Part shown: in pieces, positions 1 to 64,000 of the stretch
Position numbering within the stretch: the first letter of the stretch is position 1
Layout of the letters: each line of letters starts with the position of its first letter
From: Marsupella aquatica
Taxonomy: Eukaryota; Plantae; Marchantiophyta
NCBI GenBank assembly: GCA_973895155.1
Contig: OZ316891.1
Span: 11,778,771-11,842,770 of the forward strand
DNA length: 64,000 nt
Reading direction: 5' to 3'
Translations under genes and position numbers: made by a program
The notes under the pieces: generated by a model
Told to the model about the DNA's origin: nothing
Seen by the model: the letters and a program-made list of their open reading frames with translations, nothing else
The model's database searches: none

Positions 1-1
1 G

Positions 2-1986
2 GACGCTCCCACTACAAAAAGCTTCGAGGTTATAGAGGGCGAAGGTTGGCGACTGGGCTACGAAACTGCGCCCGAATCAGAAGGCAGCTTCTGTTCCATT
101 GTGCGTTGTTCAGTTTTGAGGGAGCTATAGTTGAAGCGTTCTAAGATGTGGGTCGATGGCGGTGCTTAGTGTTTTCCTTTTCTGAGCCCTGCAATTTTGT
201 TCTGTTCCAGAGGTCATGCGATCTTTTAGTTGAGGTCTTGTATGGTATTGGGTTCTGACAGGCCGAACGTCACATATGAATGGAACCCAGGTGGGAGCTG
301 GAGGATGGAGCATCGCTTTGACTGGCGGAGAGTTTGATGACTTCTGCACTCTGATTCAGGCAAGAGACATGATCCCCCGACAGCTTACGGGCTTAGCTAC
401 AAACTAGTTTTATTGCCCGATCTTAGTTCGATTGTTAACTTTACGGGTGCCCTTTTGCAGTCAGTGAGGAAAGGGATCATGACAATGGACGAGGATACAA
501 TCTCTGGACGCAATGATGTCGTGCTGCAGGTGAGTTCCGAATATTTGGGTACTGATAGTTTCCATATTCAGAAATTCAATGGCTCACCAGTGTCTGCTTG
601 TGTATCCACCTTGGTATATTGAAACAAGGATCTAAGTTTTTCGAACCTAAGTCCGATTTACCAGATGTCAGCTCGTGTAACATCGTTGTGTCAAGTTATG
701 TGTTGTGCAAACTGACCTTGGTTTGTAGAGAGGTCCTGCATAGAACTCTGGAAAGTTAAAAGAAATTGTTTGATGAGTCTGTATCATTGAAGGTGTTTTA
801 CCACCACCAATGTCACCTAGGTACACATGATAGATCTCCCAAATCTGCAGGTTGAGAAGGGAACCATATGGATGCAATGCACGCTACCAAAGACGAGGGT
901 GGGAGCTCTTCAACTTCTGTGGCAGGTAACACACAGTTTGTTCCCAATGGTGCTGGGTGCCTAATAGATTCGTTCAAGTTTTCACAGTAGGTTTCAAGCT
1001 TTATTTTGGATTGTGTCATTATTTGTCTTAATCAATCACCAATCTTTGAGCCAGCAATTTCCTAGAAACTGAATCATCGATCTTTGTGTCATCAATTGCC
1101 TAGAAAACTGAGTCACTGGATGCATCCGAGTCTGTAAAACATTCTTCAATTGTCACGTGCTAAAGGAATTCAAACCATCATTGATTTATCTAGCGAATAC
1201 AATTGTGATACTGGGTATTCACATCTGGTCTGAGAATACCTATGCCGCGTGGAGTTGCACCTCCAATGCTGATGAAATTCTTATTTGCAAGTCTCTAGCG
1301 AAGGATGAAGTTGTGTGTTCGAGTGCATTTACCTCTCATGGGACCGAGCTACACATAAGTTTTACGACCGGAGCCTCGCACCAGACTTATTGCTACACAT
1401 CATTGAAGTTTAGTAGGGTGCAGGAGCTATGGCGTTTGGCTCGATTTGGCCCTGCAGAGTCAGCACGATTCGAGGAAATCTAAGATCTATTTGATAGCTT
1501 TGCTAAAACCTCGGTCCAGAGACTCGAAATTCTCAATTTGAAATCGAGTGTTGTTGACATCTCTGTTTTTCTGGGCAGCCTGGAGTCCCTCATAATCTTA
1601 TCGACGAACAACTGAAAGAAGCATTTGAGTTGCGCTTTATATTATCAGGTGGCGAAAACAAGAGACAGGTATATGTCTTCCTATGCTCCTGCGGCTTCTC
1701 TGAGGGCACGTTACAAGGCGTTTCCATTTCTGTACGAGCTGTTCGATGGTTTCAGACGTACTATAGTCTCATAACTGTAGAACCTCAATTAAGATAAGTT
1801 TGTAGCATTGGTAATTTACAAAGAAGATTTACTGTCTCTGAGAAACTTTCCTTGCTCCAGGTGGAGGGTTACTGGCCTGCACAGGCAGTCTTTGACATGC
1901 TGAAGAAAATAGATTCATCCTCTTTCAATCATTCTGGGGCTTCGTTTGCTGAAAATGTTACGAGACAAGCTGCAGCTAAGGTGTGA
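2..1986 (+). CDS. DUF1818-family protein (cyanobacterial-type), 5'-truncated by the window edge; exons 2-100, 291-359, 461-529, 851-925, 1579-1668, 1861-1986
   Basis: Manual splicing gives an uninterrupted frame: ...EGEGWRLGYE...VGAGGWSIALTGGEFDDFC...FELRFILSGGENKRQ/VEGYWPAQAV...*. This matches recalled DUF1818 motifs (EGxGWRL, GGxxWxxxLT, LRxIL, EGxWPA). All introns are GT-AG except 360-460 (GC-AG). Confidence 0.75.
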
Positions 1987-4796
1987 TGAAGCAGTTCGTT
2001 GTTGACATAGAATGTTGAACTATCATTCAATCCAAACCTTAAGAGAATGTCAATCAATCAAAGCCTCCACGCATACTGTGGGTCATAAGCTCTTTCTGAA
2101 TACGGAAACTATTTGGAAGAACTACTGGTTGGGTCTGCATGTGCCCGTAGAAGTCCCCAACTTTCGTTGGCGAGGGGTCCTCTTTGTAATTTTAGCCCAA
2201 CTTGTACATTACCGCCACACCTTACTCTAATTCAAGCTTCTGGACAAAGCACCAGACCTTCATTGTTGCATGGCGTCAATATGTTCAATCAAACTTTTTG
2301 TTGGTTGTAAGGTCTTTATCGCAAAGCAGGTCCATTTGTTGTAAGCTTCGGAATTTTTAAGCCTCGACCACTTTAGGGGGTTGGAACAGGTTGTGTGAGG
2401 AAAATTGACCTACTCTCAAAGCTGTTAATGTCATACAGTAGAGTGGTACACAGATTTTCTACTCCCACTGTTGGATCGTAAGAGATAAATTCCCAACGTT
2501 TCCCCCAAGTAAAGTCTGCTATCATGGCACAATTGACAACGGTAGTGTATCATGCGGTTGGCCGGAAATACAAGATCCAAGATGACGAGCCATCTCGAAA
2601 CGATTCTGGCACTGTTACGCTGAGCGGACGATACGAGGGTCCAGTGATTCTGATTGGGCATAATATGGATTGCCGAAACGATCAGGAACCTTTTCGCACT
2701 GGATAAGAGGTGGGCCAGAACGAACGCAGTTACAGTGCAGAGAAGGAATTGATTGCAACGTTTCCCTGACTCAAGGACGCTATCAAAACTACAGTACATT
2801 TCTAGTCACCTCACAACCCAACTTCCAGTCTGGCCAATTTACCGACTCCAAAACTCACCCTGGCTAAGGTGGCCAGGGATTTGTTACTAGAGCCCTAAGA
2901 TCATCAGTGTCAGTCGAGAAGATTCCAGCCATCATTTCCCTATTCTCTTGTAATCCTTATCCTTTCTAGTTAACTAGAGCTACATTTCTTCTGATCCTTT
3001 CCATGTTGTGTTCTCCGCAAGTCCGTGGTATGTTGATGCTGATAAGTGCGAGGAAAAAGCATCCCAACGAATAATGGAAAACGAAACATCCTGTAAAGAA
3101 ATCGAAAATACAAGACACTGAACGTCGCACGAATGTTTCCCTTCCAGAAATCATAACAAATCGAATCCAAGTCTCGAGTGCGCGGCATTGTCTCTATTCC
3201 TCAACATCCTGTCTTTACTGCAAAGAGTTAGGATTTAAAATCAATATGAAGTGCGAGACATAGATTTCTAAATGAATAGAGCATGATAGGAACGCCTTAG
3301 AAAATGTCCTGAAGTTGAACAGATGGGGCCACATCTAGGAGCCACGTTTCCAATATCAAGGTATGTGCGGTAACTGTACAAATGAACTGATAATTTGTTG
3401 CCCTCTATTTCTTGAACTACAGCTGCCACTATAAAATGGGCCCTCCCCTACAATCCTCCAACTGAATATCTGAAGGGAAAGGAGAGCAATTAGAGAGGTG
3501 AATTGAGTCTTACTAACTTAAGGGACAAGATTATCCTGTCTTGCTCTAAAACTACACCACCCCCATTAGATGCAAACTATTAAATGTTACACAAGAATCT
3601 AAACCAAAGAGCGGAAGACCACCAGTCCCATAAAATTGCAATATTTAAATGTTACAGAAAAATCAAAACCAAAGAGTGGAAGACGGTTCTAAGGTGCTGC
3701 TTCCTTGAAAATTTAGTGTAGTCGTAGTACTCATTATCACAAGTTGACATATAAAGTTTCCTTTAGATCACAAGTTCCTATTTAAAATACTCAGGGTAAC
3801 TTGTAGTACTCATCATCACAGGTTCAGGTGGGGTATAAAGTCCTCTTTAAATCATAAGTACAAAATGTCCTGAAAAAGTACTAGTACTCATTATTACAAG
3901 TTCAGATATAAATGCCCTATCATCTCATTAGTTTCCTGTAGGAATGGACTGTGATATGCGAGATATTGAATCTACAAGTAGACCATATTTCTCCTACTTT
4001 TTAATGAGCATCAAAGTCATATCATTAGTTCACCAAAAGGGATCATTAGTTCACCATAGAGACGATCTAAGGCTCATACATTAAAAAGGCGCAAAGAAAA
4101 TTGGGTGCTATGAAGGCAAAGTGAATGTGAGAGCATGAGGGTAGTCTACGTTCACGTACGCAAGTGGAAAATGACCAGTTAAGGGAAGGGCAATTTTTGA
4201 TGGTCTTAAACAGTTACAAGATACGGTGGACGCTATTTATGACCTACCAAGACGACTACCAAGACTAATACGACAGGACGACCAAACAACCCTTCGTGTG
4301 TTTCCCTGCGAAATCTGAATTTTACAACCGGTTCTTCGAGGCTTCCAGGCTCACAGTAGTGCATGGGGAATCTTCAATCCAAGTCGGGATAGGTTGACGA
4401 GCTAGAACAATTTGGACTTCACAGCGAAACCACTGAGAGGCTCAGTTGTAATAATTCCTTCTGCATTGCGAGTCAGCAGAAGTAATCGCTGGGAGGCTGA
4501 CTTCGTTTGCCATCATCGGGTTTGTTTCGTTCTTAAGAGTCAATTGATCAAAAGGATATTCCCGTACTCAAAAAGTTTCCACATTCTCTTCAAGGAGAAG
4601 TTTCCACATTCTATCCACCATGGGCTCATGGAAAGGGGGAGGAGACACTGAAATGTTCAAAAGGAACAAAGACAAACGCAAAAGATCGCTTAAAAAGTTC
4701 TAAGAATTCTGCCATGATGACCGAAGAAGACCATGCCAGGAAATCGATTGCCAAATGACGAATAACTCCCCCGGGGATTCGTTTCGAGTAAGGGTG

Positions 4797-7700
4797 TTAT
4801 AGTACTCTCAACAGAACATTAGTAAGGTATGCTCCCTCGGGGTATGCCACATCAACTGTATGATCTGGTGCTGCTCCCGCATAACGTAGCTGGATTAGCC
4901 TTCTACCCGCGGTGGCTGATGCATCCTGGAGACACCGAGACTCAGAGTGACTGAATGTACAACGATGGCCTTAACAAAATAGATCTAGCTAGAGAACAAA
5001 ACATTACGCGTCTTCAACAATTGAAAGGGTGCCTTCAGCTGGCCCTTCGCAGTACCTTGAGGACAGACACGAAGCTCAGACTCTGAGTCATAGCACCTGA
5101 GCACGAGCAAGTCATAAGGAGACCTCCTGGCTTAGTCACCCGCATAGCAAGTGAATTCAGGGTCCGATACCGAGAGAGGGCACGCTGCAGAGCCTGCGAA
5201 TTTATAGAGCCGAGGACGTGACCGAATCCCCATCAATATTTAACTGCCTATATCATGCAAATTACAATACTTGAACAATTGCACTGTCCTATATGATAAA
5301 CAGATCCTTACTTTCGCCGGTGTAAATCAACTATTTGTCATTTTAAGCTAATGAGACGAAAGTAGAGGATTCGATCAGTTCTGCACATGTGTGACTATTT
5401 AAACTGATAGAATATTCACTGCGTGAAGTGATCTTTCATAGGGGTGTAGACTCAAAAATATTTCATGAAATTGTCTCTACCAGACAATACCTTCTTGTTT
5501 GGTGCCAATTTGGGGGGATCCAGGACAACGACATCCCACGACCTTCCCTCTGCAACCGCATCTTTTAGGAAAGGTGTGATGTCAGCCTTCACAAAGGTAC
5601 AGGAGCTTGGGTCAAGCTGATTGAGAACTGTATTAGCAGTAGCAAGTTCTAGTGCCGGCCCCGATGAGTCAATTCCTGCCATGCACAACTCGAAAGTTAC
5701 CTCTAAAAACCAATTAAGATAAGCAAAGACTGACTGATGTGGAAACTGTGGCAGCAAACAGCTCACAAGATTGAAATGAAAGGTTAAAAATGTTAGCACT
5801 AAGAAATGAGGACTGCATCAACTCACTGATTCCCAAAATTTCATACCAGTCACATGAGAAGCCCCACCAACCGCAGCATTGAGGGAGAATCCACCACTGT
5901 AGCAGCAGAGGTCAAGGACAGTCTTATTTCGACAGAGTGTTCGCAGAAGCAGCCGACTGTCTCGCTGATCGGCATAGAATCCAGTTTTCTGACCATTCAA
6001 TGAGGCTCTGTATCGAACACCATTCTCGACAACCTTCAAGTGGAAGAACGAAACCTCAGATTTCTGAAATATCCTGAGTGACTTCTGTGTATGGACAATC
6101 AAGGAAACTGAAAATCCATTGCAACAGTACGTCCTTGATCTTTGCTAATTGTGACGGAAAAATCCAAAAAGCTGACGTAATATCCATTGGAACTAGCACC
6201 ATTAAGTTCGGGGGAACAAATGCACCCACCTCAATTTCGTCATTTTGCACACCAGTCTCTATGGATGGTTCGGATGGATCTTCTGCATCTAGCTCAAGCC
6301 CTTCTTCTTTCAGAATCTCCAATGATGGTCTCCACGTAATAGATTCAAGCCCAGATGACGCAATAAGAGCACCTTCAATGGTTTGTCGGTACTTTTCAAC
6401 CCAAGAGGCCGATGAGGCCACGACAATTTGATCTCCCAGAACATCTGCAATGAGACCGGACAGCCTGCCAACAGATAGGACAACATACATCTCAGTGTCT
6501 TCGACTAAGATAAAGCTGAGGGGCAACTTCCATATATACTATAAACTACATTCTTTCCCTAGCTCTCCTTTTCAAAAATAAACTCCAGTAGAATAGAATC
6601 ACGAGTTGAATTATACATACTTGCCTATCGCCTTCACTGTTCACTAGGCGGTAGACATTCGTATCCCTTGAAGGAAGGTCCAGTTGCTTTCGAAGTTCAA
6701 CAGCTCCAGCAATCCTGGAATGGATAATGCGCTCCATGTCCAGAACACAGGAAGGATCCCTGGTAATCATACCAGTATATGTCATTCAAATCAACCCCAA
6801 GAAAGTGAAAAGTGAAAATTATTAAATCACATCAACCATCAAGAATAGCGCCATAACAGGTTAGGTAATCAGAACCTCACGGCTTCATCCTCCATCTGCA
6901 TGATGCGGACACAAAACATTGAGACTGAATTGTATATTCCCCAAGCGAAAGGCTGCCTAGCGCGATCAGTCACCAGAACAGCATCTCCGGTCTGTGGAGG
7001 CTTGCCGATAACACAATCTACAGCACCACTGTAAACCATGGGACTGCCATCACGAAATAGTTGTGTTTTCCCCTTCTTCAGTACCACCTTTGCAATCCCT
7101 GGACACAAGTGCACCGTAGAAACCTTCACTACAGCGAGGAAACAAACAAACAGATGACAAAAAGGAACGAACAGAACAGAAAAGAAAGCTTCACTGATGA
7201 GCATCATGTATTATCGCGACCACATTCCTCAGTAAAAGCGAAGTGAAGATCTGAGCTGGGAGGCATTTAATCGCATTCAAATGTGGACGAAATTTTGGGC
7301 CTGAAGAGACTATCAACCAGGGGCAAAGTGTGATTCCAATCAAGGGTTGGTTTGAACTTAACCTCAATAAGCACAACGATAGCCTCACATGCATTTTGGG
7401 AGCAATTCAACCAACGTACTAATAGTAGTTTCATCTTCCGCAGTGGAGCTATTACACTGGAAAGAACTCGGAGCGTAAATCCGCCAGGTTGTGGAGAGGC
7501 ACTACAAGGATAGATTTACTCGGAGCAACAACCAAGCCAGTAGAGCTCATCCCTTCTTGCTCTATAGAGCTGAATCCCGGAATCCTGAACAACCCAGAAA
7601 CCAATCAACAGCACCTGATCGGTTTATGCACTAGTTGAGATTTCACAGTCGAGAGAAGCATACACATATGGGTCGTGTGCTGTACAAATACATACTTGGA

Positions 7701-7894
7701 TGTTGGAGCGCAATGTCCTTGATGGTACTAGTAGGAGTGCTCTGGCAGGTTGGAGTAACAGAGCAGAGGCGCCTACTAGCGATTCTGTTGTCGGTGGAGC
7801 TCCATTGAGGGATGGAAACGGCAGGACCACCACGGAAGAGCTGATCGACGGGGCGCCGCAGCAGAAAATGCAATGGATGAAGCTGCCGAAACAT
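4797..7894 (-). CDS. rlmI: RlmI-like (23S rRNA m5C1962-type) SAM-dependent methyltransferase with N-terminal PUA-like domain, probably organelle-targeted; about 8 exons
   Basis: Exonic motifs [89 protein letters not shown]...YPEGAYL. The N-terminus from ATG 7894 is Arg/Ser-rich like a transit peptide. Stop TAA at 4797-4799. Confidence 0.9.
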
Positions 7895-8159
7895 TCCTAC
7901 TCTAGAATTAGTCCGTTCAAGCAGTTTGTCCACTCAAGATGCAGACTCTGCTGCCAGTGCAAGGCTCCTCAAGGATCTAAGGAATAGCTTGCTATTGTTT
8001 GCTCGAATTGAAAGTGCAGGTTGCTGAGCAATTCTTATGGAATCGAAGGAGTAACTATTTGATGTGGCTCCGCTTCCTAGTGCAGGAATCAGCTCACGAA
8101 GAGAGTGTTGTATCCTTTGCAAACGAGCTGATCTCTTGGACATGCAACTGGTTTGTACT

Positions 8160-9320
8160 CGTAGCTAGGGTTTATCTCCTTTATGACAGGGTGCCGAGGC
8201 CTAGGGTTTAAGAAAGGGTTCCATGAGTAAATTTATCCCAACGGATTCCCTCCATCAAAATAGTGTTTTGCCCACCAAGGTCAGACAGTGGGAAAGGGTG
8301 TACTTGGTGCATGGAAGGAACTCCCTGCAGACATAGTTATGGACAGGGGGTCTCAAGTCTCAAAATTTGATGGACTTTAACTTAGTTGTAGATAGTTAAG
8401 AATAGAAGAAGTTAAGTACTACCAAATTCATAGTCCATAATTCTTTGCCATAAAGATGGGCCATATGCCCTACCATAAGTTATTTTAAAGGCTAGTGAAA
8501 CAAAAAAAACAACAACAACTTTTACACAACCCCCTGTAAAGCTATGCTTATTTGTTTATGACCAAAAAAAATGTCCCCAACTAGAAGGGCCTTTCAAAGC
8601 TTGAACACAAAACAGCTTTTACACACAACCCTGTGTAAAAGCTATGGCTATATGTCTATGACCAAAAGCCATGTCCCCAACTAGAAAGCTTGAAAATTGC
8701 AGATGACTGCTGGCCATAAACAAATAGCCATAGCTTTTGCAAAGGGTTATGTAATTTTCTTCTCACTAGAATTTAAATCTCGACTACACAGTTAGTGTAG
8801 ATATGGAACAGAAAGTGCCAAGGCGACAGGATCTCTTATTAGGCCACAGACCCAGTAAAGGTGAGAACACAAAGAAACCCCATGAAGCCCAAAAGGCCCA
8901 AAGTTAGTGGAACGCAAGTTTGGCGCTGGGACGAGGCACGGAGCAGAAGTTCTTAAGTTTGGTACTGTATGGATTGCATAGTGCATTGCACGACATCTGC
9001 TGCCCCTTCCTGCCACTGTTTGCGTCGCAGTGGCTCGCCAATCCGCTGAAGGCTAGCGCGGCTTGCCCGTGTTTTGAGACCTCAGCCCACCAGGTTTTTC
9101 GTCAGTTCAAAAGAGGTGAGTTTCAATGCAGAGTATTCGTTGGGTCGTTGCTCTTTTCTCTATAAGTTTCAATGCGGAATACAATAAATTGCTGTTTCAG
9201 GTGCGTGTTTTTCTTGTCCCAAAGAGAATAGATTTTTTGTTTAGGAATTCGTGTTGTTTTGGAACCTTTGTTTTTCGGAGGCTGGATCTGTCTTCTACAG
9301 TCGGGGTTTAGGGTTTAGGT
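8160..9320. promoter_or_regulatory. Divergent (head-to-head) promoter region between the rlmI-like and HNH genes, with telo-box and site II-like motifs
   Basis: TAGGGTTT telo-boxes at ~8166, ~8202 and ~9309; AGCCCA/GGCCCA motifs at ~8886-8901; genes point away on both sides. Confidence 0.45.
8515..8750. repeat. Local direct plus inverted repeat (MITE-like remnant)
   Basis: A ~75-bp unit (CTTTTACAC...AAAGCTATG...TATGACCAAAA...ATGTCCCCAACTAGAA) occurs twice, followed by an inverted partial copy (GGCCATAAACAAATAGCCATAGCTTTT). Confidence 0.5.
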
Positions 9321-9812
9321 TGGTGGTTGCTACGCACCGGAAGCTTTACATCTGGTGTCAGATGTAGGGGAACGATTTTCATCAGTTTTTCTGGATGCCA
9401 TCTACGTGCTAAAATTTTGAACTACGATCATTGTCCTGATCGGGAGTAACTTGAAAGAATTTCGGGTGCGTTGATTGAAGGAATTGGATGATGATTCTAA
9501 ATAGCGACGAAATATATCTGTGATTCTTTGCGTTCGGGCTGTTTCGTTTAAAGTACTGTCCACGAAGTCTGGAAGTATCGACTTCAGATGGATGCAGGGA
9601 TTTAAAAATTGGTAGCCTTCCAGAGAATCCAAGCACGCATCTGAACTATCCTGTGTTTGTTTTCAGGAAATCGTACCTTTTGGTTCAGCTCTCTTCGGAG
9701 TCCCTTGAGGTTGAAATGCTGAGATGATCCGTGGCTAGATTTTGGTTCTGTTCTGGATGAAAATTAGTAAAGCAAGCTTTGGCTCAGGGAGAGTGACAGA
9801 CCAGTAAGCCTG

Positions 9813-10914
9813 ATGGAGAGCATGGAAGATTTTCCTATTGTGGATCCAGATGACGTGCAGGTGAAGGAGAAGGGTGGGCAGGCATCACGTAGGATGCGGA
9901 TTTTTGATGAGAAGATGAGGAGCTTGTGCTGGCAGAAGGCAGATGTGGTGCCTGGGCGGCATCCCGAGAGATGGCGCAAGGACATAGCCGGCAACGTTGT
10001 TTGTCGCCGTCTCACTCGCTGTGAAGGCTGCCTTTGCCATGAGTATGACCACATCCAGCCTTATTCCAAAGGTCTCTCTCGTTGTTTTTTGTCTCCATCC
10101 AATCTTCTCGTAGTCTGGCTTGCAACATCCCGTGTACCTCTTTTTCCCTGTGTCTTCATCTTTGCTTCATGATGGACTACTTTGAAAGCCCGAACAGCAG
10201 AATTCTCTTGACATTGCATGTGCAGCTGAAAATCCTTGGAAACTGGTTGTTCAGGGTGAAATGTAGTGGCACTGCTTGGTAGGTTCCACGGAACGTTGTG
10301 TCTGGTCAGGTAGGTGGATAACTGGCTTGTCTTCTGACAAGTCTATTCGTGGATCATGTGATGGACACACAGACGTCTGGCCAGTTGCAAATTGCCATTG
10401 CATCTGCACTTTTAACCTTTTTTGTTTTCTTCAGTGGAGTAACGCCATGCTGCTTGATTTTGTTAAGGTGGGGAGACGGATGTTAAAAACTGCCAGATTC
10501 TTCAGTCTCGAGTTAATCGGCTGAAGAGTAACAAGGATCCTGGCCGGGATGGTCTGAAGCAATTTTCTTGTGATCTCAAGTTTACTGGTAAAACGACTCC
10601 CCCGAAAGTAACCACCCTTAAAGTGGTATAGATTGTTCATGCCCTGACTTGAAGAGAAATTGAGTCTTAACTGTTTGTTGCGTTCTTTGTCAGCTGATTT
10701 ATTTATTTATCTTCTATCATCTATTAACAAAAGCTTTTTGGCCATTCAAGTAGATAAAGAGCTGGACGTGATAGAGATGGCGGTTTATGGAAATGTTGAA
10801 CGACCAGGGATGCAGTGTCGCTGCAAGAGTGTGGCTGAGACATTGGGAACGTCATTATCCAGAGCTAAGGGCTCACAGATGTCCTGTGAGCTTCCCTATC
10901 GAGAAAAAAGCTGA
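9813..10914 (+). CDS. Conserved plant HNH endonuclease-domain protein; exons 9813-10071, 10468-10587, 10754-10914
   Basis: CWQKADVVPGRHPERWRKDIAGNVVC...CEGCLCHEYDHIQPYSKGGETDVKNCQILQSRVNRLK...DKELDVIEMAVYG; the spliced frame is intact with GT-AG introns. Confidence 0.9.
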
Positions 10915-12201
10915 GCTGGGTAACTGGAAGCGGTATGCAGTAGAACAGGAACTGTGGCAGGAGGATGGTATGTAAACTACCCACAAAACTATGGAATCCC
11001 CAAAACGCAGGCAGCATTTTGCTCGTCATATTTGATCATCAGTCCGTTCGAGATGAACAACATTCTCAAGTCTCCAACCGGAAGCTATGGGCCATCACGT
11101 CCGACCTTTGGATATTTGTATAATGTTTCACTTCATAGCAAGGTCACAATTTTTCTTGGCATGTCTTTTGAAACCAAAGCCATTAAATTGTTAACTCTGC
11201 CTCAGTGCCTTGATCTACTGGCCATTTGCACCGATCAACTGATAAAGCACTCAGGGTTCATGGGAGATTGTTGGGGCTTCGACCAAAACTGTGAATGAAT
11301 AATTTGGGTGATGCGAATGATGTTATGTTGAATCATTTTGAGTATTGGTCCGTCTGTTGAGGATCGGTAGTTGACTGAAGGAAGATTGAACTGATATTTC
11401 ATACATGGAGTTGAGTTGGTGTTAGTGTGAAAAACAACTGCGTGAGGACTAACTTGAAAACCATGAAGCCATTTTTATGTAGAGAGCCCCGCAATTACAT
11501 TGTGAAATCGTATGGTGGACATCTTTCAGGTGTAAATTTTCAGGACCTTCAGTAAGATGTAAACTGATACCATGCCCAAATGATATACCCCGTGAAGATT
11601 ACATTTCCAAAGATTTGAAGGGTTCAGATCGCCGGTATCGATGACGGTCACACTTCATACAGTGTTTCGTTTTAAAACAAAGCTGATAGTGGAGTCCGTA
11701 TCTGTTTAATCTAAGAATCCGATTCCAATGTGGAAATGTGATGCATGACAACCAATCTCGGGCTTACAAGTTGTATTCCGAGAGGTAAGTAGCATCTCAC
11801 AATTTTGGAGCCAGCCGTGAATCACGGACATCACTAAATTATTTTGCTTCGATTACTCACTACAATATCAATAAATTATGCTGTTGTAAATTGACAAGTG
11901 CAAATGGGTGACGCATCCTTGTGCCAAAGAATTTGATAGCAATGTGCGTACCAGGTCGTAAATGTCATCCCTTTGCGTTGTAAAACAGCATCATTCCAAT
12001 GCCTACCTGGTCCCAATAACGTTCCATCCTTGTAAAGGCGAACATTTTAGTGTACCCTCCACGTCCTCAACACTTGAATCCAGGAAAGATTGGACTTCCC
12101 AAAGACAATCAGCTCATGTTGGTTGTAAAGTAAATATACAGTTCGGTCAGGGCCGTCAACCTGCCCTGAAGACACAGCAATACAGAAGCTGTGCTTGAGT
12201 G

Positions 12202-12717
12202 TTACCAGTCGAAATGTTTGCAAAGAATGGGTGCAACGTCCGTCGTTGTGACTTCATGATGCCACTCAAACGCGCTTCCATCTTTCGTTACTCTCGTGTT
12301 CATCCCCTGCTTGCACTCGTGCATGCACTTGGTATGCGCGATCTCCACCCTCCCGTCACTGGCAGTCTGAAATTCAGTCAGCAAAGCTTCGGACCCTTTC
12401 GCTTTGCATTTCTTCCCTATACACACCTCCAGACGCGGAACCACGGTGGAACTGCTCACAATCTCTTTCTTCTTTCCAAACTTTTTCTTGGGCTTATCTC
12501 CTGGGCTCTTTTGTTCCTCGACCTTCTCATCTTTGAACTCGGTCGTGTCAACAGGATCCTCTCGAGGTTTGCTCTCCATAATTGCTATCGCGTTAGATTC
12601 TGCCTGAGTCGTCGTTTTGTTTGTCACTGACGTGAAGGGAATCGCTTTCCAGAGTGCCTGATAGAGGCTCCTGGGCGCTATCTTGGGTGAGGTTTCCACC
12701 ACTCGAGCGGATGCCAT
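12202..12717 (-). CDS. Intronless protein with a C-terminal thioredoxin-like [2Fe-2S] ferredoxin domain (resembles the DGAT3 C-terminus)
   Basis: LEVCIGKKCKAKGS...TKCMHECKQG gives the Cx4C...Cx3C ligand pattern; it is preceded by a Lys-rich linker. Confidence 0.75.
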   Translation of the reverse strand: MASARVVETSPKIAPRSLYQALWKAIPFTSVTNKTTTQAESNAIAIMESKPREDPVDTTEFKDEKVEEQKSPGDKPKKKFGKKKEIVSSSTVVPRLEVCIGKKCKAKGSEALLTEFQTASDGRVEIAHTKCMHECKQGMNTRVTKDGSAFEWHHEVTTTDVAPILCKHFDW

Positions 12718-12819
12718 CCTTCTTTAGTCTCTCGAAGATTTGAAACAAGCGAGAATTCACAATACAAACCAGAAAATCTCTCTTCTCCAAATTTCAAAGC
12801 GTTCACCTTCTGCAGATTG

Positions 12820-13290
12820 CCGTCTCGGAACAGTGCTGTCTTCGCTTGAGGATGGGACTCGCCACTGTCAAATCCTGAACCGGACAGCCTAATTCATCGA
12901 GACCATGCCTCGCCAATGATCGAATCTGCTTGATGTATTTGTCTTACTAGACACGGGTGCTGACAAGTTCCCTTCTCCAAAGAATTCTTCCTCTGCAGGT
13001 GGGCTGTCTCGGAACTGTGCTGGCTTTGCTTGACGAGGGACTTGTCACTGCCAAATCCAGAACCGGACCACTATTTCAATCGCGGAAATACCTTGCCAAA
13101 GGTCGAACCTGATTGGTGTATGCGTCTGTACTACACAGGGGAGCTGAAGATTTACCTTTCCGAAGAATTCTTCCTCTGCAAATTGTTCTCTCGGAACAGT
13201 GCTTTCTCGGTTGAAATTGGCACTTGCCACTGTAAAATCCTGAACTCGACAACCTAATTCTGTCGAGGAAACGCCTTGCCAATGACCGAA
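12820..13290. repeat. Three degenerate direct copies of a ~100-bp segment upstream of the ferredoxin-like gene
   Basis: TCTCGGAAC(A/T)GTGCT...CACTG..AAATCC.GAAC recurs at ~12823, ~13007 and ~13189; AAGAATTCTTCCTCTGCA also recurs. Confidence 0.6.
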
Positions 13291-14268
13291 TCTAAATCCG
13301 TCACACTAGATGAATTGACCAACGGTAATGCCGATGAAAAGATCTAAATCTGACTTGCCCCTGGCCGAGTGTAAGTCCTAAATGACAAATAAAAGGGAAT
13401 CCCCAAATCCAACTTCCCACAGGACAATGTCTCACAAATCCGTTGACTCATTCAATTTAGGCCCGAAAGTGCCGCTTCTAAGACCCAAGCCCCACAACCC
13501 GATAGGCGATGGCCACCAGAATAAATGCAGCAACTCAACTCTGTAGTCCAGCTAAAATCTCGGTCACAATTCTTCGGATTCAAGCAACACAAGATCTTCG
13601 AGTCTGCAACCCACCACGTTGGAAGCGAAGAGCTCCGTCCGGCTCCTGTCAATTGACTCGCAATGCCGGCACAAGGTCACCGCAACCCAGGTCCCTCCCC
13701 TTATATACGAACTACAGTTCTTCCCTGCGATGGAAATTCTCAATCAAAAACAGCAACCGTGAAGGTGAAGTCACTCCGATCTACAGTTCTTCCCTCCGAT
13801 GACCGTTCTCAATCAAAAGGAGCAACCGTGAAGGTAAAGTGACTGCGCCGAGATGGTCGGACGAAATTGCTCTCATCTCCGTTCCTTTACCAGTCGTCAA
13901 TCTTTTCAGTTCCAAATCTCAGGTACACTGGTACAGTGTGTGATTCTGAGGTCGTTCCTTTCATGAGTCTGTCTGGTACATCCAAACGTGGTTGTATCAT
14001 CATTTCCCAATTTCCCACGCCGATGACTAGCGCTGCGATGCCTGTGCTGGACGCGTAGGATGCTCGTGCCTGCTGTGCCGGCCACAGCGTGCCGAAAGCC
14101 CGAAAGCCTGGTCTCCCGGGCGAAGAAAGAGTACAGTACTAATCAGTGTGGTGATAATTGGAATGGCGAAGACTCCGCCACCGGCTCGTGAGTTTCACAA
14201 AGCGACACATATTATTGCGGGACTGTAAATTGCAAATTAAAAACTGGCAGCGGAATACACAGTAGGTG

Positions 14269-14545
14269 TTCCAGCAGCATATAGATGTACAGCAAGAGAT
14301 TAAATGGGTTTTTCCATATTCTTCTTTTACAACCTTTAATTATCTCGTTCCAGCAGCAAGAGGTTATAATAAATGGGTTTTCCATATTCTTCTTTCACAA
14401 CCTTTAATTATCTCGTTCCAGCAGCAGGAGGTTATAATGAAAGGGTTTCCCATATTCTTCGTTTACAACCTTTAATTATCTTGTTCCACCAGCAAGAGGG
14501 TTAAACGGGTTTCCCATAGGTGTTTTTTTACAACCTTTAATTATC
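14269..14545. repeat. Tandem repeat, ~65-70-bp unit, about 4 copies
   Basis: TTCCAGCAGCAAGAGG...GGGTTTTCCATATTCTTC...ACAACCTTTAATTATCTCG repeated. Confidence 0.8.
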
Positions 14546-16659
14546 TGGCCACTAAACACTAAACAAAAGCCCAGATGGATCCAGACATTGTCCCTGCCTA
14601 TCCCCATGGACTGAGTAAAGTGATCATCATGTTTACACCAAAAAGAAAAAGGAACAGGTCGCAGATAGCTGTTAACAACTTTGACTACCTTGGGGAGAAA
14701 GTAGTCAAAATGTCATGCCGATCCTGAGTTATGGCTTGACACCTTTCACGATCAAGGTTGTCAAGGTACTCAAGCTACCAAGGAAACTGGTTCCGTAATG
14801 TAATTGAAACCGGCTGCAAACAGAAAGGAGACCGTTTACAGGTCAGATTTTAGTCAAAGTGTAAACAATGTGATCTGATTCAATCTAAATGTTCTGAGCA
14901 ACGGTAAGTAGACCGTTACTTTATAGGTCACATTTCAGTCAAAAATGTAAACAATGTGATCTGATTCAATTTAAATGTTCTGAGCAAGTACATCCAAGCT
15001 TTGAGTGACCATAAGGGTTCTCATTGTGACTCTTTGTATTTTTATTGAAGAGTGATCATCTGGGCTCTCGTTGTGACTCTTTGTATTTTTATTGAAGGGT
15101 ATGGGTTATTAATGGCTCCCATGCCAACCTGGCCCCAAGATTCTTGCATTAATTGGTGGCACTGATCAAAGTTTCAAAATCTCTGAAGCTTAATTTTTTG
15201 AAGACTCATAAGGAGGGCTAACAATAGGAAACCCATAAGCTTAAACCATCATGGACTCACCACCCTTGGGGGTTACTATTACCCATAACCCAGTCCATCC
15301 CGTTGGTTACAGCTTTACACTCGAGTATTGTCATTTCTGAATTTTCTCTTTGTCTTTTCAAAGCATTCTTGTAGATAAAACCTCCTTGTTACAGGAGCAT
15401 TATTGGCAATAGTAGCCCTTCACAACTAGAGCAGAAGCTCTCATTTTCTGGACATTACTATATACTTAGCAATGAGGGGGACTCGACATTAGGCTGCTCA
15501 TTCCATCAGTGAATGACTCTTGTGCCCTTTATGCCAACCACTGGCTCGTATATTGTCTTTATAAGTTAAAATAGGATAACATTAGAATGAACATGCTATG
15601 ATGTTGGCAAATTTTATGCTTTGAAGTTTTTCACACATGGGGAGACAAGTGGCACAATAAACCAGAACTGGCAAAGATGAGAATCTGAGAGGGATACTTA
15701 CAAGTTATGGGGAGACATCTTCTTCAGACAAATGTATCATGTGTGTCAACGCATGGCATGCACACACCACATTGTCAAGTGCACATGCCATCCCCTGCTA
15801 CCAGCACTGTTGCCATACTTGCCACCGTCGTTCTCAGTTGTTCTCCGGAATACGTTCAGGTTGTAGGTTGTCTTGGCTTCCATTCAGTTTTTGGTTCACT
15901 CATACCCTGTCACATAAGCATTTTTCTCCAAGATTCTTCTCACAAAAAACAAACCAGACAAATTATATAAGGTTTGCTAGCCTAATGTGTTTGCCAGTGC
16001 AATAGCTGGGTATTAAGGATGCTGTCAGTACACATAGCAAAATAAGTTCTATAAATGTTTGACAACCTTAGCTTAATGCTAAGGCCAACCACTCATCCCT
16101 TTATGGAATATTTAGTCTCCCATATACTAAGGCCGGCCACTCATTCCTTTGTGGAAATTTAGTCTCCCTTCCTAGTCTCCCATATAAGGTCTACCAGCCT
16201 ATGTTCCACTACATAATCCTAAACTATAATACAAGGTTGCGCCTTTTTATGAAGTGGTTGTCATTCAAATTTGCAGTGTCAAAAAATGTTAATCATGTTA
16301 AAGAGAAGGAATAAAAGTTATATTAAATTTAGTGTGCACCAAAAAAATAATAAATACATTCCAAACAAGAGGGGAATAAAATGGGAGACACAAAAGTAGG
16401 GAGCCAATGCTAGAACCAATGGGGCACACAAAACAAGAGAGTGAATGTACATGCATGAGTATCAAGGAGGTATACACATGAAATACCAAAGTACATAATA
16501 TATATGATACTATATATAATAATGTTATTAATTTAATTAAAATTAGGTTAGACTACAAAGACAATATCAAAAGCTGTAATAAAATGTTACTTTTTATTTA
16601 TTATAGTAGTCATTCAAATCTTTTCTCTCATTGACTTATTTTTCTCACCTCCATATGTT

Positions 16660-17575
16660 TTTATCTAATATGACATCTTTTCCTCACCTTGCTATATTTT
16701 CTTTCTTTGACATATTTTTCTCAGCTCGAAATGTTTTCTCTCATCGACATCTTTTCTTACCTTGATATATTTTCTCACCTCAACATGCATCATTTGTGCA
16801 AAGCACAGGTATCAGGCCCAATATGTACTTAATAACATCTTTTACTTCACAACATCTTTTAGTAATGACATACTTTATCTATTGACCATTTTATACTTAA
16901 CAACATCTTAATACTTGATGACATCTTTGGCATAACAATATGGTTGGTGACATGACATCTACATACTTGACACAATTTTTTACTTGATGATCTTTAGGGC
17001 AACATGCCATCTTTGGCAAGATGACTTCTTTTTCTTAACAACATCGTTTTACTTCATGACATTTTTCACATAAGAACATCATTCTTGGGAAACACAACAT
17101 ATAATTCTCTTAAGAGCATTTTGGGTGCCACAACACTTTCCTCTTAGCGACATCTTGTGGGACACTACATCTTGGGTGCCACAACATCTGTTTTCTTAAC
17201 AATATCTTGGGCGCCATGATATCCTTATTTTAATGATATTTTGGGCGACACAACATTTTTTTTCTTAACGACATCTTTTGTGCATTGCATGGGTAATTCC
17301 CTCAATGATGTCTTGGCCGACACGACATATTTTCTCTCCTTGATGTCTTTGCCGACATGACATCTTTTTTTCAACGACATCTTGGCCGGCATGACAACTT
17401 TTTTTCAACGACCTCTTGGCCAACATGACATCTTTTTTTCTCAACGACATTTTTTCTCTCCACGACCTCTTGGCCGACACGACATTTTTTCTTTCCACGA
17501 CCTCTTGGCTGACACAACATCTTTTTTTTCTCAACGACATCTTGGCCGACACGACTTCTTTTGTGCAATGCACGG
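16660..17575. repeat. Degenerate minisatellite built on (C)AACGACATCTT(GGCCGACACGACAT)T(n) units
   Basis: Many GACATCTT/AACATCTT cores separated by T tracts, most regular at 17290-17570; produces spurious repetitive ORFs on the minus strand. Confidence 0.7.
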
Positions 17576-19440
17576 GTATTGAGCTTATCCCATAAAGGAA
17601 TAAAGGAATGGCAGCTGACCTTCACCGTATAAGTTAATTTGTGGCCAAAATTTAAACAACTCATTACTCCTTACCAAAACCAAAACCCAGGCAAGTACCA
17701 TCTACATTAGACAGTGCAATTGTGACGATGTGAGTCGAACTTATACTTTAGACCTTTACATTTCAAGAATAATTGCGCGAAAATCGTCCTTGAAACGCCT
17801 TGAATTTTTTCCAGCGCTACCGATTGAGCTTGAAACGCTTTAAAGATGGGCACAGGCAGTCTTCCCCGCAGTCTTCTCGTTTAGCCACTGAAAACAATTG
17901 AATACTTGCAACGCAGGAGGAGCTACAGGGAGATTAACCTACACGTCAAAAAGAAGCAAACCCAATCATCATCACTCACTGTGACTATAAATCTCTATTG
18001 TTGCCTTCGCCTTCCTTTGGAACAAATTCCTCTCGATCTGCCAATTTGACACTCTCTCAACTCCCATAGGACAACACTGCATTGACTTAAATCCTGAATG
18101 TTGATCGAGTGCCGGCTATTGTTTTGTGCTTGCGGTGGTGGTCTCGCCTACTTTGTTGCAGTTTGGTGACAATTCTCTGGAACCCATGAGTCCGACTGTT
18201 GACTACAAGACCTTCTGTGTTGTGCTGGCGTTATGGAGGTCTACATTACTATCGCTACTCAGGCCAACGACCATCATCATTGGAAGAAATAATCTTGGCA
18301 GGTTACTTTGTCCGCATGAGGGATATTAAGTTATAGCGTTCAACAGGCAATCGACAAGAAAGCATTACTTTTGAATTTTTTGAATGAGCCGCTGGATGAG
18401 TCGATGGGCTAAACCAGCGTGCCTCAAGTTTAAAAGGAGTTGCACAGACTGAGCTTTATTATGAGTACAGCAGAGAGAAACGTGAGAGCGCAACTGAAAT
18501 TATTTAGAGCAAATGTAAAATTGACAATTCAACCCAGGCGTTAAAAGTCAGACAACCGGCCAGAATTTCTTATACCATCTTCTACGGCTGCAAACTATAT
18601 AAGGCTTTCGACGTACTTCTTCAACCTCACACTCTGTCGATCTGTTACTTTTCATTTCTAACGTGTTGGCCAGTGCTTGCCCTCACTAATATTAGTACAA
18701 GTGTGAATCCACTCTACTTTCTGTCAATATATTGTTTGGTAGGAGATGTCTTTGCGGATCTGCTATATAGCTATAACAGGGATTTTCATGTGCACTCGAT
18801 CCCTGAGTTGAAGTCTTCATCTTATCAACAAGTGCAGGTAGGCTAGCTTTTGCCATTTATATCTCCATAAGACGATCGTGTACGTTGTACTGGAGGGATA
18901 ATTTAGAAGGTAATTGACAAGAGCTTTCGATAAATGTGTATCTCATGTTGTCCCTTAGATTAACACCCACTCCATGGTGCAGAAAGTACCCAGAGCCCAT
19001 CGCTACTAATGGGTGCATAGCTTTGGTCCACATATAGCTATTGTATACATGAGTGACAGTGTCCTCAAAGAGGCTTTCCAGTTATTGTCTTGTACAATGA
19101 CGGCAACAGGTTCTACCCACCTACAAGTACTGGGTACGATTCATGCCCCAAATGTAGTGCATGATTGCGATGCTACAATACAGGACACAATTAGCACCAA
19201 TGTTTCACGTTCTTTATGTGTCGTACAGATTGGGACGTGAGTTAATAGGCAGCCGCCAAAACGGGTCAAATGATTGTTATTCACGATTCGTCATGTTTAA
19301 GGAAGGATTCAAGGGATTGTATCGAGAGTATTCTGGACAAGAATTCTCCTTCTTCATAAGCTATACATGCCAGTGCCACAGTGAACATGAACAATCGTGA
19401 GAGATAACTAAAGGCAAAATCAAACTCCTGTACTCGGGAG

Positions 19441-21633
19441 ATGGATGGCGATGATCTAGACGAAGTCTTTTACAATATGCTGACGTCCAAGTCCAGCACT
19501 CCGGAGATGGACTCCGATGAGGAAGAAGTGTTTCCCACTGCGCTGAATTCCAAGAAGACCGGTACTCGGGCGATCGATTGCGATAGTGATGTCGAGGAGG
19601 TGTTTCCCACTACGCTAACATCCAAGTCTACCGCTAGTCGGGAGCTGGATTGCGATAGTGATGTCGAGGAGGTGTTTCCCACCGCGCTGAGTTCCAAGTC
19701 GACCGCTACTCGGAAGATCGGTTGCGATAGGGATGTCAAGGAGGTGGCTTCCACCGCGCTGAATTATAAGTCGACCGCTACTTGGGTGATCGATTGCGAT
19801 AGTGATGTCGAAGTGGTGCTTCCCACCGCACTAAATTTCAAGTCGACCGCTACTCGGAAGATCGATGGCGATAGTGATGTCCAGGAGGTGGCTCCCACCG
19901 CGCTGAATTCCAAGTTGACCGCTACTCAGGAGATCGATTGCGATAGTGATGTCGGAGTGGTGCTTCCCACCGCACTAAATTTCAAGTCGACAGCTACTCG
20001 GAAGGTCGATTGCGATAGTGATGTCGAGGAGGTGTCTCCCAATGCCAAGCTACTTCTGACCGCAGATGGCAAGCGCCTGTTCCGAATTCGTCGCACGGTT
20101 ATGGAAATGCTTAGGGATCGAGGATATCTTGTTTCTAATTCAGAGCTTATGCGGTCCCCAGAACAATTTTGTGTCAAATTTGGCGAGGCGCCCAATAGGG
20201 AGAATTTGAAATTTTGCACTGCTAAGACATCAAACCCGGAAGATCGAGTAAGGGGGGTCATTTATATGAAAGGCCGATTTCAATTTCGTTTCCTGCCTTG
20301 TTTCCTGCTTAAGGCATCGGTCCCATGTATTTGAGGAGCTCGTGTAATGAGCTGTGATCGAGTTTTTGAAGTTTACATGCTTTTGAAGTTTTCTTGATAC
20401 TATTTGCCAAGGCCGCACCAAGCACGAAATCATGCGTTGAAATTGACTAAGTGGTTAGTTGGCATGCCATTGAATTGACAGATCTTGGTGATCTTGCCCA
20501 AGCCAACAGGTAAAGACAAGGTGGGAAAGCCAACCATAGACGAGTGTGCAGGCGACATGAAGGCGAATGATACTCGTCGAGCAATTCTAGTGGTGCAGAA
20601 GCCTCTCACTACATTTGCTAAACAGTCCATTGCGGTGCTCGACAAACCGTACGAATTGGAAGTTTTTCAGGTTTGCACGCCGCAACTGTCCTTTGGTTGT
20701 CAAAGTCTTGAGAGTATATCGTAACCAGTGTTAAAGTCTTGAGAGTATATCGTAACCAGTGTTAAAGTCTTGAGAGTATATCGTAACCAGTGTTTTGAAT
20801 ATATGTAATTTCTCCCCAGTCTATTATCGAATATCATCATAATTTTGGTGAAAAAGTCGCTCTGTCTAGCTGTTCAAAAGCATCGAGTACGACGATTTTA
20901 TCTGCTCATTCTAATACAGGAGACAGAGCTGCTAGTGAACCTCATGGACAGCGTGTTTGTGCCAAAACATCAAATCCTCCTTCCCGAAGAGAAGAAAGCT
21001 CTGATGGAGAAATACAAGATAAATTCAGATGGCAAACAGCAGGTACGTGGGAAGAGTCGCAGGTGTCAGATGTAAGCGCTAGTATATCCAAAACTATGGA
21101 GATCGAAGATCTAATAAGAAAACCTTTGTGAACAACTAACATAGAGCTTCCAGATCGAAGACTATCGTTCAATCACGATATTACATGCATTGAATGCTCT
21201 TGAATGATATCCAACGCAATATATTCCGTCGAGATAAGCCTGGAAGACAGTAGGAAGTGACCGCATCTTTCAACTATATATGTGGGCCCCGAGCTTTAAA
21301 CAGACACATTGCCTACGTTCCACCAATTGTTTCAGTGTGATGAGATTTACGACAGAAAATCTATCCAAATGACCAGAATGATTTTGCCCATAAGAGAATC
21401 TCGAGCTATATTCAATGTGCAATATTTATTTTCTGCACGGGTTGATTAAACTGACCTGTTTCTGTGCATTGTTGAATCGATGGACCAATCAGCAGCTGCC
21501 GATTCTTCAAAAAACAGATCCTGTGGCTCGTTATCTTGGACTAGAGAAAGGTCAAGTAGTCAGAATCATTCGCCCTGGAGATTGTAGGGACCCCTCTGCC
21601 CAACATCAAGCTATGTACCGAATAGTCACCTGA
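19441..21633 (+). CDS. RPB5: RNA polymerase subunit RPB5 paralogue with a ~200-aa tandem-repeat N-terminal extension; exons 19441-20247, 20482-20670, 20920-21042, ~21496-21633
   Basis: [62 protein letters not shown] and [26 protein letters not shown] are RPB5 hallmarks; GT-AG introns keep the frame. Confidence 0.9.
19500..20040 (+). repeat. Coding tandem repeat, 72 nt / 24 aa, about 7.5 copies ([24 protein letters not shown])
   Basis: GATTGCGATAGTGATGTC recurs with a 72-nt period (for example 19576 and 19648) and stays in frame. Confidence 0.95.
20702..20794. repeat. Perfect 31-bp tandem repeat x3 in an RPB5 intron
   Basis: AAAGTCTTGAGAGTATATCGTAACCAGTGTT three times. Confidence 0.95.
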
Positions 21634-23581
21634 TGAAAAGACCAGACGCAACATATCCTTTTTTATGCCTGGAGCTGTTTACCAAGCTCTGTGCTTGTGG
21701 GATTGTTGGCGGGCCGGGACTGTTTCTATAAATCAAACAGTTGGTGAATGACATATATGGGTTTCGTTTATCGAGCGAGTTTTCTCTTGGGTTAATGAAA
21801 GAGATATGGGATGCAGCTGGCAGTGCGATCCACATCAGAGTGGCTCAAGCAATGTTCATCTCTTGTTTCCGATGTCATGTAGAATTTTAGACTTTTGGTG
21901 GTCTTTCCAGGCGATTGAGAGGGAGTGAGAGAGAACTTACGCACCATTGCTCATGAATGGAAATCGATGCATCTATCCACAAATTTTGAGATCATTGCAA
22001 GGCCAGACTCATTTCTAGCGCAACACGTCGGTGCTTGATTCGGAAAGATGGCTCATTACATGAAGATCTTGGTAAATGAACACGAGCATTGCCTTTGGCT
22101 AGCTAGATTGAAATATAAGGTCTATGTCTCGAGGCTGTCGACCATCGCGACATTTAAGGAAGTATTTACGAAGAAAACTGCACGAGATATGTATTCTCAG
22201 TATGACATAGGACAACGTTTGGTGCACGTTAGTAATTACCGAAATTGGATTTTGAGCTATTGTGTCTATTCACTCTTAATGGCCTCTGATTGCATACTCC
22301 TGGGCTTCCCTGACTATTGAGGACAGTGACCGTGGTCTGCCGTTAATTACTTCGTTCCAGGAAATTAATGAGGATGGCCTACTTGGATTGCTTCAGGCAA
22401 ACTGAGGCTGCTGGATTTTGTAATGCGTGACTTGTCCTGGATGCTGCCCCCCCTCCCCGTCTTGATAGCGGGCAATCAGCGTAGACTTCTACAAATGGAT
22501 CAGTGGCTCCGTATCTTTCAATTTGAATGATTTGAAGAAATTAAGACAAAGTGGTTCGAATTGTTCAGCTGGGATCGATCCAATGTGTAAGCGTTGAAAT
22601 ATCTGGCATCGAATATTCACCTGACCAGAAGATCGATACATAACGTGTCATTTATTTACATCGATGTGGGATCTTTGCATGGTTGCATGTTCAGCATGCA
22701 TCGAGTACTTGGTAAGATAATCTGCTGTAGTTCTGTTATCCACTGAATCCTTACTTTGTTGAATACACATAGACTGAGCAGGGAAGTGAAGCTACTAGTA
22801 CGACACATACAAGCAGAATAAATCCAGGACTATTTTGTTTTAAGAGACTTCGATTGTGTACATACATTTTGTTCATGGACAGATAACTATATCGACAATC
22901 TCATTATGCATGTTGACCAATTGCGAAGGTTTGGGATGCTTTGTAGCTCCGACCTGGCTTATTCAATTCAAATGGTACAGCCTGTTTGCGTGCCTCGTGA
23001 CACTACTTCGAGAGCTACTTAGGCCAATGTACGTCGGAACATTTTGATCTACGGGAATTACTATCAAGATTTATTGACATTCTTCGCACATACAGCTAGT
23101 ACCGGTCGTCCCTTTCTAGATTTTGGGGACAACAAGCAACTCTATATATCAATCTGTCAAAGTTTTCAAGGGGTTGATCATCGCACAGCCCCAGAAATTG
23201 AGTTTATAAACATGTGTAGACCAAAAGTAATTTATTTGTCGGGCACACCAGTGTGAGCCTGCGCTTCGCGTGAGACAGTAGCCAACTTTGAGTAGAATTT
23301 GACAGTTGAGACTGCTGCTTCAGGCTGTAGGAATGGGAGATTGGAGTGGAGCCAGGACTAGCTGGGCATTCAAGTTGTTGTTGGAGCCCGTGTCTTTGGA
23401 CTGCTTATTAGGAACTGGAGCTAGGTACCCCGATTGCCGTCGTGACGTACGTTGCTCGTGGCTACTACTACGTGGGTGACTACAGGATGGGCTGAATGAT
23501 TTGGCTTTGCGAACTCGAACTGTCGTGCCAATTCAAGCACATGAGTTCGCGGACTATATAGCTCGAGTCGAGCATTACGCT

Positions 23582-25009
23582 TTATCGTCCACTAGTTGTA
23601 CCTGTACTCGTGTTTACGGGTGCCGGAGAAGGAACAGGGGCCGGAGCTGGAACAGGAGTCGGGGTGGGACTTTTGGCTGCAGGGGCTGGAGTTGGAACAG
23701 GAGTCGGGGTGGGGCTTTTGGCTGCAGGGGCTGGAGCTGGAACAGGAGTCGGCGTCGGAGAGGCCGCAGGCGTCTTTGGATTGAAGACTCTGCAGTTTAG
23801 GCGAACTTCGCCTTCGGGGGCGAGGAGGACAGAGATACTGGACATCCTGGTCATGGCGGCGGAGAAGTCGGAGAAGAAAGGGTTTGGAAACGGGCTTGGA
23901 AAGGTGGCCTCCTCGGAGACGATTTTGGCACCGGTGGCGTTGCTGAGCAGTGCAGCGTCGGAGATGAAGAGGCCCTTGTGAGCAAGTACCTTCGAAATTG
24001 AAACATGTGGTTAGACATAGGTTCCAAGATACTGTTTCAAACCGTTGATGCAAACCTAGGAAAACTTCTTGTACCTAGCTTGCTACAAAAATAATCACAA
24101 CCAAAGCAGAGTCCTGTGCAGAAAATCAAAGAACGTTCCATCTGACTATAAATCTTATTGAGTTTTGAGAAGGTTGAGTTCACCTTTTGTACAGGCCCTG
24201 AGTGTGTGCTTATCTATGTTCTTTGACCATAGATACCATTGATTCTTAATAAAAGAAACTGATTCTAAGTTTTTTGGGACCATGATGCACTTTCCAGCTA
24301 CTGATCGAGTTTCTGTAATTAATTCTTCATTCCAGATCAGTAAGTTTTTGATCGAGTATCTGCAAGTTAGACTGCATTCCAGATCAGTAAGTTTTTAAGG
24401 CATGATTGAAACCGTTTAGGCAAGTAGCCAAGGGAACGTACATTCGTGTAGTACATGTTGTCGAAGGTGTCGTTGCCGACCGTCGGGTCCATTGGCAAGA
24501 CGGTCCTCGATTTGCCGTTGCTGAAGGGGCACTCAGATTTCAGTTGCTGGGCGTAGGTGGGATCTAGATTGGGATCCACGCCCCCTGGGCCCGTGGAGTT
24601 GTATAACCGGCTCTCGATCACGTTGCAATGAGTGTTGCCAATTGTGTGCGCACCTGTGAATCACCCACGGCAGGAGCACGAATTTAATCATTACCTGTCA
24701 CGCAACATTTTCATCCAGATGAAGGCACGAACGAGCACGCCGTAAGCAATTAAGCAAGCAGTGTTGAGAGAATCCTGCACAAAACATGTCCCTTCACGTA
24801 CCGTAAACATCGGATCTCATATAATTAGCACATCCCAACATCTTATTTAAGCTGATCGCTACAGTGATCGGATTGCAAACCGAAAATGAGTTACGGTAAA
24901 TATGGATGTCCTGCCGAAGCTAAGAGCTCTCAGAGTGTCTTGCATTGGATCAGTCCGTGCAACCTCTCCGAATTTAGTGTGGATCTGGTAGCTCGACAAC
25001 AAATTAATG

Positions 25010-25057
<48 letters not shown>

Positions 25058-26627
25058 GCGTTCATATACGCATATGTGCATGCTACTATCACTGTCGATC
25101 CAGGTTCAGAACATCCACAAATTCAGTGCGAATTTAGACGCGATGGGTCGATCAGCCTCACAACTTTCGACAAGATTGTGTTCCGTTGAGAAAGGATGAG
25201 AGGCAAGCAATGTCAATTTTAAAATATGACAGTATTGTAGACATCAGTCTTAGATCTATGTTATGTAAGAATGCACGACTTCTTCTACTACTTAGCCATG
25301 GTTATTAAGTTCGGTCATGGCCCTATGAAAAGTGTGTCAGAAGTGTACTGGTAGGCTTGCCTTACCTGAGAGTACTACCATGTCATGCTCGCTCAAGCCT
25401 TTAGCTAGAAACATGTTGACGAGCTGAGGGTAGAGAGCAAACGGAGGCGGTAAATTGAAGACGGTCTCTCCTGCATTGGATGTGTTTCCATCTCTCCGGC
25501 CAAGCGGTAGGAACCACGATGGACCCTTGATCTGCAGCCAAATGAATGACAATGGAATGTACAGGCAATGAGCTTGGGCTAGCTACCTTCCATCCATGAC
25601 CATTCGGCCATTTGGGAAGCTTGAAGAGATTTCGTACAATAATTATGTACAATAAAATAAACTAGCATCAGACGAACGAGGTTGTAGCGTACAAAACTGA
25701 TAATCTTATTACTTAGACTAGATAGGGCTGTCCAAACTCTAAACTCGAAGTCTATCGGGTCAGACAGATTTGAATACCTGGAAGACGGCTGATCGAGCCA
25801 CCAGCGCAACAATGTCAGCGCAGGATACCGTCCCAGGACATGCGTCCTCTAGCGCACTTTTCACGTTGTCAATTACTTCAAACCCTCTGAGAGAATTAGC
25901 GTTGCCACGGCCATCCTTCTCTGCTACTTGTGGGGGTATGGAGTCGATCAGTACAGAAGCATCGCATCCCTGAATTTAATGCGGGCACTGATTTATTTTA
26001 GTTTTGAGCTTAGTAAGACTACGGATTAGACTTTTCAACTGATTCGAATGGAAAGTAAGGTAATCAATGTTACGTCATATTCCAATCATTGTAGTCACGC
26101 ACGAGTGACATGTTTGATGTAAACGTGCATGTATCTTGCGGTTTATCATAGATAGTAGGAAAAACCATCTCCACTCTACGCTATATTAACAATCATACTG
26201 CGGTCTTACTCTCCATGAATTGCCTCTTCGTAGGCAGGGGGTTCTGAAGCCTTGAGCAACAAAAATTGATCACGAGTCATCTACAATAATCCGCTCGAAA
26301 TCAATAAGCTTAAAATCCAAGTCAATAATGACAGAAGTGACACACAGGAGAACTTACCCTGACGAAGCAATCATGGAAGTGAAGTCTCAGAAGACCTCCA
26401 ACAATGTTTTTGGACTGCTTGATGGCGTTGAAGACCACATGATCCACAATAGAAAATACCTTAGGGCAAGTTACGGCGTAATAGCTTGTTGTTAGAGATG
26501 CCTGAGCGGGTGCCTGAGCAAATGGCCCACTGGCCTCACCATTGACAATGCCCACCAGACTGGAGCTCACCAATAGCTGTAGAAGAAAAAGTGTGACACC
26601 AGTTTGCATGACCTGTCGGTTGCTCAT
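23582..26627 (-). CDS. Class III secretory peroxidase with a C-terminal Pro/Ala/Thr/Ser-rich (AGP-like) tail; exons 26627-26358, 25969-25778, 25531-25366, 24653-24442, 23989-23582
   Basis: Signal peptide, LLRLHFHDCFVRGCDASVL, CPGTVSCADIVA, LGRRDG, DMVVLSGAHTIG, FDNMYY, GLFISDAALL, GEVRLNC. Exons 2 and 3 have the canonical 192 and 166 nt sizes. Confidence 0.95.
25014..25053. repeat. (TA)n microsatellite in a peroxidase intron
   Basis: About 20 TA units. Confidence 0.95.
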
Positions 26628-29564
26628 TTTGAGCTACTGAGGAGCCCTAATCAATCAATCTCTCAAAGGCACACGAACCGGATATGCGTGACTGTGGGAT
26701 AGACAGGTGCGAACCGGATATGCGTGACTATGGGATGGACCTCAAAGTTGTCAGATCCGCTGCAAAATCCTTGACTCTGACTTTTTAGCCCATTCAATAC
26801 CAATGTTTCAGAATCTAAGTAACAATTAAATCCAATGTCAGTAGATGATCTAGGTATGATCCTAGGTGCAGGCAGATAAGAATCCCACCTCCTAAGACGA
26901 GAGTTCTGTACTCAGTGCTACCTAACCTGAAAGCTTTATAGTGCGCGTACCCCGAATCCAGGCAAAGAAAGAGGTAATCAGTGTACAGGATTCCGACGTG
27001 AGGTGCAGACGTGACTACAGTGACGTACTGCCCCGAAAACCGTTCCGCGTAACACTACGCCATTGCATAGTTTCAATTGCGAGTTCTCAGAGTATAGGCT
27101 TAGACTTGTCATAGTAACTTCATGGTGCTCTGTTATGCAGTGCCCTTACCCGTTCTTTGGGATTCGTCATTACTTAGGATTTAGCAAGTTGGAAGTCGAG
27201 TACTAGCATTGTAATCGTCCAATCATCATACTTCTTTGAATGCACTGCAAGCTTCCGGACCCGCTTCCGGATTTTGATATTTTAGAAGTTTTTGTATCCT
27301 TGCTTTGGAGAATTTAAATAGCATGGCATTTGTTTTGTCACTGGAGATATATGTTGGCTTGGGCTATATTATTTTGTAGCACTCGTGGAACTGCAGTCTG
27401 TGGTACTTCCTTGCATAGTGTAATGCGTAAAAAAAAAGACATACTTCGGGTACGCATCGTGTTTTGTAGAATTTAAAGAAATGAAAATTCACGACTCACT
27501 CGAGATCGAGTTGAACATATTATATTATGTTTCCTCGCGTCGTCTGTAGCAAGCATTGATTGTAGTCCATCGTAAACAACTCGTCACAATTTCGTGAGAC
27601 GGTCTATTCAAATACGAACGATATATCTCAATTAATGCCTAAATAATGGAGGGCCATTAATTTCTGGAAGCTACCGCAGACGAATTGTTGCAGAGTATGC
27701 TGTATCTGTCTTACGGACTTGTGGTGTTGTGGGGGAGGTGAGGGGGGAGGAATGAGGGTTCGTGGAATTTCTGGTGCCTGTAATATTTTCAGAATTCTGG
27801 AGAAGGTTCGTTTAATTTCTCTAACGAATGGCATACTTGCCAGAATTAACATAATTATGGAGGCAACAGTTAGTTGCCAGCCACCGTGAGACATTTCGCG
27901 TTGCATAACGAGATCGAGCTCCCACCCTTGTACAGTAGCTGGCCTTGGACAGCCAGGCAGGAACGAGGGCGTTTCGTTTCGAGAGCAAAAGAACCCTTGT
28001 TCGGACTCGGGCTTGGCGTACCAAAAGGTAGGAGTACGACTACGTGTCCAGTTCAGCACTAGAGCATCGCACGTCAATGCCAATGATTACGGCAAGCTAT
28101 TTCCGTGAGTTGTGACATATGTCCCGTTGACTACTATTCGTCTTTCTTTTCTTGAAATGTTAGTGAAGGACGTCTTGTGGGATGCGAGCACAGATAATAA
28201 TTTTGCTAGTTAGTAGACTATTGCTAGGGAGTCACAAGAGTGATTCTCAATGCCACTTAGATTTTTGCTGACCTTTGCATCTCTAGTGCACTAGCTCAAG
28301 GCCAGTAGGTTACACACAAGACGTTACACAGACAATGTCAGACCTTTCGGTTAAGAGATTTGAAACCAGGTTTGGGTTAGCTAGGCACTAGTTTGCTTGC
28401 CAAGCTTGGGGGTTTCACTTCAATCCCGCTTCAATCCCTACAAACAACAGATCATGTGCAAGGAAGAGTCAGGTAAATGTAAAGCGTACTAGGGTCATTT
28501 AAATTGTTTCCAAGCAAAGAATCACAAGTTTTGCATTTTTGTAAAAGAACATTTATTAGGATCTTTTGAATCCAATATTAAGATTCATAAAAATGGAGGT
28601 TTTTTTAGCCAGGTTTAGAATATTACAACAATATTCCAAACTAACAGGTTAAAAAAAATGAATACAAATTTTAATTTATTTTGCGAACCCCACATATGGG
28701 GGAGACAAGCAGGCCAGAGGCATCAGTCAAGACATAAAGGGGGAGTTGAATGGGTCAGGGGAAAGAATCAGCCACTGAAACCTTGCCCCAGAATTGCCAG
28801 TACATCATCCTAGTTCAGAAGATCACACAATCAGGTCTGGAACAAAGCTCTCAAAGAAAACCAAACAAACTAGTGTGATCGTTGCAGCCAGATCTATCAC
28901 AATCCCTAAGTATCTGAGAGCAGCTATAAGGTACACTGGAAGCTATTCCCTATTTGATTATAATCGCCTAACACCACTACGGATGATCATCACTTGTTCT
29001 GCTTCCAATAATTCAGCAGCACATACCAAATGCCGGTGTTTCCGATTGGAACCAGAAATCGCTATTTCAGCTTTCATGTGATCTAAAGTCTCAGATAAGA
29101 TCACAATTCATTTGCATCAAATACTCTTTTCCTAGTCAAATCAAAGGTCAGTGCGTTAGGATCAAGCTAATCCGCAGAGTACTAAGGGGGTTCCTCCTTC
29201 TAGCAGATAGCAGTGTGTCAATCAATCCCATGTCCTCACCAACAATTAGTCCAAATTAATAGGTTTAAACCACTCCCAAATTATTCCTTAAGTTTTGGAT
29301 GCTTGAGCCAGGGTTTGAGCCTTCAAAAATTTGCATGTGATGGGGGCTCCATATAGTGAGACCCCCACTAGCCAAGTGAAGTATATTTAATAGGGTTTCC
29401 CTCTTAATAATTATGAGAAAAAACCTATGGTGCTATAGCTAGAGATTTTTTCCCCTGCAATACACACATTTTTCTTGCTTGCTTGGACACTACAACTACC
29501 CTTACCTAAGATTTTTTCCAATAGGTTTTTGCTAGAGGGCCCCTTGACACGCGTGAAATATTTG

Positions 29565-30040
29565 TTTGTTGTTGTCTTGAACATAAATGAAGAAGTCTAA
29601 CACTTAGTAAGACTCTCCCTACCCCAATAGTGACATACATTCATTGTAAGGAATCCATTTCAAGGTGGCCCCCAAGCATCCAACCTTGTTGTTGTCTTGA
29701 ATGGAAATGAAGAAGATCACTTAGAGGATTCTCCCCACCCCACTAGTAACATACATTCATTTTAAGGAATCCATTTCAGGGTGAGCCCCCACACATCCAA
29801 CCGGGCATCCGACATGCACGGACCCACGCCAGGAGGGAGAGAGGATTAAAGCAGAGCCACAAAGTGGACACCAGGGGCTGAGTAAATAATCAGAACTCCC
29901 ATGCACTACCCACAAAACCCATCCCATCCACACATAATTATCCTTCACAGTCACCTCTTTGTTTGGAGTGGGGACTGATTGAACCTAGGACCTTTCAATT
30001 CCAGGCTAATAATCCCCTAGCTATAGCCAACTGACCTTAG
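29565..30040 (-). mobile_element. Putative tRNA-derived SINE copy, with an adjacent duplicated 3' part
   Basis: The minus strand reads an A/B-box-like head (TAGCTAGGGG...GGTTCAATC), then a body TGTGTGGATGGGATGGGTTTTGTGGGTAGTG, and ends CTTCTTCATTT..TTCAAGAC plus a (CAA)n tail. It is homologous to the copies at 33765-34335. Confidence 0.55.
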
Positions 30041-33000
30041 CTAGTTGGTTGTCAGTGGAATATTTTCTTGATCCAATACATTTACATATATTCTGCAATG
30101 CTCCAGGGTGACTAGAATGGGATCTCCATGTGTGCAAATACAATTTTTTACTAATGCCCAGCCATACCTTAAACCACATTGAAAATTTTCTCTTTGTACT
30201 TCTTTAGTACTTTGTATTGCAGGCTCATTCGAGGTTGCCACCGAGTAGTGTTTTAGGTTTTCATTTACTGTTGTGGAGGGGCCCTTGTTTGGGACTCTTG
30301 GGCTTTTGGCTCATTGGATTTTCTGAGTTTTCTCCCATGTGTTGGGTCTCCTCTCTATAGGACAGTTTCTCCCAGATAGGTGCCTCGAGATATATTCAAG
30401 CCTTTTGTAACACTCAAACCAGGCTGGCTTACTTCTTCACTGACAAAAGTACATAAGCTTTTTTGGCAGTGTGATATGTACTCAAGCCTTTTGTAACACT
30501 CAAACCAGGCTGGCGTCGTCTTTAATGACAGAAGTACAGATGTAGAGAAGCAGGGAAGCTTGACGGAGAGGTTGGTTGCTTCTTGCTAAAAGTTCAATCA
30601 TTGATTGCAAGTAGGGCATAGCAAATGCACCTTGACCGCCACAGATGCTATGCAATCCACTAACATTACACTTAGAAGGCCAGAACTTGAAGCTTTGGTA
30701 CTCTTACAAATATTAGTGCCTCCTAGATGGTCCCCTGGAGTGGGGTCTAGATACTACAAAATGGTCTTAGCACTTTCCAAACCCCATTAATAAGCTCGTC
30801 TGTGGGTTGTCATATGTTGGAGAAAGGATCTTAGAGTGTTTAATTGAGCCAAGAGAATGAGTGATCATTTTTGTTTCTCTTTCCTCACCGAAGTTCTCCC
30901 AGAAAACTTGCCATTGGTGAGCAAAATGATGGGATTTAGTAGCTTTGATATGAAATGTCATGAACTGATAAGTCTTACAAAACATGAATCATGTTTTGCA
31001 ATGATATAGTCCAATTAACATTCCATAGACAACAAGTTTTTGGATTCAGCCATACAAATAATAAATCCAATTATGTGCATGTCACAATGAGTTCTTAAGA
31101 GAAGCATATTGTGCAAAGATTGTTTCATGAATATGTGCATTAGCACCCAGAAAATGAATTCATAAGTGGGAATGACTTCAGGCTTGTAGCTCCCTAGTTA
31201 AAAGTGTTCAGATCTTGCATGAAACAAATCCAAGTAATGCAATTTGTGTATCATATATTTCCACCGTACATAACGAACTGCAAACGAACAAGTGCGCCAA
31301 ACCGAAAACAGGATCCCAATGGCACGACACCCAATAAAGGGGAGAAAAAAAGGGACATACAATTTCCAAGCCATTTCCATTCATAGGTGCTCCAAAGACA
31401 GGGGACCCGATGACAAGGGAAAACCCAATTTCCATTCACAGGGTTTGCGGCTCAAATCCCAACATGTCGCATACGTAGTAGTTCATGCACCGTGTTATTA
31501 TACTTGTAGCATCTCCAGCTGCAGGTTATTCCAGGGAGCGCTGTCTCGGGATCATGGGGCATTGCGTGAAGTAAAGTCAGTGACCCTTTGACTAAGGAAG
31601 CCTTCCTGACTGCTAGCTAAGTGCTGCTTTGACTGAGCCTTCATGACAGGCTGCCAACACTCGCAGTGCCCATTAACGTTCCTAAACTCGCAGTGTTAGG
31701 AAAACTCGCAGTGACAGGCAAACGCTGGAATCGACGCAGACAACGTTAATGGGCATTTAGAAGCACCAGTTACCAGTAGCTACGCTGGGCATAAAAACTG
31801 TTGATGTCTCCGACATTGAGCCGGCGACACGCTTGCGTGCTCAAGTGTCTCCTTGTTAACGCGTATACAGCTTTAGAAGCTTGAGCTGGCGGGTCGACTC
31901 ACTGTTCTATCCAAAGAAACCTAGATTTGGGGGGGGGGGGTGTATATATACAAGCAATTTACGTTAATCTGAATCAATTAATTAACGTAAATTTCGAATG
32001 AATCAATTTCGTCGATCGCTCAACAGAATAAATCGTATTTGAATATTTGTCACGGACGGACCAATTTTGTCAATTCTTCAACTTACTGAATCAATTTCGC
32101 TTTCAGAATCGACTACGTACGTCAATTTTATCGATCCATTGAATCAGTTTTGCTTGACTTAATTTAGTCGTCAATTTTGTCAACTGGACCAATTTCGTCT
32201 GACGCCATTAACTTTCTCATCTTGGTTAGTTTGATTTATTCAGTAAGCAATTATTTTTCAACAGTATTTTGTTTGATCATTGGGAAGATCACCGCTGCTG
32301 TTTGATTACGTAAGTATGATACTCCAGTCAGCGGAGAAGCTTATACTATTGTGGTGGCGTGACCGGACGAAGAGAGTCATTGGAGACTTAGAAATAGGTC
32401 TGATTGAAAAACAATTGTGCATAGAGCTGTCCGCTCTCATGGGAGCCAAATCTATGGCAACGAAACAAAAGGCTTACTCAAGACTGATTCCCCTTAGCAG
32501 CAGCTAGAGCCTACGTCCTCCAGTTCCCTAACGAAGCAATTATCTGAGCCAACCTCAACGTCAAGCACCTTCGATCCGGGCAGTGGTAATTCTGGTTCAC
32601 GAGTGGAGGACAGCACCTTTGTCGTCGCCCTCCGGCCGATCCCCAGCCGTTCCTTTCTCTCACTAACTCCCAAATCTTCATTCAGCATTGTCCACTGCTG
32701 CGTTTTGCGCTTATTTTGAGCTTGATTCTGCTGTACAATGCTTTGTTTCCTTTGTTTCGGTTTGGAGCGAGGTCTCCAAGTAGTCCAAGAGAGGCTTGAT
32801 TGCAGGTCTCATCCAGCTGAAATACTCGGTTACAGAATCAAGATGAGTCAAGGCACATGGAGCCGCCTGCAGTGGCCAAGGAGGGTCAAGATTAATGACG
32901 TAACGTGCTTAACAGATTACTACTGATGCACACTTAACAGTTATTGACACCGATTGTAAATCGTGCTGTTCGACGAATATCTTGTGTCGTTGTAATTGAA

Positions 33001-33514
33001 TCAGAATTCTGGCATCTATAATACTTGGCCGGGAAATTTGTGACGCCCAGGTATCAGTTTTTGTTCGCAAAAAGTTTTAAGTCCTTCGACCTGTTAGCAG
33101 ATGCAGCCTATTGGCTGCGGGAAACGGCCTATTGGCTGCTCGAAACGCTCTATGTGCATAGAAAAGCATTATGATAATACTTCTATCAAGCTATGGATAA
33201 GGCATTGTTTGTTGTTGTTTTACACTATGTCCCTTGGTATGACCCGTAATACTTCTCGATTTTACTCAAATTTATTCCGTGTATCCGGAGAAGTTTGGTG
33301 AGGATATCAACTGGACACTTCCCATTGTCCATGACAAAACCTGGACACACAGTTTTTACCATTTTAGTTAATTTTCCCTGGAGCAAAATTTCACCCTCTA
33401 GAGTAAAGGAATGTGAAAAAGGGAAAAATCTTGTACATTTCTCCTTTTATATGGCCATTGGTGGTTTAGACAAATATCCCCCCTAAAACTCTCTCACAGA
33501 TGAAATAGTACTAG

Positions 33515-33660
33515 ATCTTATGTGTTTGGGTGCTGGCATACAAAACAAGTCTTTTGGCGAGCATCACAGAGCCAATGTTGTCACAGTGAAGGTGAATATT
33601 TTTGAGAATTGGAGTAGAAGAAATGGAGAGATCGGAGAAGATGACGAGGTGTTTGCACTG
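33515..33660 (-). pseudogene. Ty1/Copia RNase H remnant
   Basis: IHLHCDNIGSVMLAKRLVLYASTQTH resembles the Copia motif LxCDNxSAIxLAxNPVxHARTKHI. Confidence 0.6.
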
Positions 33661-33764
33661 AAGGGGACGGTGATGGAAGTGATGAGAAGTCGACACAGAT
33701 ACACTGCTTCTTGGACTTATTCTACAGTCTGCTGCCACTAAAAATGTCAATCAAGGTGATCCAA

Positions 33765-34335
33765 TCAGTTGGCTAAGGGATTAGCCTCAAACTCGGTTCA
33801 ATCCCCCCTCCACACACCCTGCACACACCCATGGATGTGGACGGTACACTTATGTGGGTGGGATGGGTTTGGTGGGTAGTGGATGGGACTTCTGATAACC
33901 TAACTCCTAAACCCCTGGTTGCCCACTTTGTGACCCTTATTTAATACTCTCTCCCTCTTGGTGCTGGTCTCTATGGGATCAGTGGGGGCCATCCTAGCTC
34001 CCCTAGCTAGAAGATTAGCCTAGACACTCCAAGGTCCCAGGTGCAATCCCCCTCCACACACAGGGGTGTGGAGGATATATGTGTGTGGGTGGGATGGGTT
34101 TTGTGGGTAGTGTATGAAAGTCCTGATTATCTCCTAGGCCCTAGGTTGCCCCCTTTTTTACCTGATTTAATATTCTCTCCTTTCTTGGTGCGGGTCCTGT
34201 TGGATCAGTGGCCTGGGCTTCTAGGCAGTCCATGGCCCGGGAATGGGTCTCTTACAAAAGATGTGTGTCTCGATATGGGGGTGGGGAGAGTCTACTAAGT
34301 GTTCTTCTTCATTTCCTTTCAAGACCAAAAAAGAA
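33765..34335 (+). mobile_element. Two tandem putative SINE copies (first 3'-truncated), same family as 29565-30040
   Basis: Shared head (GATTAGCCT...GGT(T/G)CAATCCCC), shared body (GTGGGTGGGATGGGTT..GTGGGTAGTG) and 3' end CTTCTTCATTTCCTTTCAAGAC followed by an A-rich tail. Confidence 0.55.
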
Positions 34336-37300
34336 AGAAAGAAATGTCAAGTGAGTTTCCCAGTTCATTTCCTTTCAAGACCAAAACAGAGAAATGTCAC
34401 TCCGGTGATTTTCCCAGATGCAACAGCAAAGACATAGTCTCAATGGAATGATTGAGCTGATCAAGCAACTTTGTAGCGCCTTCCTGGATTCCCGATGCAG
34501 AGTTCATTTTCCAATTCCCGGCCTGTCACATTTGGACCGGTCTACATTTAGCTTAGGGATGATTGGGGGGATGATCTGGCCTGTGACGTTCAAGTCTGTG
34601 AGGACAAGTGTCCTACAAAAGTTGCTATACTGGCAGATCACCCCGTGCACAGATAATATATAAATATTGAGATAAAATCCCTATCAAGCTACGCTACAAT
34701 AATTAAGCAATCTAGTATTAATCATGATAACGTAAAAGAACCACAGTTGACAGTCATGTCCCAGACGGTATGCGCAACTAAGCGCACAGGAAAGATAGAG
34801 AATGATCCCAAAGAATACACTTTGAAGTGGTCGACTATAAGAAGTTATTTGTTCGGTCCTCGTGCCAACGTATATTAATTGTGAATGAGCGTGCCAATAA
34901 TATGTCCATAAGACCTCATGCATGGTTTCAGAATCCCAGATTGTAACTAAAGCGTCTGTTCTTATACCCTCAAATCACAATGTTCCGAGCTTGCTGACGG
35001 GATGTTGTGGTACTCAAGTTTGAGCGGCTAGAACGATCACGACTTTCGTGGATTAGCCTCTTTTGTTCGTGGACTGCAATAAGTCTGCACGTCCATCATC
35101 AATCATAGAGATGCAAAGTATACAGTGCTGAGTGCTGGCTCGAAATGATCCGGATAGAGGCTGTGCCACTTTTAGATAAAGCTACCAAGTGCATTATTGA
35201 GAAGTCCTTCACTTTATGAACCTCGCTTACTTTCCTCACTTCTCATATTGTCCAGGTATGTAATCATTCAAGATTGCTACATCCTTTATTCCCGTTTGCT
35301 GCACCACTAGAAACTCCTACCGCCTAGGTCCTAGGGATCAAAACGAAAAAGGAAACAAAAAAATAGTGGTCCTGCAAGCTAAGGTGGCCAAGGTGACTTG
35401 TGACCAGGAGGGTCAGATGAATTTTCAGCTTCAATCCCCACCCATACAGTTCTGATCTTATATATCTAAATATGGTTTCTATGTAAAACTGATTGGCTTA
35501 AATATGTTATGAGTCATAGGCACTTACGATACTTGTACTAATTATGTAAAAATATAAATCAACCAGGGGTTTTCCATGCCTGCAAGATAGTTGCACATCT
35601 TGTCAAAAGAAGTCTCCCCTTTTGAAAAAGAGAATTCTACCATAGTCATAATTTGTCTCCTGCCAAGACAAGTTAAATGCCATGACTAACTACAGTGAGT
35701 CTGCCAGGCATAAATCCAACATGTATGTGTAAAACGTGCTTCACTGCAAGGCGAAGACTTCTTTCACAATATTTACTAACTTTTTGAAGTGTGCTTTTCC
35801 TTCCAATTTCATTTGTAAAGTGGGGTAACAGTTACTTGCTATTTACCCACAAGTGCAAGAGGCATGAAAGGTGCCTTTATTGACAAGTGTAGCACATATT
35901 CACATAGAATATATTGCAAAAATCCATGAAATATGTTGCGGTACTACCTATCCTTTAGGCAGAGATAAGAGTAACCTTCGAACAGAGGGTACTTGCAGCA
36001 TAGTTTTTCTCTATCCTGCAAGATCAATAGGATAATTGGCACTTATGATATAATTATGCGAAGAAGTCTAATAGCGTCCCAAAGCCTTAGGCTTCTATAC
36101 TTTAGACCGCATTGATGAAATCTTAAGTTCCAACTAACCAAAAGACAGATCCCTGAACCAGGGTAGTTTCAATGGCAAAAATTCGTCAAATTTCACCTCC
36201 TACCGAATCATTAGCCAATTTTTCATCACACGAGAAGGTCCAGCCACAGTCTAACGGTTCTACTTAAATCTAATCTATGGAGATCTCATTGTGCATTGTA
36301 ATTAATAGATCGAATAAATCTATGTAATGAATCCTCTCATGAAATATTACCCTCCTTCGAATCCGAAAAAAGATGTCCAACGAAAAGGGCACAGAGCGAC
36401 GGTTCACGACAAAGAGCGAGCTCAAAAGGAGAAAAGATTGCAAAGCAAACTCATAATAGCCACTCCTCTCTCGCATCTCTGTCCAATCATGGGCACATAG
36501 TATCAATCTTGATTTCCATAAAGGACAATGGGAGGAGGGACATGTCCTTTAACGCACCCACTGATATAATTATATATCCGTGCTACTTATGGATAGGTTG
36601 TACCTTTAAGAGTACGATAAGTATCGTGAGGTACAGGTCGAGATTCGTACTTTGGGACCTGCGACTCCACACTACAGCTGTACGTGATAGCAAATCTTTG
36701 ATCGTCCAAACTTGAATAATTGCAAGATCTTTCGAGGCATATACTGTCATTATTTTATTATTGTCCCATCCAGCCATTTTTTCTTCTTGTTTTTAGACAT
36801 TAGCCAAGGTGGCCAATATGTTACCCTTCAAACAAGCATAGGTCTGGTCATGGAGTGTTTTTTTTCCAATTATACAGTGCTTTCTGATTGTAGAGTATTT
36901 CTTGGCTAACACTCCCATAGTGCATTATGTGGTGGTGAATGGAACAGAATTTTCTAATTTTTAGCCTGCCTTTTAGGTAAGTGATTGGCTAAGTTTAGCC
37001 CACAAAAGAATGGCTGGTCCCATCTATTGTAGAAGACAACCAACTCAACTATCTTTAAATTTCAAGTCATAGAGTATGCAAACTCATCAGAATTCTTTGA
37101 AATTTTGTTTTGTACAGTCCAACCTATTTGTAAGTACCTCAGCCCATACCTGGGTAAGATCTTGAACCTGCTACAACAACTGGGGAAGGTGTTTGATTGA
37201 TTGAGACACGTTAGTTATTTCATAGGACTGTTGGGGATAACCCTTATCCCAAGACACCATGCACATGTAAACACCATACAAAGTAATCGACACAGCGAGT

Positions 37301-40300
37301 ACATGGTTCACCTCATGATTGAGGCTACGTCCACGGGAAAGCAAGAGACCTTTACTTCTCTCTTGCTCCACTCCAACAATGAGCTGAAGATCCACCAGGG
37401 ACTGGCACCAGCCCTGGCTATATACACAACACTACCGCTAACCTTAGCTAAGTCTTAACCTGAGTTAGCCTAACTGTGGTTAGTTATAGAGTCACAAGAC
37501 TAAGAGCAATACCTAACAAGGACCTGTGAGGTTTTGGGTGCATTGATTCAAGGGGTCCCATCAAGAAAATATCTTGCTACTGGGAGTGTAAGACCCCCAT
37601 TCAAGATAGACCCCCATTCAAGATAGCCAACAACTTTACTGTAATTCAATTCTAGTACACCTTTCCTTAATATTGTAATTGGATTGTACTACACATCCTA
37701 AAGGATGCAAGTTAGGTTGATTATAACATAGACAGTAATTTAGTAAGTCAGTCCGTTTCCAGCCAAAACTTTGAATGCACAAAGATAGCAATTATATGCT
37801 TGTAGATACTTTTAGGTCAATATCTACTCTGCTATAGAGTTGTGACTGTTGTCAAAGTGGAAGTATATAGGGCATGGGGAGAAGGCCAAAAATGCATACT
37901 AGGAACATACGGGGCAAGGGTGTTGGGTAGAATAAGAATCAACTCTCCTGCCATTTGGTGTTCTCCCTCAATCTCTAAACCCCACCAGTTCCCCTTTCCC
38001 TTTTTCAATTTTCCTTCAATTCCCTTAGTACCCCCTCCCCTCATGATGTTCCTTTGCCCAACATACCCTTGCCCCATATATGGGCAGGAACAGCTACCAC
38101 CCTCTGGGGTTTCACTTCCATAGAAATGACACATCACGTGCAACGAAGAATATGGTAGTTTTATTGATTTGAAGGGAACACTTAGAAGTTGTTGTGAAAG
38201 AACATTAGGGTCTTTTCAATCCAATTTTGAGTCTTGTAAGAACATCAGGGTGCAATACTTAAAAGCACCGGAGTGATAGGGGAGTGGTGGACCTAGCCAC
38301 CCAACACCCTCACCAATCCCAACACTCAAGCCTAAGTGCCCTTGGTGCCCGAACGCCTCCACAAAACTCCTAGAGCAAGCAACTTGATGCCCCTTGCACT
38401 CTCTCCCACACCCTGGGCCCTCAGTCTTAACTAATACGTGAAGGACGTGCGAATGCTCGAAGGGTAGTTTTTATTAATTTTGAACTAATAATTATAATTA
38501 TTACCGGTAATAAGGGAACTTTTAATAGTAAAATGGAAATAACAAGGGGTAAACAGGAAAATGGCCCGATCGCAGGGGGTCCACTTCTTTTACACGGAGT
38601 GAGGGCCCAAGGCTCCCACACAAAGTTGCACTTGCTCCCTAACATGACCGTCGTTCAACGGCCCTCATTGTCCACACTCCGATAAGTAACCCAAAGGATC
38701 GAGGCCTTCCAAGACTAGCATCCTAACTCAAGCACAACAGACATTGCTAAGTAGGTCAGTGAATATATAGAACCTCCTTGGCCTGCATGGCCTTGCCATA
38801 AGCCGGAGCCAAACCCGACACCCACCGATTGTCCAGAATGGCCCCTCTTTGGGTGCAACCAGTGCTCCCCCTCGTTCCAAGCCTATTTTTCACTAGCTGA
38901 CCGCCCTGCCAGGACCCAGGCTTGTCCTAAAACATCGAGACCAGAATGACCCCAACTCTAGCAACCAACTCACGATTTTCACTCAACTGGTAGCCTAGGG
39001 GCCAAGTGCACTTGGAATTCAACCTCCATGCCTACTTGGCCTTGCCTCCCCATTCAATGCAAGCTCTGATGGGAAATTGAACGTTGCTTGGCTGCTATTT
39101 TGACAAGATTTGGCAAGGGGGTGAGATAGCCCCAACAAACCCCAAGAATCCAGGATACCCCAGACCCAACTAAGCTCAGGAAAATGTATTCCTCCTCAAG
39201 ATCTTTCCAATGCAACCAAAAAGCCCCCCAACGGACTTCTCGTGAAGAAGTTATTTTTGTTTTTGTTTGACATCTCCACTTGTAGTCGCGACCGCCATGG
39301 CTCACAACTTGGGCTCGCCCTTGGCCACCAGGGAGACACCACTCCCCTCATATATGCTACTAGAGACCTGCCACCCCTGGACCTATTTTGGTCCCCAGAT
39401 TTTGGCCCCCCACTTGGACCCCAACCCGCATGGATGGGCACGCATCTAACTTGCTATGTCCATAACTTTCTAGCTAGACGTACATAGGTGGAGTGCCTTA
39501 GCCCGTTGTGATTGGGCCAACCCAGTGCTCATGCCTAGGCCCTCAAAACTTGTCATCACTTGGGTGTCCCGGGCGACCGCACTTGGGCTACGTTGTATCT
39601 CATGTGCCAAGCATGTGTTGTGCATGAAGTAAACTTCGTTAGTCTTGGGCCCAAGAGGAGCTTTCACTCAAACCCTCAGAACTAAAACTCCATTTGGGGG
39701 CTTGTCCAAGGGTCCGGATGGTCCACCTTGAGACCGGCCCCTTCCCATGACCCAACCAGCCCCAATCTAGTCTAGGTCCTTAGTGTGCGTGACCAGCTTA
39801 GCGCCTTGCCTTCGCTATTGCAACGCCTTGTTGCCCACTAGTCACCCCATATGTAGTCCTCACAGGATGACCGTTCCGTGACTTGGACCATAGAGGAGCT
39901 CGGCGTCAAAGTCAACGACGTCGGAGCTAAATGTTAAGGTAGTCGAGTTCCACGACTGGGGGCCTCTATTTAGTGAGACCCCCAAGCTATCACTGGTACT
40001 GCCCGGGGCACATACCCACCCATAGGCATGCCTAGACTCCATATATACATGGCTGCTAGTGTTTACCATCTTTGGAACAATCCAGAAAAGCAATCACAAG
40101 GTGGCCAGCAAATATCCTCCCTTGCTGGATTTGTAACAACACTACTCCATACCCCTTATTGTAGATTTTCCTTGTGGTGTTTTTCTTTAATTAGTACTAA
40201 TCAATGGGACCCTTCCTAGACAAGCTCTTTTAGGGTGACACAAAGCCCTTGAACCTTAAAATCAAAATCCTGAAATCAAGCAAGTCTATAGTCCATTATT

Positions 40301-40379
40301 CTGTCAACATCAACTCTTCTCAGATTTTTCTTTTAAAGAATTTAAATAGACAAGTAAACCCGGTCCATTCTTGAACGTG

Positions 40380-40700
40380 TGCATAAAATATGTTGCACAA
40401 AATATGTTTTGCGAAAAAGACATCATTGCACAAAAGATGTTCTTGCATAAAAGACGACATTACGCAAAAGTATGTGCAAAATGTCATTGGGTAAAAGATA
40501 TTGTTGCACAAAAGGTGCAAAAGAGTGAATTAATGATGACTTTGTGCAAAAGATGTTGTACACAGAGTAATCAATGATTTCATGTAAAAGATTTATAGGT
40601 GTTGCATACAAGATTTGGTCGAGTAAAGACATAATTATTACACAATTTATACAAGATTCGGTTGAGTATGACATTGTTTCACAATTTATATAAGATTTGG
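40380..40700. repeat. Degenerate AAAAGATGT/TGCACAAAA minisatellite-like tract
   Basis: Recurrent AAAGATGT(T/C) cores, the reverse-complement flavour of the 16660-17575 tract. Confidence 0.45.
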
Positions 40701-42971
40701 TTTTGTAATGGTACTCAATTTGATAGGTGTTGCAATAAGGATTTCATTGCATGAAAGATGTAGTTTAGTAAGTAATTATAAATTTGCACAAAAGAGATTA
40801 CAATGTATAATTAAAGTGAAACTCCATCATTCTATTTATTAAATATGAATTTTCTTTTGTTCACTTTCAGGCCCCTAAATGTTTACTTTGTTAGGGGAAA
40901 ACTTAACAGATTAATGTTTTATAAAGATTTATAATTTTAATTTTTAGTTAAATTCATTTTTTAATAGAATCATATAATTATTGCCCTTCAAGGCTTTGGC
41001 ATCTTTGAATTTGGCAGCTTTTATAGAACAAGATGTCCGAGAAAATGAGAAGTGTGACCTCACACGGAGAAGCATGTTTTTAAATTTTTTTGGCAAATTT
41101 TGGCAAAAATGATGATTTTTGTACCTAAAAAACACAATTTTGCCCATATTTCAGTTTTGTATTGCAATTGGGTTGTGGTGCAGCCTAGCTTTGAGAAATG
41201 GGAGAGACAACAATTATACAATCCTGAAATATTGTGTAGTTGAGTTCCTCCTGGACCCTTGTTCCCCCATGTCAAAACAGATAAAATTATCACTTCCAAA
41301 AAACCAAAGAAGATAGAAACTTTTTCAACAATCTTCCCAGAACCTCAAAACACTGCATCTTCCCATACCTGTAAAACTAGGCAACCAAATTGACCAACAT
41401 CCAAATCCTAATTTTGGAAAAATGCCTTTGATAAATTACATCACAGGTGCCCAAGATTTACTGCACAGTTTGACACAGTTTACATCATGTTAATTAAAAC
41501 AATATACTCACACACTACGAACCTATCCCTGGCATGGCCCAAACATTAGATTGCATCGGAAGCAAATTGGCAAGCAGCTCCCCAAACAAGAAATGAATCT
41601 CAAAGGTGATACTGGTATTGCAAAAATCCAATGTCATCAAATAAGACCGCTGAGTGAATTATCCATCAGATTTCAGAAGCAAAACCTAACATTGAATCCA
41701 AAATGCTATACATATATCATTTGTAGGAGCTCTACTTCAAAAATCTCATTTTTGAAATGACCGTCCTATTTTGTTGTCTAGTGAATCCTACACCAGTACG
41801 TAGAAATTGACCATGCGGCCAGACTTCCAAACAAGTATAAATAGCTAGGGCGGCGCAAGAAAACTTCTGCTAGTCATTTTGTTTCCAATTTTGTTTGCAA
41901 CTGTAGTTCAGACTTGCTCAATGGTCATGCGTCTTGTATTTCACTTGTTGAATGCAAAACTCCATTGACTACCTCTATAATGTCTTAGTCAGAATTTGAG
42001 GTGACGGATAGTTACACCGAGTCATCTCCTATATAACATAGGTGTTTGATGTTTGCCAATTGCTTCTACGCTCCTAGTAGGACACAATTGAGAGGTTAAA
42101 AACTACAGTTTATTGTGCCCATCGTCATCTTCAAAATGAGTTCAAACATCAATAATTTTGCACTTTTATTCATTAAGTTACAAATCACCATATTAATTAA
42201 AACTGGAATTTCTCTAGTCCAGAAGTTGACCTTCAAATTTCTTATTTTACCCCCAAAAGTTCTATAACTTGTTCCCCAAAAGCATACATTTTAGTGGCCC
42301 AATATACACTTTTTGAGGTCTAAAATTACAATCCTAATGCCCAAATTATTAATTAAATAATTCAGTTATCAATTATTAATACTTATTAATTAAAAGACAA
42401 TAAAGTGCTCTTATTATATACAATATAAACAATGAAAAATAGAATAAGACAATATAATAAATTCAAATGACCCATGATAACCAAGTTACACAAACACGAA
42501 AGGTACACCGGTGATGTATTATAAAAGTAAAAAACCTATTTTTATAGGGTCAATACCACGTCTGCCCCAATGCAGGCTCTAGATGGTTTTGACCGGTTGT
42601 TGAATGTATATCAATTACTATGTAAAAATCTATGTCAAGATTATCTCGACCCAAATGTAGGGTCCACATAATTTTGACCCGTTGTTGAATCTATATCTCT
42701 AGCTATTCCCTTTGTATAGGGTCGAGACCCAAATAACCTTTTTCTGAGAACATATCTACAAGTAAAAGAGGATCAACAGCATCTAGCCTCAAATGGATAG
42801 TACGCATAGCTTCACTCTTTTTTTGAGTAAGAATATGTATATCTACAACTCACATCATAACTGTTCAATGTAGGGTCGAGATAATCTAGACCCAAATCTC
42901 ATGCTCCTCCACCCTGCAATATGTATATCTACAACTCACATCGTAACTGTTCAATGTAGGGTCGAGATAAT

Positions 42972-44029
42972 CTAGACCCAAATCTCATGCTCCTCCACCC
43001 CGCAGAATTCATTTGAGCAAGTAAATCTAGACCCTGAGGGGTCATATTTCATATCGCGATTGCAGAAATTGAGAGGCTTTCTATTCCAGAACTTTGTGGG
43101 GAGGTCTCTACACCTCAGGACTTCCGAAACAAATCCCCGATGATTGTCTCTGTAGCGTCCTGTGTACTGATATCCAATTAATGTCTTTGCAAGGTCGTTG
43201 ATCGCCTCCTCCATCAATTCCTCCATTGGTGGTAATTGTTGCACTTCATTCTTGACATCCCAAGGAATTTTGTCCGCTGTGACATCCAAGACTGTATGGA
43301 TAACCGAATGAACCCATACCATACTACCCCACCGCTCCGTCAACAATGCATAAATGGCAGCTTGTTGATCTCTGTCCGCTAAAACATTTATCATAGACCA
43401 CTTTGGATGATTGATAAAAAGGTAGTGCTGAAGATTGAAGGCATGATACAATTTCCTGAGCAAAGGCCACAGTATTTTTGGAAAGAATGTATCATCCGTG
43501 GAGTGAAGCGAAAATGAGGAAGGAAACAACCCACAATTCTCTGGATTTGCAAATGCCTTCATTGGAGTGTCATCAAGAAGGAGTGTATTAGTTTCGTCGT
43601 ATAATCCACCATAATGTTTCCAAACAACCCTCAAATCCTTCAAATGAATATTTGCCTTCCCATCGGTAATGTCAGGCCTCTGGATTCCAGTATCGAATAT
43701 ATCTTCTTGTGTGAGAATAAACTTGAATTGCTCTCGCTCTTCTTGACTGAAGATCAAATGAATCATTTCATCCGTCCTGGGTTTCCTTGCACAAGTCCAA
43801 ATGGCAACATCAAATAACGAAAAAGCTGCGATTAAGAACTCGTGAAGATGGGGTCGCTCAACATACATAAAGTTAAACCCTCCACGTCTCCCCCAGTGGA
43901 CACCCTTGACACTTGTCGCACTATGGCGCGGTCCGGAACTTGGCATTTTGACAGAATCCCAACACATTTTGTTGAGGTCAAGAATCAATAGCTTCCGTCT
44001 GATTGGACCGTGAAGTGGAGGCAAGGGTC
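42972..44029 (-). CDS. FCP1/NIF-like HAD phosphatase-domain terminal exon of the element A gene
   Basis: RKLLILDLNK, ERPHLHEFL, FDVAIWT, LKDLRVVW, NTLLLDDTPMKA. The computed ORF starts at TTG, and the domain is preceded by a splice acceptor (TTCTTTGCAG) at 44030. Confidence 0.8.
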
Positions 44030-44416
44030 CTGCAAAGAAGGAACACCAATGTTAGAATTGTAGGAGATAAAATAGAGGAATGCTTGAGATGATCTCAAGC
44101 ATCATAAGTGAATGAACAACAGTCAACATCATACCTATTGTTGGTTGAAGGTCAGTAGTTGAAGAAATCTCAGGACATCTTCAGAGATTATTGTCGACGC
44201 ACTCCACAACTGGTAAGGGCCCGCCTATTTTTGTGAAGGTAGACATAATAATTTAGACGGCTGAATTTCATGACTGTTCAAACTAACTTGGGTTTCAACC
44301 TCACGTGCTGAAAGACCCAAATTCATCTAGAAAGTTATCTCCTAGTTGGTTTTGGATGTCCAAATTTATCCCTCCGGGAAAGGTCTCAACAAGAGCTGGC
44401 TCAGACCAAACTGGCA

Positions 44417-47400
44417 CTAATTTGAACTTAAATCCTTCCTATACTTTCTAGATCGAATAATCTTCTCAGACTGCTCTGTACTGACTTGTTGACCTTTTGA
44501 CGATCCATTAGTCCAGACATAATGAGTAGCACTTGCTTTGAGTGATTTGTAACCAGTTCTACCAATTTCAGTTTCCGATTTCCTAACAAAAGGGAGAATT
44601 ACAGGGCTTCCAGTAGAAGAATTTGTGAAAACAAGCTTATTCTCTGAAGCGCAAAACATTTGGTCCAAGGGAGAGGACGATGCATCTGCCTCGTCCTGAG
44701 GGGGAGTATGGCAGCGACTAGCTTTCTTAGTAGAGAGAATCTCATCCAGTTGAGGAGGGCTTGGAATTGGTTGGCTAACTACATCCTGCAAGGTGGATTC
44801 CCAGCCAACATCCAAGGTTGAAGACTGTTGTTCACGTTGTGCGTCTCCAAGGCCACCCGATGAAGGAACACCTGGAAGGTCGAGATCATCTCGAGCATCA
44901 TTTCCAAATTCAGGCAGTATTTCACCCTCCTCTTCCATGTAGCTTGGGATTTTTGGGCCCTCCGTTTTGTGATGCTCTAAATTCTCCGCAAATACTTCCT
45001 CAAAAACACTGGTTTCCACCGGAGCTATGTCTGAGGCCGCCTCTTCTATAAGAATGAGGGGACCGGCAGTAATTTCCTGAGATGCTAACAACTCTTTGGG
45101 TGGCACATATAAAACCTGCTTGTTGTCATGGAGGAGCTGAGCAAAGGCTTCTGTGAATTCCATCTCTTGAGCTGTGTTCGAATACACAAAACAATCCCGA
45201 CCAAGAATGACACAAGCTTTCAATGTCTGTCCTCCATAGAAGAAATCCAACACTGTGTGACCTGGGCAGGAGAAATAATCAACAAGACGCTTTGTCATTT
45301 GCAAAGGCTTTGCTCTCGGATTTACAAAGCCACCCCGCCGACCGACCATCTCATAAGATGGGGCCATCTTCTCCAAAACTTTGACATCACCAGTAGATTC
45401 ATCGAGCTTATCTTTCCCCTTTGATTGGTCTTTGTTGTTCCCAGTAGGGGCCTTCAAAGGCAAGACTGTGAAGTCTTTGTCCCACTTCTCACTGTAGTTC
45501 CAAAACGCATAAAAGTCATCAAAGAAAATTTGGGACCAGTCTGGTTCCTCTTCACAACAAATTCCCCCAAAGATGATTGAGTCTCGGGCTCCAATGAGAA
45601 AATCTCCCTCCTCCTTGGGCAGCTGATCATGGTAGTAGCTCCCGTACTCCAGCTTTGTGTGGACTTTCTTCTCACGACGAATATTTTCAAAGGCACTCTG
45701 AATCTGGCCTATCAATGGGCCTTGACGGACAAAAAAGATTACCAAGATCTCCGTGAGTCGAGTTTGCCATCTGCAAACAATACTCCAGCAAGACAAAAAA
45801 ATTGGCATCTGTCCATTGCCATTGTCGAAGATGACCAAAATCAACAATGGAAAGTGGGCACGTCCTTTGCACCGAGTCAACAATCTCAGGCTTCATTGTC
45901 CTCATCAAATTATCGCTAAAAAATGTGCGATAAGGAGTATCCTCCATTGAAGGCATCCCGCCAAATACCTTGCAATATATCTGCACAAGCCTAACAATGA
46001 GACTTTGCGGAAATGGGTTTTTTGGCCTATTCTTTTTAGGAGGTTGGAAATCCAAACCTCTCCAGCAAGTTGTCTAAGTTTGGGCAACTCACCACGATCC
46101 ATAAATGCAGGCAAATATTGAGTTAGCTCAAACCAAGTGAGTGAATTGGCAAACCCATCCGGATACTTCAAGACGAAGTACTCCACAATTTTTGCCCTCA
46201 GCTTGGTCATGACTTTGAAAGTATGAGCCATATCACTCATTGATTGAACATCAGATTTGTTGGCTGGGTCTTTCTTCAATAAAACCTTCTGATGTTAAAC
46301 GGCACTAAAAACTTTCAGAATGTCGTCACTACTCAGGTCTCCTTCAAAGCATCTAAACAATGCCGGCGTAATTATTTTTGTTGTCTGGGATTTCCCGTTT
46401 ATTTTTGAACCTAACTCCCCTAGACCATCTGGAAGAAGTCCCTTGACCCAATTGATGCACATTTGTCTCCAAGTCAGACTGGAAGAGGTTCTCTTCCAAA
46501 AAAAGCAACCAAAAAATATTCATCATATCGGATTTTCCAGTCGTTATTTTGGCCAAGGCCATAAAATCCTGATCCAAACAGTACAAAGAAAATCTGAGGC
46601 TCGAGACGATCTCGAGGTAGAATTAAGGAACTATGTTGAAATTTATCGGAGAATACATGAAGATAAATCAAATATATAAACTTGACCTTGAGGCTCGAGA
46701 AAATCTCGAGCTAGAAGTGGATTTGAGTTCGAATATACCTGGAACTTTTGATGATCCGTTAGTCTATTGGACCCAATCACGGGTCTCTCCGGACGGCCAC
46801 ACTCGTCAAACTGTCGATTGGCATGGACCATAGTATCAAGAAAATAGGACTCATACTCCATGGCCTTATTAACAGCATTTGCCCTTTGTGAGTGTTGAGC
46901 AAGTATTGTTCTTGGAGTTTTGTCCGAAAGAATTTGTGACTTTCAATATTGCAGACTCTTCGCAACCTCCTTCAACTTTGCATCGCTCTTAGCCCAACTT
47001 ATGATCCAAACAGCTGCCTTTGCCGAGTGTTGTCCACTAATTGCAAGGAACTGCACCTTCTTATTCTTAACACCCCACTCAAACTCTTTTTGATCCTCAG
47101 GAGTATTCTCATAATGGAGCAACTGCGAACTCTCTCTTGAATATGGAATTAAATCCGCCACAACTGGTACCATTCCAGGGTTTCTAACCATGGATTTCGC
47201 GACCTCCATGGCATGGTCTTTATTGAACATCCTATATACCAATACTATAGAAGGCGAATCTATACTAGTGACAGGAATGTCAAAAGTTTCATTCATGCCA
47301 AATGTGTAATACTCCTCAATCTCCTTAAGAACTTCGGCTCCTTCTTTAACGCTCTTTTCTCCCGGAGCATCTCCTGGAGTGCCATCATCATCGGTATGTG

Positions 47401-49393
47401 CAATCACACCCGAGGAAGATGCCGGAATGAGATCTATCTTGGGCGGTACGGAATTTTTTGGTGGATGAGCCTTCTTCCCTTTGCTTTCGGGTTTGTCAAC
47501 CCTCTTCCTCTTTTGAGACACCTTTGCTTCCTTTTTGTCCAAACCAGAGGTCTTGTCTCCTGCAGCTACGGATTTCACTTTACCTGTCTGTCTCCGATGA
47601 GACAACACCCACTTTTTACAAGCATCCTCGTCAAATTCTCCGGCTCCAAACACAAAATCAGGGGATATGGATTCAAACTCCCCCAATTTTGATTCCAACA
47701 TTAGTCTCAAAACCTTCCACGTGAAAGGAGTCATGAATGCATCATCACGATCAAACCCATACTTTCGACAATAAAGGAATCCAAAAATTATGTCGGCTCC
47801 AGATATAGGACTATCTTCAAGCAAATTACTTGTAGTAAAACCCTCGGGGAAGAACCCCATTGATATCACGCTCAGTTGTTTCCTCGCTGCACGTTCAATG
47901 TTAAGATCGCAAGAGTAGTTTTGGGCGTGAAGTCTAATTAAAGCCCACTTTCCTGTCTCATGGTTCTCCACCGTCAAAACCATGTCCTTACCGTTACTCA
48001 TCACAATAGAAACAACAGGCCCTAGTAGGCTACACACCAGAGGATCGACTGATGGAGACCTCGTCTTCACACAAATAATAGTTCCTTCCATGTCTTCAGT
48101 TTCAGCAAGCTCAATGGCCCAACAGAATCCAAATTGACCTTGTCCAGGGCAGGAAACCTCAATTGCATGTTCATCTTCGACTACCAAATTAGGCGATCCC
48201 AATTTTGCACCTGGTATAGCCAAAATGGTGCAATTGTCATAAACATGTACCACAAAACCAAGAAACAAATAGGAAGCTCGAGATGATCTTGATCTTCCTT
48301 CATTATTAGGACAGCTGAGTCGACAGTTTTATGCACTGTAGTCTGACATGTTCCAATGCCACATCTCATCCGGGGAATTTAAAAAGAGATTTCAACCCCA
48401 AGAAATCTAAAAAGAGAACACAACAGTCAGGAACTACAAGAGGCTCGAGATGATCTCGAGCCACCATCTGTTTAAAAGAAAAATACAAGGGCTTGAGATG
48501 ATCTCGATCCTCAGATATATCAGTTGAGGTTTTATTCCATTGCATATCATAAATCAGTCAAAAATAATCCAATGTCACCTATTCGACCACATTCAAAACC
48601 CTCTAACTCAGTGGTTTGTCATCTTCACAAACGAGTTGGAGGACTAAGAAAGTGGTCCAAAAGGCAATGTTGGATCACATTGGATAGGATATTAGTAATT
48701 GAAGTAGACGACATGGAGTCCTTCCAACTGGAAGAAATCGGTCAAGGAATATGAATGAACATAATGGAAGATGGTGATGAATATATTTGGCTCAAGACGA
48801 TCTTGAGCCTAACATCTCAAATGAGTGATCCGAATATCATATTCAACAATGAACATCATATTCAATCAATGATTAAAATCCACTTTCTCCACTGACTTCT
48901 CATACCCACAAACCCGTTTGGATGTCAATAATCAGAACGAGTTGGAGGGTAGAGAAGTCCCTGGAGGAAGGAAAATTTAGATATTTTGGATATGATGTTC
49001 ACTTTTGAATTATAAGAGCTTGAAGAAATCTGACTAGGTAACATGCAGGAAATGCATATTGGCTCGAGATGATCTCGAGCCTCATGCCACTTACATCAAA
49101 TGCAAAATCAATTGATATCACAAACTTTTGAAGCAAAGTAATGTAGAAAACATCAATGGGCTTGAGATGATCTCAAGCCTCAACTGCATCCAAGGAATCC
49201 AGAAACAAGTGGACCAATTGAAGCTCGAGATGATCTCGAGTTAAACCTGAACAATGAACAAAGATGATGAATTATGTTTAATGGTGCGATGGATCTGATG
49301 TGCTGAGTCTAGATGGGTCTGAAGCTCATCCCCAACGGTTGCAAGGTTGTACTCAGCGAAGTCCTCCTTGGAGAAATCTACAACAGTCGACAT
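44417..49393 (-). pseudogene. Element A gene: unknown N-terminal domain + ParB/Srx-like domain + degenerate beta-class N6/N4 DNA methyltransferase; intron-containing, with stops and frameshifts
   Basis: ParB-like: FDIPVTSID...YRMFNKDHAMEVAKSM...FLAISGQHSAKA. MTase C-half: VNPRAKPLQMTKRLVDYFSCPGHTVLDFFYGG...ACVILGRDC. In-frame TGA at 46943-46945; intron 46569-46738; putative first exon 49393-49247. Confidence 0.7.
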
Positions 49394-50755
49394 GGTTGGT
49401 GAAGAGAGGAACGTACTACGGGCTGAGAACTTAAAAACAAATCTCGAGCCTAAACAAAAAATCTTGACCCTATCAAATCTTGAGCCTAAACACAAAATCT
49501 TGACCCTATAAAATCTCGAGGAAAAAAAATAATCTTGACCCTCTAATATCTCAAGGCTAATACAAGGATCTCGAGGCAAGAGCGCAAAAAATCTAGAGGC
49601 AAGGAGACAAGGGACGCGAGGAGGCGAGGAGGCGAATGTGAAAATGGGGAGTTCAAACCCCTGAAGCCACTATAAGCCCCTCGGGGGTCGGCCTTGAGGG
49701 CCGTGCCAAGCGTGCCACGGGCTCGTGCAGGCTCAAGTAGGCTGCCACGCAACCTATTGGGTGCGTACAGTCATTATTACGGTCACACGTGTTGTCATTA
49801 TTGTTATCCGTACTTCAGCTCTGCCGCGAGTTTAGCCGTGCCACAAGTTTAACCAAACTGTTTGATTGGCCTTTTTGTCAGTCAGGATTTTATATATTGC
49901 TTCTCTTTGCTCTCCAGCGGGTCATTCTTCTCATTTTGTTTCACTGCTTGCTCGTTGCTCCCTTTGCCTCTCTCTGCTCTCTCTCCGTCTCCCTCTCCCT
50001 CTCTCTGGCTCTAGATTTCTGCTCTGATCTCTTTCTATCATTATTTTTAAGGGTTGTGGACTCTGCGTTTGTGTTTAGGATATGTCGAGACATTATCATT
50101 TTAAGCTCTGAAGGAGGTCTAAAATAATTGAGCTCCTATCTTTTAGAAAACCAAACCTTTTCAGCTTATACTAATGTCGGTCAAAATCCATTTGGAAGCC
50201 TTTTCCCTCTATTTGATGGCCTTTTAGAAGCTATTTCTCAGTAAACTGGGAACCTACTTTCTTAATTGCACCAAATCATACCTCTAGATCATCTAGAGCC
50301 ATTTATATGTTCTTATTTTGGGTGGCTTATTATTCATAATAGTATCTTTGTCAAATACAATTTCCTTTTTGGCTCGAGATCATCTCGAGTCATAAGTTTG
50401 ATCCTCAAAATTATTAACTTTTGCCTTCTATCTAATCGTGCATTCGGTTGTCCTTCTTCTAATTGGGTTTGTAGATAGTCGGAGGTATAGAATCTGAATT
50501 CGCTATTTAGTGAGATTTCATATTCTACCTCGAGATCATCTCGAGCTAAATACTTCTGAATTTTTACATATTGGTGTTTTTGGTCCCTCTTCTACCCCGA
50601 GATCGTCTCAAGGTAGAAGAGTTTCTTATTTTCTCTATCACACAGTTTTGTGGGATAAACTTCTACACTTGGGTTTTTTGGTTTGTTTTTGTAGTCACTT
50701 TACTTCGAGATCATCTTGAGGTAACTACATCCAACGGTTTGGACCACGTTTTCAA

Positions 50756-51595
50756 AATGGGGATTTTCTTTTGAGGGGACGAGGTTTGCCTTGTAATCGA
50801 CGGAGTGGAAGTTGCTTGCGGGACCGTCCTCAACGTTGACCCGGGTGACTCAGTGCGTAATGTTGATTTGGGAAGTAATCGTATTGGAGTTCTCATTGAG
50901 AAGTGCTATGAGGGATCACGGGAAATTCCTTACCCTTTGCCGCCAATCAGGACCCTATTTGATGTTGTCGACTCCTGCATTATTTGGGATGCCTCTTTTG
51001 CATATTTGAAGTCACAGTCAACTCCAACGACAACACAAATGGATGCCTCTTGTTCTACAAAGGATACGGTTCCCGGTTTTGTACCAGACAAATCTTCGGT
51101 GGGAAGTTTGGGAGACTCGATTATATTTGGCGATGAAGTCGAGCTTTGGATCGGCAATCAGATTGTGGCTCGTGGATTTGTATTCAAGACAAATCCCGAT
51201 GAGACCTATCACAATGAAAGACTTGGCACTTCTAGGATTAGTGTGAAAATATGTGAAGTTTTTCAAGGAAGGGAGAGGTTACCCTTTCCTCATGCTAGAG
51301 CCAATACCGTTAAGGAAGCATTGGACACTTTTGTATTCTAGAATTTAAACGATGTTACTCGAAGGAGTTCTTCCCAGGATATACTAAACGACCTGTCCAC
51401 ACGGGATGTTTTTGGAAATTATAATTTCAAGGATTATAGTTTGCAATCTAATTGGATGACCGAGGAGGTGGAATTGTATGCTAAGGATAATCAGACCAAA
51501 GTGGGGGTTGGCATCATCATAGTTCCTTTCGAGTTAGGTGCAATTGATGATGAGGTTCTTGGGCCAAATCACATTGGGGTTGCGGTCACACGCGT
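50756..51595 (+). pseudogene. En/Spm (CACTA) TnpA/Tnp1-like protein with three tandem domains, interrupted by an LTR retrotransposon
   Basis: Repeated pattern VAxGxV...P...LG....V.I...(I/L)P(Y/F)P....T(L/V).(D/E)....W, seen as VACGTVLNVDP..LGSNRIGV..IPYP..TLFDVVDSCIIW, VARGFVFKTNP..LGTSRISV..LPFP..TVKEAL and VGVGIII..LGPNHIGV. This resembles the Tnp1/En/Spm-like (Transposase_23) domain. Confidence 0.65.
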
Positions 51596-51679
51596 TGTCG
51601 TGGGGATTCTTTGTTTAGTAAGTTCCTTCTAAGTATAGCTTAGTAGTATAGGATAGTAGTTTGAATTCTTGCATTATAT

Positions 51680-52100
51680 GCAGTCTATAGTGTACACGCT
51701 ATAGTGCACAACCTACAATATGCATGCTACAGTGTACGATCTATAGTATGCATGCTACAGTGTAAAATCAACAGTATGCATACTACAGTGTACGATCTAC
51801 AGTATGCATGCTATAGTGTGCATGCTACAGTGTACATCTACAGTCTGCATGCTATAGTGTACAATCTACAGTGTGCATGCTACAGTGTACAATCTACAGT
51901 GTGCATGTTACAGTGTATGATCTACAGTCTGCATGCTACAGTGTACGATCTACAGTGTGCATGCTACAATGTACGGTCTACAGTGTGCATGCTACAGTGT
52001 AAGATCTATAATGTGCATGCTAAGTGTACGATCTACAATATGCATGCTACAGTGTACGATCTACAGTGTGCATACTACAGTGTACTGCCTACAATTGCTC
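51680..52100. repeat. 28-nt (2x14-nt) tandem array inside the putative LTR
   Basis: CTACAGTGTGCATG-CTACAGTGTACGAT repeated about 14 times with decay. Confidence 0.85.
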
Positions 52101-53220
52101 CACTTACGTAACTACAGTACTAGCACACTTACTTGCCTTGGATATGTGACACATGGCTTCCATCCGTGTGCCATGCTTGATCCGTGTGCTTGAGGTGTAA
52201 GCACTATAAATAAAGTGGAGAGGGGTTCTCTCCCCTCACTCCCTATTTTTCATCAACTGAGTTGTGAAGCCTTAAGAATCCATTGGACTTGATGACCTCT
52301 TCTATGAATATAACCTTTATGAAGTAGACCCACTCATACACGCTTGCTTAGAGCTTCGGCTCGGCCAGAGATATTTTGTATGAGTTGGACCTTCAAGTGT
52401 TATCATTTGATAGGAGATGGTTATTAAGTCCTAAAGAGATGCAAAGTGCTCAACAATACCTCCTTTTGGGTGAAACCCTTATGAAGTAGACCTACGCATG
52501 CACGCTGGCTTGGAGCTTAGCTCAGTCAGTGGTAATTTGTACACGTTGGACCTTCAGATAGTGTTTTCATTCAAAAGAAGATAAACTTATTAAGATGAAC
52601 ATTTGCATGTATATACTTAGAGTTAACTCAATGCATAGTATTTGTTTGAAATAAATAATCTTTTCATTGAATGATTCTATATCTTGTCATTATAATGAAT
52701 ATTAGTTGGATGGAATATTTGATAGTATGATAATGCCCAGACCAGTACCTGTTCTTCCTCTCCCTAATCTTTTCCTTATTAGAATTCATGTACTCCAAAA
52801 AGAGATCATGCGTCAGCATATGACTTTTCACTTTGGAGAAGCATTTACAATTGCGGTGTTAAATTTAATAGAGCCGATTGTATATCCTTATGTAGTTTAT
52901 GGGCAAGATTGGGCTTGCACAATTTTTATCTTGTATTGAGATGGATCTCAACAAACCTCCCTCCGATGAACCTTCCGTTTCTTTCTCGTTAGGAGATATT
53001 TGTTTTGTAACTCAACCCAAGGTAGCTGCCAAGGAGGCAATAGTCCGTAGGTATGAAGAAAAGGGTTATGATGTTGTGCTTTCATCCATAAAACCATTCA
53101 TTGTGGTGTCTGCTACCCAGTCTAGAATAGTAATCATGATCTTAACTTAAGTTCTCTCTTGACACTAGCAGCCATAGGCCCGGTGCTTCCTCAAGAACCA
53201 CATTTTTTCCCCAGACATGT

Positions 53221-53237
53221 TGGCGACCATACTGGGG
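53221..53237 (+). other. Primer-binding site, tRNA-Arg-like
   Basis: TGGCGACCATACTGGGG lies 3 nt after the LTR-terminal CA and resembles the Tat/Ogre PBS TGGCGACTCTGCTGGGGA. Confidence 0.65.
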
Positions 53238-53315
53238 AAACTTGAGGCTAGTGTCAAAGATAAAAGGATATTGATGAGAGAAGAAGCTTGATAGAAAATA
53301 GAAGCAAAGGAGAAG

Positions 53316-55487
53316 TTGTTCACAATGGTAGGAGGAACTATGGAAGAGATGACTGAGATGTTTATGAGTTTGATGGAGGCCAAAGCACGAAGAGAGGCAC
53401 CTGAGAACAAGAAGAAGGAGGAAGCAAGTCGTATGACCAAGTGCTTACAAGCTTTGTTAGCAAAGTTTGGGCAGTTTGACGGGAGAAGAGCAACCCGTAC
53501 TTGAAAGAGTATTGGATAAAGGTAGCCATCCACAAGATCAGTGAGAAGGTTGTCATTCATGAATTTGCATCATTGGTGGAATCAGAATTGAAAGACATCA
53601 TCACCAAGATTGCTGAAGGAGCCAAAGAGGATTGGAAAATATTTGAAATGAGGGTGAAAGAGGAGTTTTGATTTGAAGATCCAGATCGAGTTACTGCAGC
53701 CACATTCCTTGGTTGGGTACAAGAGAAAAACAAGAAGTTGGGACCTCAAGAATTATTGAGGGAATTCAATAGGTGCTACCATCAACTATCTTCAAAGGAT
53801 CTAACAATAATCAGTCTCAGAAGAGGGGGTCTTTTGATCCGTGCAGCTGATATACCTTTGAGGGTAGAGTTGGACAATGCTCTAGATGTTATTGCTCTAG
53901 ATGCGGATGAAGTCACTTGGGAACAAGCAGAAGCTGCAATCCACAAGGTGACAAAGCAAAGGAGGAGAAGGGAGGTTGATCAAGAGGCGGAAGCTCCCAT
54001 TCTAGACTTGAGAAAAGTTAGAGAAGAAAGCACTACTGATGGAGGAGAAAAAGAAGTCAAAAGCAGCATCACAGAAGGGGGCGACATAGCATCATTGACA
54101 GATATGATAGCAAAGCTTGCTCTTTCAATTCAAGCCTTGGACTCGAACAAAAACCCTAGTGGAACATCACTAGCAGCCTTGAATAAAAACTGGAATTGTT
54201 TGTGATGTGATAGCAAGGAGCATCACAGAAGGGATTGTGGAGAACTAACAGAAGCATTGCGACTTCGACATGTCAAGTTTGTGGAAGGAAAGATTGCATT
54301 TGTTGATTCTGGAGAGCCAATACCAATGAATGTGAACCGAGGAGGAATGAAGCAGATTGTGGAACAGAGAATGAGAGAGAAAGTTTCTAGTGCTGCAGCG
54401 ATGTATGGTGATCCTTCTGTCTTTAGTCTTCAAGTTAAGAAGAATCTGCCTTCCATAGAACATCTTGATATTATTGAGAGGAAGAGACTTGTAGAAAGTA
54501 TCTGGAGAAAATCCAGTTGGGATGTGCCTGTGTTGATCAACTCTATCATTGCGGAAGTAGGAGCAGCATGGAATACCGCTGTGGAAGATAAGAGGAGATA
54601 TGAAGGCACTTCTATGGAAGAAACCCAAAGGAGAGAAAAACAACAGAGACCCAAAGCAGGACCTCGCTTCACACGTCAAGCCAAAGAGAAAGGAGTTCGA
54701 TTTGAGGAGCCTGAAGCGTCCACAAGCAAGAGTCAAGAAGAAATCTCCCATGGAAGCTCAATGGATACCGACACCCCAAAGAAAGGTGCTAAGAAGAGCC
54801 CAGGCTATTTGCTTACTAGAGAGGTGGAGCAAACCGTTGATCCAGAAGTGATTGCTGAGAAATTTTGGCAGCAAGAGGTAGGGGGTTCACTAATGGAGAA
54901 CTTTTTGGAAGTCTTCGTTTAGACTTACAAGGCAAGATCTTGGATAGGGCAAGAAGAAAAAGGGTTTACAAGGAGGGACCTCATGCACTAACTGCCAAGA
55001 TTCTTAGCTATGACTATGAAGATGATTTAGAAGATGAAGAAGAAGAAGAAGAAGAATTGGAGGGAAATGTATTTTGTGCTACCATGAGTCACCATGAAGC
55101 AACTTCAGGTATTCATGGCAATGTAGCCCTACATGAGGTGGATTTGCGGGAAACAATCCGACCGTATTGGGCAAGAGCTTGCTCGGAGATTGAGGTGCAA
55201 TTGCTTGGGGCTGAAGGAGGAATTTGGGCACTCCTAGACTCAGGATCTGAGTTGAATCTAATGTCTAAAGAGACATACCAAAAAGGGCATTGGAAGATTG
55301 ATTGTGACATCAAATGGAATGTCAATTCAGTGGGCACAAGGGCAAATCCCTTGTGGGGAGCATGTCCCGAGATCATGATCAAACTTGGGAATGTGGTAGA
55401 AGCTATCAATGTCTTTGTATTTGAAAAACTTCCATATCCTCTTATTCTTGGTGTTCCTTTCATCACGGAATTACGAGTAGAGACCAT
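53316..55487 (+). pseudogene. Gypsy gag-protease (multiple stops and frameshifts)
   Basis: Fragmented ORFs 53316, 53738, 54257 and 54865 with a zinc knuckle and DSGS protease motif; the frame resumes at ~57170 after the CACTA insertion (RVET/MVLDDGTH). Confidence 0.8.
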
Positions 55488-57166
55488 CACTAGTACATTT
55501 TACCTCCTTTTTCCGATTCTCTCCACATCGGACGCCTTTGTAAAATAAAATTTGAAAAACCATATATCCGATACTACTAGCATCGCAACATGCCATTTTA
55601 ATAGTATCGGATATCGACAATCGGACTTCTATCGGAAAGTCCGATGGTGGGAGAATGGGAAAGTCCGATGGTGGGAGAATGGGAAAGTCCGATGCTAGGA
55701 GAATGGGAAAGTCCGATGGTGAGGGAATGGGAAAGTCCGATGCTAGGAGAATGGGAAAGTCCAATGGTGAGAGAATGGGAAAGTCCGATGCTAGGAGAAT
55801 GGGAAAGTCCGAAGCAATCAAAATGGGATATGCATTTCAGCGGACGCGACATGCTCAGGTCACCCATCTCTTCCTTTAATTGGGTTTCTACTTTCATTTG
55901 GAACTATGAGCTAGGTGCCCATCTCCCTTGACATGTGAACTCTTCAAATTTTCTCAACTAATTGGTCACCCATCCCAATTGCTATTCCTCCAACATGAGC
56001 TTAACTTTGTGGTTCTTATTCCTTACATTGTACATGCAAGCTTAGCACTTTTGTTGTTTGACTTAGAGTGTTTGGGGATTTTATACACTTGTGAGTTTAC
56101 TAAGACCCATAATTTGGACCCATTCTTGATCCATTTTTCTCTATCATGAGATTAGATCTTTGCATCAAGTGACCTATTCTAGTTACCCTATTACATTCCC
56201 CTAGGAGAAACCAATAGAAATCTGGCAGGGGTCATTCATCGATATTGCCCTCCTTCATTAGATTTGATATGGGATAATTATGGCTTATTAGTTATGGATG
56301 ATATTTTGGTCCTTCCAAAGCCTCAGCGTCAATGGCTCCTGATTGTCTCATCTTTTATCAACTATGTTGTTGTTGGACTTGCAACAAAGACTACATGGGA
56401 CAAGCAACCTCCTTCTAGATGATGTATTTTGGACTTGGCATGTTGAGCACATATTTCCGTAAGGGAACAATATGTTGGGTCTTGGAATGAGGCAAAAACA
56501 ACACTGAAGTCCATTTGCCTCAAGTATGAAGTTATTCATGCATGCAAGAATGATTGCATCTTTTGGGAAGAGTATGTCGGTGCAACCACATACCCCATCT
56601 AACACATCAAAACTTTTCATTCTAACACAATCAAAAATTTTCTTTTTGTCATAACCAGACTTTCCCATACTCCCAACATCGGACTTTCCCATTCTTCCAG
56701 CATCGGACTTTCCCATACTCCCAGCATCGGACTTTCCCATTCTTCCAGCATCGGACTTTCCCATTCTTCTAGCATCGGACTTTCCCATACTCCCAGCATC
56801 GGACTTTCCCATTCTCCTAACATCGGACTTTGCCATGTTAGCACAATCGGATATAATATCCGTTATTATTAACTACGGAAAGTTTCTGATCATATTGTAA
56901 CGCACATCATTTTCGTTACAAAAAACATCGGACATATCAATCAAAGTTTCTGTTGAGGGATCCCATGTGTTTTCTAACGGATATGATCCATTTTTTAACG
57001 CATCGGAAAGGTTCCGTTGTCAATTATATCGGAAATGAAGATATCCGAAGCCGAGAGTATGGCATATTGCCATTTTTTGATAATCGGAATTTCCGATGCT
57101 AAAAGAATCGGACGCCGATTGTTCGCAAAAATTGAGCATTGGAAATCAGCTTAATATGTACTAGTG
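55488..57166 (+). mobile_element. Non-autonomous CACTA (En/Spm) element, 1679 bp
   Basis: TIRs CACTAGTACA...TGTACTAGTG; 3-bp TSD CAT (55485-55487 and 57167-57169); inverted subterminal 24-nt arrays (GGGAAAGTCCGATGCTAGGAGAAT at ~55636-55811, reverse at ~56657-56835); internal Tnp2 remnant KYEVIHACKNDCIF at ~56520-56600. Confidence 0.95.
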
Positions 57167-57382
57167 CATGGTACTTGATGATGGTACTCACATGGAAAAA
57201 GTGAAGAGCAAGGATGACTTGAAGAAGATTCAATTTCCCATACTTCGGCCAGGTAGTACAAGAGATCGTCGGGAATTTAAAACGGTGGAGGAGTACAGGT
57301 CCGACCAGAGTATGAAGGGTTTTGACTAGGCGTCCCGCTAAGAGAAGCAAGCAGGCAGGATGCTAAGCCTTTAGTCTCGTCT

Positions 57383-58118
57383 ATGGAGGTTCATTCCTCT
57401 TTTGTTGGTGTGAGTAGGACTAGTGAAGTGTGCTATTTTCATAAAGGTGGTGTGAAGAGGAGAGCTCAAAAGATGTTGGAAAAGAAAGAAAAAGATTTGT
57501 TCACATTAGGAGTGTTGAAGGTTGAAGAGAGAATAGAAGGAGTACTAGAGGAAAGGGGATTACCACCCTCTCTTCGAGAGATTATTGGAGACATTGAGGA
57601 AGAAAATGGAGAAGTGGAGGTAGAAAGGGATGTGTATGGTTACATTGAGCACTTTGCAGAAGTACACACAAAGTACAAAATAGTGGACAAGAAGGTGCGA
57701 CCTACAGCAGTTCCCTTGCCATCTGAGGCTAAGGAAATACTGAAGCGAGCAAAGGAGGAGCCAAGTCCTAGAGATCGTACTAAGATTGGGCATAAATTCA
57801 CTGAGGAGACGTTGCTCAAATTAAAGATTGGTGATAAGGGTTTACTAGAGGAAGAGAGAAGAGCCTTCGAGAAGATGATCATCAAACATGAAAAGGCCTT
57901 TTCCTTTTCCATTGAAGAGATTGGATGTGCTGATCCAAGGGAGATCACACCAATGGTAATCTTCACTGTTCCACATGTTCATTGGGACCTTAAGCCAATT
58001 CCTGTGCCACGAGCACTAATGCCTAAGTTGGTGGAGTTATTCAAGGAGAAGTTAGATGCCAAAATCCTTGAGAGAGCAAACGCTCCATACTTAAATCGGT
58101 GGTTCACTGTGAGAAAAA
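57383..58118 (+). pseudogene. Gypsy pol segment up to the start of reverse transcriptase
   Basis: TKYKIVDKKVRP, PMVIFTVPHVHWDLKPIPVP, PYLNRWFTVRK. Confidence 0.8.
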
Positions 58119-60028
58119 CACGTTGACGGACCAAACGAGAAGTGTGATAGGCTTCTCATTTGGGCCACCCCAAATTTTTTCTAAGTGTAAAACGCGACGT
58201 GATACAAACCAAGATTTCCTACAAAATCAAACATTTTCAAGCGCAAAATCAAAACATCTCAAACTTTGACTAGTGAACCTTACGAAACAAGGTAAAATGA
58301 CATTTTGTATCACCAAGTTTTATGGAGGCAATACAAAATATGATACGGGGCATCACATTTCACATTCCTTAACAAGTAAATTCGATGTGGTTCTTTATCA
58401 ATAGAGAATATTCCAAAAAGATACCAACTATGGTCAAGTTAACCCATTAATAATTGTACTATGGTAAAACTTAACTCGACCACAGTACAAACTAAACTAG
58501 GCTCAATCTGAAAAGTATAAATAAAGGACCACAAAAAATAATTAGCTTCATAATTTTGTTTTGTGTCCTCTAACCCATGTTACTCCTTCCTCAATGTTGA
58601 AAGCAATTGTCCATACAAACCCGGATTCAACAAGGCCACCGACTAAACTGCTAGTAGTTATCCTCACTTATCCTCCTTTTCCTTTACTTCAAACCCAAAT
58701 CTGATTCTTCGTATCACATTTCAGATTCTTAATGTTACTTTACCATTCAAAAGTGATAGAGTACTCTTGAAAGCAAAACCCAAATGTGATACGCTGTATC
58801 ACATTTTGGATTCCTAAAGGGTTGAAAGAGGTATTAGTTTGAGTGGGAAATGAGGGTATTGGGCTTGAGAATTAGATTTTGGATATACTTGCTTGAAGAA
58901 TCCAAAATCTGATACGTGTATCAGATTTTGTATTCTTCATAGAGATTTTGTTCTTAACTTATTATCTTGGTTAGAGGGTCAAGTCTACATGCGTAGACAT
59001 TGCTGGTAATTGGAAGAATTTATTAGTGAGACAAATACAGGGAATTGTTGACCAGGTTTTATGGACCAGGAATTGTTGACTAATGGTTGTGGTTGGAGAA
59101 GTTTAGGGAGTGGTTGTTGACTAGTGGTTGTGTACGAAAATATTGACCAGGAATTTTTGACCAGGTTTTGTTGACCAGGAATTGATGACAATGTCTCAGT
59201 TTGCCTTGCTATATAAACTACAACGTTTTCTAGAATAATTGTGAACAAGGATTGATTACATTGAGGTACGATGTTTACAGCCTTTTGCTCAGAGCTCTAT
59301 TGTCGATGTTTTTTTCCTCAGTCATGGATTTGTAGTTGTCATTTCCTAATAATTTCTGATCTTTGAATTCATGTTATTAATCAAGCACTAGATGGACCAA
59401 AGTAATTCATGGTGGATAGAAAAGTACTGTCTTGTTATTCAGTCTGCATCTTTTGACTCTATATACTCTAATTTCTGTGCAAAACCCAGAAAGTTAGGCA
59501 AATTGACTTTTGCATCTCATTGTAGAAATTTTTTGTTTATCATTGGAGTTGTTTTCTATGAATCAATTTCACTGATTACTCCTCAATGACTTAATGAATC
59601 AAAAATATTGATGATCCATTGGAAAGGCCTTGGAATTCCGCATCTTTTGATTATATATACTCTGATTTTCGTCGAAAATTAAGAAAGTTAGGGAAAATCG
59701 AATTTTCCAACTTGTCACAGAAAATAGGCGCGCGCGACTTCGGCGACTTCATTCTGAAGCTTTGCTCAATCATTTGATTTAATTTTTTTTCTCCTTGATC
59801 TTATTCTCTTGAGCTTCAAGTAGAATTCAAGATGAACCTGAACTGAGTTGAGAAATAGTTCCAAACTCTCTCGACAAGCTAAGGTTCCTCCAAGCACGGG
59901 ATTTTGAAAAACAATTTGAGACTCTATTGTCTTGTTTTTCTTGGAGCAATACCAAATCTGATTCTGAGTATCAGATTTTTCATTCCTCAACTGTTAAGGT
60001 GGGAGCTAGTTTATTATTTGCCGTTAGG

Positions 60029-63000
60029 ATGTCAAGCGAGAGCAAGAAGGCTTCCATGGAAAAAATGCAGACTATGGGGTCAATCTGCGACATTATTTGG
60101 CAAGATGAAATGATTTGTTCAGAGGAGAAATTTGTGACCCGATCTTGGTACCTCCGAGATGGGCGAATTGTGGATCCAAACAACCAATACGAAGGACCAG
60201 TCCTATTTGTCCAGATCAAGAAGACGGAGTCAATTACCCTTTCGTTTGGTCCAGTATTGGCGGTGAGCATGGCAGATTTCCAGGAGAAGCGGGGAAAAGG
60301 TACAAAGCAAAAAAAAGCATTAATGTTCCTGGTGATGGCCGAGACAAAGGGATTTTCTTCTGTTGTTCTTACCTATGAGAAATTTGACCCAGTTTTGATG
60401 ACACCGTATGAGGATGATCCTATTGTTACAGAGATTCTTGCTCTCCAGGATCCAAACTTGGAGAGATGGTTTGTGCATTTTTGTAGCCTGAGTGATCCTA
60501 TTCTCTTTCCGAAATTGCAAACATATTACAGACAAGTGATAGGAGATGATCTTGGGAAGTCGCCAAGGAAGTTGAGAATTATACTACCAAAAAAACCAAT
60601 AGAGAGTAGAAGAAGATGAGCCCATCCCCCTGAAAACTACAAGGAAGAAAAGGAGTGGGACATCTGTAAATAGTGATAGCAAAGAGCTTTCAGAGCAAAC
60701 AAATGCATCAGCTGATCAATCAAAGATTCATTTGACGGTTGCTAATAGCACTTTTGACAATAAAAGTGCATCGGGTGCTGCTACTTCTGACCTCAGTCTA
60801 CGCGTCTCCGACATGGCTTTTACAACGGTAAATACATATTCCATTGATCATTGTTTAGAATTATTGGTTTGGCTTGATCTTGGCTAGAATCATGGAACCA
60901 TCAGCTTGGATTGATCTTATATCTGTAATTTGTGGACAGGAGACGGACGAGATGACCACTGCTCTAGAAAGACATGAGACCGAGGCAGCACGCACTGATT
61001 TGGCCATGCTTATGATAACCAAACGCGTACAAAAGACAACGGTCTCTCTGTCCCTTGCAAACTTGATTTTTGATGAAGATGGAATGGAGAGCTCCACTCT
61101 TGTTCGAGCAATTGACCAGTTGCACGTGGAGAACATCAAAACTTTGATGAAGAAAAGCCCTTCAAATTTTAGTGCTCCATTTGTTCTTGTAGTTGAACCT
61201 GAAGATTGCCCAAGAGTCAAAGATTGGGATATCAGCAAGTCCAAACTTTGGAGGTATCGCATAATTGGAGGAAATCATGGAGCAAGGGCAAAGGCAGAGC
61301 TTTACAGAGCATACAAAAAGGAGATATTTGGTCAATTGCAAGCTTGAGGGGGGCAAAAAGGATATCCAATTTCTCCACCAAAAGGATTCTAGTCATTTCC
61401 AATTTACAAGGGGTGGACAAGGTGTTACACCAAATGGCTAGGATTAGTTTGTTGAGATTGGATGGTGAGATCTTGCATGCCAAGTCTTTGGAAGTGTGTC
61501 CAGGCTTTTAGGAAATCCCAATCTTCTTGGAAGTGTGTCAAACCTTTATGGAAGTGGTGTTCAACTAAATCTTTATGATCTTTGAGTCCTTTTTCTCTCC
61601 TTTTTGAGCTAATCCTTTTTGCGTCCTTTTGCCCCCCTCAATCTTGCAATTGACCATTTTCCGAGATTGAAGCTTGGGTTTATGCAGATTTAACCCCTCA
61701 AGATGTTCAATGGTTAGGTTGGTAGCACAATATTGATCAGGAATATAGAAAGAAGATGAATAGAATTGACAAGATTAGAACTTGTCACAAGATATTCATT
61801 GCCAGGGGTGGAAAGAGGACCTCGGACCTTCGTGCAGTCTGTGCTGTTGAGTGCCACATGGAGCATTACATTCCTGGAAATAGGGCTAGCTTACAAACGT
61901 GGGATCCTCTTTTTCAGATTGCCTTTCGGACAGGAACAGTGTGGGAGCTTCAAGAAAAGATTATGAGTATGTATTGCAAGCTTGAATTGAAAGGGCAAAA
62001 GAAAGTGCAAGCACCAGTGATAGTGACGGCCAGCAAGGGGAAGGGCAAGGGCAAGACAAAAGCTCCGGTTCCAAAACCAATTCAAAAGTTGGCTGATGAC
62101 ATGAATCTTACACCTTGGAAAGATATCCAAGGTATCTCCAATGAGACTGTCATCCAAAAACTCTTAGAATGAGTGGTGGCAAAATACATCAGTTTAGAGG
62201 AAATGGGGCACGAGGCCGATACGTACAAAAAGCTTAAAAAAATTAAAAATACATTTGTCCAACTAGCGAATCAAGAGAATTGGGCCGCATGTCGAGCTAT
62301 GTTTCCCAAAGAAACTGAATCGAAAGAGCTCGAGCGATTTGTTGAGGTCATGGCCGCAGTTGTAAGTATTCCAAACCTCAAATTATTTTGAAGTTAATTA
62401 ATTTGATTGTTGTTTAGATTTTAGAGATATTTTATATGATCCAAGTATCAAGTTTATTATTGGACCTCTGGTTTTGTAGTAGTTGAGAGACTTGATTAGC
62501 TGATACTGAATTCAAAATATGATACCGAGTATCATCTTTGGTATTGACCTATATGTTTACTGGGAAATTCAGCCTTAGCAATCCCAGACATGATGTGGAG
62601 TATCAAATTTGTTATTGGTCATTTGTTTAATCAAGATGTCTTCATTTTGTACTTATAGATCAAACTCTGCTCAAAGAGGAAAAAGGAGCCAAGGATTGGA
62701 AATGAGGTTGATGAAGTCGGAGAAGAGGAACTTCCTGCAGATAAGATTCCTCTACGGTTCAGGAATTTTGTGGCCAAAGCAATTGAAGACTACAACAAGA
62801 AGCTTGCAGGCGAGGAAGTCGAATCATCCGAATTCACATGGAAGAATGCTGATGGCGATGTGATGTCCTATGCTCTTCATACAGGAGATGCCAGGGTTTG
62901 CAAGGCATTTTTGCCACCAAAAAATTATACTTTGGCCATAGCTGACATCCCATACGGTTTCAATGCGGTTGGGTCTGAGAATGACGAGAAGGCATTTGAG

Positions 63001-63749
63001 GAGAATGATATCATCGATATGGTGGAGGGATTTGCAAGTGTGACAACAGCTGAGGCTTGGCGCTTTGTTGTAATACATTCTTTGCAGCAGGTTAATAGTG
63101 TTATGAATGCTCTTGGTAAAACCTGCAATGCGGGAATTGAAGCTGGTATTTGGGAGAAGACTAATGTTCATGATCATCCATCAGGTAACAGGTTGGCTTG
63201 GTCTTTGAAAATTGGACAATTGGTTTTCATAGCAAAGATGGAATCAGGACAAGGGAGATGTACAATTTCACAAAAGAAGAGAGTAGAGGAAACATCATTA
63301 AAGTCCCATGCGTAACTGTGAAGTCAGTGACTCTTTTGGGGGAAATAGTAAACCCCTACCAAAAGCCAGTAGCTTTATCACAATATTTTGTGGATCATTT
63401 TAGCTATGAAGGGGATTGGGTTATAGACTTTTGTGCAGGGACAGACTCCACAACCTGTGCAGCCCTCCTCAGTCATCGACATGCTGCAGCAATTGAGTTG
63501 AGCCCTACTCAAGTAGATTTTATTGTAGGGCCAATTTAAACTCTAGACTCTAGGTGGCAATTGACTGAGGAGCATGAAATCCAAGGGACTGGGATTCAAG
63601 CTATGGAGATTCAACCGCCATTTGGTGGACTACAAACTAGCACAGTTATGACTGAGGTTGTCGAGTACGAGGACCATGTAGAGGATGAGGTAGTAGAAGC
63701 ACCTGAGGAAGATCATCCAGCTAATTTTGATGATATGTTGGAAGATTAA
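60029..63749 (+). pseudogene. Element B gene: unknown N-terminal domain + ParB/Srx-like domain + complete beta-class N6A/N4C DNA methyltransferase domain + acidic tail
   Basis: ParB-like: VRAIDQLHVENIKTLM...YRIIGGNHGARAK...IEAWVYADL. MTase: LHTGDA, LAIADIPYG, IWEK, NPYQKP, GDWVIDFCAGTDST, AAAIE. Lesions: MITE at 61330, stops at 61723, 62170 and 63537, frameshift near 63205. Confidence 0.85.
61330..61655. mobile_element. 326-bp MITE with ~33-bp TIRs and a 4-bp TSD (ATTT)
   Basis: GGTCAATTGCAAGCTTGAGGGGGGCAAAA...TTTTGCCCCCCTCAATCTTGCAATTGACC. Removing it plus one ATTT restores the host frame KEIFSEIEAWVY. Confidence 0.9.
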
Positions 63750-64000
63750 CTGATTTTGTATCAAGTTTTGAAAGTTAGACCGGTCAATAAACATTTTGTA
63801 ATTTGTTTTCTTGAAGTAATCAAACAAGTATTTCCCGCTGGTAATCTTGGATATTCTCCCAAGTTCCGTGCACTAAATATGTTGTAAAGAGTAGATTTTT
63901 TAGTCATGAACTTTGGCTAGTAGGGGTGGCTACCTTGTCGCTTGCTTTCTAGTCCCGATCAATATCTAATGTGATACTAGTATCATGTTATGTTTTTCTT

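Follow-up and report, generated by a model that had tools for sequence, protein, structure and literature searches.

The question raised by this locus is whether mobile elements of a plant genome can carry a gene whose product recognises palindromes scattered over its own element. An initial annotation of the window (the whole 64,000-nucleotide stretch of the Marsupella aquatica genome analysed here) had described two such genes, A and B, each combining a ParB/Srx-like domain with an amino-methyltransferase and each lying among palindromes of its own kind, and had proposed a ParB-parS-like self-marking system. The reading favoured here, in which we place moderate confidence, is that each element carries a helper gene, composed of a likely ParB-type DNA-binding part and an amino-methyltransferase-type part, whose product likely binds the palindromes of that element.

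The mobile setting ascribed to both genes is borne out: elements A and B are both decayed copies of large mobile elements, which are likely DNA transposons. Element A exists in multiple copies and its left edge is sharp; its visible part, a high-copy repeat, spans 42186..51595, with the left end placed at CACCATA (42186), single-copy contigs stop at 42220 in three of four runs, and depth climbs in the bin 42054-42207. Its right side is interrupted by a Ty3/gypsy-type LTR retrotransposon (51596..58118, plus strand; LTR at about 51596-53100, gag, protease and the start of RT), leaving a loose end behind 51595. This retrotransposon itself houses a non-autonomous CACTA element (55488..57166) with CACTAGTACAT ends, a CAT duplication and 24-bp subterminal repeats, the insertion joint of which (55484-57167) is present in all four runs; both insertions stand outside the ParB-like/methyltransferase system. 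The low-copy element B (58119..64000) begins with CACGTTG where the frame of the retrotransposon breaks off, thus interrupting it, and continues past the window. EnSpm/CACTA elements have CAC...GTG ends and a 2-3-bp duplication; the left ends of A and B both start with CAC, and the window contains no far end matching them in this pattern, nor any transposase, far terminus or target duplication for either element.

Gene A lies on the minus strand. Its exon 1 (49245..49393, ATG at 49393) is predicted from sequence and donor context; exon 2 (46738..48207, with an internal stop at 46943) encodes a beta-rich N-terminal domain, a basic linker and a ParB-like core (YRxxN ... ISGQHS), and exon 3 (44300..46568), which contains several stops and frameshifts, encodes a helical region, a methyltransferase-like domain and an acidic linker. 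The frameshift near 44430 is missing from most related contigs in two of four runs. A small exon (44133..44211, minus strand), placed by splice phase, leads to a NIF/FCP1-like (HAD) exon on the same strand (42972..44029; PF03031, 2.2e-16), in which DLN replaces DxD and a Cys cluster is found. The latter is likely to be the last exon of gene A; the Riccia model R1sor_005697 has a ParB-like start as in gene A, joined to NIF. The end of gene A initially set at 44417 probably gives way to this spliced exon, whereas its start at 49393 and the limits of gene B (60029 and 63749) stand. Gene B, on the plus strand, comprises exon 1 (60029..60827), which covers the N-terminal domain plus a linker and has one frameshift, near 60610, exon 2 (60940..62363; ParB-like core, VRxID ... 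IGGNHG ... HNIDQ, and a helical, HTH-like region), broken by two stops and a MITE (61330..61655; 30-nt arms, ATTT on both sides), and exon 3 (62659..63749; beta-class amino-methyltransferase, DIPY ... DFCAGTDS, and an acidic tail), with a frameshift near 63203 and a stop at 63537. Genes A and B are decayed, distantly related copies of one ParB-like plus beta-class amino-methyltransferase gene, with homology in all three protein parts and a common domain order, as first described; the A-B comparison of the helical region gave a non-significant E of 0.31, the A row of the window being out of frame in that alignment. Element A has a second gene (50775..51595, plus strand), divergent from gene A, with three repeats of a beta domain of about 70 residues that has no Pfam match and that we take to resemble TNP1/TnpA-type domains.

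The domain labels given at the outset fared differently. The methyltransferase label stands, as both C-terminal halves exceed the PF01555 cut-off (2.4e-6 for A, 3.3e-9 for B), while the ParB/Srx label finds no significant match in Pfam, PHROGs, NCBIfam or PDB profile searches. A ParB fold of the two cores is weakly indicated. Atlas ParB_N clusters are reached at 0.93; by language-model features, the nearest named clusters for both cores are those of DUF3723 (PF12520; 0.94-0.96), a family with no HMM match in any scan. Profile searches gave leads to DndB at a below-significance E of 0.013 and, in one of 11 proteins, a weak HTH_ParB match (E 0.043) at the position where Spo0J 6sdk, one of two PDB matches, aligns (E 0.46). 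Two AlphaFold models were poor (pLDDT 41.5 and 45.4); with these low-confidence models, no Foldseek match reached E<=0.001 (those to Noc and Srx, at E 2-3, were not counted), and VIA-align with a low-confidence model yielded a single row at Z 2.0. The arginine patch of ParB is GxxRxxA. Here its place is taken by G[QN]H[SG]A, in the form SGQHS in the A type (H invariant in 47) and GGNHG in the B type (12 of 12), which leaves the parS/CTP-clamp mechanism originally envisaged unsupported.

In the methyltransferase part, motif IV precedes motif I, which is the beta-class order. B-type proteins have D[IV]PY as motif IV (four of four) and LCCGTGS as motif I (three of four); D[IV]PY aligns to the SPPY of 2zie and is near-canonical with respect to (D/N/S)PP(Y/F/W), I/V in place of P being the deviation. 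The B-type profile matches M.RsrI and 2zie (E 0.008), and the gene B methyltransferase piece from the window matches 360 phage records; the motif IV half of B had no phage match. In exon 3 of gene A, motif IV is degenerate (IVDFGH) and motif I reads DFFYGG; the catalytic motif is missing from all six A-type sequences reaching that column (VDFG, ADLI, ADLT, ADFA, VDLA and LDLI), the segment itself being absent from two more models. Long, fused relatives of the methyltransferase part of A were absent from 2661 candidates in a weak search. Mark-writing would thus fit the B type only: the earlier suggestion that both proteins deposit a mark is not supported, because the catalytic motif is missing from A-type proteins and gene A likely closes with an FCP1/NIF-like domain.

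Two element-specific palindrome families, absent from the gene-rich 1-42 kb, had been reported, and both are confirmed as far more frequent than in shuffled sequence and confined to their own element, even though the consensus sequences first given are matched exactly by only two A sites and two B sites. A matrix scan (score >=12) places 19 A-type palindromes, with the core CTCGAGAT-N-ATCTCGAG, between 42632 and 50722, where dinucleotide shuffling gives 0.05 on average (20 shuffles); they lie at 42632, 42873, 42959, 44081, 44877, 46598, 46692, 48275, 48442, 48490, 48789, 49061, 49159, 49222, 50280, 50371, 50527, 50594 and 50702. The same scan gives none beyond 52140 and a single weak, non-palindromic match in 1-42200. 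Seven B-type palindromes, AAAT(G/C/A)TGATAC-N2/3-GTATCA(C/G)ATTT, occur between 58336 and 63990 (at 58336, 58697, 58782, 58905, 59954, 62515 and 63967), against none in 100 shuffles; two weaker ones (62432 and 62586) both lie in intron 2 of gene B. Even with up to 4 mismatches allowed, 1-42185 and the intervening retrotransposon contain no copy of either motif. Site centres fall outside exons in 18 of 19 A sites and in all seven B sites, an avoidance also expected from coding constraint alone; sites are denser on the promoter side and in first introns, and six A half-sites (49441..49577) lie directly upstream of the gene A start. Symmetric changes are seen in both A and B palindromes; in A sites, six of 21 core deviations alter both arms alike, which could reflect template switching. 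One pair of A palindromes is a plain 86-bp tandem duplication.

Relatives of the gene occur in the liverworts Riccia and Calypogeia. Both parts lie in one spliced gene in A, B and loci L001-L003, and the Riccia models R1sor_008484 and R1sor_008738 contain them as well; the profile matches number 118, at least two of which are false (P0103, a DNase II, and P0129). Four of five further B-type loci have their own non-coding palindrome family, adding two motifs to those of A and B, each derived from the very loci in which it is counted. L001, L003 and L005, whose proteins are 80-85% identical (clade support 100/99), have GGAGCGA(G/T)AC-N2-GT(A/C)TCGCTCC in 14, 7 and 3 copies, and L002, a locus with three open exons, has 20 copies of CCGAT-N6-ATCGG, with arms of only 5 bp; L004, 1086 bp of mostly exonic sequence, lacks any copy of a motif and is uninformative. 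The motifs are mutually exclusive, each region being free of the motifs of the others, and their changes follow the protein tree; the link between protein lineage and palindrome, which the initial annotation had proposed as a check, is supported. All 44 sites of L001, L002, L003 and L005 lie outside exons, including in the introns of the gene itself, and sites fill the helper-gene introns in all six loci that have sites; the cores are kept and the flanking sequences are unrelated. Most deviations change one arm only (27 of 28 in L001), so double-stranded sites fit better than hairpins. A hairpin or cruciform role, raised by the symmetric A changes, was ranked low, given the dominance of one-arm changes elsewhere and the 5-bp arms of L002. 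L002 and L003 have a convergent neighbour gene in common. Searches yielded no named family for the neighbours of L003 and L005, for the N-terminal domain or for the repeated-domain gene of element A. The A profile had no confirmed match in metagenome and viral contigs, and a tblastn of a B relative against plasmids gave nothing useful; a viral origin is unsupported, since neither the B profile nor the L003 neighbour has a match in viral contigs.

From this arrangement we infer a mechanism in which a dimer would read inverted half-sites in the introns and flanks of its element and, in doing so, distinguish its own family from others. Proteins of the B type, with catalytic motifs intact in relatives, would methylate nearby DNA, more likely at N6-adenine than at N4-cytosine because of the D in motif IV, and this methylation would most plausibly shield the element with its genes from silencing by the host. 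Having lost the catalytic motif, the A type would serve as a bound scaffold, and its FCP1-like domain, likely inactive, would be an added effector. A broader formulation is possible but doubtful: giant transposons of land plants may hold a diversifying ParB-derived code, in which a private palindrome is renewed through introns together with its matching reader, one branch writing 6mA on its own element and another being a double pseudo-enzyme scaffold whose FCP1-like arm is aimed at RNA polymerase II.

The best reading is likely, by analogy, a VANC-like self-recognition module, and its main rival binding by a transposase-side protein: the palindromes would be sites of a transposase or TnpA-like helper, and the ParB-like/methyltransferase gene unrelated cargo or non-selective for sequence. 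In element A, the repeated-domain gene at 50775-51595 could be the binder. Co-segregation of motif and gene is expected whoever binds, as gene and sites are physically linked; moreover, TnpA of EnSpm/CACTA elements binds inverted motifs that recur on its own element, both left ends begin with CAC, the nested CACTA element has a repeated inverted unit of its own, and the convergent neighbour is conserved in L002 and L003. TnpA sites are typically subterminal, however, whereas those described here fill helper-gene introns in all six loci; in red algal elements, too, according to the part of the account available, ParB-like genes lie beside inverted-repeat arrays (bioRxiv 10.1101/2025.02.11.637652). 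We consider this rival unlikely.

Binding by the helper protein could also serve to repress or pace the element (autoregulation, copy-number restraint or end bridging) rather than to escape silencing. Proteins of the plasmid ParB family, KorB among them, act as repressors, and the clustering of sites on the promoter side and in first introns, the six half-sites immediately before the start of gene A and the retention of sites by an A type without the catalytic motif would all suit such a role, as would the bdelloid 4mC that the available text ties to silencing (PMC8885841). Neither the abundance of element A nor a layout matching the anti-silencing VANC case, as far as that source goes (PMC5735166), is decisive against repression, which we nevertheless regard as improbable. 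That the palindromes bind nothing, having arisen neutrally as non-coding DNA was locally duplicated and underwent template switching, would accommodate the 86-bp duplication, the symmetric changes and the derivation of the further motifs from their own loci; it is very improbable given that flanks are unrelated while cores are kept, that homologous genes have all their introns and flanks filled by one or another of four different motifs, and that host DNA and retrotransposon are free of sites.

If the self-recognition reading is true, this locus would be a case of a land-plant DNA mark made by a transposon and could supply site-specific binders. Together with its relatives, it would extend the gene family to land plants. 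It offers four candidate sites, each defined, exclusive of the others and matched to its protein, which the algal accounts in their available parts lack; binding and methylation can thereby be tested reciprocally without difficulty in liverworts, for which a genetic model exists.

The concept has precedents: a ParB-like/methyltransferase gene, with self-recognition and marking as its proposed role, appears in the accessible text of two 2025 genome papers on brown and red algal transposons (PMC12477816; bioRxiv 10.1101/2025.02.11.637652), one of which singles out VANDAL as the sole transposon for which binding and modification of its own sequence are known. What is added here are four further B-type loci with their own palindromes and the catalytic-motif split between B and A types. 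The accessory protein of the Ectocarpus giant DNA transposon Sola1-1_Ec32 likewise unites ParB-like and N4C/N6A methyltransferase domains, and its authors propose that it binds and modifies its own element; the brown algal element has AACCG ends and a 4-bp duplication, in contrast with the CAC of A and B, the main text has no occurrence of "palindrom", and the portion available mentions no inactive or NIF-fused variant such as the A type (PMC12477816). PAG2/PAG3 of the Bostrychia Plavaka (EnSpm) elements similarly feature PF01555 methylase and ParB-like genes as cargo, with inverted-repeat arrays adjoining the ParB-like gene and a self-binding hypothesis; as far as described there, two separate genes carry the fusions, of ParB with a 2OG oxygenase and of the methylase with SET, and the repeats are tandem arrays, while A and B are one fusion with dispersed, intronic sites (bioRxiv 10.1101/2025.02.11.637652). 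With MpDN4MT1 (bioRxiv 10.1101/2021.02.12.428880) and bdelloid N4CMT (PMC8885841), presented in the text available as liverwort and animal 4mC writers, the present genes share a beta-class PF01555 domain of prokaryotic origin; those are host genes with SPPY, stand-alone or chromodomain-fused, whereas A and B are mobile, with D[IV]PY or a degenerate motif and a ParB-like fusion. DUF3723 is, on the partial account, conserved cargo of fungal Starships (bioRxiv 10.1101/2021.12.13.472469), a giant-transposon parallel that, coming from language-model features without an HMM match, serves as a lead. With bacterial ParB/Spo0J-parS the present genes have in common palindromic sites and, on weak indications, a ParB-like core with a helical HTH-like region behind it; they differ in the replaced arginine patch, the absence of any ParA seen here, sites unlike parS and the methyltransferase fusion. 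A functional parallel may be VANC of the Arabidopsis VANDAL elements: in the part of the source consulted, VANC21 targets are non-coding (introns, intergenic and terminal parts), and family-specific motifs change with the protein, as they do here. VANC is another protein type, with experimentally shown, non-palindromic motifs of 8-9 bases as against palindromes of 16-25 bases recognised at the sequence level (PMC5735166); genes A and B, with domains of another kind, would thus work like VANC, rather than belong to it.

The region around elements A and B, the two mobile elements bearing the ParB-like/methyltransferase genes A and B, is a nest of insertions. Single-copy contigs end at 42220 in three of the four sequencing runs compared (X1 to X4), with depth climbing just before this position, and the left end of element A likely lies at 42186 (CACCATA); at its right cut, 51595, a loose contig end, an LTR retrotransposon has inserted. 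In X3, word depth on single contigs of element A is ~320-380, the flank standing at 19; in X4 it reaches up to 4726, the flank standing at 23. Element A is thus a multi-copy repeat, summed word depth being, by the tool's own warning, no copy number. The likely 1.5-kb LTR (51596-53100) holds a 14-bp tandem array (51670-52110) whose length varies among copies. Inside the retrotransposon lies a non-autonomous CACTA element (55488-57166), for which a precise empty site (joint 55484-57167) was found in 4/4 runs and whose 24-bp subterminal repeats form inverted arrays. The retrotransposon breaks off at 58118, where the low-copy element B (contig depths 258 and 56 in X1) begins with CACGTTG. The CAC ends of both elements suggest EnSpm; neither a far end nor a transposase of either was found within the 64-kb window. 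The low-copy stretch left of element A contains short 17-bp and 35-40-bp repeats (40400-40760; families D13 and D20), and a plus-strand frame at 19408-20334 with about eight ~22-aa repeats precedes a stretch resembling the start of an RNA polymerase subunit of RPB5 type.

Gene A, on the minus strand, starts at 49393 with exon 1, as initially annotated; exon 2 encodes the N-terminal domain and ParB-like core, and exon 3 (acceptor 46568, placed from the A-type relative P0027) the helical and methyltransferase-like parts, probably followed by a small exon and a NIF/FCP1-like exon (PF03031, 2.2e-16). The annotated end at 44417 is probably not the true one: since this stop follows a 2-base difference absent from most X1 and X3 contigs and from a minority of X2 contigs, since splice phases are compatible and since a Riccia gene model links the same ParB-like start to NIF, we infer that gene A is joined to the NIF exon. 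An 86-bp tandem duplication (42832-43003), containing one palindrome, overlaps the stop of that exon. A second gene of element A (50775-51595, plus strand), divergent from gene A and truncated by the LTR, encodes a beta domain of ~70 aa repeated three times, which resembles TNP1/TnpA-type domains and gave no Pfam match. Gene B has three exons, the second interrupted by a MITE (61330-61655; 30-nt arms, ATTT at either side), where an AT-rich duplication of 4 bp would be consistent with a derivative of Sola1. The common domain make-up proposed for these highly diverged genes is borne out by distant homology in all three parts, with E values of 7e-4 for the N-terminal domain, 3.9e-5 (probability 70) for the ParB-like core and 1.9e-5 for the methyltransferase end, and both score above the PF01555 cut-off. 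Both window copies are dead, in line with the decay noted initially, each with several stops and frameshifts.

Word search with the gene A core returned 7 proteins, and a profile search 118 representatives at E<=0.001, at least two of them false; the 27 looked up included 11 from Riccia sorocarpa, 3 from Calypogeia fissa and one false Trichinella match, a spread that makes a bryophyte the likely host, and a liverwort the probable one, and the 52 longer matches scanned carried PF01555 in two cases (below cut-off) and NIF in one. The gene B core returned 6 proteins and five metagenome loci (L001-L005) with the exon layout of gene B; three exons are open in L002, one stop interrupts L001 and a single frameshift L003. 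L003 (2994-3539, minus strand) and the 3' end of L002 share, despite different palindromes, the same gene end convergent with the methyltransferase gene, which gives a weak SH3-like PDB match (E 0.14) and may be a transposase; in L005 a frame (83-547, plus strand) lies upstream of the helper gene.

The methyltransferase parts of the two types differ. B-type motif IV reads D[IV]PY in 4/4 sequences and motif I LCCGTGS in L001-L003 (GTDS in window B); the B-type profile matches 2zie and M.RsrI (E 0.008), its motif IV falling on SPPY in the alignment, and the C-terminal half of gene B matched PHROG methyltransferases at 3e-11 and 360 phage records, mostly annotated methylases among the matches listed. 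An aspartate in motif IV leans to N6-adenine. Amino-methyltransferase specificity is described as having switched repeatedly (PMC8885841). A-type motif I reads D(F/L/I)F(S/Y)GG; motif IV retains the aspartate column and has lost the remainder in all six sequences reaching it, and DLN replaces DxD in the NIF part. The A-type protein is thus likely, judging by these motifs, a pseudo-enzyme across the family and not just in the window copy, which speaks against gene A as the mark-depositing enzyme initially envisaged. For the ParB-like core, no single test was significant among profile, structure-database and feature comparisons. Atlas features gave DUF3723 (0.94-0.96 for B, 0.94 for A) and, for B, clusters of ParB_N (0.93), a family assigned to 32% of their members; DndB was matched in 3/8 A members (best E 0.013) and in 1/47 of a wider set, and HTH_ParB (E 0.043) and Spo0J 6sdk (E 0.46) fell on the same downstream stretch. 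These leads to ParB are weak yet convergent. Taking the ParB arginine patch as reference, we find its position occupied by GQHS (A-type) or GNHG (B-type), and a CTP clamp is therefore not to be assumed.

The palindromes reported initially are real and confined to their elements. A symmetric matrix scan located 19 A-type sites (42632-50722) against a mean of 0.05 and a maximum of 1 in 20 dinucleotide shuffles of the same region, a count partly by construction as the matrix derives from these sites; the informative part is the absence elsewhere, with a single weak, non-palindromic match up to 42.2 kb and no match past 52140. Seven B-type sites (58336-63990) compare with 0 in 100 shuffles. Neither consensus occurs at <=4 mismatches in 1-42185, in keeping with the motif-free gene-rich part originally described, or in the retrotransposon that separates elements A and B. 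With exon limits set from reading frames and homology, 18/19 A sites (p 3e-7) and 7/7 B sites (p 0.007) are centred outside exons.

Among the relatives, the motif changes with the protein lineage. L001, L003 and L005, whose proteins are 80-85% identical and form one clade (100/99), have GGAGCGA(G/T)AC-N2-GT(A/C)TCGCTCC in common (14, 7 and 3 copies); L002 (62-65% identity to these) has CCGAT-N6-ATCGG in 20 copies, 8 and 12 in the two orientations; and window B (45-51% identity) has its own motif around the inner GA(T/G)AC-N2-GT(A/C)TC of the L001/L003/L005 group. L004 is too short to be informative. No motif is present in another family's region (shuffles 0-0.02), and 44/44 sites in the four loci with sites are centred outside exons, from which coding constraint alone is enough to exclude long motifs. 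Thus all six informative family members, representing four independent motif states since three loci are close kin, each have their own palindrome in the introns of the helper gene and in its flanking DNA, the motifs of fetched loci being derived from those same loci. All four motifs have a (C/T)GA(G/T) core in each half-site, and most half-sites contain CG, the sequence at which the host sets 5mC; methylation of the sites could influence binding.

The predicted co-segregation of protein subfamily and palindrome is therefore found, and it does not identify the binder because gene and sites are physically linked. On balance we consider it probable that a dimer of the helper protein recognises its own family's palindrome, that the bound B-type protein would methylate its own element, and that the A-type protein would act as a bound scaffold, the gain to the element probably being a VANC-like escape from silencing. 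The same linkage leaves room for binding by a transposase-side protein, the main rival, though less probable. Self-repression or end-bridging by the helper protein appears quite improbable, and neutral repeats very improbable.

The proposed binding of its own sites by the helper has a parallel in the Arabidopsis VANC/VANDAL anti-silencing system, whose motifs are described as lying in introns, between genes and in terminal parts of the element, and as changing along with the protein (PMC5735166); the helper palindromes are likewise non-coding and family-specific. The kind of gene is already known. Sola1, the published algal analogue of elements A and B, includes Sola1-1_Ec32, whose 1104-aa accessory protein combines ParB-like and N4C/N6A methyltransferase parts and for which self-binding and self-modification were proposed (PMC12477816). 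Plavaka elements are reported with methylase and ParB-like accessory genes adjoining inverted-repeat arrays, with the same idea (bioRxiv 10.1101/2025.02.11.637652), and adenine methylases fused to ParB-HTH are listed in chlorophytes and chytrids (PMC4738411). The literature as found by title and abstract start, most subscription papers being outside coverage, held no land-plant members or family-specific palindromes of these genes. Compared with these systems, what is new here is the land-plant membership, the coexistence of one active-looking (B-type) and one inactive-looking (A-type) branch, and direct sequence evidence of family-specific site turnover.

What the first reader, a model, noticed from the sequence alone, without database searches (positions are those of the whole stretch)
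42634..50721. Palindrome A concentrates in introns and non-coding DNA, and its central base flips around the divergent promoter
Seen: left of ~49.6 kb most centres read GAGAT-G-ATCTC; right of ~50.2 kb they read GAGAT-C-ATCTC. Both therefore read CTCGAGA-TCA-TCTCGAG on the sense strand of the respective gene (exceptions: coding copy 44879 and A/T-centred variants at 42.6-43 kb and 46692). Copies lie within predicted introns (44030-44134, 46569-46738) and immediately beyond the donor at 49247. Some copies keep symmetry through matching changes in both arms (44082, 48789, 49159, 50281). Inference: these are oriented protein-binding sites or pre-mRNA hairpins rather than random insertions.
Basis: partly seen in the sequence, partly recalled or inferred. 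Interest (0 to 1): 0.78.

Follow-up and report, generated by a model that had tools for sequence, protein, structure and literature searches.

The report
Oriented palindromes in plant ParB transposon
A broken copy of a highly repeated plant mobile element carries 19 copies of one 17-letter mirror-image DNA word, nearly all in predicted introns and leaders and pointing away from a central promoter-like stretch, and they are most likely landing sites for a protein the element itself encodes that is predicted to resemble bacterial ParB.

Summary
There are 19 copies of CTCGAGAT-N-ATCTCGAG (0.2 expected), all inside one highly repeated, decayed plant element. Eighteen lie outside predicted coding DNA. 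The centre base is G in 9 of 14 left copies and C in 5 of 5 right copies.

It also missed that a second ParB-methyltransferase element in the window has its own, different palindrome.

A liverwort relative of the minus-strand protein folds like ParB/Noc, proteins that bind palindromes. Best reading: element-specific docking sites, likely for this protein; binding is untested.

Mirrored substitutions are real (6 against 1.2 permuted) but are weak evidence of function. Two of them appear private to this dead copy, as CpG decay plus template switching would give. The methyltransferase appears to lack its catalytic motif. The plus-strand gene is not confirmed as TnpA. Why the centre base follows the sense strand is unexplained.

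Precedents in print are inverted repeats beside ParB genes in red-algal Plavaka elements and VANC motifs in VANDAL introns. This scan noted similar arrays on other DNA (e1-7359107, e1-7221177, e1-7358898).

The parts
42190..51611 (.). Element 1, a highly repeated DNA element; left end approximate, right part cut by an LTR retrotransposon; superfamily not determined
   Evidence: A low-depth contig piece ends at 42220 in two runs and depth rises steeply beyond it; other copies go on with different sequence after 51595
42575..43034 (.). Three palindrome copies (42634, 42875, 42961; GTC/GAC arm type, A/T centres) plus half-sites, in 85-86 bp repeats downstream of the phosphatase gene
   Evidence: one contig skips 94 bases here (42823 to 42918)
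42972..44246 (-). NIF/FCP1-like phosphatase gene; start approximate; one predicted intron
   Evidence: PF03031 E 2.2e-16; in-frame join across 44134-44030
44030..44134 (-). Predicted intron C (105 nt) with the copy at 44083
   Evidence: GT...AG ends, in-frame join
44417..49393 (-). ParB-fold plus amino-methyltransferase-like gene, broken by stops and frameshifts
   Evidence: PF01555 E 2.4e-6; 140 relatives; ParB/Noc fold of a Riccia relative; tblastn link E 7e-18
44879..44895 (-). The only copy inside coding DNA; centre inverted relative to its neighbours although its flank resembles that of 44083
46569..46738 (-). Predicted intron B (170 nt) with copies at 46600 and 46694
   Evidence: Spliced Calypogeia relative P0016 runs straight across it; two genomic relatives end their frames at the same place
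48211..49246 (-). Predicted intron A (1036 nt) with seven copies: 48277, 48444, 48492, 48791, 49063, 49161, 49224
   Evidence: Splice-like ends; phases agree only if exon 1 is 2 nt shorter, as loose contig ends in three runs suggest
49441..49600 (-).
   Evidence: tandem repeat of period 16-36
49601..50006 (.). Predicted divergent promoter: TATA-like words at 49670 and 49890, with pyrimidine-rich leaders on either side
   Evidence: Read from the sequence; not tested
50007..50720 (+). One half-site (50007) and five C-centred copies (50282, 50373, 50529, 50596, 50704) upstream of the plus-strand gene
50757..51611 (+). Plus-strand gene of three similar beta-rich repeats, with stops, cut by the LTR; resembles Tnp1/DUF8039 repeats by eye (recalled), unconfirmed
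   Evidence: No Tnp1 or TnpA Pfam hit; Atlas hits uninformative
58128..64000 (+). Element 2 (comparison case): a second ParB-like plus methyltransferase gene (about 59833-63749) with its own palindrome AAATNTGATAC-N2/3-GTATCANATTT; start approximate
   Evidence: 5 matches against 0.01 expected and 3 against 0.10; PF01555 E 2.7e-9; its ParB likeness is by eye only (probability 0.2; iE 0.054)

Best explanation
The 19 palindromes and the half-site row are likely element-specific docking sites for a protein that the element encodes, most likely its ParB-fold protein, which would bind them as a dimer and mark or regulate copies of its own family.

Shown: the word is confined to this element, avoids predicted exons, occurs as inverted pairs and as a head-to-tail row, and differs from the word of the second element.

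Predicted from a relative: the ParB/Noc N-terminal fold, followed by a helical domain.

Inferred: binding; a role in switching the two divergent genes on or shielding them from silencing, as VANC and TnpA do; and that the methyltransferase-like domain acts as a dead scaffold or reader, not an enzyme.

Mirrored variants likely arise neutrally, by CpG decay and arm-to-arm template switching. The flip of the centre base likely records how sites spread within each transcription unit, perhaps held by a polar contact; that step is the weakest.
For: 19 against 0.2 expected, none outside 42634-50720. 18 of 19 outside predicted exons.

Nine co-oriented half-sites at 49441-49600 and one opposite at 50007; the 10-mer pattern gives 27 matches against 2.3 expected, 24 of them inside the element.

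The two leaders share no alignable sequence once the cores are masked (score 33; shuffles 27.7 +/- 2.7, maximum 35), so the word is kept and its surroundings are not.

In runs X2 and X4 contig depth jumps at the copy beside the donor: 18,671-23,101 against 385-4,166, and 5,945-6,811 against 284-2,068, with unlike sequence upstream of 49216. No change of the centre base is listed at any of the four copies laid.

Element 2 has a different palindrome: eight matches over two patterns, plus a weaker ninth at 62591; three lie in its predicted intron 62362-62658.

The model of Riccia relative P0096 has block pLDDT 82-98 over residues 91-340. Foldseek's best hit is Noc, E 5.6e-5; VIA-align gives ParB Z 9.9, rmsd 2.1 over 93 residues.

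ParB and Noc bind palindromes (PMC7383237 passages). Inverted-repeat arrays lie next to ParB genes in red-algal Plavaka elements (bioRxiv 10.1101/2025.02.11.637652 passages).
Against: No binding data exist.

The helix-turn-helix part aligns only loosely (Z 7.2-7.5, rmsd about 5). The motif reads GQHS where ParB has its arginine patch (recalled), with the serine nearly invariant, so CTP clamp action is doubtful.

The depth jump comes from one study; X3 shows it weakly and X1 not at all.

A symmetric dimer does not by itself explain an oriented centre base. Element 2's spacers vary in sequence and length (2 or 3 bases). The element's right half, with any transposase, is outside the window, so other candidate binders are unseen.
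Confidence: 0.55

Rival explanations
1. The sites are bound by another product of the element, either the plus-strand repeat protein or a transposase/TnpA-type protein encoded beyond the LTR, as CACTA TnpA binds direct and inverted subterminal motifs.
For: The mix of head-to-tail half-sites and inverted pairs matches CACTA subterminal motifs (PMC2613891 passages). TnpA binds clustered family-specific motifs (bioRxiv 10.64898/2026.08.24.746577 section 4).
Against: In that section TnpA binds the termini, whereas these sites are internal and intronic. The plus-strand protein has no TnpA or Tnp1 Pfam hit. Both palindrome-bearing elements in the window carry a ParB-like methyltransferase gene.
Confidence: 0.22
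2. The word has no binding partner. It is a self-maintaining palindrome spread by local duplication and conversion inside the element and kept symmetric by template switching, or the footprint of a tiny insertion element.
For: Mirrored changes look private to a dead copy (48804 and 49175). Flanks extend the symmetry with different sequences (36 against 20 permuted, p 0.009). Template switching homogenises arms and inverts spacers (PMC8604942 passages), which could explain 44879. Three right-hand copies have TA on both sides.
Against: No copy in the other 55 kb of the window. No flanking duplication longer than 2 bases at any of 19 copies, and none at all at 12. Copies sit in four separate non-coding stretches without shared surroundings. 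A second element repeats the pattern with another word.
Confidence: 0.14
3. The copies act as hairpins in the pre-mRNA (7-10 bp stem, UCA or UCG loop) that affect splicing or are read by an RNA-binding protein, which would explain why the loop follows the sense strand.
For: 14 of 19 copies have C at the centre on the sense strand. Base composition and ATG avoidance do not explain this (intron A: C 158, G 161; ATG 26, CAT 25). Predicted folds of -5 to -21 kcal/mol for 16 copies with flanks. One copy starts 6 bases into the predicted intron.
Against: The nine tandem half-sites cannot pair with each other. Antisense folds are about as stable. The arm sequence, not just the pairing, is kept. No Rfam match in 42000-52000.
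Confidence: 0.09

Closest known systems
Plavaka accessory gene PAG3 with adjacent inverted-repeat arrays, red alga Bostrychia (bioRxiv 10.1101/2025.02.11.637652; passages read; supplements not seen)
   Same: Transposon-borne ParB-like protein with inverted repeats next to its gene; the authors propose self-binding and self-modification, untested in the passages read
   Different: There the second domain is a 2OG oxygenase and the repeats are tandem arrays; here it is a degenerate amino-methyltransferase, the sites are dispersed through predicted introns and leaders, oriented by gene, and the host is a land plant
ParB-like plus N4C/N6A methyltransferase accessory gene of Sola1-1_Ec32, Ectocarpus (PMC12477816; passages read)
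   Same: Same two-domain protein on a large DNA transposon, proposed to bind and modify its own element
   Different: No binding-site motif in the passages read; here the catalytic motif seems lost in element 1's clade and kept in element 2
VANC motifs of VANDAL transposons, Arabidopsis (PMC5735166; passages read)
   Same: Family-specific short motif in introns, intergenic and terminal non-coding DNA, arrayed in one orientation, partly in tandem repeats
   Different: The VANC21 motif is a 9-base non-palindromic word and binding is proven; no VANC or Mutator transposase domain was found here, and most copies here are not in tandem repeats
ParB-parS and Noc-NBS of bacteria (PMC7383237; passages read)
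   Same: ParB N-terminal fold; palindromic sites of similar length in many copies; site sequence differs between family members
   Different: Eukaryotic, intron-containing, fused to a methyltransferase-like domain; arginine patch (recalled) replaced; the site has a single unpaired centre base; no ParA seen
TnpA and subterminal repeats of En/Spm (CACTA) elements (PMC2613891 passages; bioRxiv 10.64898/2026.08.24.746577 sections 4 and 6)
   Same: Element-encoded protein recognises a family-specific motif present in direct and inverted orientation
   Different: Those motifs cluster at the ends; no CACTA end or TnpA domain was identified for element 1

Membership tests
ParB/Noc protein with palindromic site | ParB N-terminal (CTPase/Srx) fold | tested here: met
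   Model of relative P0096: Foldseek Noc E 5.6e-5; VIA-align ParB Z 9.9, rmsd 2.1, 93 residues; top five of 48,161 representatives are ParB/Srx-fold proteins. Window protein linked by tblastn E 7e-18
ParB/Noc protein with palindromic site | Helix-turn-helix DNA-binding domain after the N-terminal domain | tested here: inconclusive
   A confident helical domain follows; alignments over both domains are loose (pNOB8 ParB Z 7.5, rmsd 5.1, 192 residues; KorB Z 7.2, rmsd 4.9, 186 residues)
ParB/Noc protein with palindromic site | Arginine patch GxxR for CTP binding (definition recalled) | tested here: not met
   G-Q-H-S nearly invariant in 71 aligned relatives and in the window
ParB/Noc protein with palindromic site | Many copies of one palindromic site of about 16 bp | tested here: met
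   19 copies of a 17-bp palindrome
ParB/Noc protein with palindromic site | The protein binds the site | not testable with these tools
   Needs a binding assay
Plavaka PAG3-type accessory gene | ParB-like domain fused to a 2OG oxygenase | tested here: not met
   The C-terminal domain is PF01555 methyltransferase-like
Plavaka PAG3-type accessory gene | Inverted repeats next to the ParB gene | tested here: met
   dispersed rather than in tandem arrays
Plavaka PAG3-type accessory gene | Plavaka (EnSpm-type) transposase in the element | not testable with these tools
   The element is cut by an LTR at about 51612; no genome held; no related loci
VANDAL/VANC anti-silencing system | Family-specific motif in non-coding parts, co-oriented at high density | tested here: met
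VANDAL/VANC anti-silencing system | VANC protein and Mutator-type transposase | tested here: inconclusive
   No such Pfam hit among the 14 window frames scanned, but the element's right half is outside the window
VANDAL/VANC anti-silencing system | [quoted passage not shown] | not testable with these tools
   Needs methylome data
CACTA TnpA subterminal repeats | Motifs confined to the element's ends | tested here: not met
   16 of 19 copies lie 1.8 kb or more inside the left end
CACTA TnpA subterminal repeats | TnpA or Tnp1 domain protein | tested here: inconclusive
   Resemblance by eye (recalled); no Pfam hit up to E 10
Active beta-class DNA amino-methyltransferase | Catalytic (D/N/S)PP(Y/F) motif and FxGxG motif (definition recalled) | tested here: not met
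   Element 1 reads IVDFG (placed by eye) and DFFYGG; Riccia relatives read FADL, IADL, FADF or FVDL and DFFSG/DIFSGG/DLFSGG. Element 2 keeps DIPY and DFCAGT
Miniature insertion element footprint | Target-site duplication around each copy and copies outside one host element | tested here: not met
   No duplication over 2 bases at 19 of 19 copies; no copy elsewhere in the window; the rest of the genome was not available

The most novel reading that the evidence does not exclude
Land-plant transposons run a eukaryotic ParB-parS system: each family's ParB-methyltransferase protein loads at its own set of polar, intron-borne palindromes and spreads over the element to keep both divergent genes active, with site and protein diverging together between families; some families keep an active amino-methyltransferase that writes a bacterial-type mark and others only a dead reader domain.
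Probability: 0.2. Interest if true: 0.8.

Novelty: new variant of a known kind. Interest (0 to 1): 0.5.

Why it matters
Papers on algal transposons propose that ParB-like accessory proteins bind their own element, but the passages I read test no site. Here two different elements in one plant window each give a defined candidate site next to such a gene, so specificity can be tested crosswise with two proteins and two oligonucleotides. A positive result would add a third transposon self-recognition system in land plants beside VANC and TnpA, built from a bacterial-type fold. It would also supply orthogonal protein-site pairs. The finding further shows that mirrored substitutions in palindromes are not, alone, evidence of function.

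Tried and rejected
No whole genome is held, so a genome-wide orientation test was impossible.

No related DNA loci: viral contigs, 80 candidate stretches, none confirmed; metagenome contigs, 97 and 274, none confirmed; prokaryote genomes, 29, none confirmed. No RNA holder listed.

Searches for longer relatives by shared words found none. The profile search later found some.

Sequence searches of solved structures gave nothing for the ParB part and only weak beta-class methyltransferase hits for element 1 (best E 0.013). The first structure model was poor and its Foldseek search had no match at E 0.001.

Rejected: an ancient inverted duplication of the two leaders (no homology beyond the motif); strand base composition or ATG avoidance as the cause of the sense-strand C; a known RNA family; an active methyltransferase protecting the motif's GATC (catalytic motif appears absent in this clade).

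The left end could not be assigned to a superfamily by eye. The plus-strand protein stayed unnamed: Atlas hits were unnamed viral clusters with low shared counts. The Atlas likened the ParB part to fungal unnamed and DUF3723 clusters (0.95-0.96); not followed up.

Literature searches listed no paper on a land-plant ParB-methyltransferase element with intronic palindromes. Most subscription papers and the bioRxiv supplements were not visible; Supplemental Fig. 13A of the Bostrychia preprint may show repeats closer to these than its text says.
Full report
THE OBSERVATION. The pattern CTCGAGATNATCTCGAG has 19 matches with up to three mismatches, all between 42634 and 50720, against 0.20 expected. 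On the plus strand the centre base is G in 9, A in 3, T in 1 and C in 1 of the 14 left copies, and C in all 5 right copies. Restricted to G/C centres the split is 9 of 10 against 0 of 5, p 0.002; the copies are related, so the true weight is lower. Read on each gene's sense strand, the loop is TCA in 11 and TCG in 3. With my predicted exons, 18 of 19 centres are non-coding (p 1.8e-7).

THE SETTING. No genome is held. The DNA is plant-like: spliceosomal-type introns, an LTR element and a CACTA element. The only named relatives of the element's protein, among 20 looked up plus one named, are from the liverworts Riccia sorocarpa and Calypogeia fissa. The host itself was not identified. Contigs of four public runs show a low-depth piece that ends at 42220 (depth 85 in X2, 23 in X4) and far higher summed depth beyond it (X2 2,315-105,359; X4 930-13,662). 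That is no copy number, but it marks a highly repeated element. An LTR element cuts it at about 51612, and other copies continue differently after 51595. Its ends and any transposase could not be classified.

THE GENES. On the minus strand lie a broken gene (49393 to 44417) with an N6/N4 methyltransferase hit (E 2.4e-6) and a NIF phosphatase gene (E 2.2e-16). A profile search found 140 relatives of the first. A model of one, Riccia P0096, has block pLDDT 82-98 over residues 91-340. It matches Noc (Foldseek E 5.6e-5) and ParB (Z 9.9, rmsd 2.1, 93 residues). A helical domain follows, but its match to the ParB DNA-binding domain is loose. The ParB arginine patch (recalled) reads GQHS. The methyltransferase catalytic motif appears lost in the window and in Riccia relatives (placement by eye). 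The plus-strand gene has three similar repeats that recall Tnp1 domains (from memory), but Pfam does not confirm this.

THE INTRONS. Intron 46738-46569 is backed by a spliced Calypogeia protein that runs straight across it. Intron 44134-44030 joins in frame. A 1036-base intron from 49246 to 48211 would hold seven copies. Its phases agree only if exon 1 is two bases shorter than in the window, which loose contig ends in X2, X3 and X4 suggest. None of the introns is confirmed by RNA.

Nine half-sites stand head to tail at 49441-49600, all in the sense direction of the minus gene, and one faces the other way at 50007. The polarity therefore also flips at half-site level, and the unit is a sequence, not only a stem. 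With the cores masked, the two leaders show no homology (33 against 27.7 +/- 2.7). A second element from about 58128 carries another ParB-like methyltransferase gene; its ParB likeness is by eye only, and its methyltransferase hit has E 2.7e-9. It has a different palindrome: 5 matches against 0.01 expected and 3 against 0.10, with three copies in a predicted intron. Its spacer varies in length and sequence.

OTHER FAMILY MEMBERS. Laying contigs on 48770-49260 listed no change of the centre base at any of four copies at a 35% threshold; an absent row is not proof. In X2 and X4, which are one study, depth rises several-fold at the copy beside the donor while the upstream intron is unlike, which suggests a larger subfamily keeps that site. 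X3 shows this weakly and X1 not at all. At 49070 most depth in all four runs reads C, so TCG loops are common in the family.

THE MIRRORED CHANGES. They exceed a permutation of arms: 6 against 1.2, p 6e-5, for 18 copies with one tandem duplicate dropped; 4 against 0.8, p 0.002, without the 42.6-43 kb group. Flank symmetry is also in excess (36 against 20, p 0.009). All four copies with both CpG sites changed are mirror images. But at 48804 and 49175 nearly all contig depth in four runs has the intact base, and no difference is listed at the partner positions 48794 and 49163. The family thus seems asymmetric there, and this dead copy gained the mirror change on its own. Template switching is known to homogenise arms and invert spacers (PMC8604942 passages), and CpG decay gives a mirror outcome half the time (inference). 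Symmetry is therefore a mutational signature more than a sign of selection. Since spacer inversion should scramble the loop over time, the kept polarity remains unexplained; base composition and ATG avoidance do not account for it.

MECHANISM. Most likely (0.55) the sites dock the element's ParB-fold protein, as ParB and Noc bind palindromes (PMC7383237 passages), and the bound protein regulates or shields its own family. Binding and effect are inferred. Rivals: another element protein (0.22), neutral spread (0.14), RNA hairpins (0.09).

WHAT IS KNOWN. ParB-methyltransferase accessory genes are reported from an Ectocarpus Sola1 element (PMC12477816 passages; lead from note e1-7364692). ParB-HTH fusions to adenine methyltransferases are reported from chlorophytes and chytrids (PMC4738411 passages). 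Inverted-repeat arrays next to ParB genes are reported from red-algal Plavaka elements (bioRxiv 10.1101/2025.02.11.637652 passages; supplements not seen). Intronic, co-oriented, family-specific motifs are proven binding sites in VANDAL (PMC5735166 passages). TnpA motifs cluster at element ends (bioRxiv 10.64898/2026.08.24.746577 sections 4 and 6; PMC2613891 passages). The Marchantia 4mC enzymes carry TSPPY (bioRxiv 10.1101/2021.02.12.428880 passages), unlike element 1; I did not compare their sequences. Searches listed no paper on this arrangement in land plants. Earlier notes of this scan describe similar arrays in other genomes; they are unchecked and are not counted as support.

VERDICT. 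A real, well-defined feature. It works like VANC motifs or parS sites but is not shown to belong to either family. New variant of a known kind; interest 0.5.

Noticed in passing
window 58128-64000: A second element, starting CACG inside the reverse-transcriptase frame of the LTR element, carries a ParB-like plus methyltransferase gene with an intact-looking DIPY motif and its own palindrome family, including three copies in a predicted intron (62362-62658) and one in coding DNA (59954).
   Followed up: partly
window 55488-57166: A non-coding CACTA element with inverted ends, a 3-base CAT duplication and 24-base subterminal repeats in opposite orientation at the two ends, inserted in the LTR element.
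   Followed up: partly
window 51612-58126: An LTR retrotransposon (LTR to about 53217, primer-binding-like site at 53218, gag-like frames, aspartyl protease, start of reverse transcriptase) cuts element 1; its LTR holds a 14-base tandem repeat of about 29 copies (51685-52085). Three layers of nesting in all.
   Followed up: partly
window 42961-42977: The stop codon of the phosphatase gene lies inside an arm of a palindrome copy.
   Followed up: no
window 50587-50621: The copy at 50596 has a decayed core but nine extra perfectly complementary flanking bases, as arm-to-arm copying would leave.
   Followed up: partly
window 19408-21000: An RNA polymerase Rpb5-like gene (PF03871) whose reading frame begins with about seven copies of a 24-residue repeat (72-base tandem, 19528-20041).
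   Followed up: no
window 16616-17562 and 40380-40760: Two arrays of decayed 17-18 base repeats, of the kind seen at transposon ends.
   Followed up: no
window 59041-59189: A 14-base tandem motif (TTGACCAGG-containing) upstream of element 2's gene.
   Followed up: no

Follow-up and report, generated by a model that had tools for sequence, protein, structure and literature searches.

Does the bacterial-type methyltransferase (MTase) domain found in DNA of the liverwort Marsupella aquatica belong to a gene that a mobile element carries and maintains and, if so, what would its product do to that element? In the window analysed here, a stretch of 64,000 nucleotides, this domain closes a gene at 60029..63749, and we conclude that this gene, which joins a ParB-like part to an amino-MTase, is genuine, old and under selection, and that it belongs to a mobile family of plant DNA transposons; the window holds a recently broken copy of it.

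The nature of the domain was clearly indicated by its motifs. Six-frame translation located all those named in the first-pass annotation on the + strand (GD at 62884-62889, DIPY at 62944-62955, IWEK at 63148-63159, NPYQKP at 63351-63368, VIDFCAGTDST at 63420-63452 and AIE at 63489-63497), with the catalytic motif IV (DIPY, 62944) N-terminal to the SAM-binding motif I (63420), that is, in beta order. Its placement in the N6_N4_Mtase family was confirmed, the C-terminal half matching Pfam PF01555 at 37.5 bits (cut-off 26.7, E 3e-9), with intact relatives scoring 32-33 bits. The N-terminal half matched no Pfam family on its own and was 51-60% identical to 12 uninterrupted relatives, for 11 of which PF01555 is on record; an Atlas search with the MTase returned PF01555 clusters throughout. 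For the fold comparison, a family model built from the relatives was compared by Foldseek, the predicted models being modest (pLDDT 49.5 for the MTase, and 70.4). The top matches were the beta-class N6A enzymes M1.HpyAVI, CcrM, M.MboIIA and M.RsrI (E about 1e-8 for HpyAVI and CcrM; identity 14-22% over the fold alignments to this class), followed by PvuII and N4CMT, METTL3/14 appearing only at rank 41 and below. The family profile retrieved nothing from PDB sequences at E 0.001. Pfam searches of the window gene and its relatives gave no match to PF05063 (MT-A70/METTL3), and in P0002 and P0004 none of the Pfam families of RNA or protein MTases scored above cut-off. Assignment to a family acting on RNA or protein, looked for by profile and fold search, was thus not found, since both the fold ranking and the PF01555 clusters point to DNA MTases. 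Motif IV reads D-I-P-Y rather than DPPY, a form also present in prokaryote-type proteins; D[I/V]PY and GTGS occur in 12/12 relatives collected without a motif filter, and the motif IV residue is Asp, not Ser, in the window, in these 12 and in the Chara and Ginkgo proteins (see below). By sequence and modelled structure, the domain is a beta-class N6/N4 DNA-type MTase (PF01555), with a predicted fold nearest to the bacterial beta N6A enzymes.

This MTase is only the last part of a longer gene of about 1000 codons, for which three exons are predicted on the + strand. Exon 1 (60029..60828, 800 nt) would encode an N-terminal domain of unknown function and a linker, with about 30% identity to the frame at the same position in L001 and L003. 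It is followed by a GT-AG intron (60829..60939), at whose acceptor homology restarts, and by exon 2 (60940..62364), which holds a ParB/Srx-like domain and a helical ParB-HTH-like region. A second GT-AG intron (62365..62658, phase 0), containing one of the palindromes described below, is conserved in position and phase in L001, L002, L003 and L005, and precedes exon 3 (62659..63749), which carries the MTase, identified by motifs, PF01555 and fold, and an acidic tail. Both predicted introns are thus supported by homology.

Exon 2 was more difficult to assign, the ParB part having no Pfam match above cut-off. Its top Foldseek matches were Noc, ParB and KorB (best E 6.7e-5), all six matches at E up to 0.001 being Noc or ParB; it also matched the ParB-like PHROG 1033 (E 7.8e-5), and HTH_ParB was found in L003 at E 8.6e-4, below cut-off. 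These results indicate a ParB/Noc-like fold, predicted to bind DNA. The arginine patch of the canonical ParB CTPase clamp is GxxR (GERR). It is absent here, the family reading GG[N/S/G]H in its place (GGNH at 61267-61278 in the window; the L009 row of the alignment is out of frame and should be disregarded), and clamp behaviour is therefore uncertain. No gene for a cognate restriction endonuclease was seen among the frames neighbouring the MTase in the window, L001, L003, L009 and L015, where the neighbours were the ParB exon, exon 1 and a transposase-like gene.

The gene is part of a DNA transposon copy that occupies 58117..64000 in the window. The pol frame of a Gypsy element is interrupted at 58117, where the sequence AACACGTT (58117..58124, + strand) matches the first 8 nt of the relatives' terminal inverted repeat. 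Four public runs (X1-X4) were compared at this point and at the lesions described below; they represent at most four samples from two studies, one possibly being the source of the window, and their contigs are unphased. In X1, a contig continues the Gypsy sequence uninterrupted after 58116, and in X4 four contigs show mixed flanks before 58117. Taken by itself the 8-mer was not above chance, and the left end is claimed because of this junction evidence, not the 8-mer alone. Relatives were sought by two locus scans, both using patterns containing motif IV; of the 24 loci fetched, 22 were real relatives, L023 and L024 being left out (E 8e-4, about 50 residues). Five of them (L007, L008, L009, L014 and L015) share one terminal sequence followed by five different flanks, three of the five being 98.7-99.5% identical. 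L017 begins with the reverse complement of that sequence, AACACGTTCGCG..., and L017 and L015 have a left end that matches the right ends of the five loci, as terminal inverted repeats do; the terminus of L021 is a variant of the shared end. None of the loci spans both flanks of a single insertion. Independent insertion sites are thus indicated both by the five right flanks in relatives and by the mixed flanks (X4) and unbroken Gypsy sequence (X1) at 58117.

A DUF7869 transposase-like protein (181 bits, three acidic motifs) is encoded beside the MTase gene in 5/22 loci. It lies upstream in L015 and L017, in divergent orientation, and downstream in L002, L003 and L005, where the two genes converge; these are two subfamilies with different gene orders. 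To judge from the likeness of its motifs, it may be a Sola-type transposase. It had no match in PDB, a DDE family was listed for 11% of members in one Atlas cluster among those listed, and DUF7869 was not found in a full-text literature search that left most subscription papers outside. The other 17 loci have no transposase, most being too short, and L001 has none within the 357 bp by which it extends beyond the stop. Counted from the MTase stop, the transposase stop is reached after about 320-360 bp in L002, L003 and L005; the window offers 250 bp only, shows the left end of the element only and contains no transposase in its 64 kb. The expected transposase would therefore lie just past the window edge, as would the right end judging from the relatives' spacing. 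The earlier description of an intron-containing transposon gene holds for the two introns and for carriage by a plant transposable element (TE), given the Gypsy frame cut at 58117 and the relatives' terminal repeats and transposase-like gene; the MTase gene is distinct from the transposase gene. On this sequence evidence, the MTase gene is best read as the second gene of a cut-and-paste-type DNA transposon with terminal inverted repeats. It should be noted that a second, far-diverged element occurs in the window, in which only the SAM-binding half is still recognisable.

The family extends well beyond liverworts. When 1.84 billion representatives were searched by profile, 146 proteins matched at E up to 1e-10, and ParB and MTase parts are joined in one polypeptide in Chara braunii (GBG86584.1) and Ginkgo (Gb_37443), as well as in P0204, P0210, P0231, P0239, P0240 and P0304. 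Those of Chara and Ginkgo come from annotated gene models, and the domain of the Chara members is already named in UniProt; the domain has thus been annotated before, and it is the ParB-beta-MTase system that seems undescribed. None of the 443 pattern matches in IMG/VR encoded a relative, and among GTDB genomes 1/29 did so, through a weak match (L025, 29% over 49 residues) that was left out. In a midpoint-rooted tree of 56 rows with long branches, the window copy fell within a close group (support 100/98), the 39 family rows stood apart from the 17 sampled prokaryote-type rows (100/99), and a group of 31 rows united Chara, Ginkgo and both metagenome subfamilies (98/90). The family is thus a single old clade whose members reach from Chara to Ginkgo. 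A recent transfer from bacteria, or contamination, was rejected in view of the introns, the Gypsy insertion, the deep family clade and plant-like neighbours, such as an RPB5 piece whose best match is the Arabidopsis Pol II/IV subunit 5A.

Selection on the MTase was estimated from 93 comparisons among relatives, 83 of which were set aside (dS >1 or not estimable). In the 10/93 comparisons with dS <1, dN/dS was 0.011-0.070, which corresponds to strong purifying selection and therefore indicates that the element maintains its MTase. The catalytic Asp, the P-Y/H and the G-x-G loop are indeed retained from Chara to Ginkgo, as judged on the 12 unfiltered and the named proteins because the other sets were selected by motif; the first G of the loop is R in L004 and L011.

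The window copy itself is damaged more heavily than first described: the frameshift and late stop which alone had been reported are accompanied by others, with at least seven lesions in total. Exon 1 has a frameshift at about 60600 (60597-60616), seen as a frame change against relatives. Exon 2 is interrupted by a secondary MITE insertion (61330..61655, 30-nt inverted repeats, 4-bp duplication ATTT) and carries, on the + strand as in the other exons, translated stop codons at 61723 and 62170 and an extra stretch of 21 nt near 61886 compared with relatives. Exon 3 combines the 1-nt frameshift at 63203/4 and the premature stop at 63537-63539, both seen by six-frame translation, with a G-to-D change at 63445 in the SAM-binding loop (GTDS here versus GTGS in 12/12 relatives). 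In the four runs, the MITE was absent throughout (4/4, the empty site appearing as a 330-nt skip), the stop at 61723 was absent from X1, X3 and X4, and that at 62170 from X1, X2 and X3. The frameshift at 63203/4 was absent from X2 and present in X1 and X3, X4 having no coverage there; the loop Asp reads Gly in X1, X3 and X4, and the late stop was absent from X1 and X3. An in-frame extra codon occurs at 63420 in X1, X3 and X4, and no fully intact allele was found in any of the four runs. All six lesions compared were thus missing from at least one run, which indicates recent decay, and the earlier suggestion of a recently functional gene is supported at the sequence level. Read depth, which does not equal copy number, was flat and low over the MTase and higher at the left end, a profile that hints at deleted derivatives of the element.

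The element also contains a dispersed repeat that may be relevant to the function of its ParB part. Seven palindromes of the form TGAT[A/T]C-N2/3-G[T/C]ATCA lie in its non-coding parts (58341..63985, starting at 58341, 58702, 58787, 58910, 59959, 62520 and 63972), with none in 1-58116 and a mean of 0.13 matches in shuffled sequence, the pattern having been derived from these sites after seeing them. None falls within an exon in the window (0/7), L001 (0/11), L003 (0/20) or L015 (0/5), where exons, with approximate limits, occupy some 56-65% of a locus; constraint on the coding sequence would by itself suffice to exclude them. Other versions occur in relatives (CGA[G/T]AC-N2-GT[A/C]TCG, CGAT-N6-ATCG, CGATAC-N3-GTATCG and CGATGC-N3-GCATCG), which begin with CGA and end with TCG in L001-L005, L009, L015, L017 and L019. 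For the general form, enrichment was clear in four relatives (L001-L003 and L005) and in the second window element; it was borderline for the window element and L015, and six other loci (L009, L010, L012, L017, L018 and L021) showed none.

From a mechanistic point of view, we lean towards a scheme in which this decaying second gene of a terminal-inverted-repeat transposon encoded, when intact, a ParB-MTase likely to bind the element's own non-coding palindromes and to add N6-methyladenine (6mA) to element DNA. The ParB-HTH part would recognise these palindromes in a parS-like manner, may spread from them, and would direct the MTase to them; a role of the palindromes as sites for the transposase is just as plausible. 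The mark might benefit the element by sustaining its expression in the face of 5mC silencing by the host, or by modulating the access or binding of the transposase. Dam methylation controls transposase binding in IS10. There is also a precedent for a TE protein that binds motifs in the non-coding DNA of its own element, VANC21, as described in PMC5735166. A bolder version, in which ancient and still mobile streptophyte transposons encode a fused ParB clamp and adenine MTase that is loaded onto parS-like palindromes in the introns and ends of the element, then spreads and covers it with 6mA, is in our opinion doubtful.

The nature of the mark is the point at which the best-surviving alternative departs from this scheme. 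The same element and gene could encode a 4mC writer, acting for example at the terminal CGs of the CGA...TCG palindromes and shielding them from host 5mC. Some beta enzymes with Asp in motif IV do make 4mC (M.BamHI), the fold matches include PvuII and N4CMT, CGA...TCG ends recur in the nine loci mentioned above, and the TGA...TCA palindromes of the window could represent a deaminated CGA...TCG version. We nevertheless consider this unlikely, as N6A enzymes gave the best fold matches, the window lineage still held the gene intact until recently without these CGs, and the known eukaryotic 4mC writers have Ser in motif IV, in the accounts available from PMC8885841, PMC10406627 and bioRxiv 2021.02.12.428880. 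DPPY versus SPPY is used in the first two of these as a pointer to 6mA versus 4mC, and 6mA is the more likely product here because of the motif IV Asp.

Somewhat less probable still is that the domain was kept for binding DNA or RNA, or for acting on RNA, with no DNA methylation, which would resemble the inactive MTases of DIRS elements. The relevant sections of PMC4738411 indeed present the DIRS enzymes as likely inactive and state that RNA became the substrate of several eukaryotic N6A-MTases, the second window element keeps just a recognisable SAM-binding half, and the first loop G has become R in L004 and L011. Against this, the catalytic residues and loop persist from Chara to Ginkgo, METTL3/14 ranked under the DNA enzymes, P0002 and P0004 gave no Pfam RNA or protein MTase above cut-off, and the fusion partner has a DNA-binding fold. 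A domesticated host gene lying in repeat-rich DNA by chance would fit the annotated Chara and Ginkgo gene models, the flat MTase depth near the lowest of the stretch and the identity of about 99% found in runs that carry two different organism labels, but is very improbable given the cut Gypsy frame and differing flanks at 58117, the relatives' terminal repeats and transposase-like gene, and the lesions of the window copy.

Should the 6mA-writing scheme be true, an amino-methyl writer on a DNA transposon would join the known counter-silencing strategies of TEs, a ParB-type domain would be at work in a eukaryotic nucleus, and plant chromatin would contain a self-addressed epigenetic system of bacterial style, a real endogenous source of plant 6mA. 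Few N6A methyltransferases are reported for land plants in the available text of PMC4738411, and low-level eukaryotic 6mA and 4mC calls are described as prone to artefact (PMC6547475). The family supplies a named enzyme, target loci and candidate motifs, and the question of plant 6mA therefore becomes testable in existing long-read data. An MTase loaded at sites, with palindromes specific to each subfamily, is also a possible chromatin-labelling tool.

Comparison with known systems helps to define what is new. The prokaryotic beta-class N6A MTases (M1.HpyAVI, CcrM, M.MboIIA, M.RsrI) share the order of motif IV before I, the fold and the motif IV Asp, and the IADIPYG variant occurs in the prokaryote-type proteins P0122 and P0130; the plant gene differs in being split by introns, fused to ParB, without a restriction enzyme in view and in a separate clade (100/99). 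Closer in architecture is the ParB-HTH-fused chlorophyte-type Dam family (group 2 of Iyer et al., as outlined in PMC4738411), which also joins a eukaryotic ParB-type HTH to an adenine MTase. That family is, in the same outline, M.EcoKI/M.TaqI-like and comes from chlorophytes and chytrids, whereas ours is circularly permuted, transposon-borne and found in streptophytes; a search of the PMC4738411 supplement did not find DIPYG.

Transposable elements with their own DNA MTase under purifying selection are known as well. C5 DNMTs are carried by retrotransposons of the dinoflagellate Symbiodinium and of Klebsormidium, with purifying selection and proposed self-methylation (as presented in PMC5890265), and DIRS elements have Dam-like, likely inactive domains (PMC4738411). 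All of these are retrotransposons, and their enzymes are of the C5 type or Dam-like and likely inactive; the present family combines a cut-and-paste-type element with ParB and a beta amino-MTase whose motifs are intact in the family. VANC proteins of VANDAL elements, as portrayed in PMC5735166, are likewise encoded by the second gene of a plant DNA transposon and linked to short motifs that differ between subfamilies and lie in non-coding parts; the analogy is functional only, VANC causing a loss of 5mC whereas the ParB-MTase would be a writer. Marchantia MpDN4MT1 and rotifer N4CMT are, in turn, beta-class amino-MTases of prokaryotic type in eukaryotes, and the family had been proposed as a reservoir for such domesticated plant enzymes. 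This proposal is not favoured, on a distinction drawn from motif IV and domain descriptions only: MpDN4MT1 and N4CMT (SPPY) are host-encoded 4mC writers with Ser in motif IV (TSPPY in MpDN4MT1, bioRxiv 2021.02.12.428880) and no ParB (MpDN4MT1 being without extra domains in the description given in PMC8885841), whereas the plant family has D-x-P-Y/H and ParB.

TE-borne DNA MTases and phage ParB-MTase fusions were thus known already, and the novelty seems to reside in the ParB-beta-MTase of a plant DNA transposon, for which a full-text literature search, with most subscription papers outside it, yielded no description in plant DNA transposons. The phage fusions of ParB-terminase loci (described in part in PMC4738411; PV036460.1) have a ParB-type domain N-terminal to a beta MTase; they differ in that terminase is absent here, and the phage row sits on a long branch with no clear position in the tree. 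The ParB half of PV036460.1 did not match the family ParB profile. Its MTase half scored 63.7 bits against the family profile, and a phage ParB-MTase fusion is a possible source of the plant family.

The window holds a second, far-diverged element at 41900-50800, whose genes lie on the minus strand. Within it, a frame at 44420-45892 (minus strand) carries the SAM-binding half of an N6_N4_Mtase domain (28.1 bits; hhalign 99.5%), in which motif IV is not recognisable. The frame upstream of this MTase half contains SGQH and resembles the ParB exon only weakly (E 3e-4), and the profile comparison gave no match for it. The element also includes an NIF/FCP1-like phosphatase frame (42975-44051, minus strand; 60.4 bits), and the dispersed palindrome CTCGAGAT-N-ATCTCGAG is its own, with nine sites under a looser pattern. 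The transposase-like DUF7869 gene was not found in 41900-50800. Close by, at 50775-51341 (plus strand) and 51665-52111, lies a frame that contains two internal repeats and adjoins a 14-bp tandem array; it possibly belongs to this second element or to another DNA transposon, and a Pfam search with it returned nothing above the cut-off.

Among the related proteins, P0231, P0239, P0240 and P0304 are deep-branching ParB-MTase fusions of 700-1000 aa, with a canonical motif IV (DPPY) in three of the four and DLPY in the other, and the range of the MTase family may extend beyond streptophytes. The predicted 1825-aa protein of Chara braunii (P0195, GBG86584.1) comprises two ParB-MTase units in tandem; possibly the gene model has joined two separate copies. 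Short contigs of sequencing run X1 part from the window sequence at 63336 and 63374, where they form loose ends; they read like a more distant MTase paralogue within X1.

The MTase-bearing element was inserted into a degenerate Gypsy-type LTR retrotransposon (53600-58116), which retains an aspartic protease and the start of an RT and contains tandem and inverted repeats at 55560-56860. A MITE of 326 bp, with GGTCAATTGC ends and an ATTT duplication, occupies 61330-61655. Its sequence is at high depth in all four runs, yet in all four this site lacks it, so that the insertion is recent or polymorphic.

Elsewhere, about seven acidic repeats of 22 residues each precede an RPB5-like frame (19408-20334; most similar to subunit 5A of Arabidopsis Pol II/IV) and, if translated, would constitute an unusual N-terminal extension.
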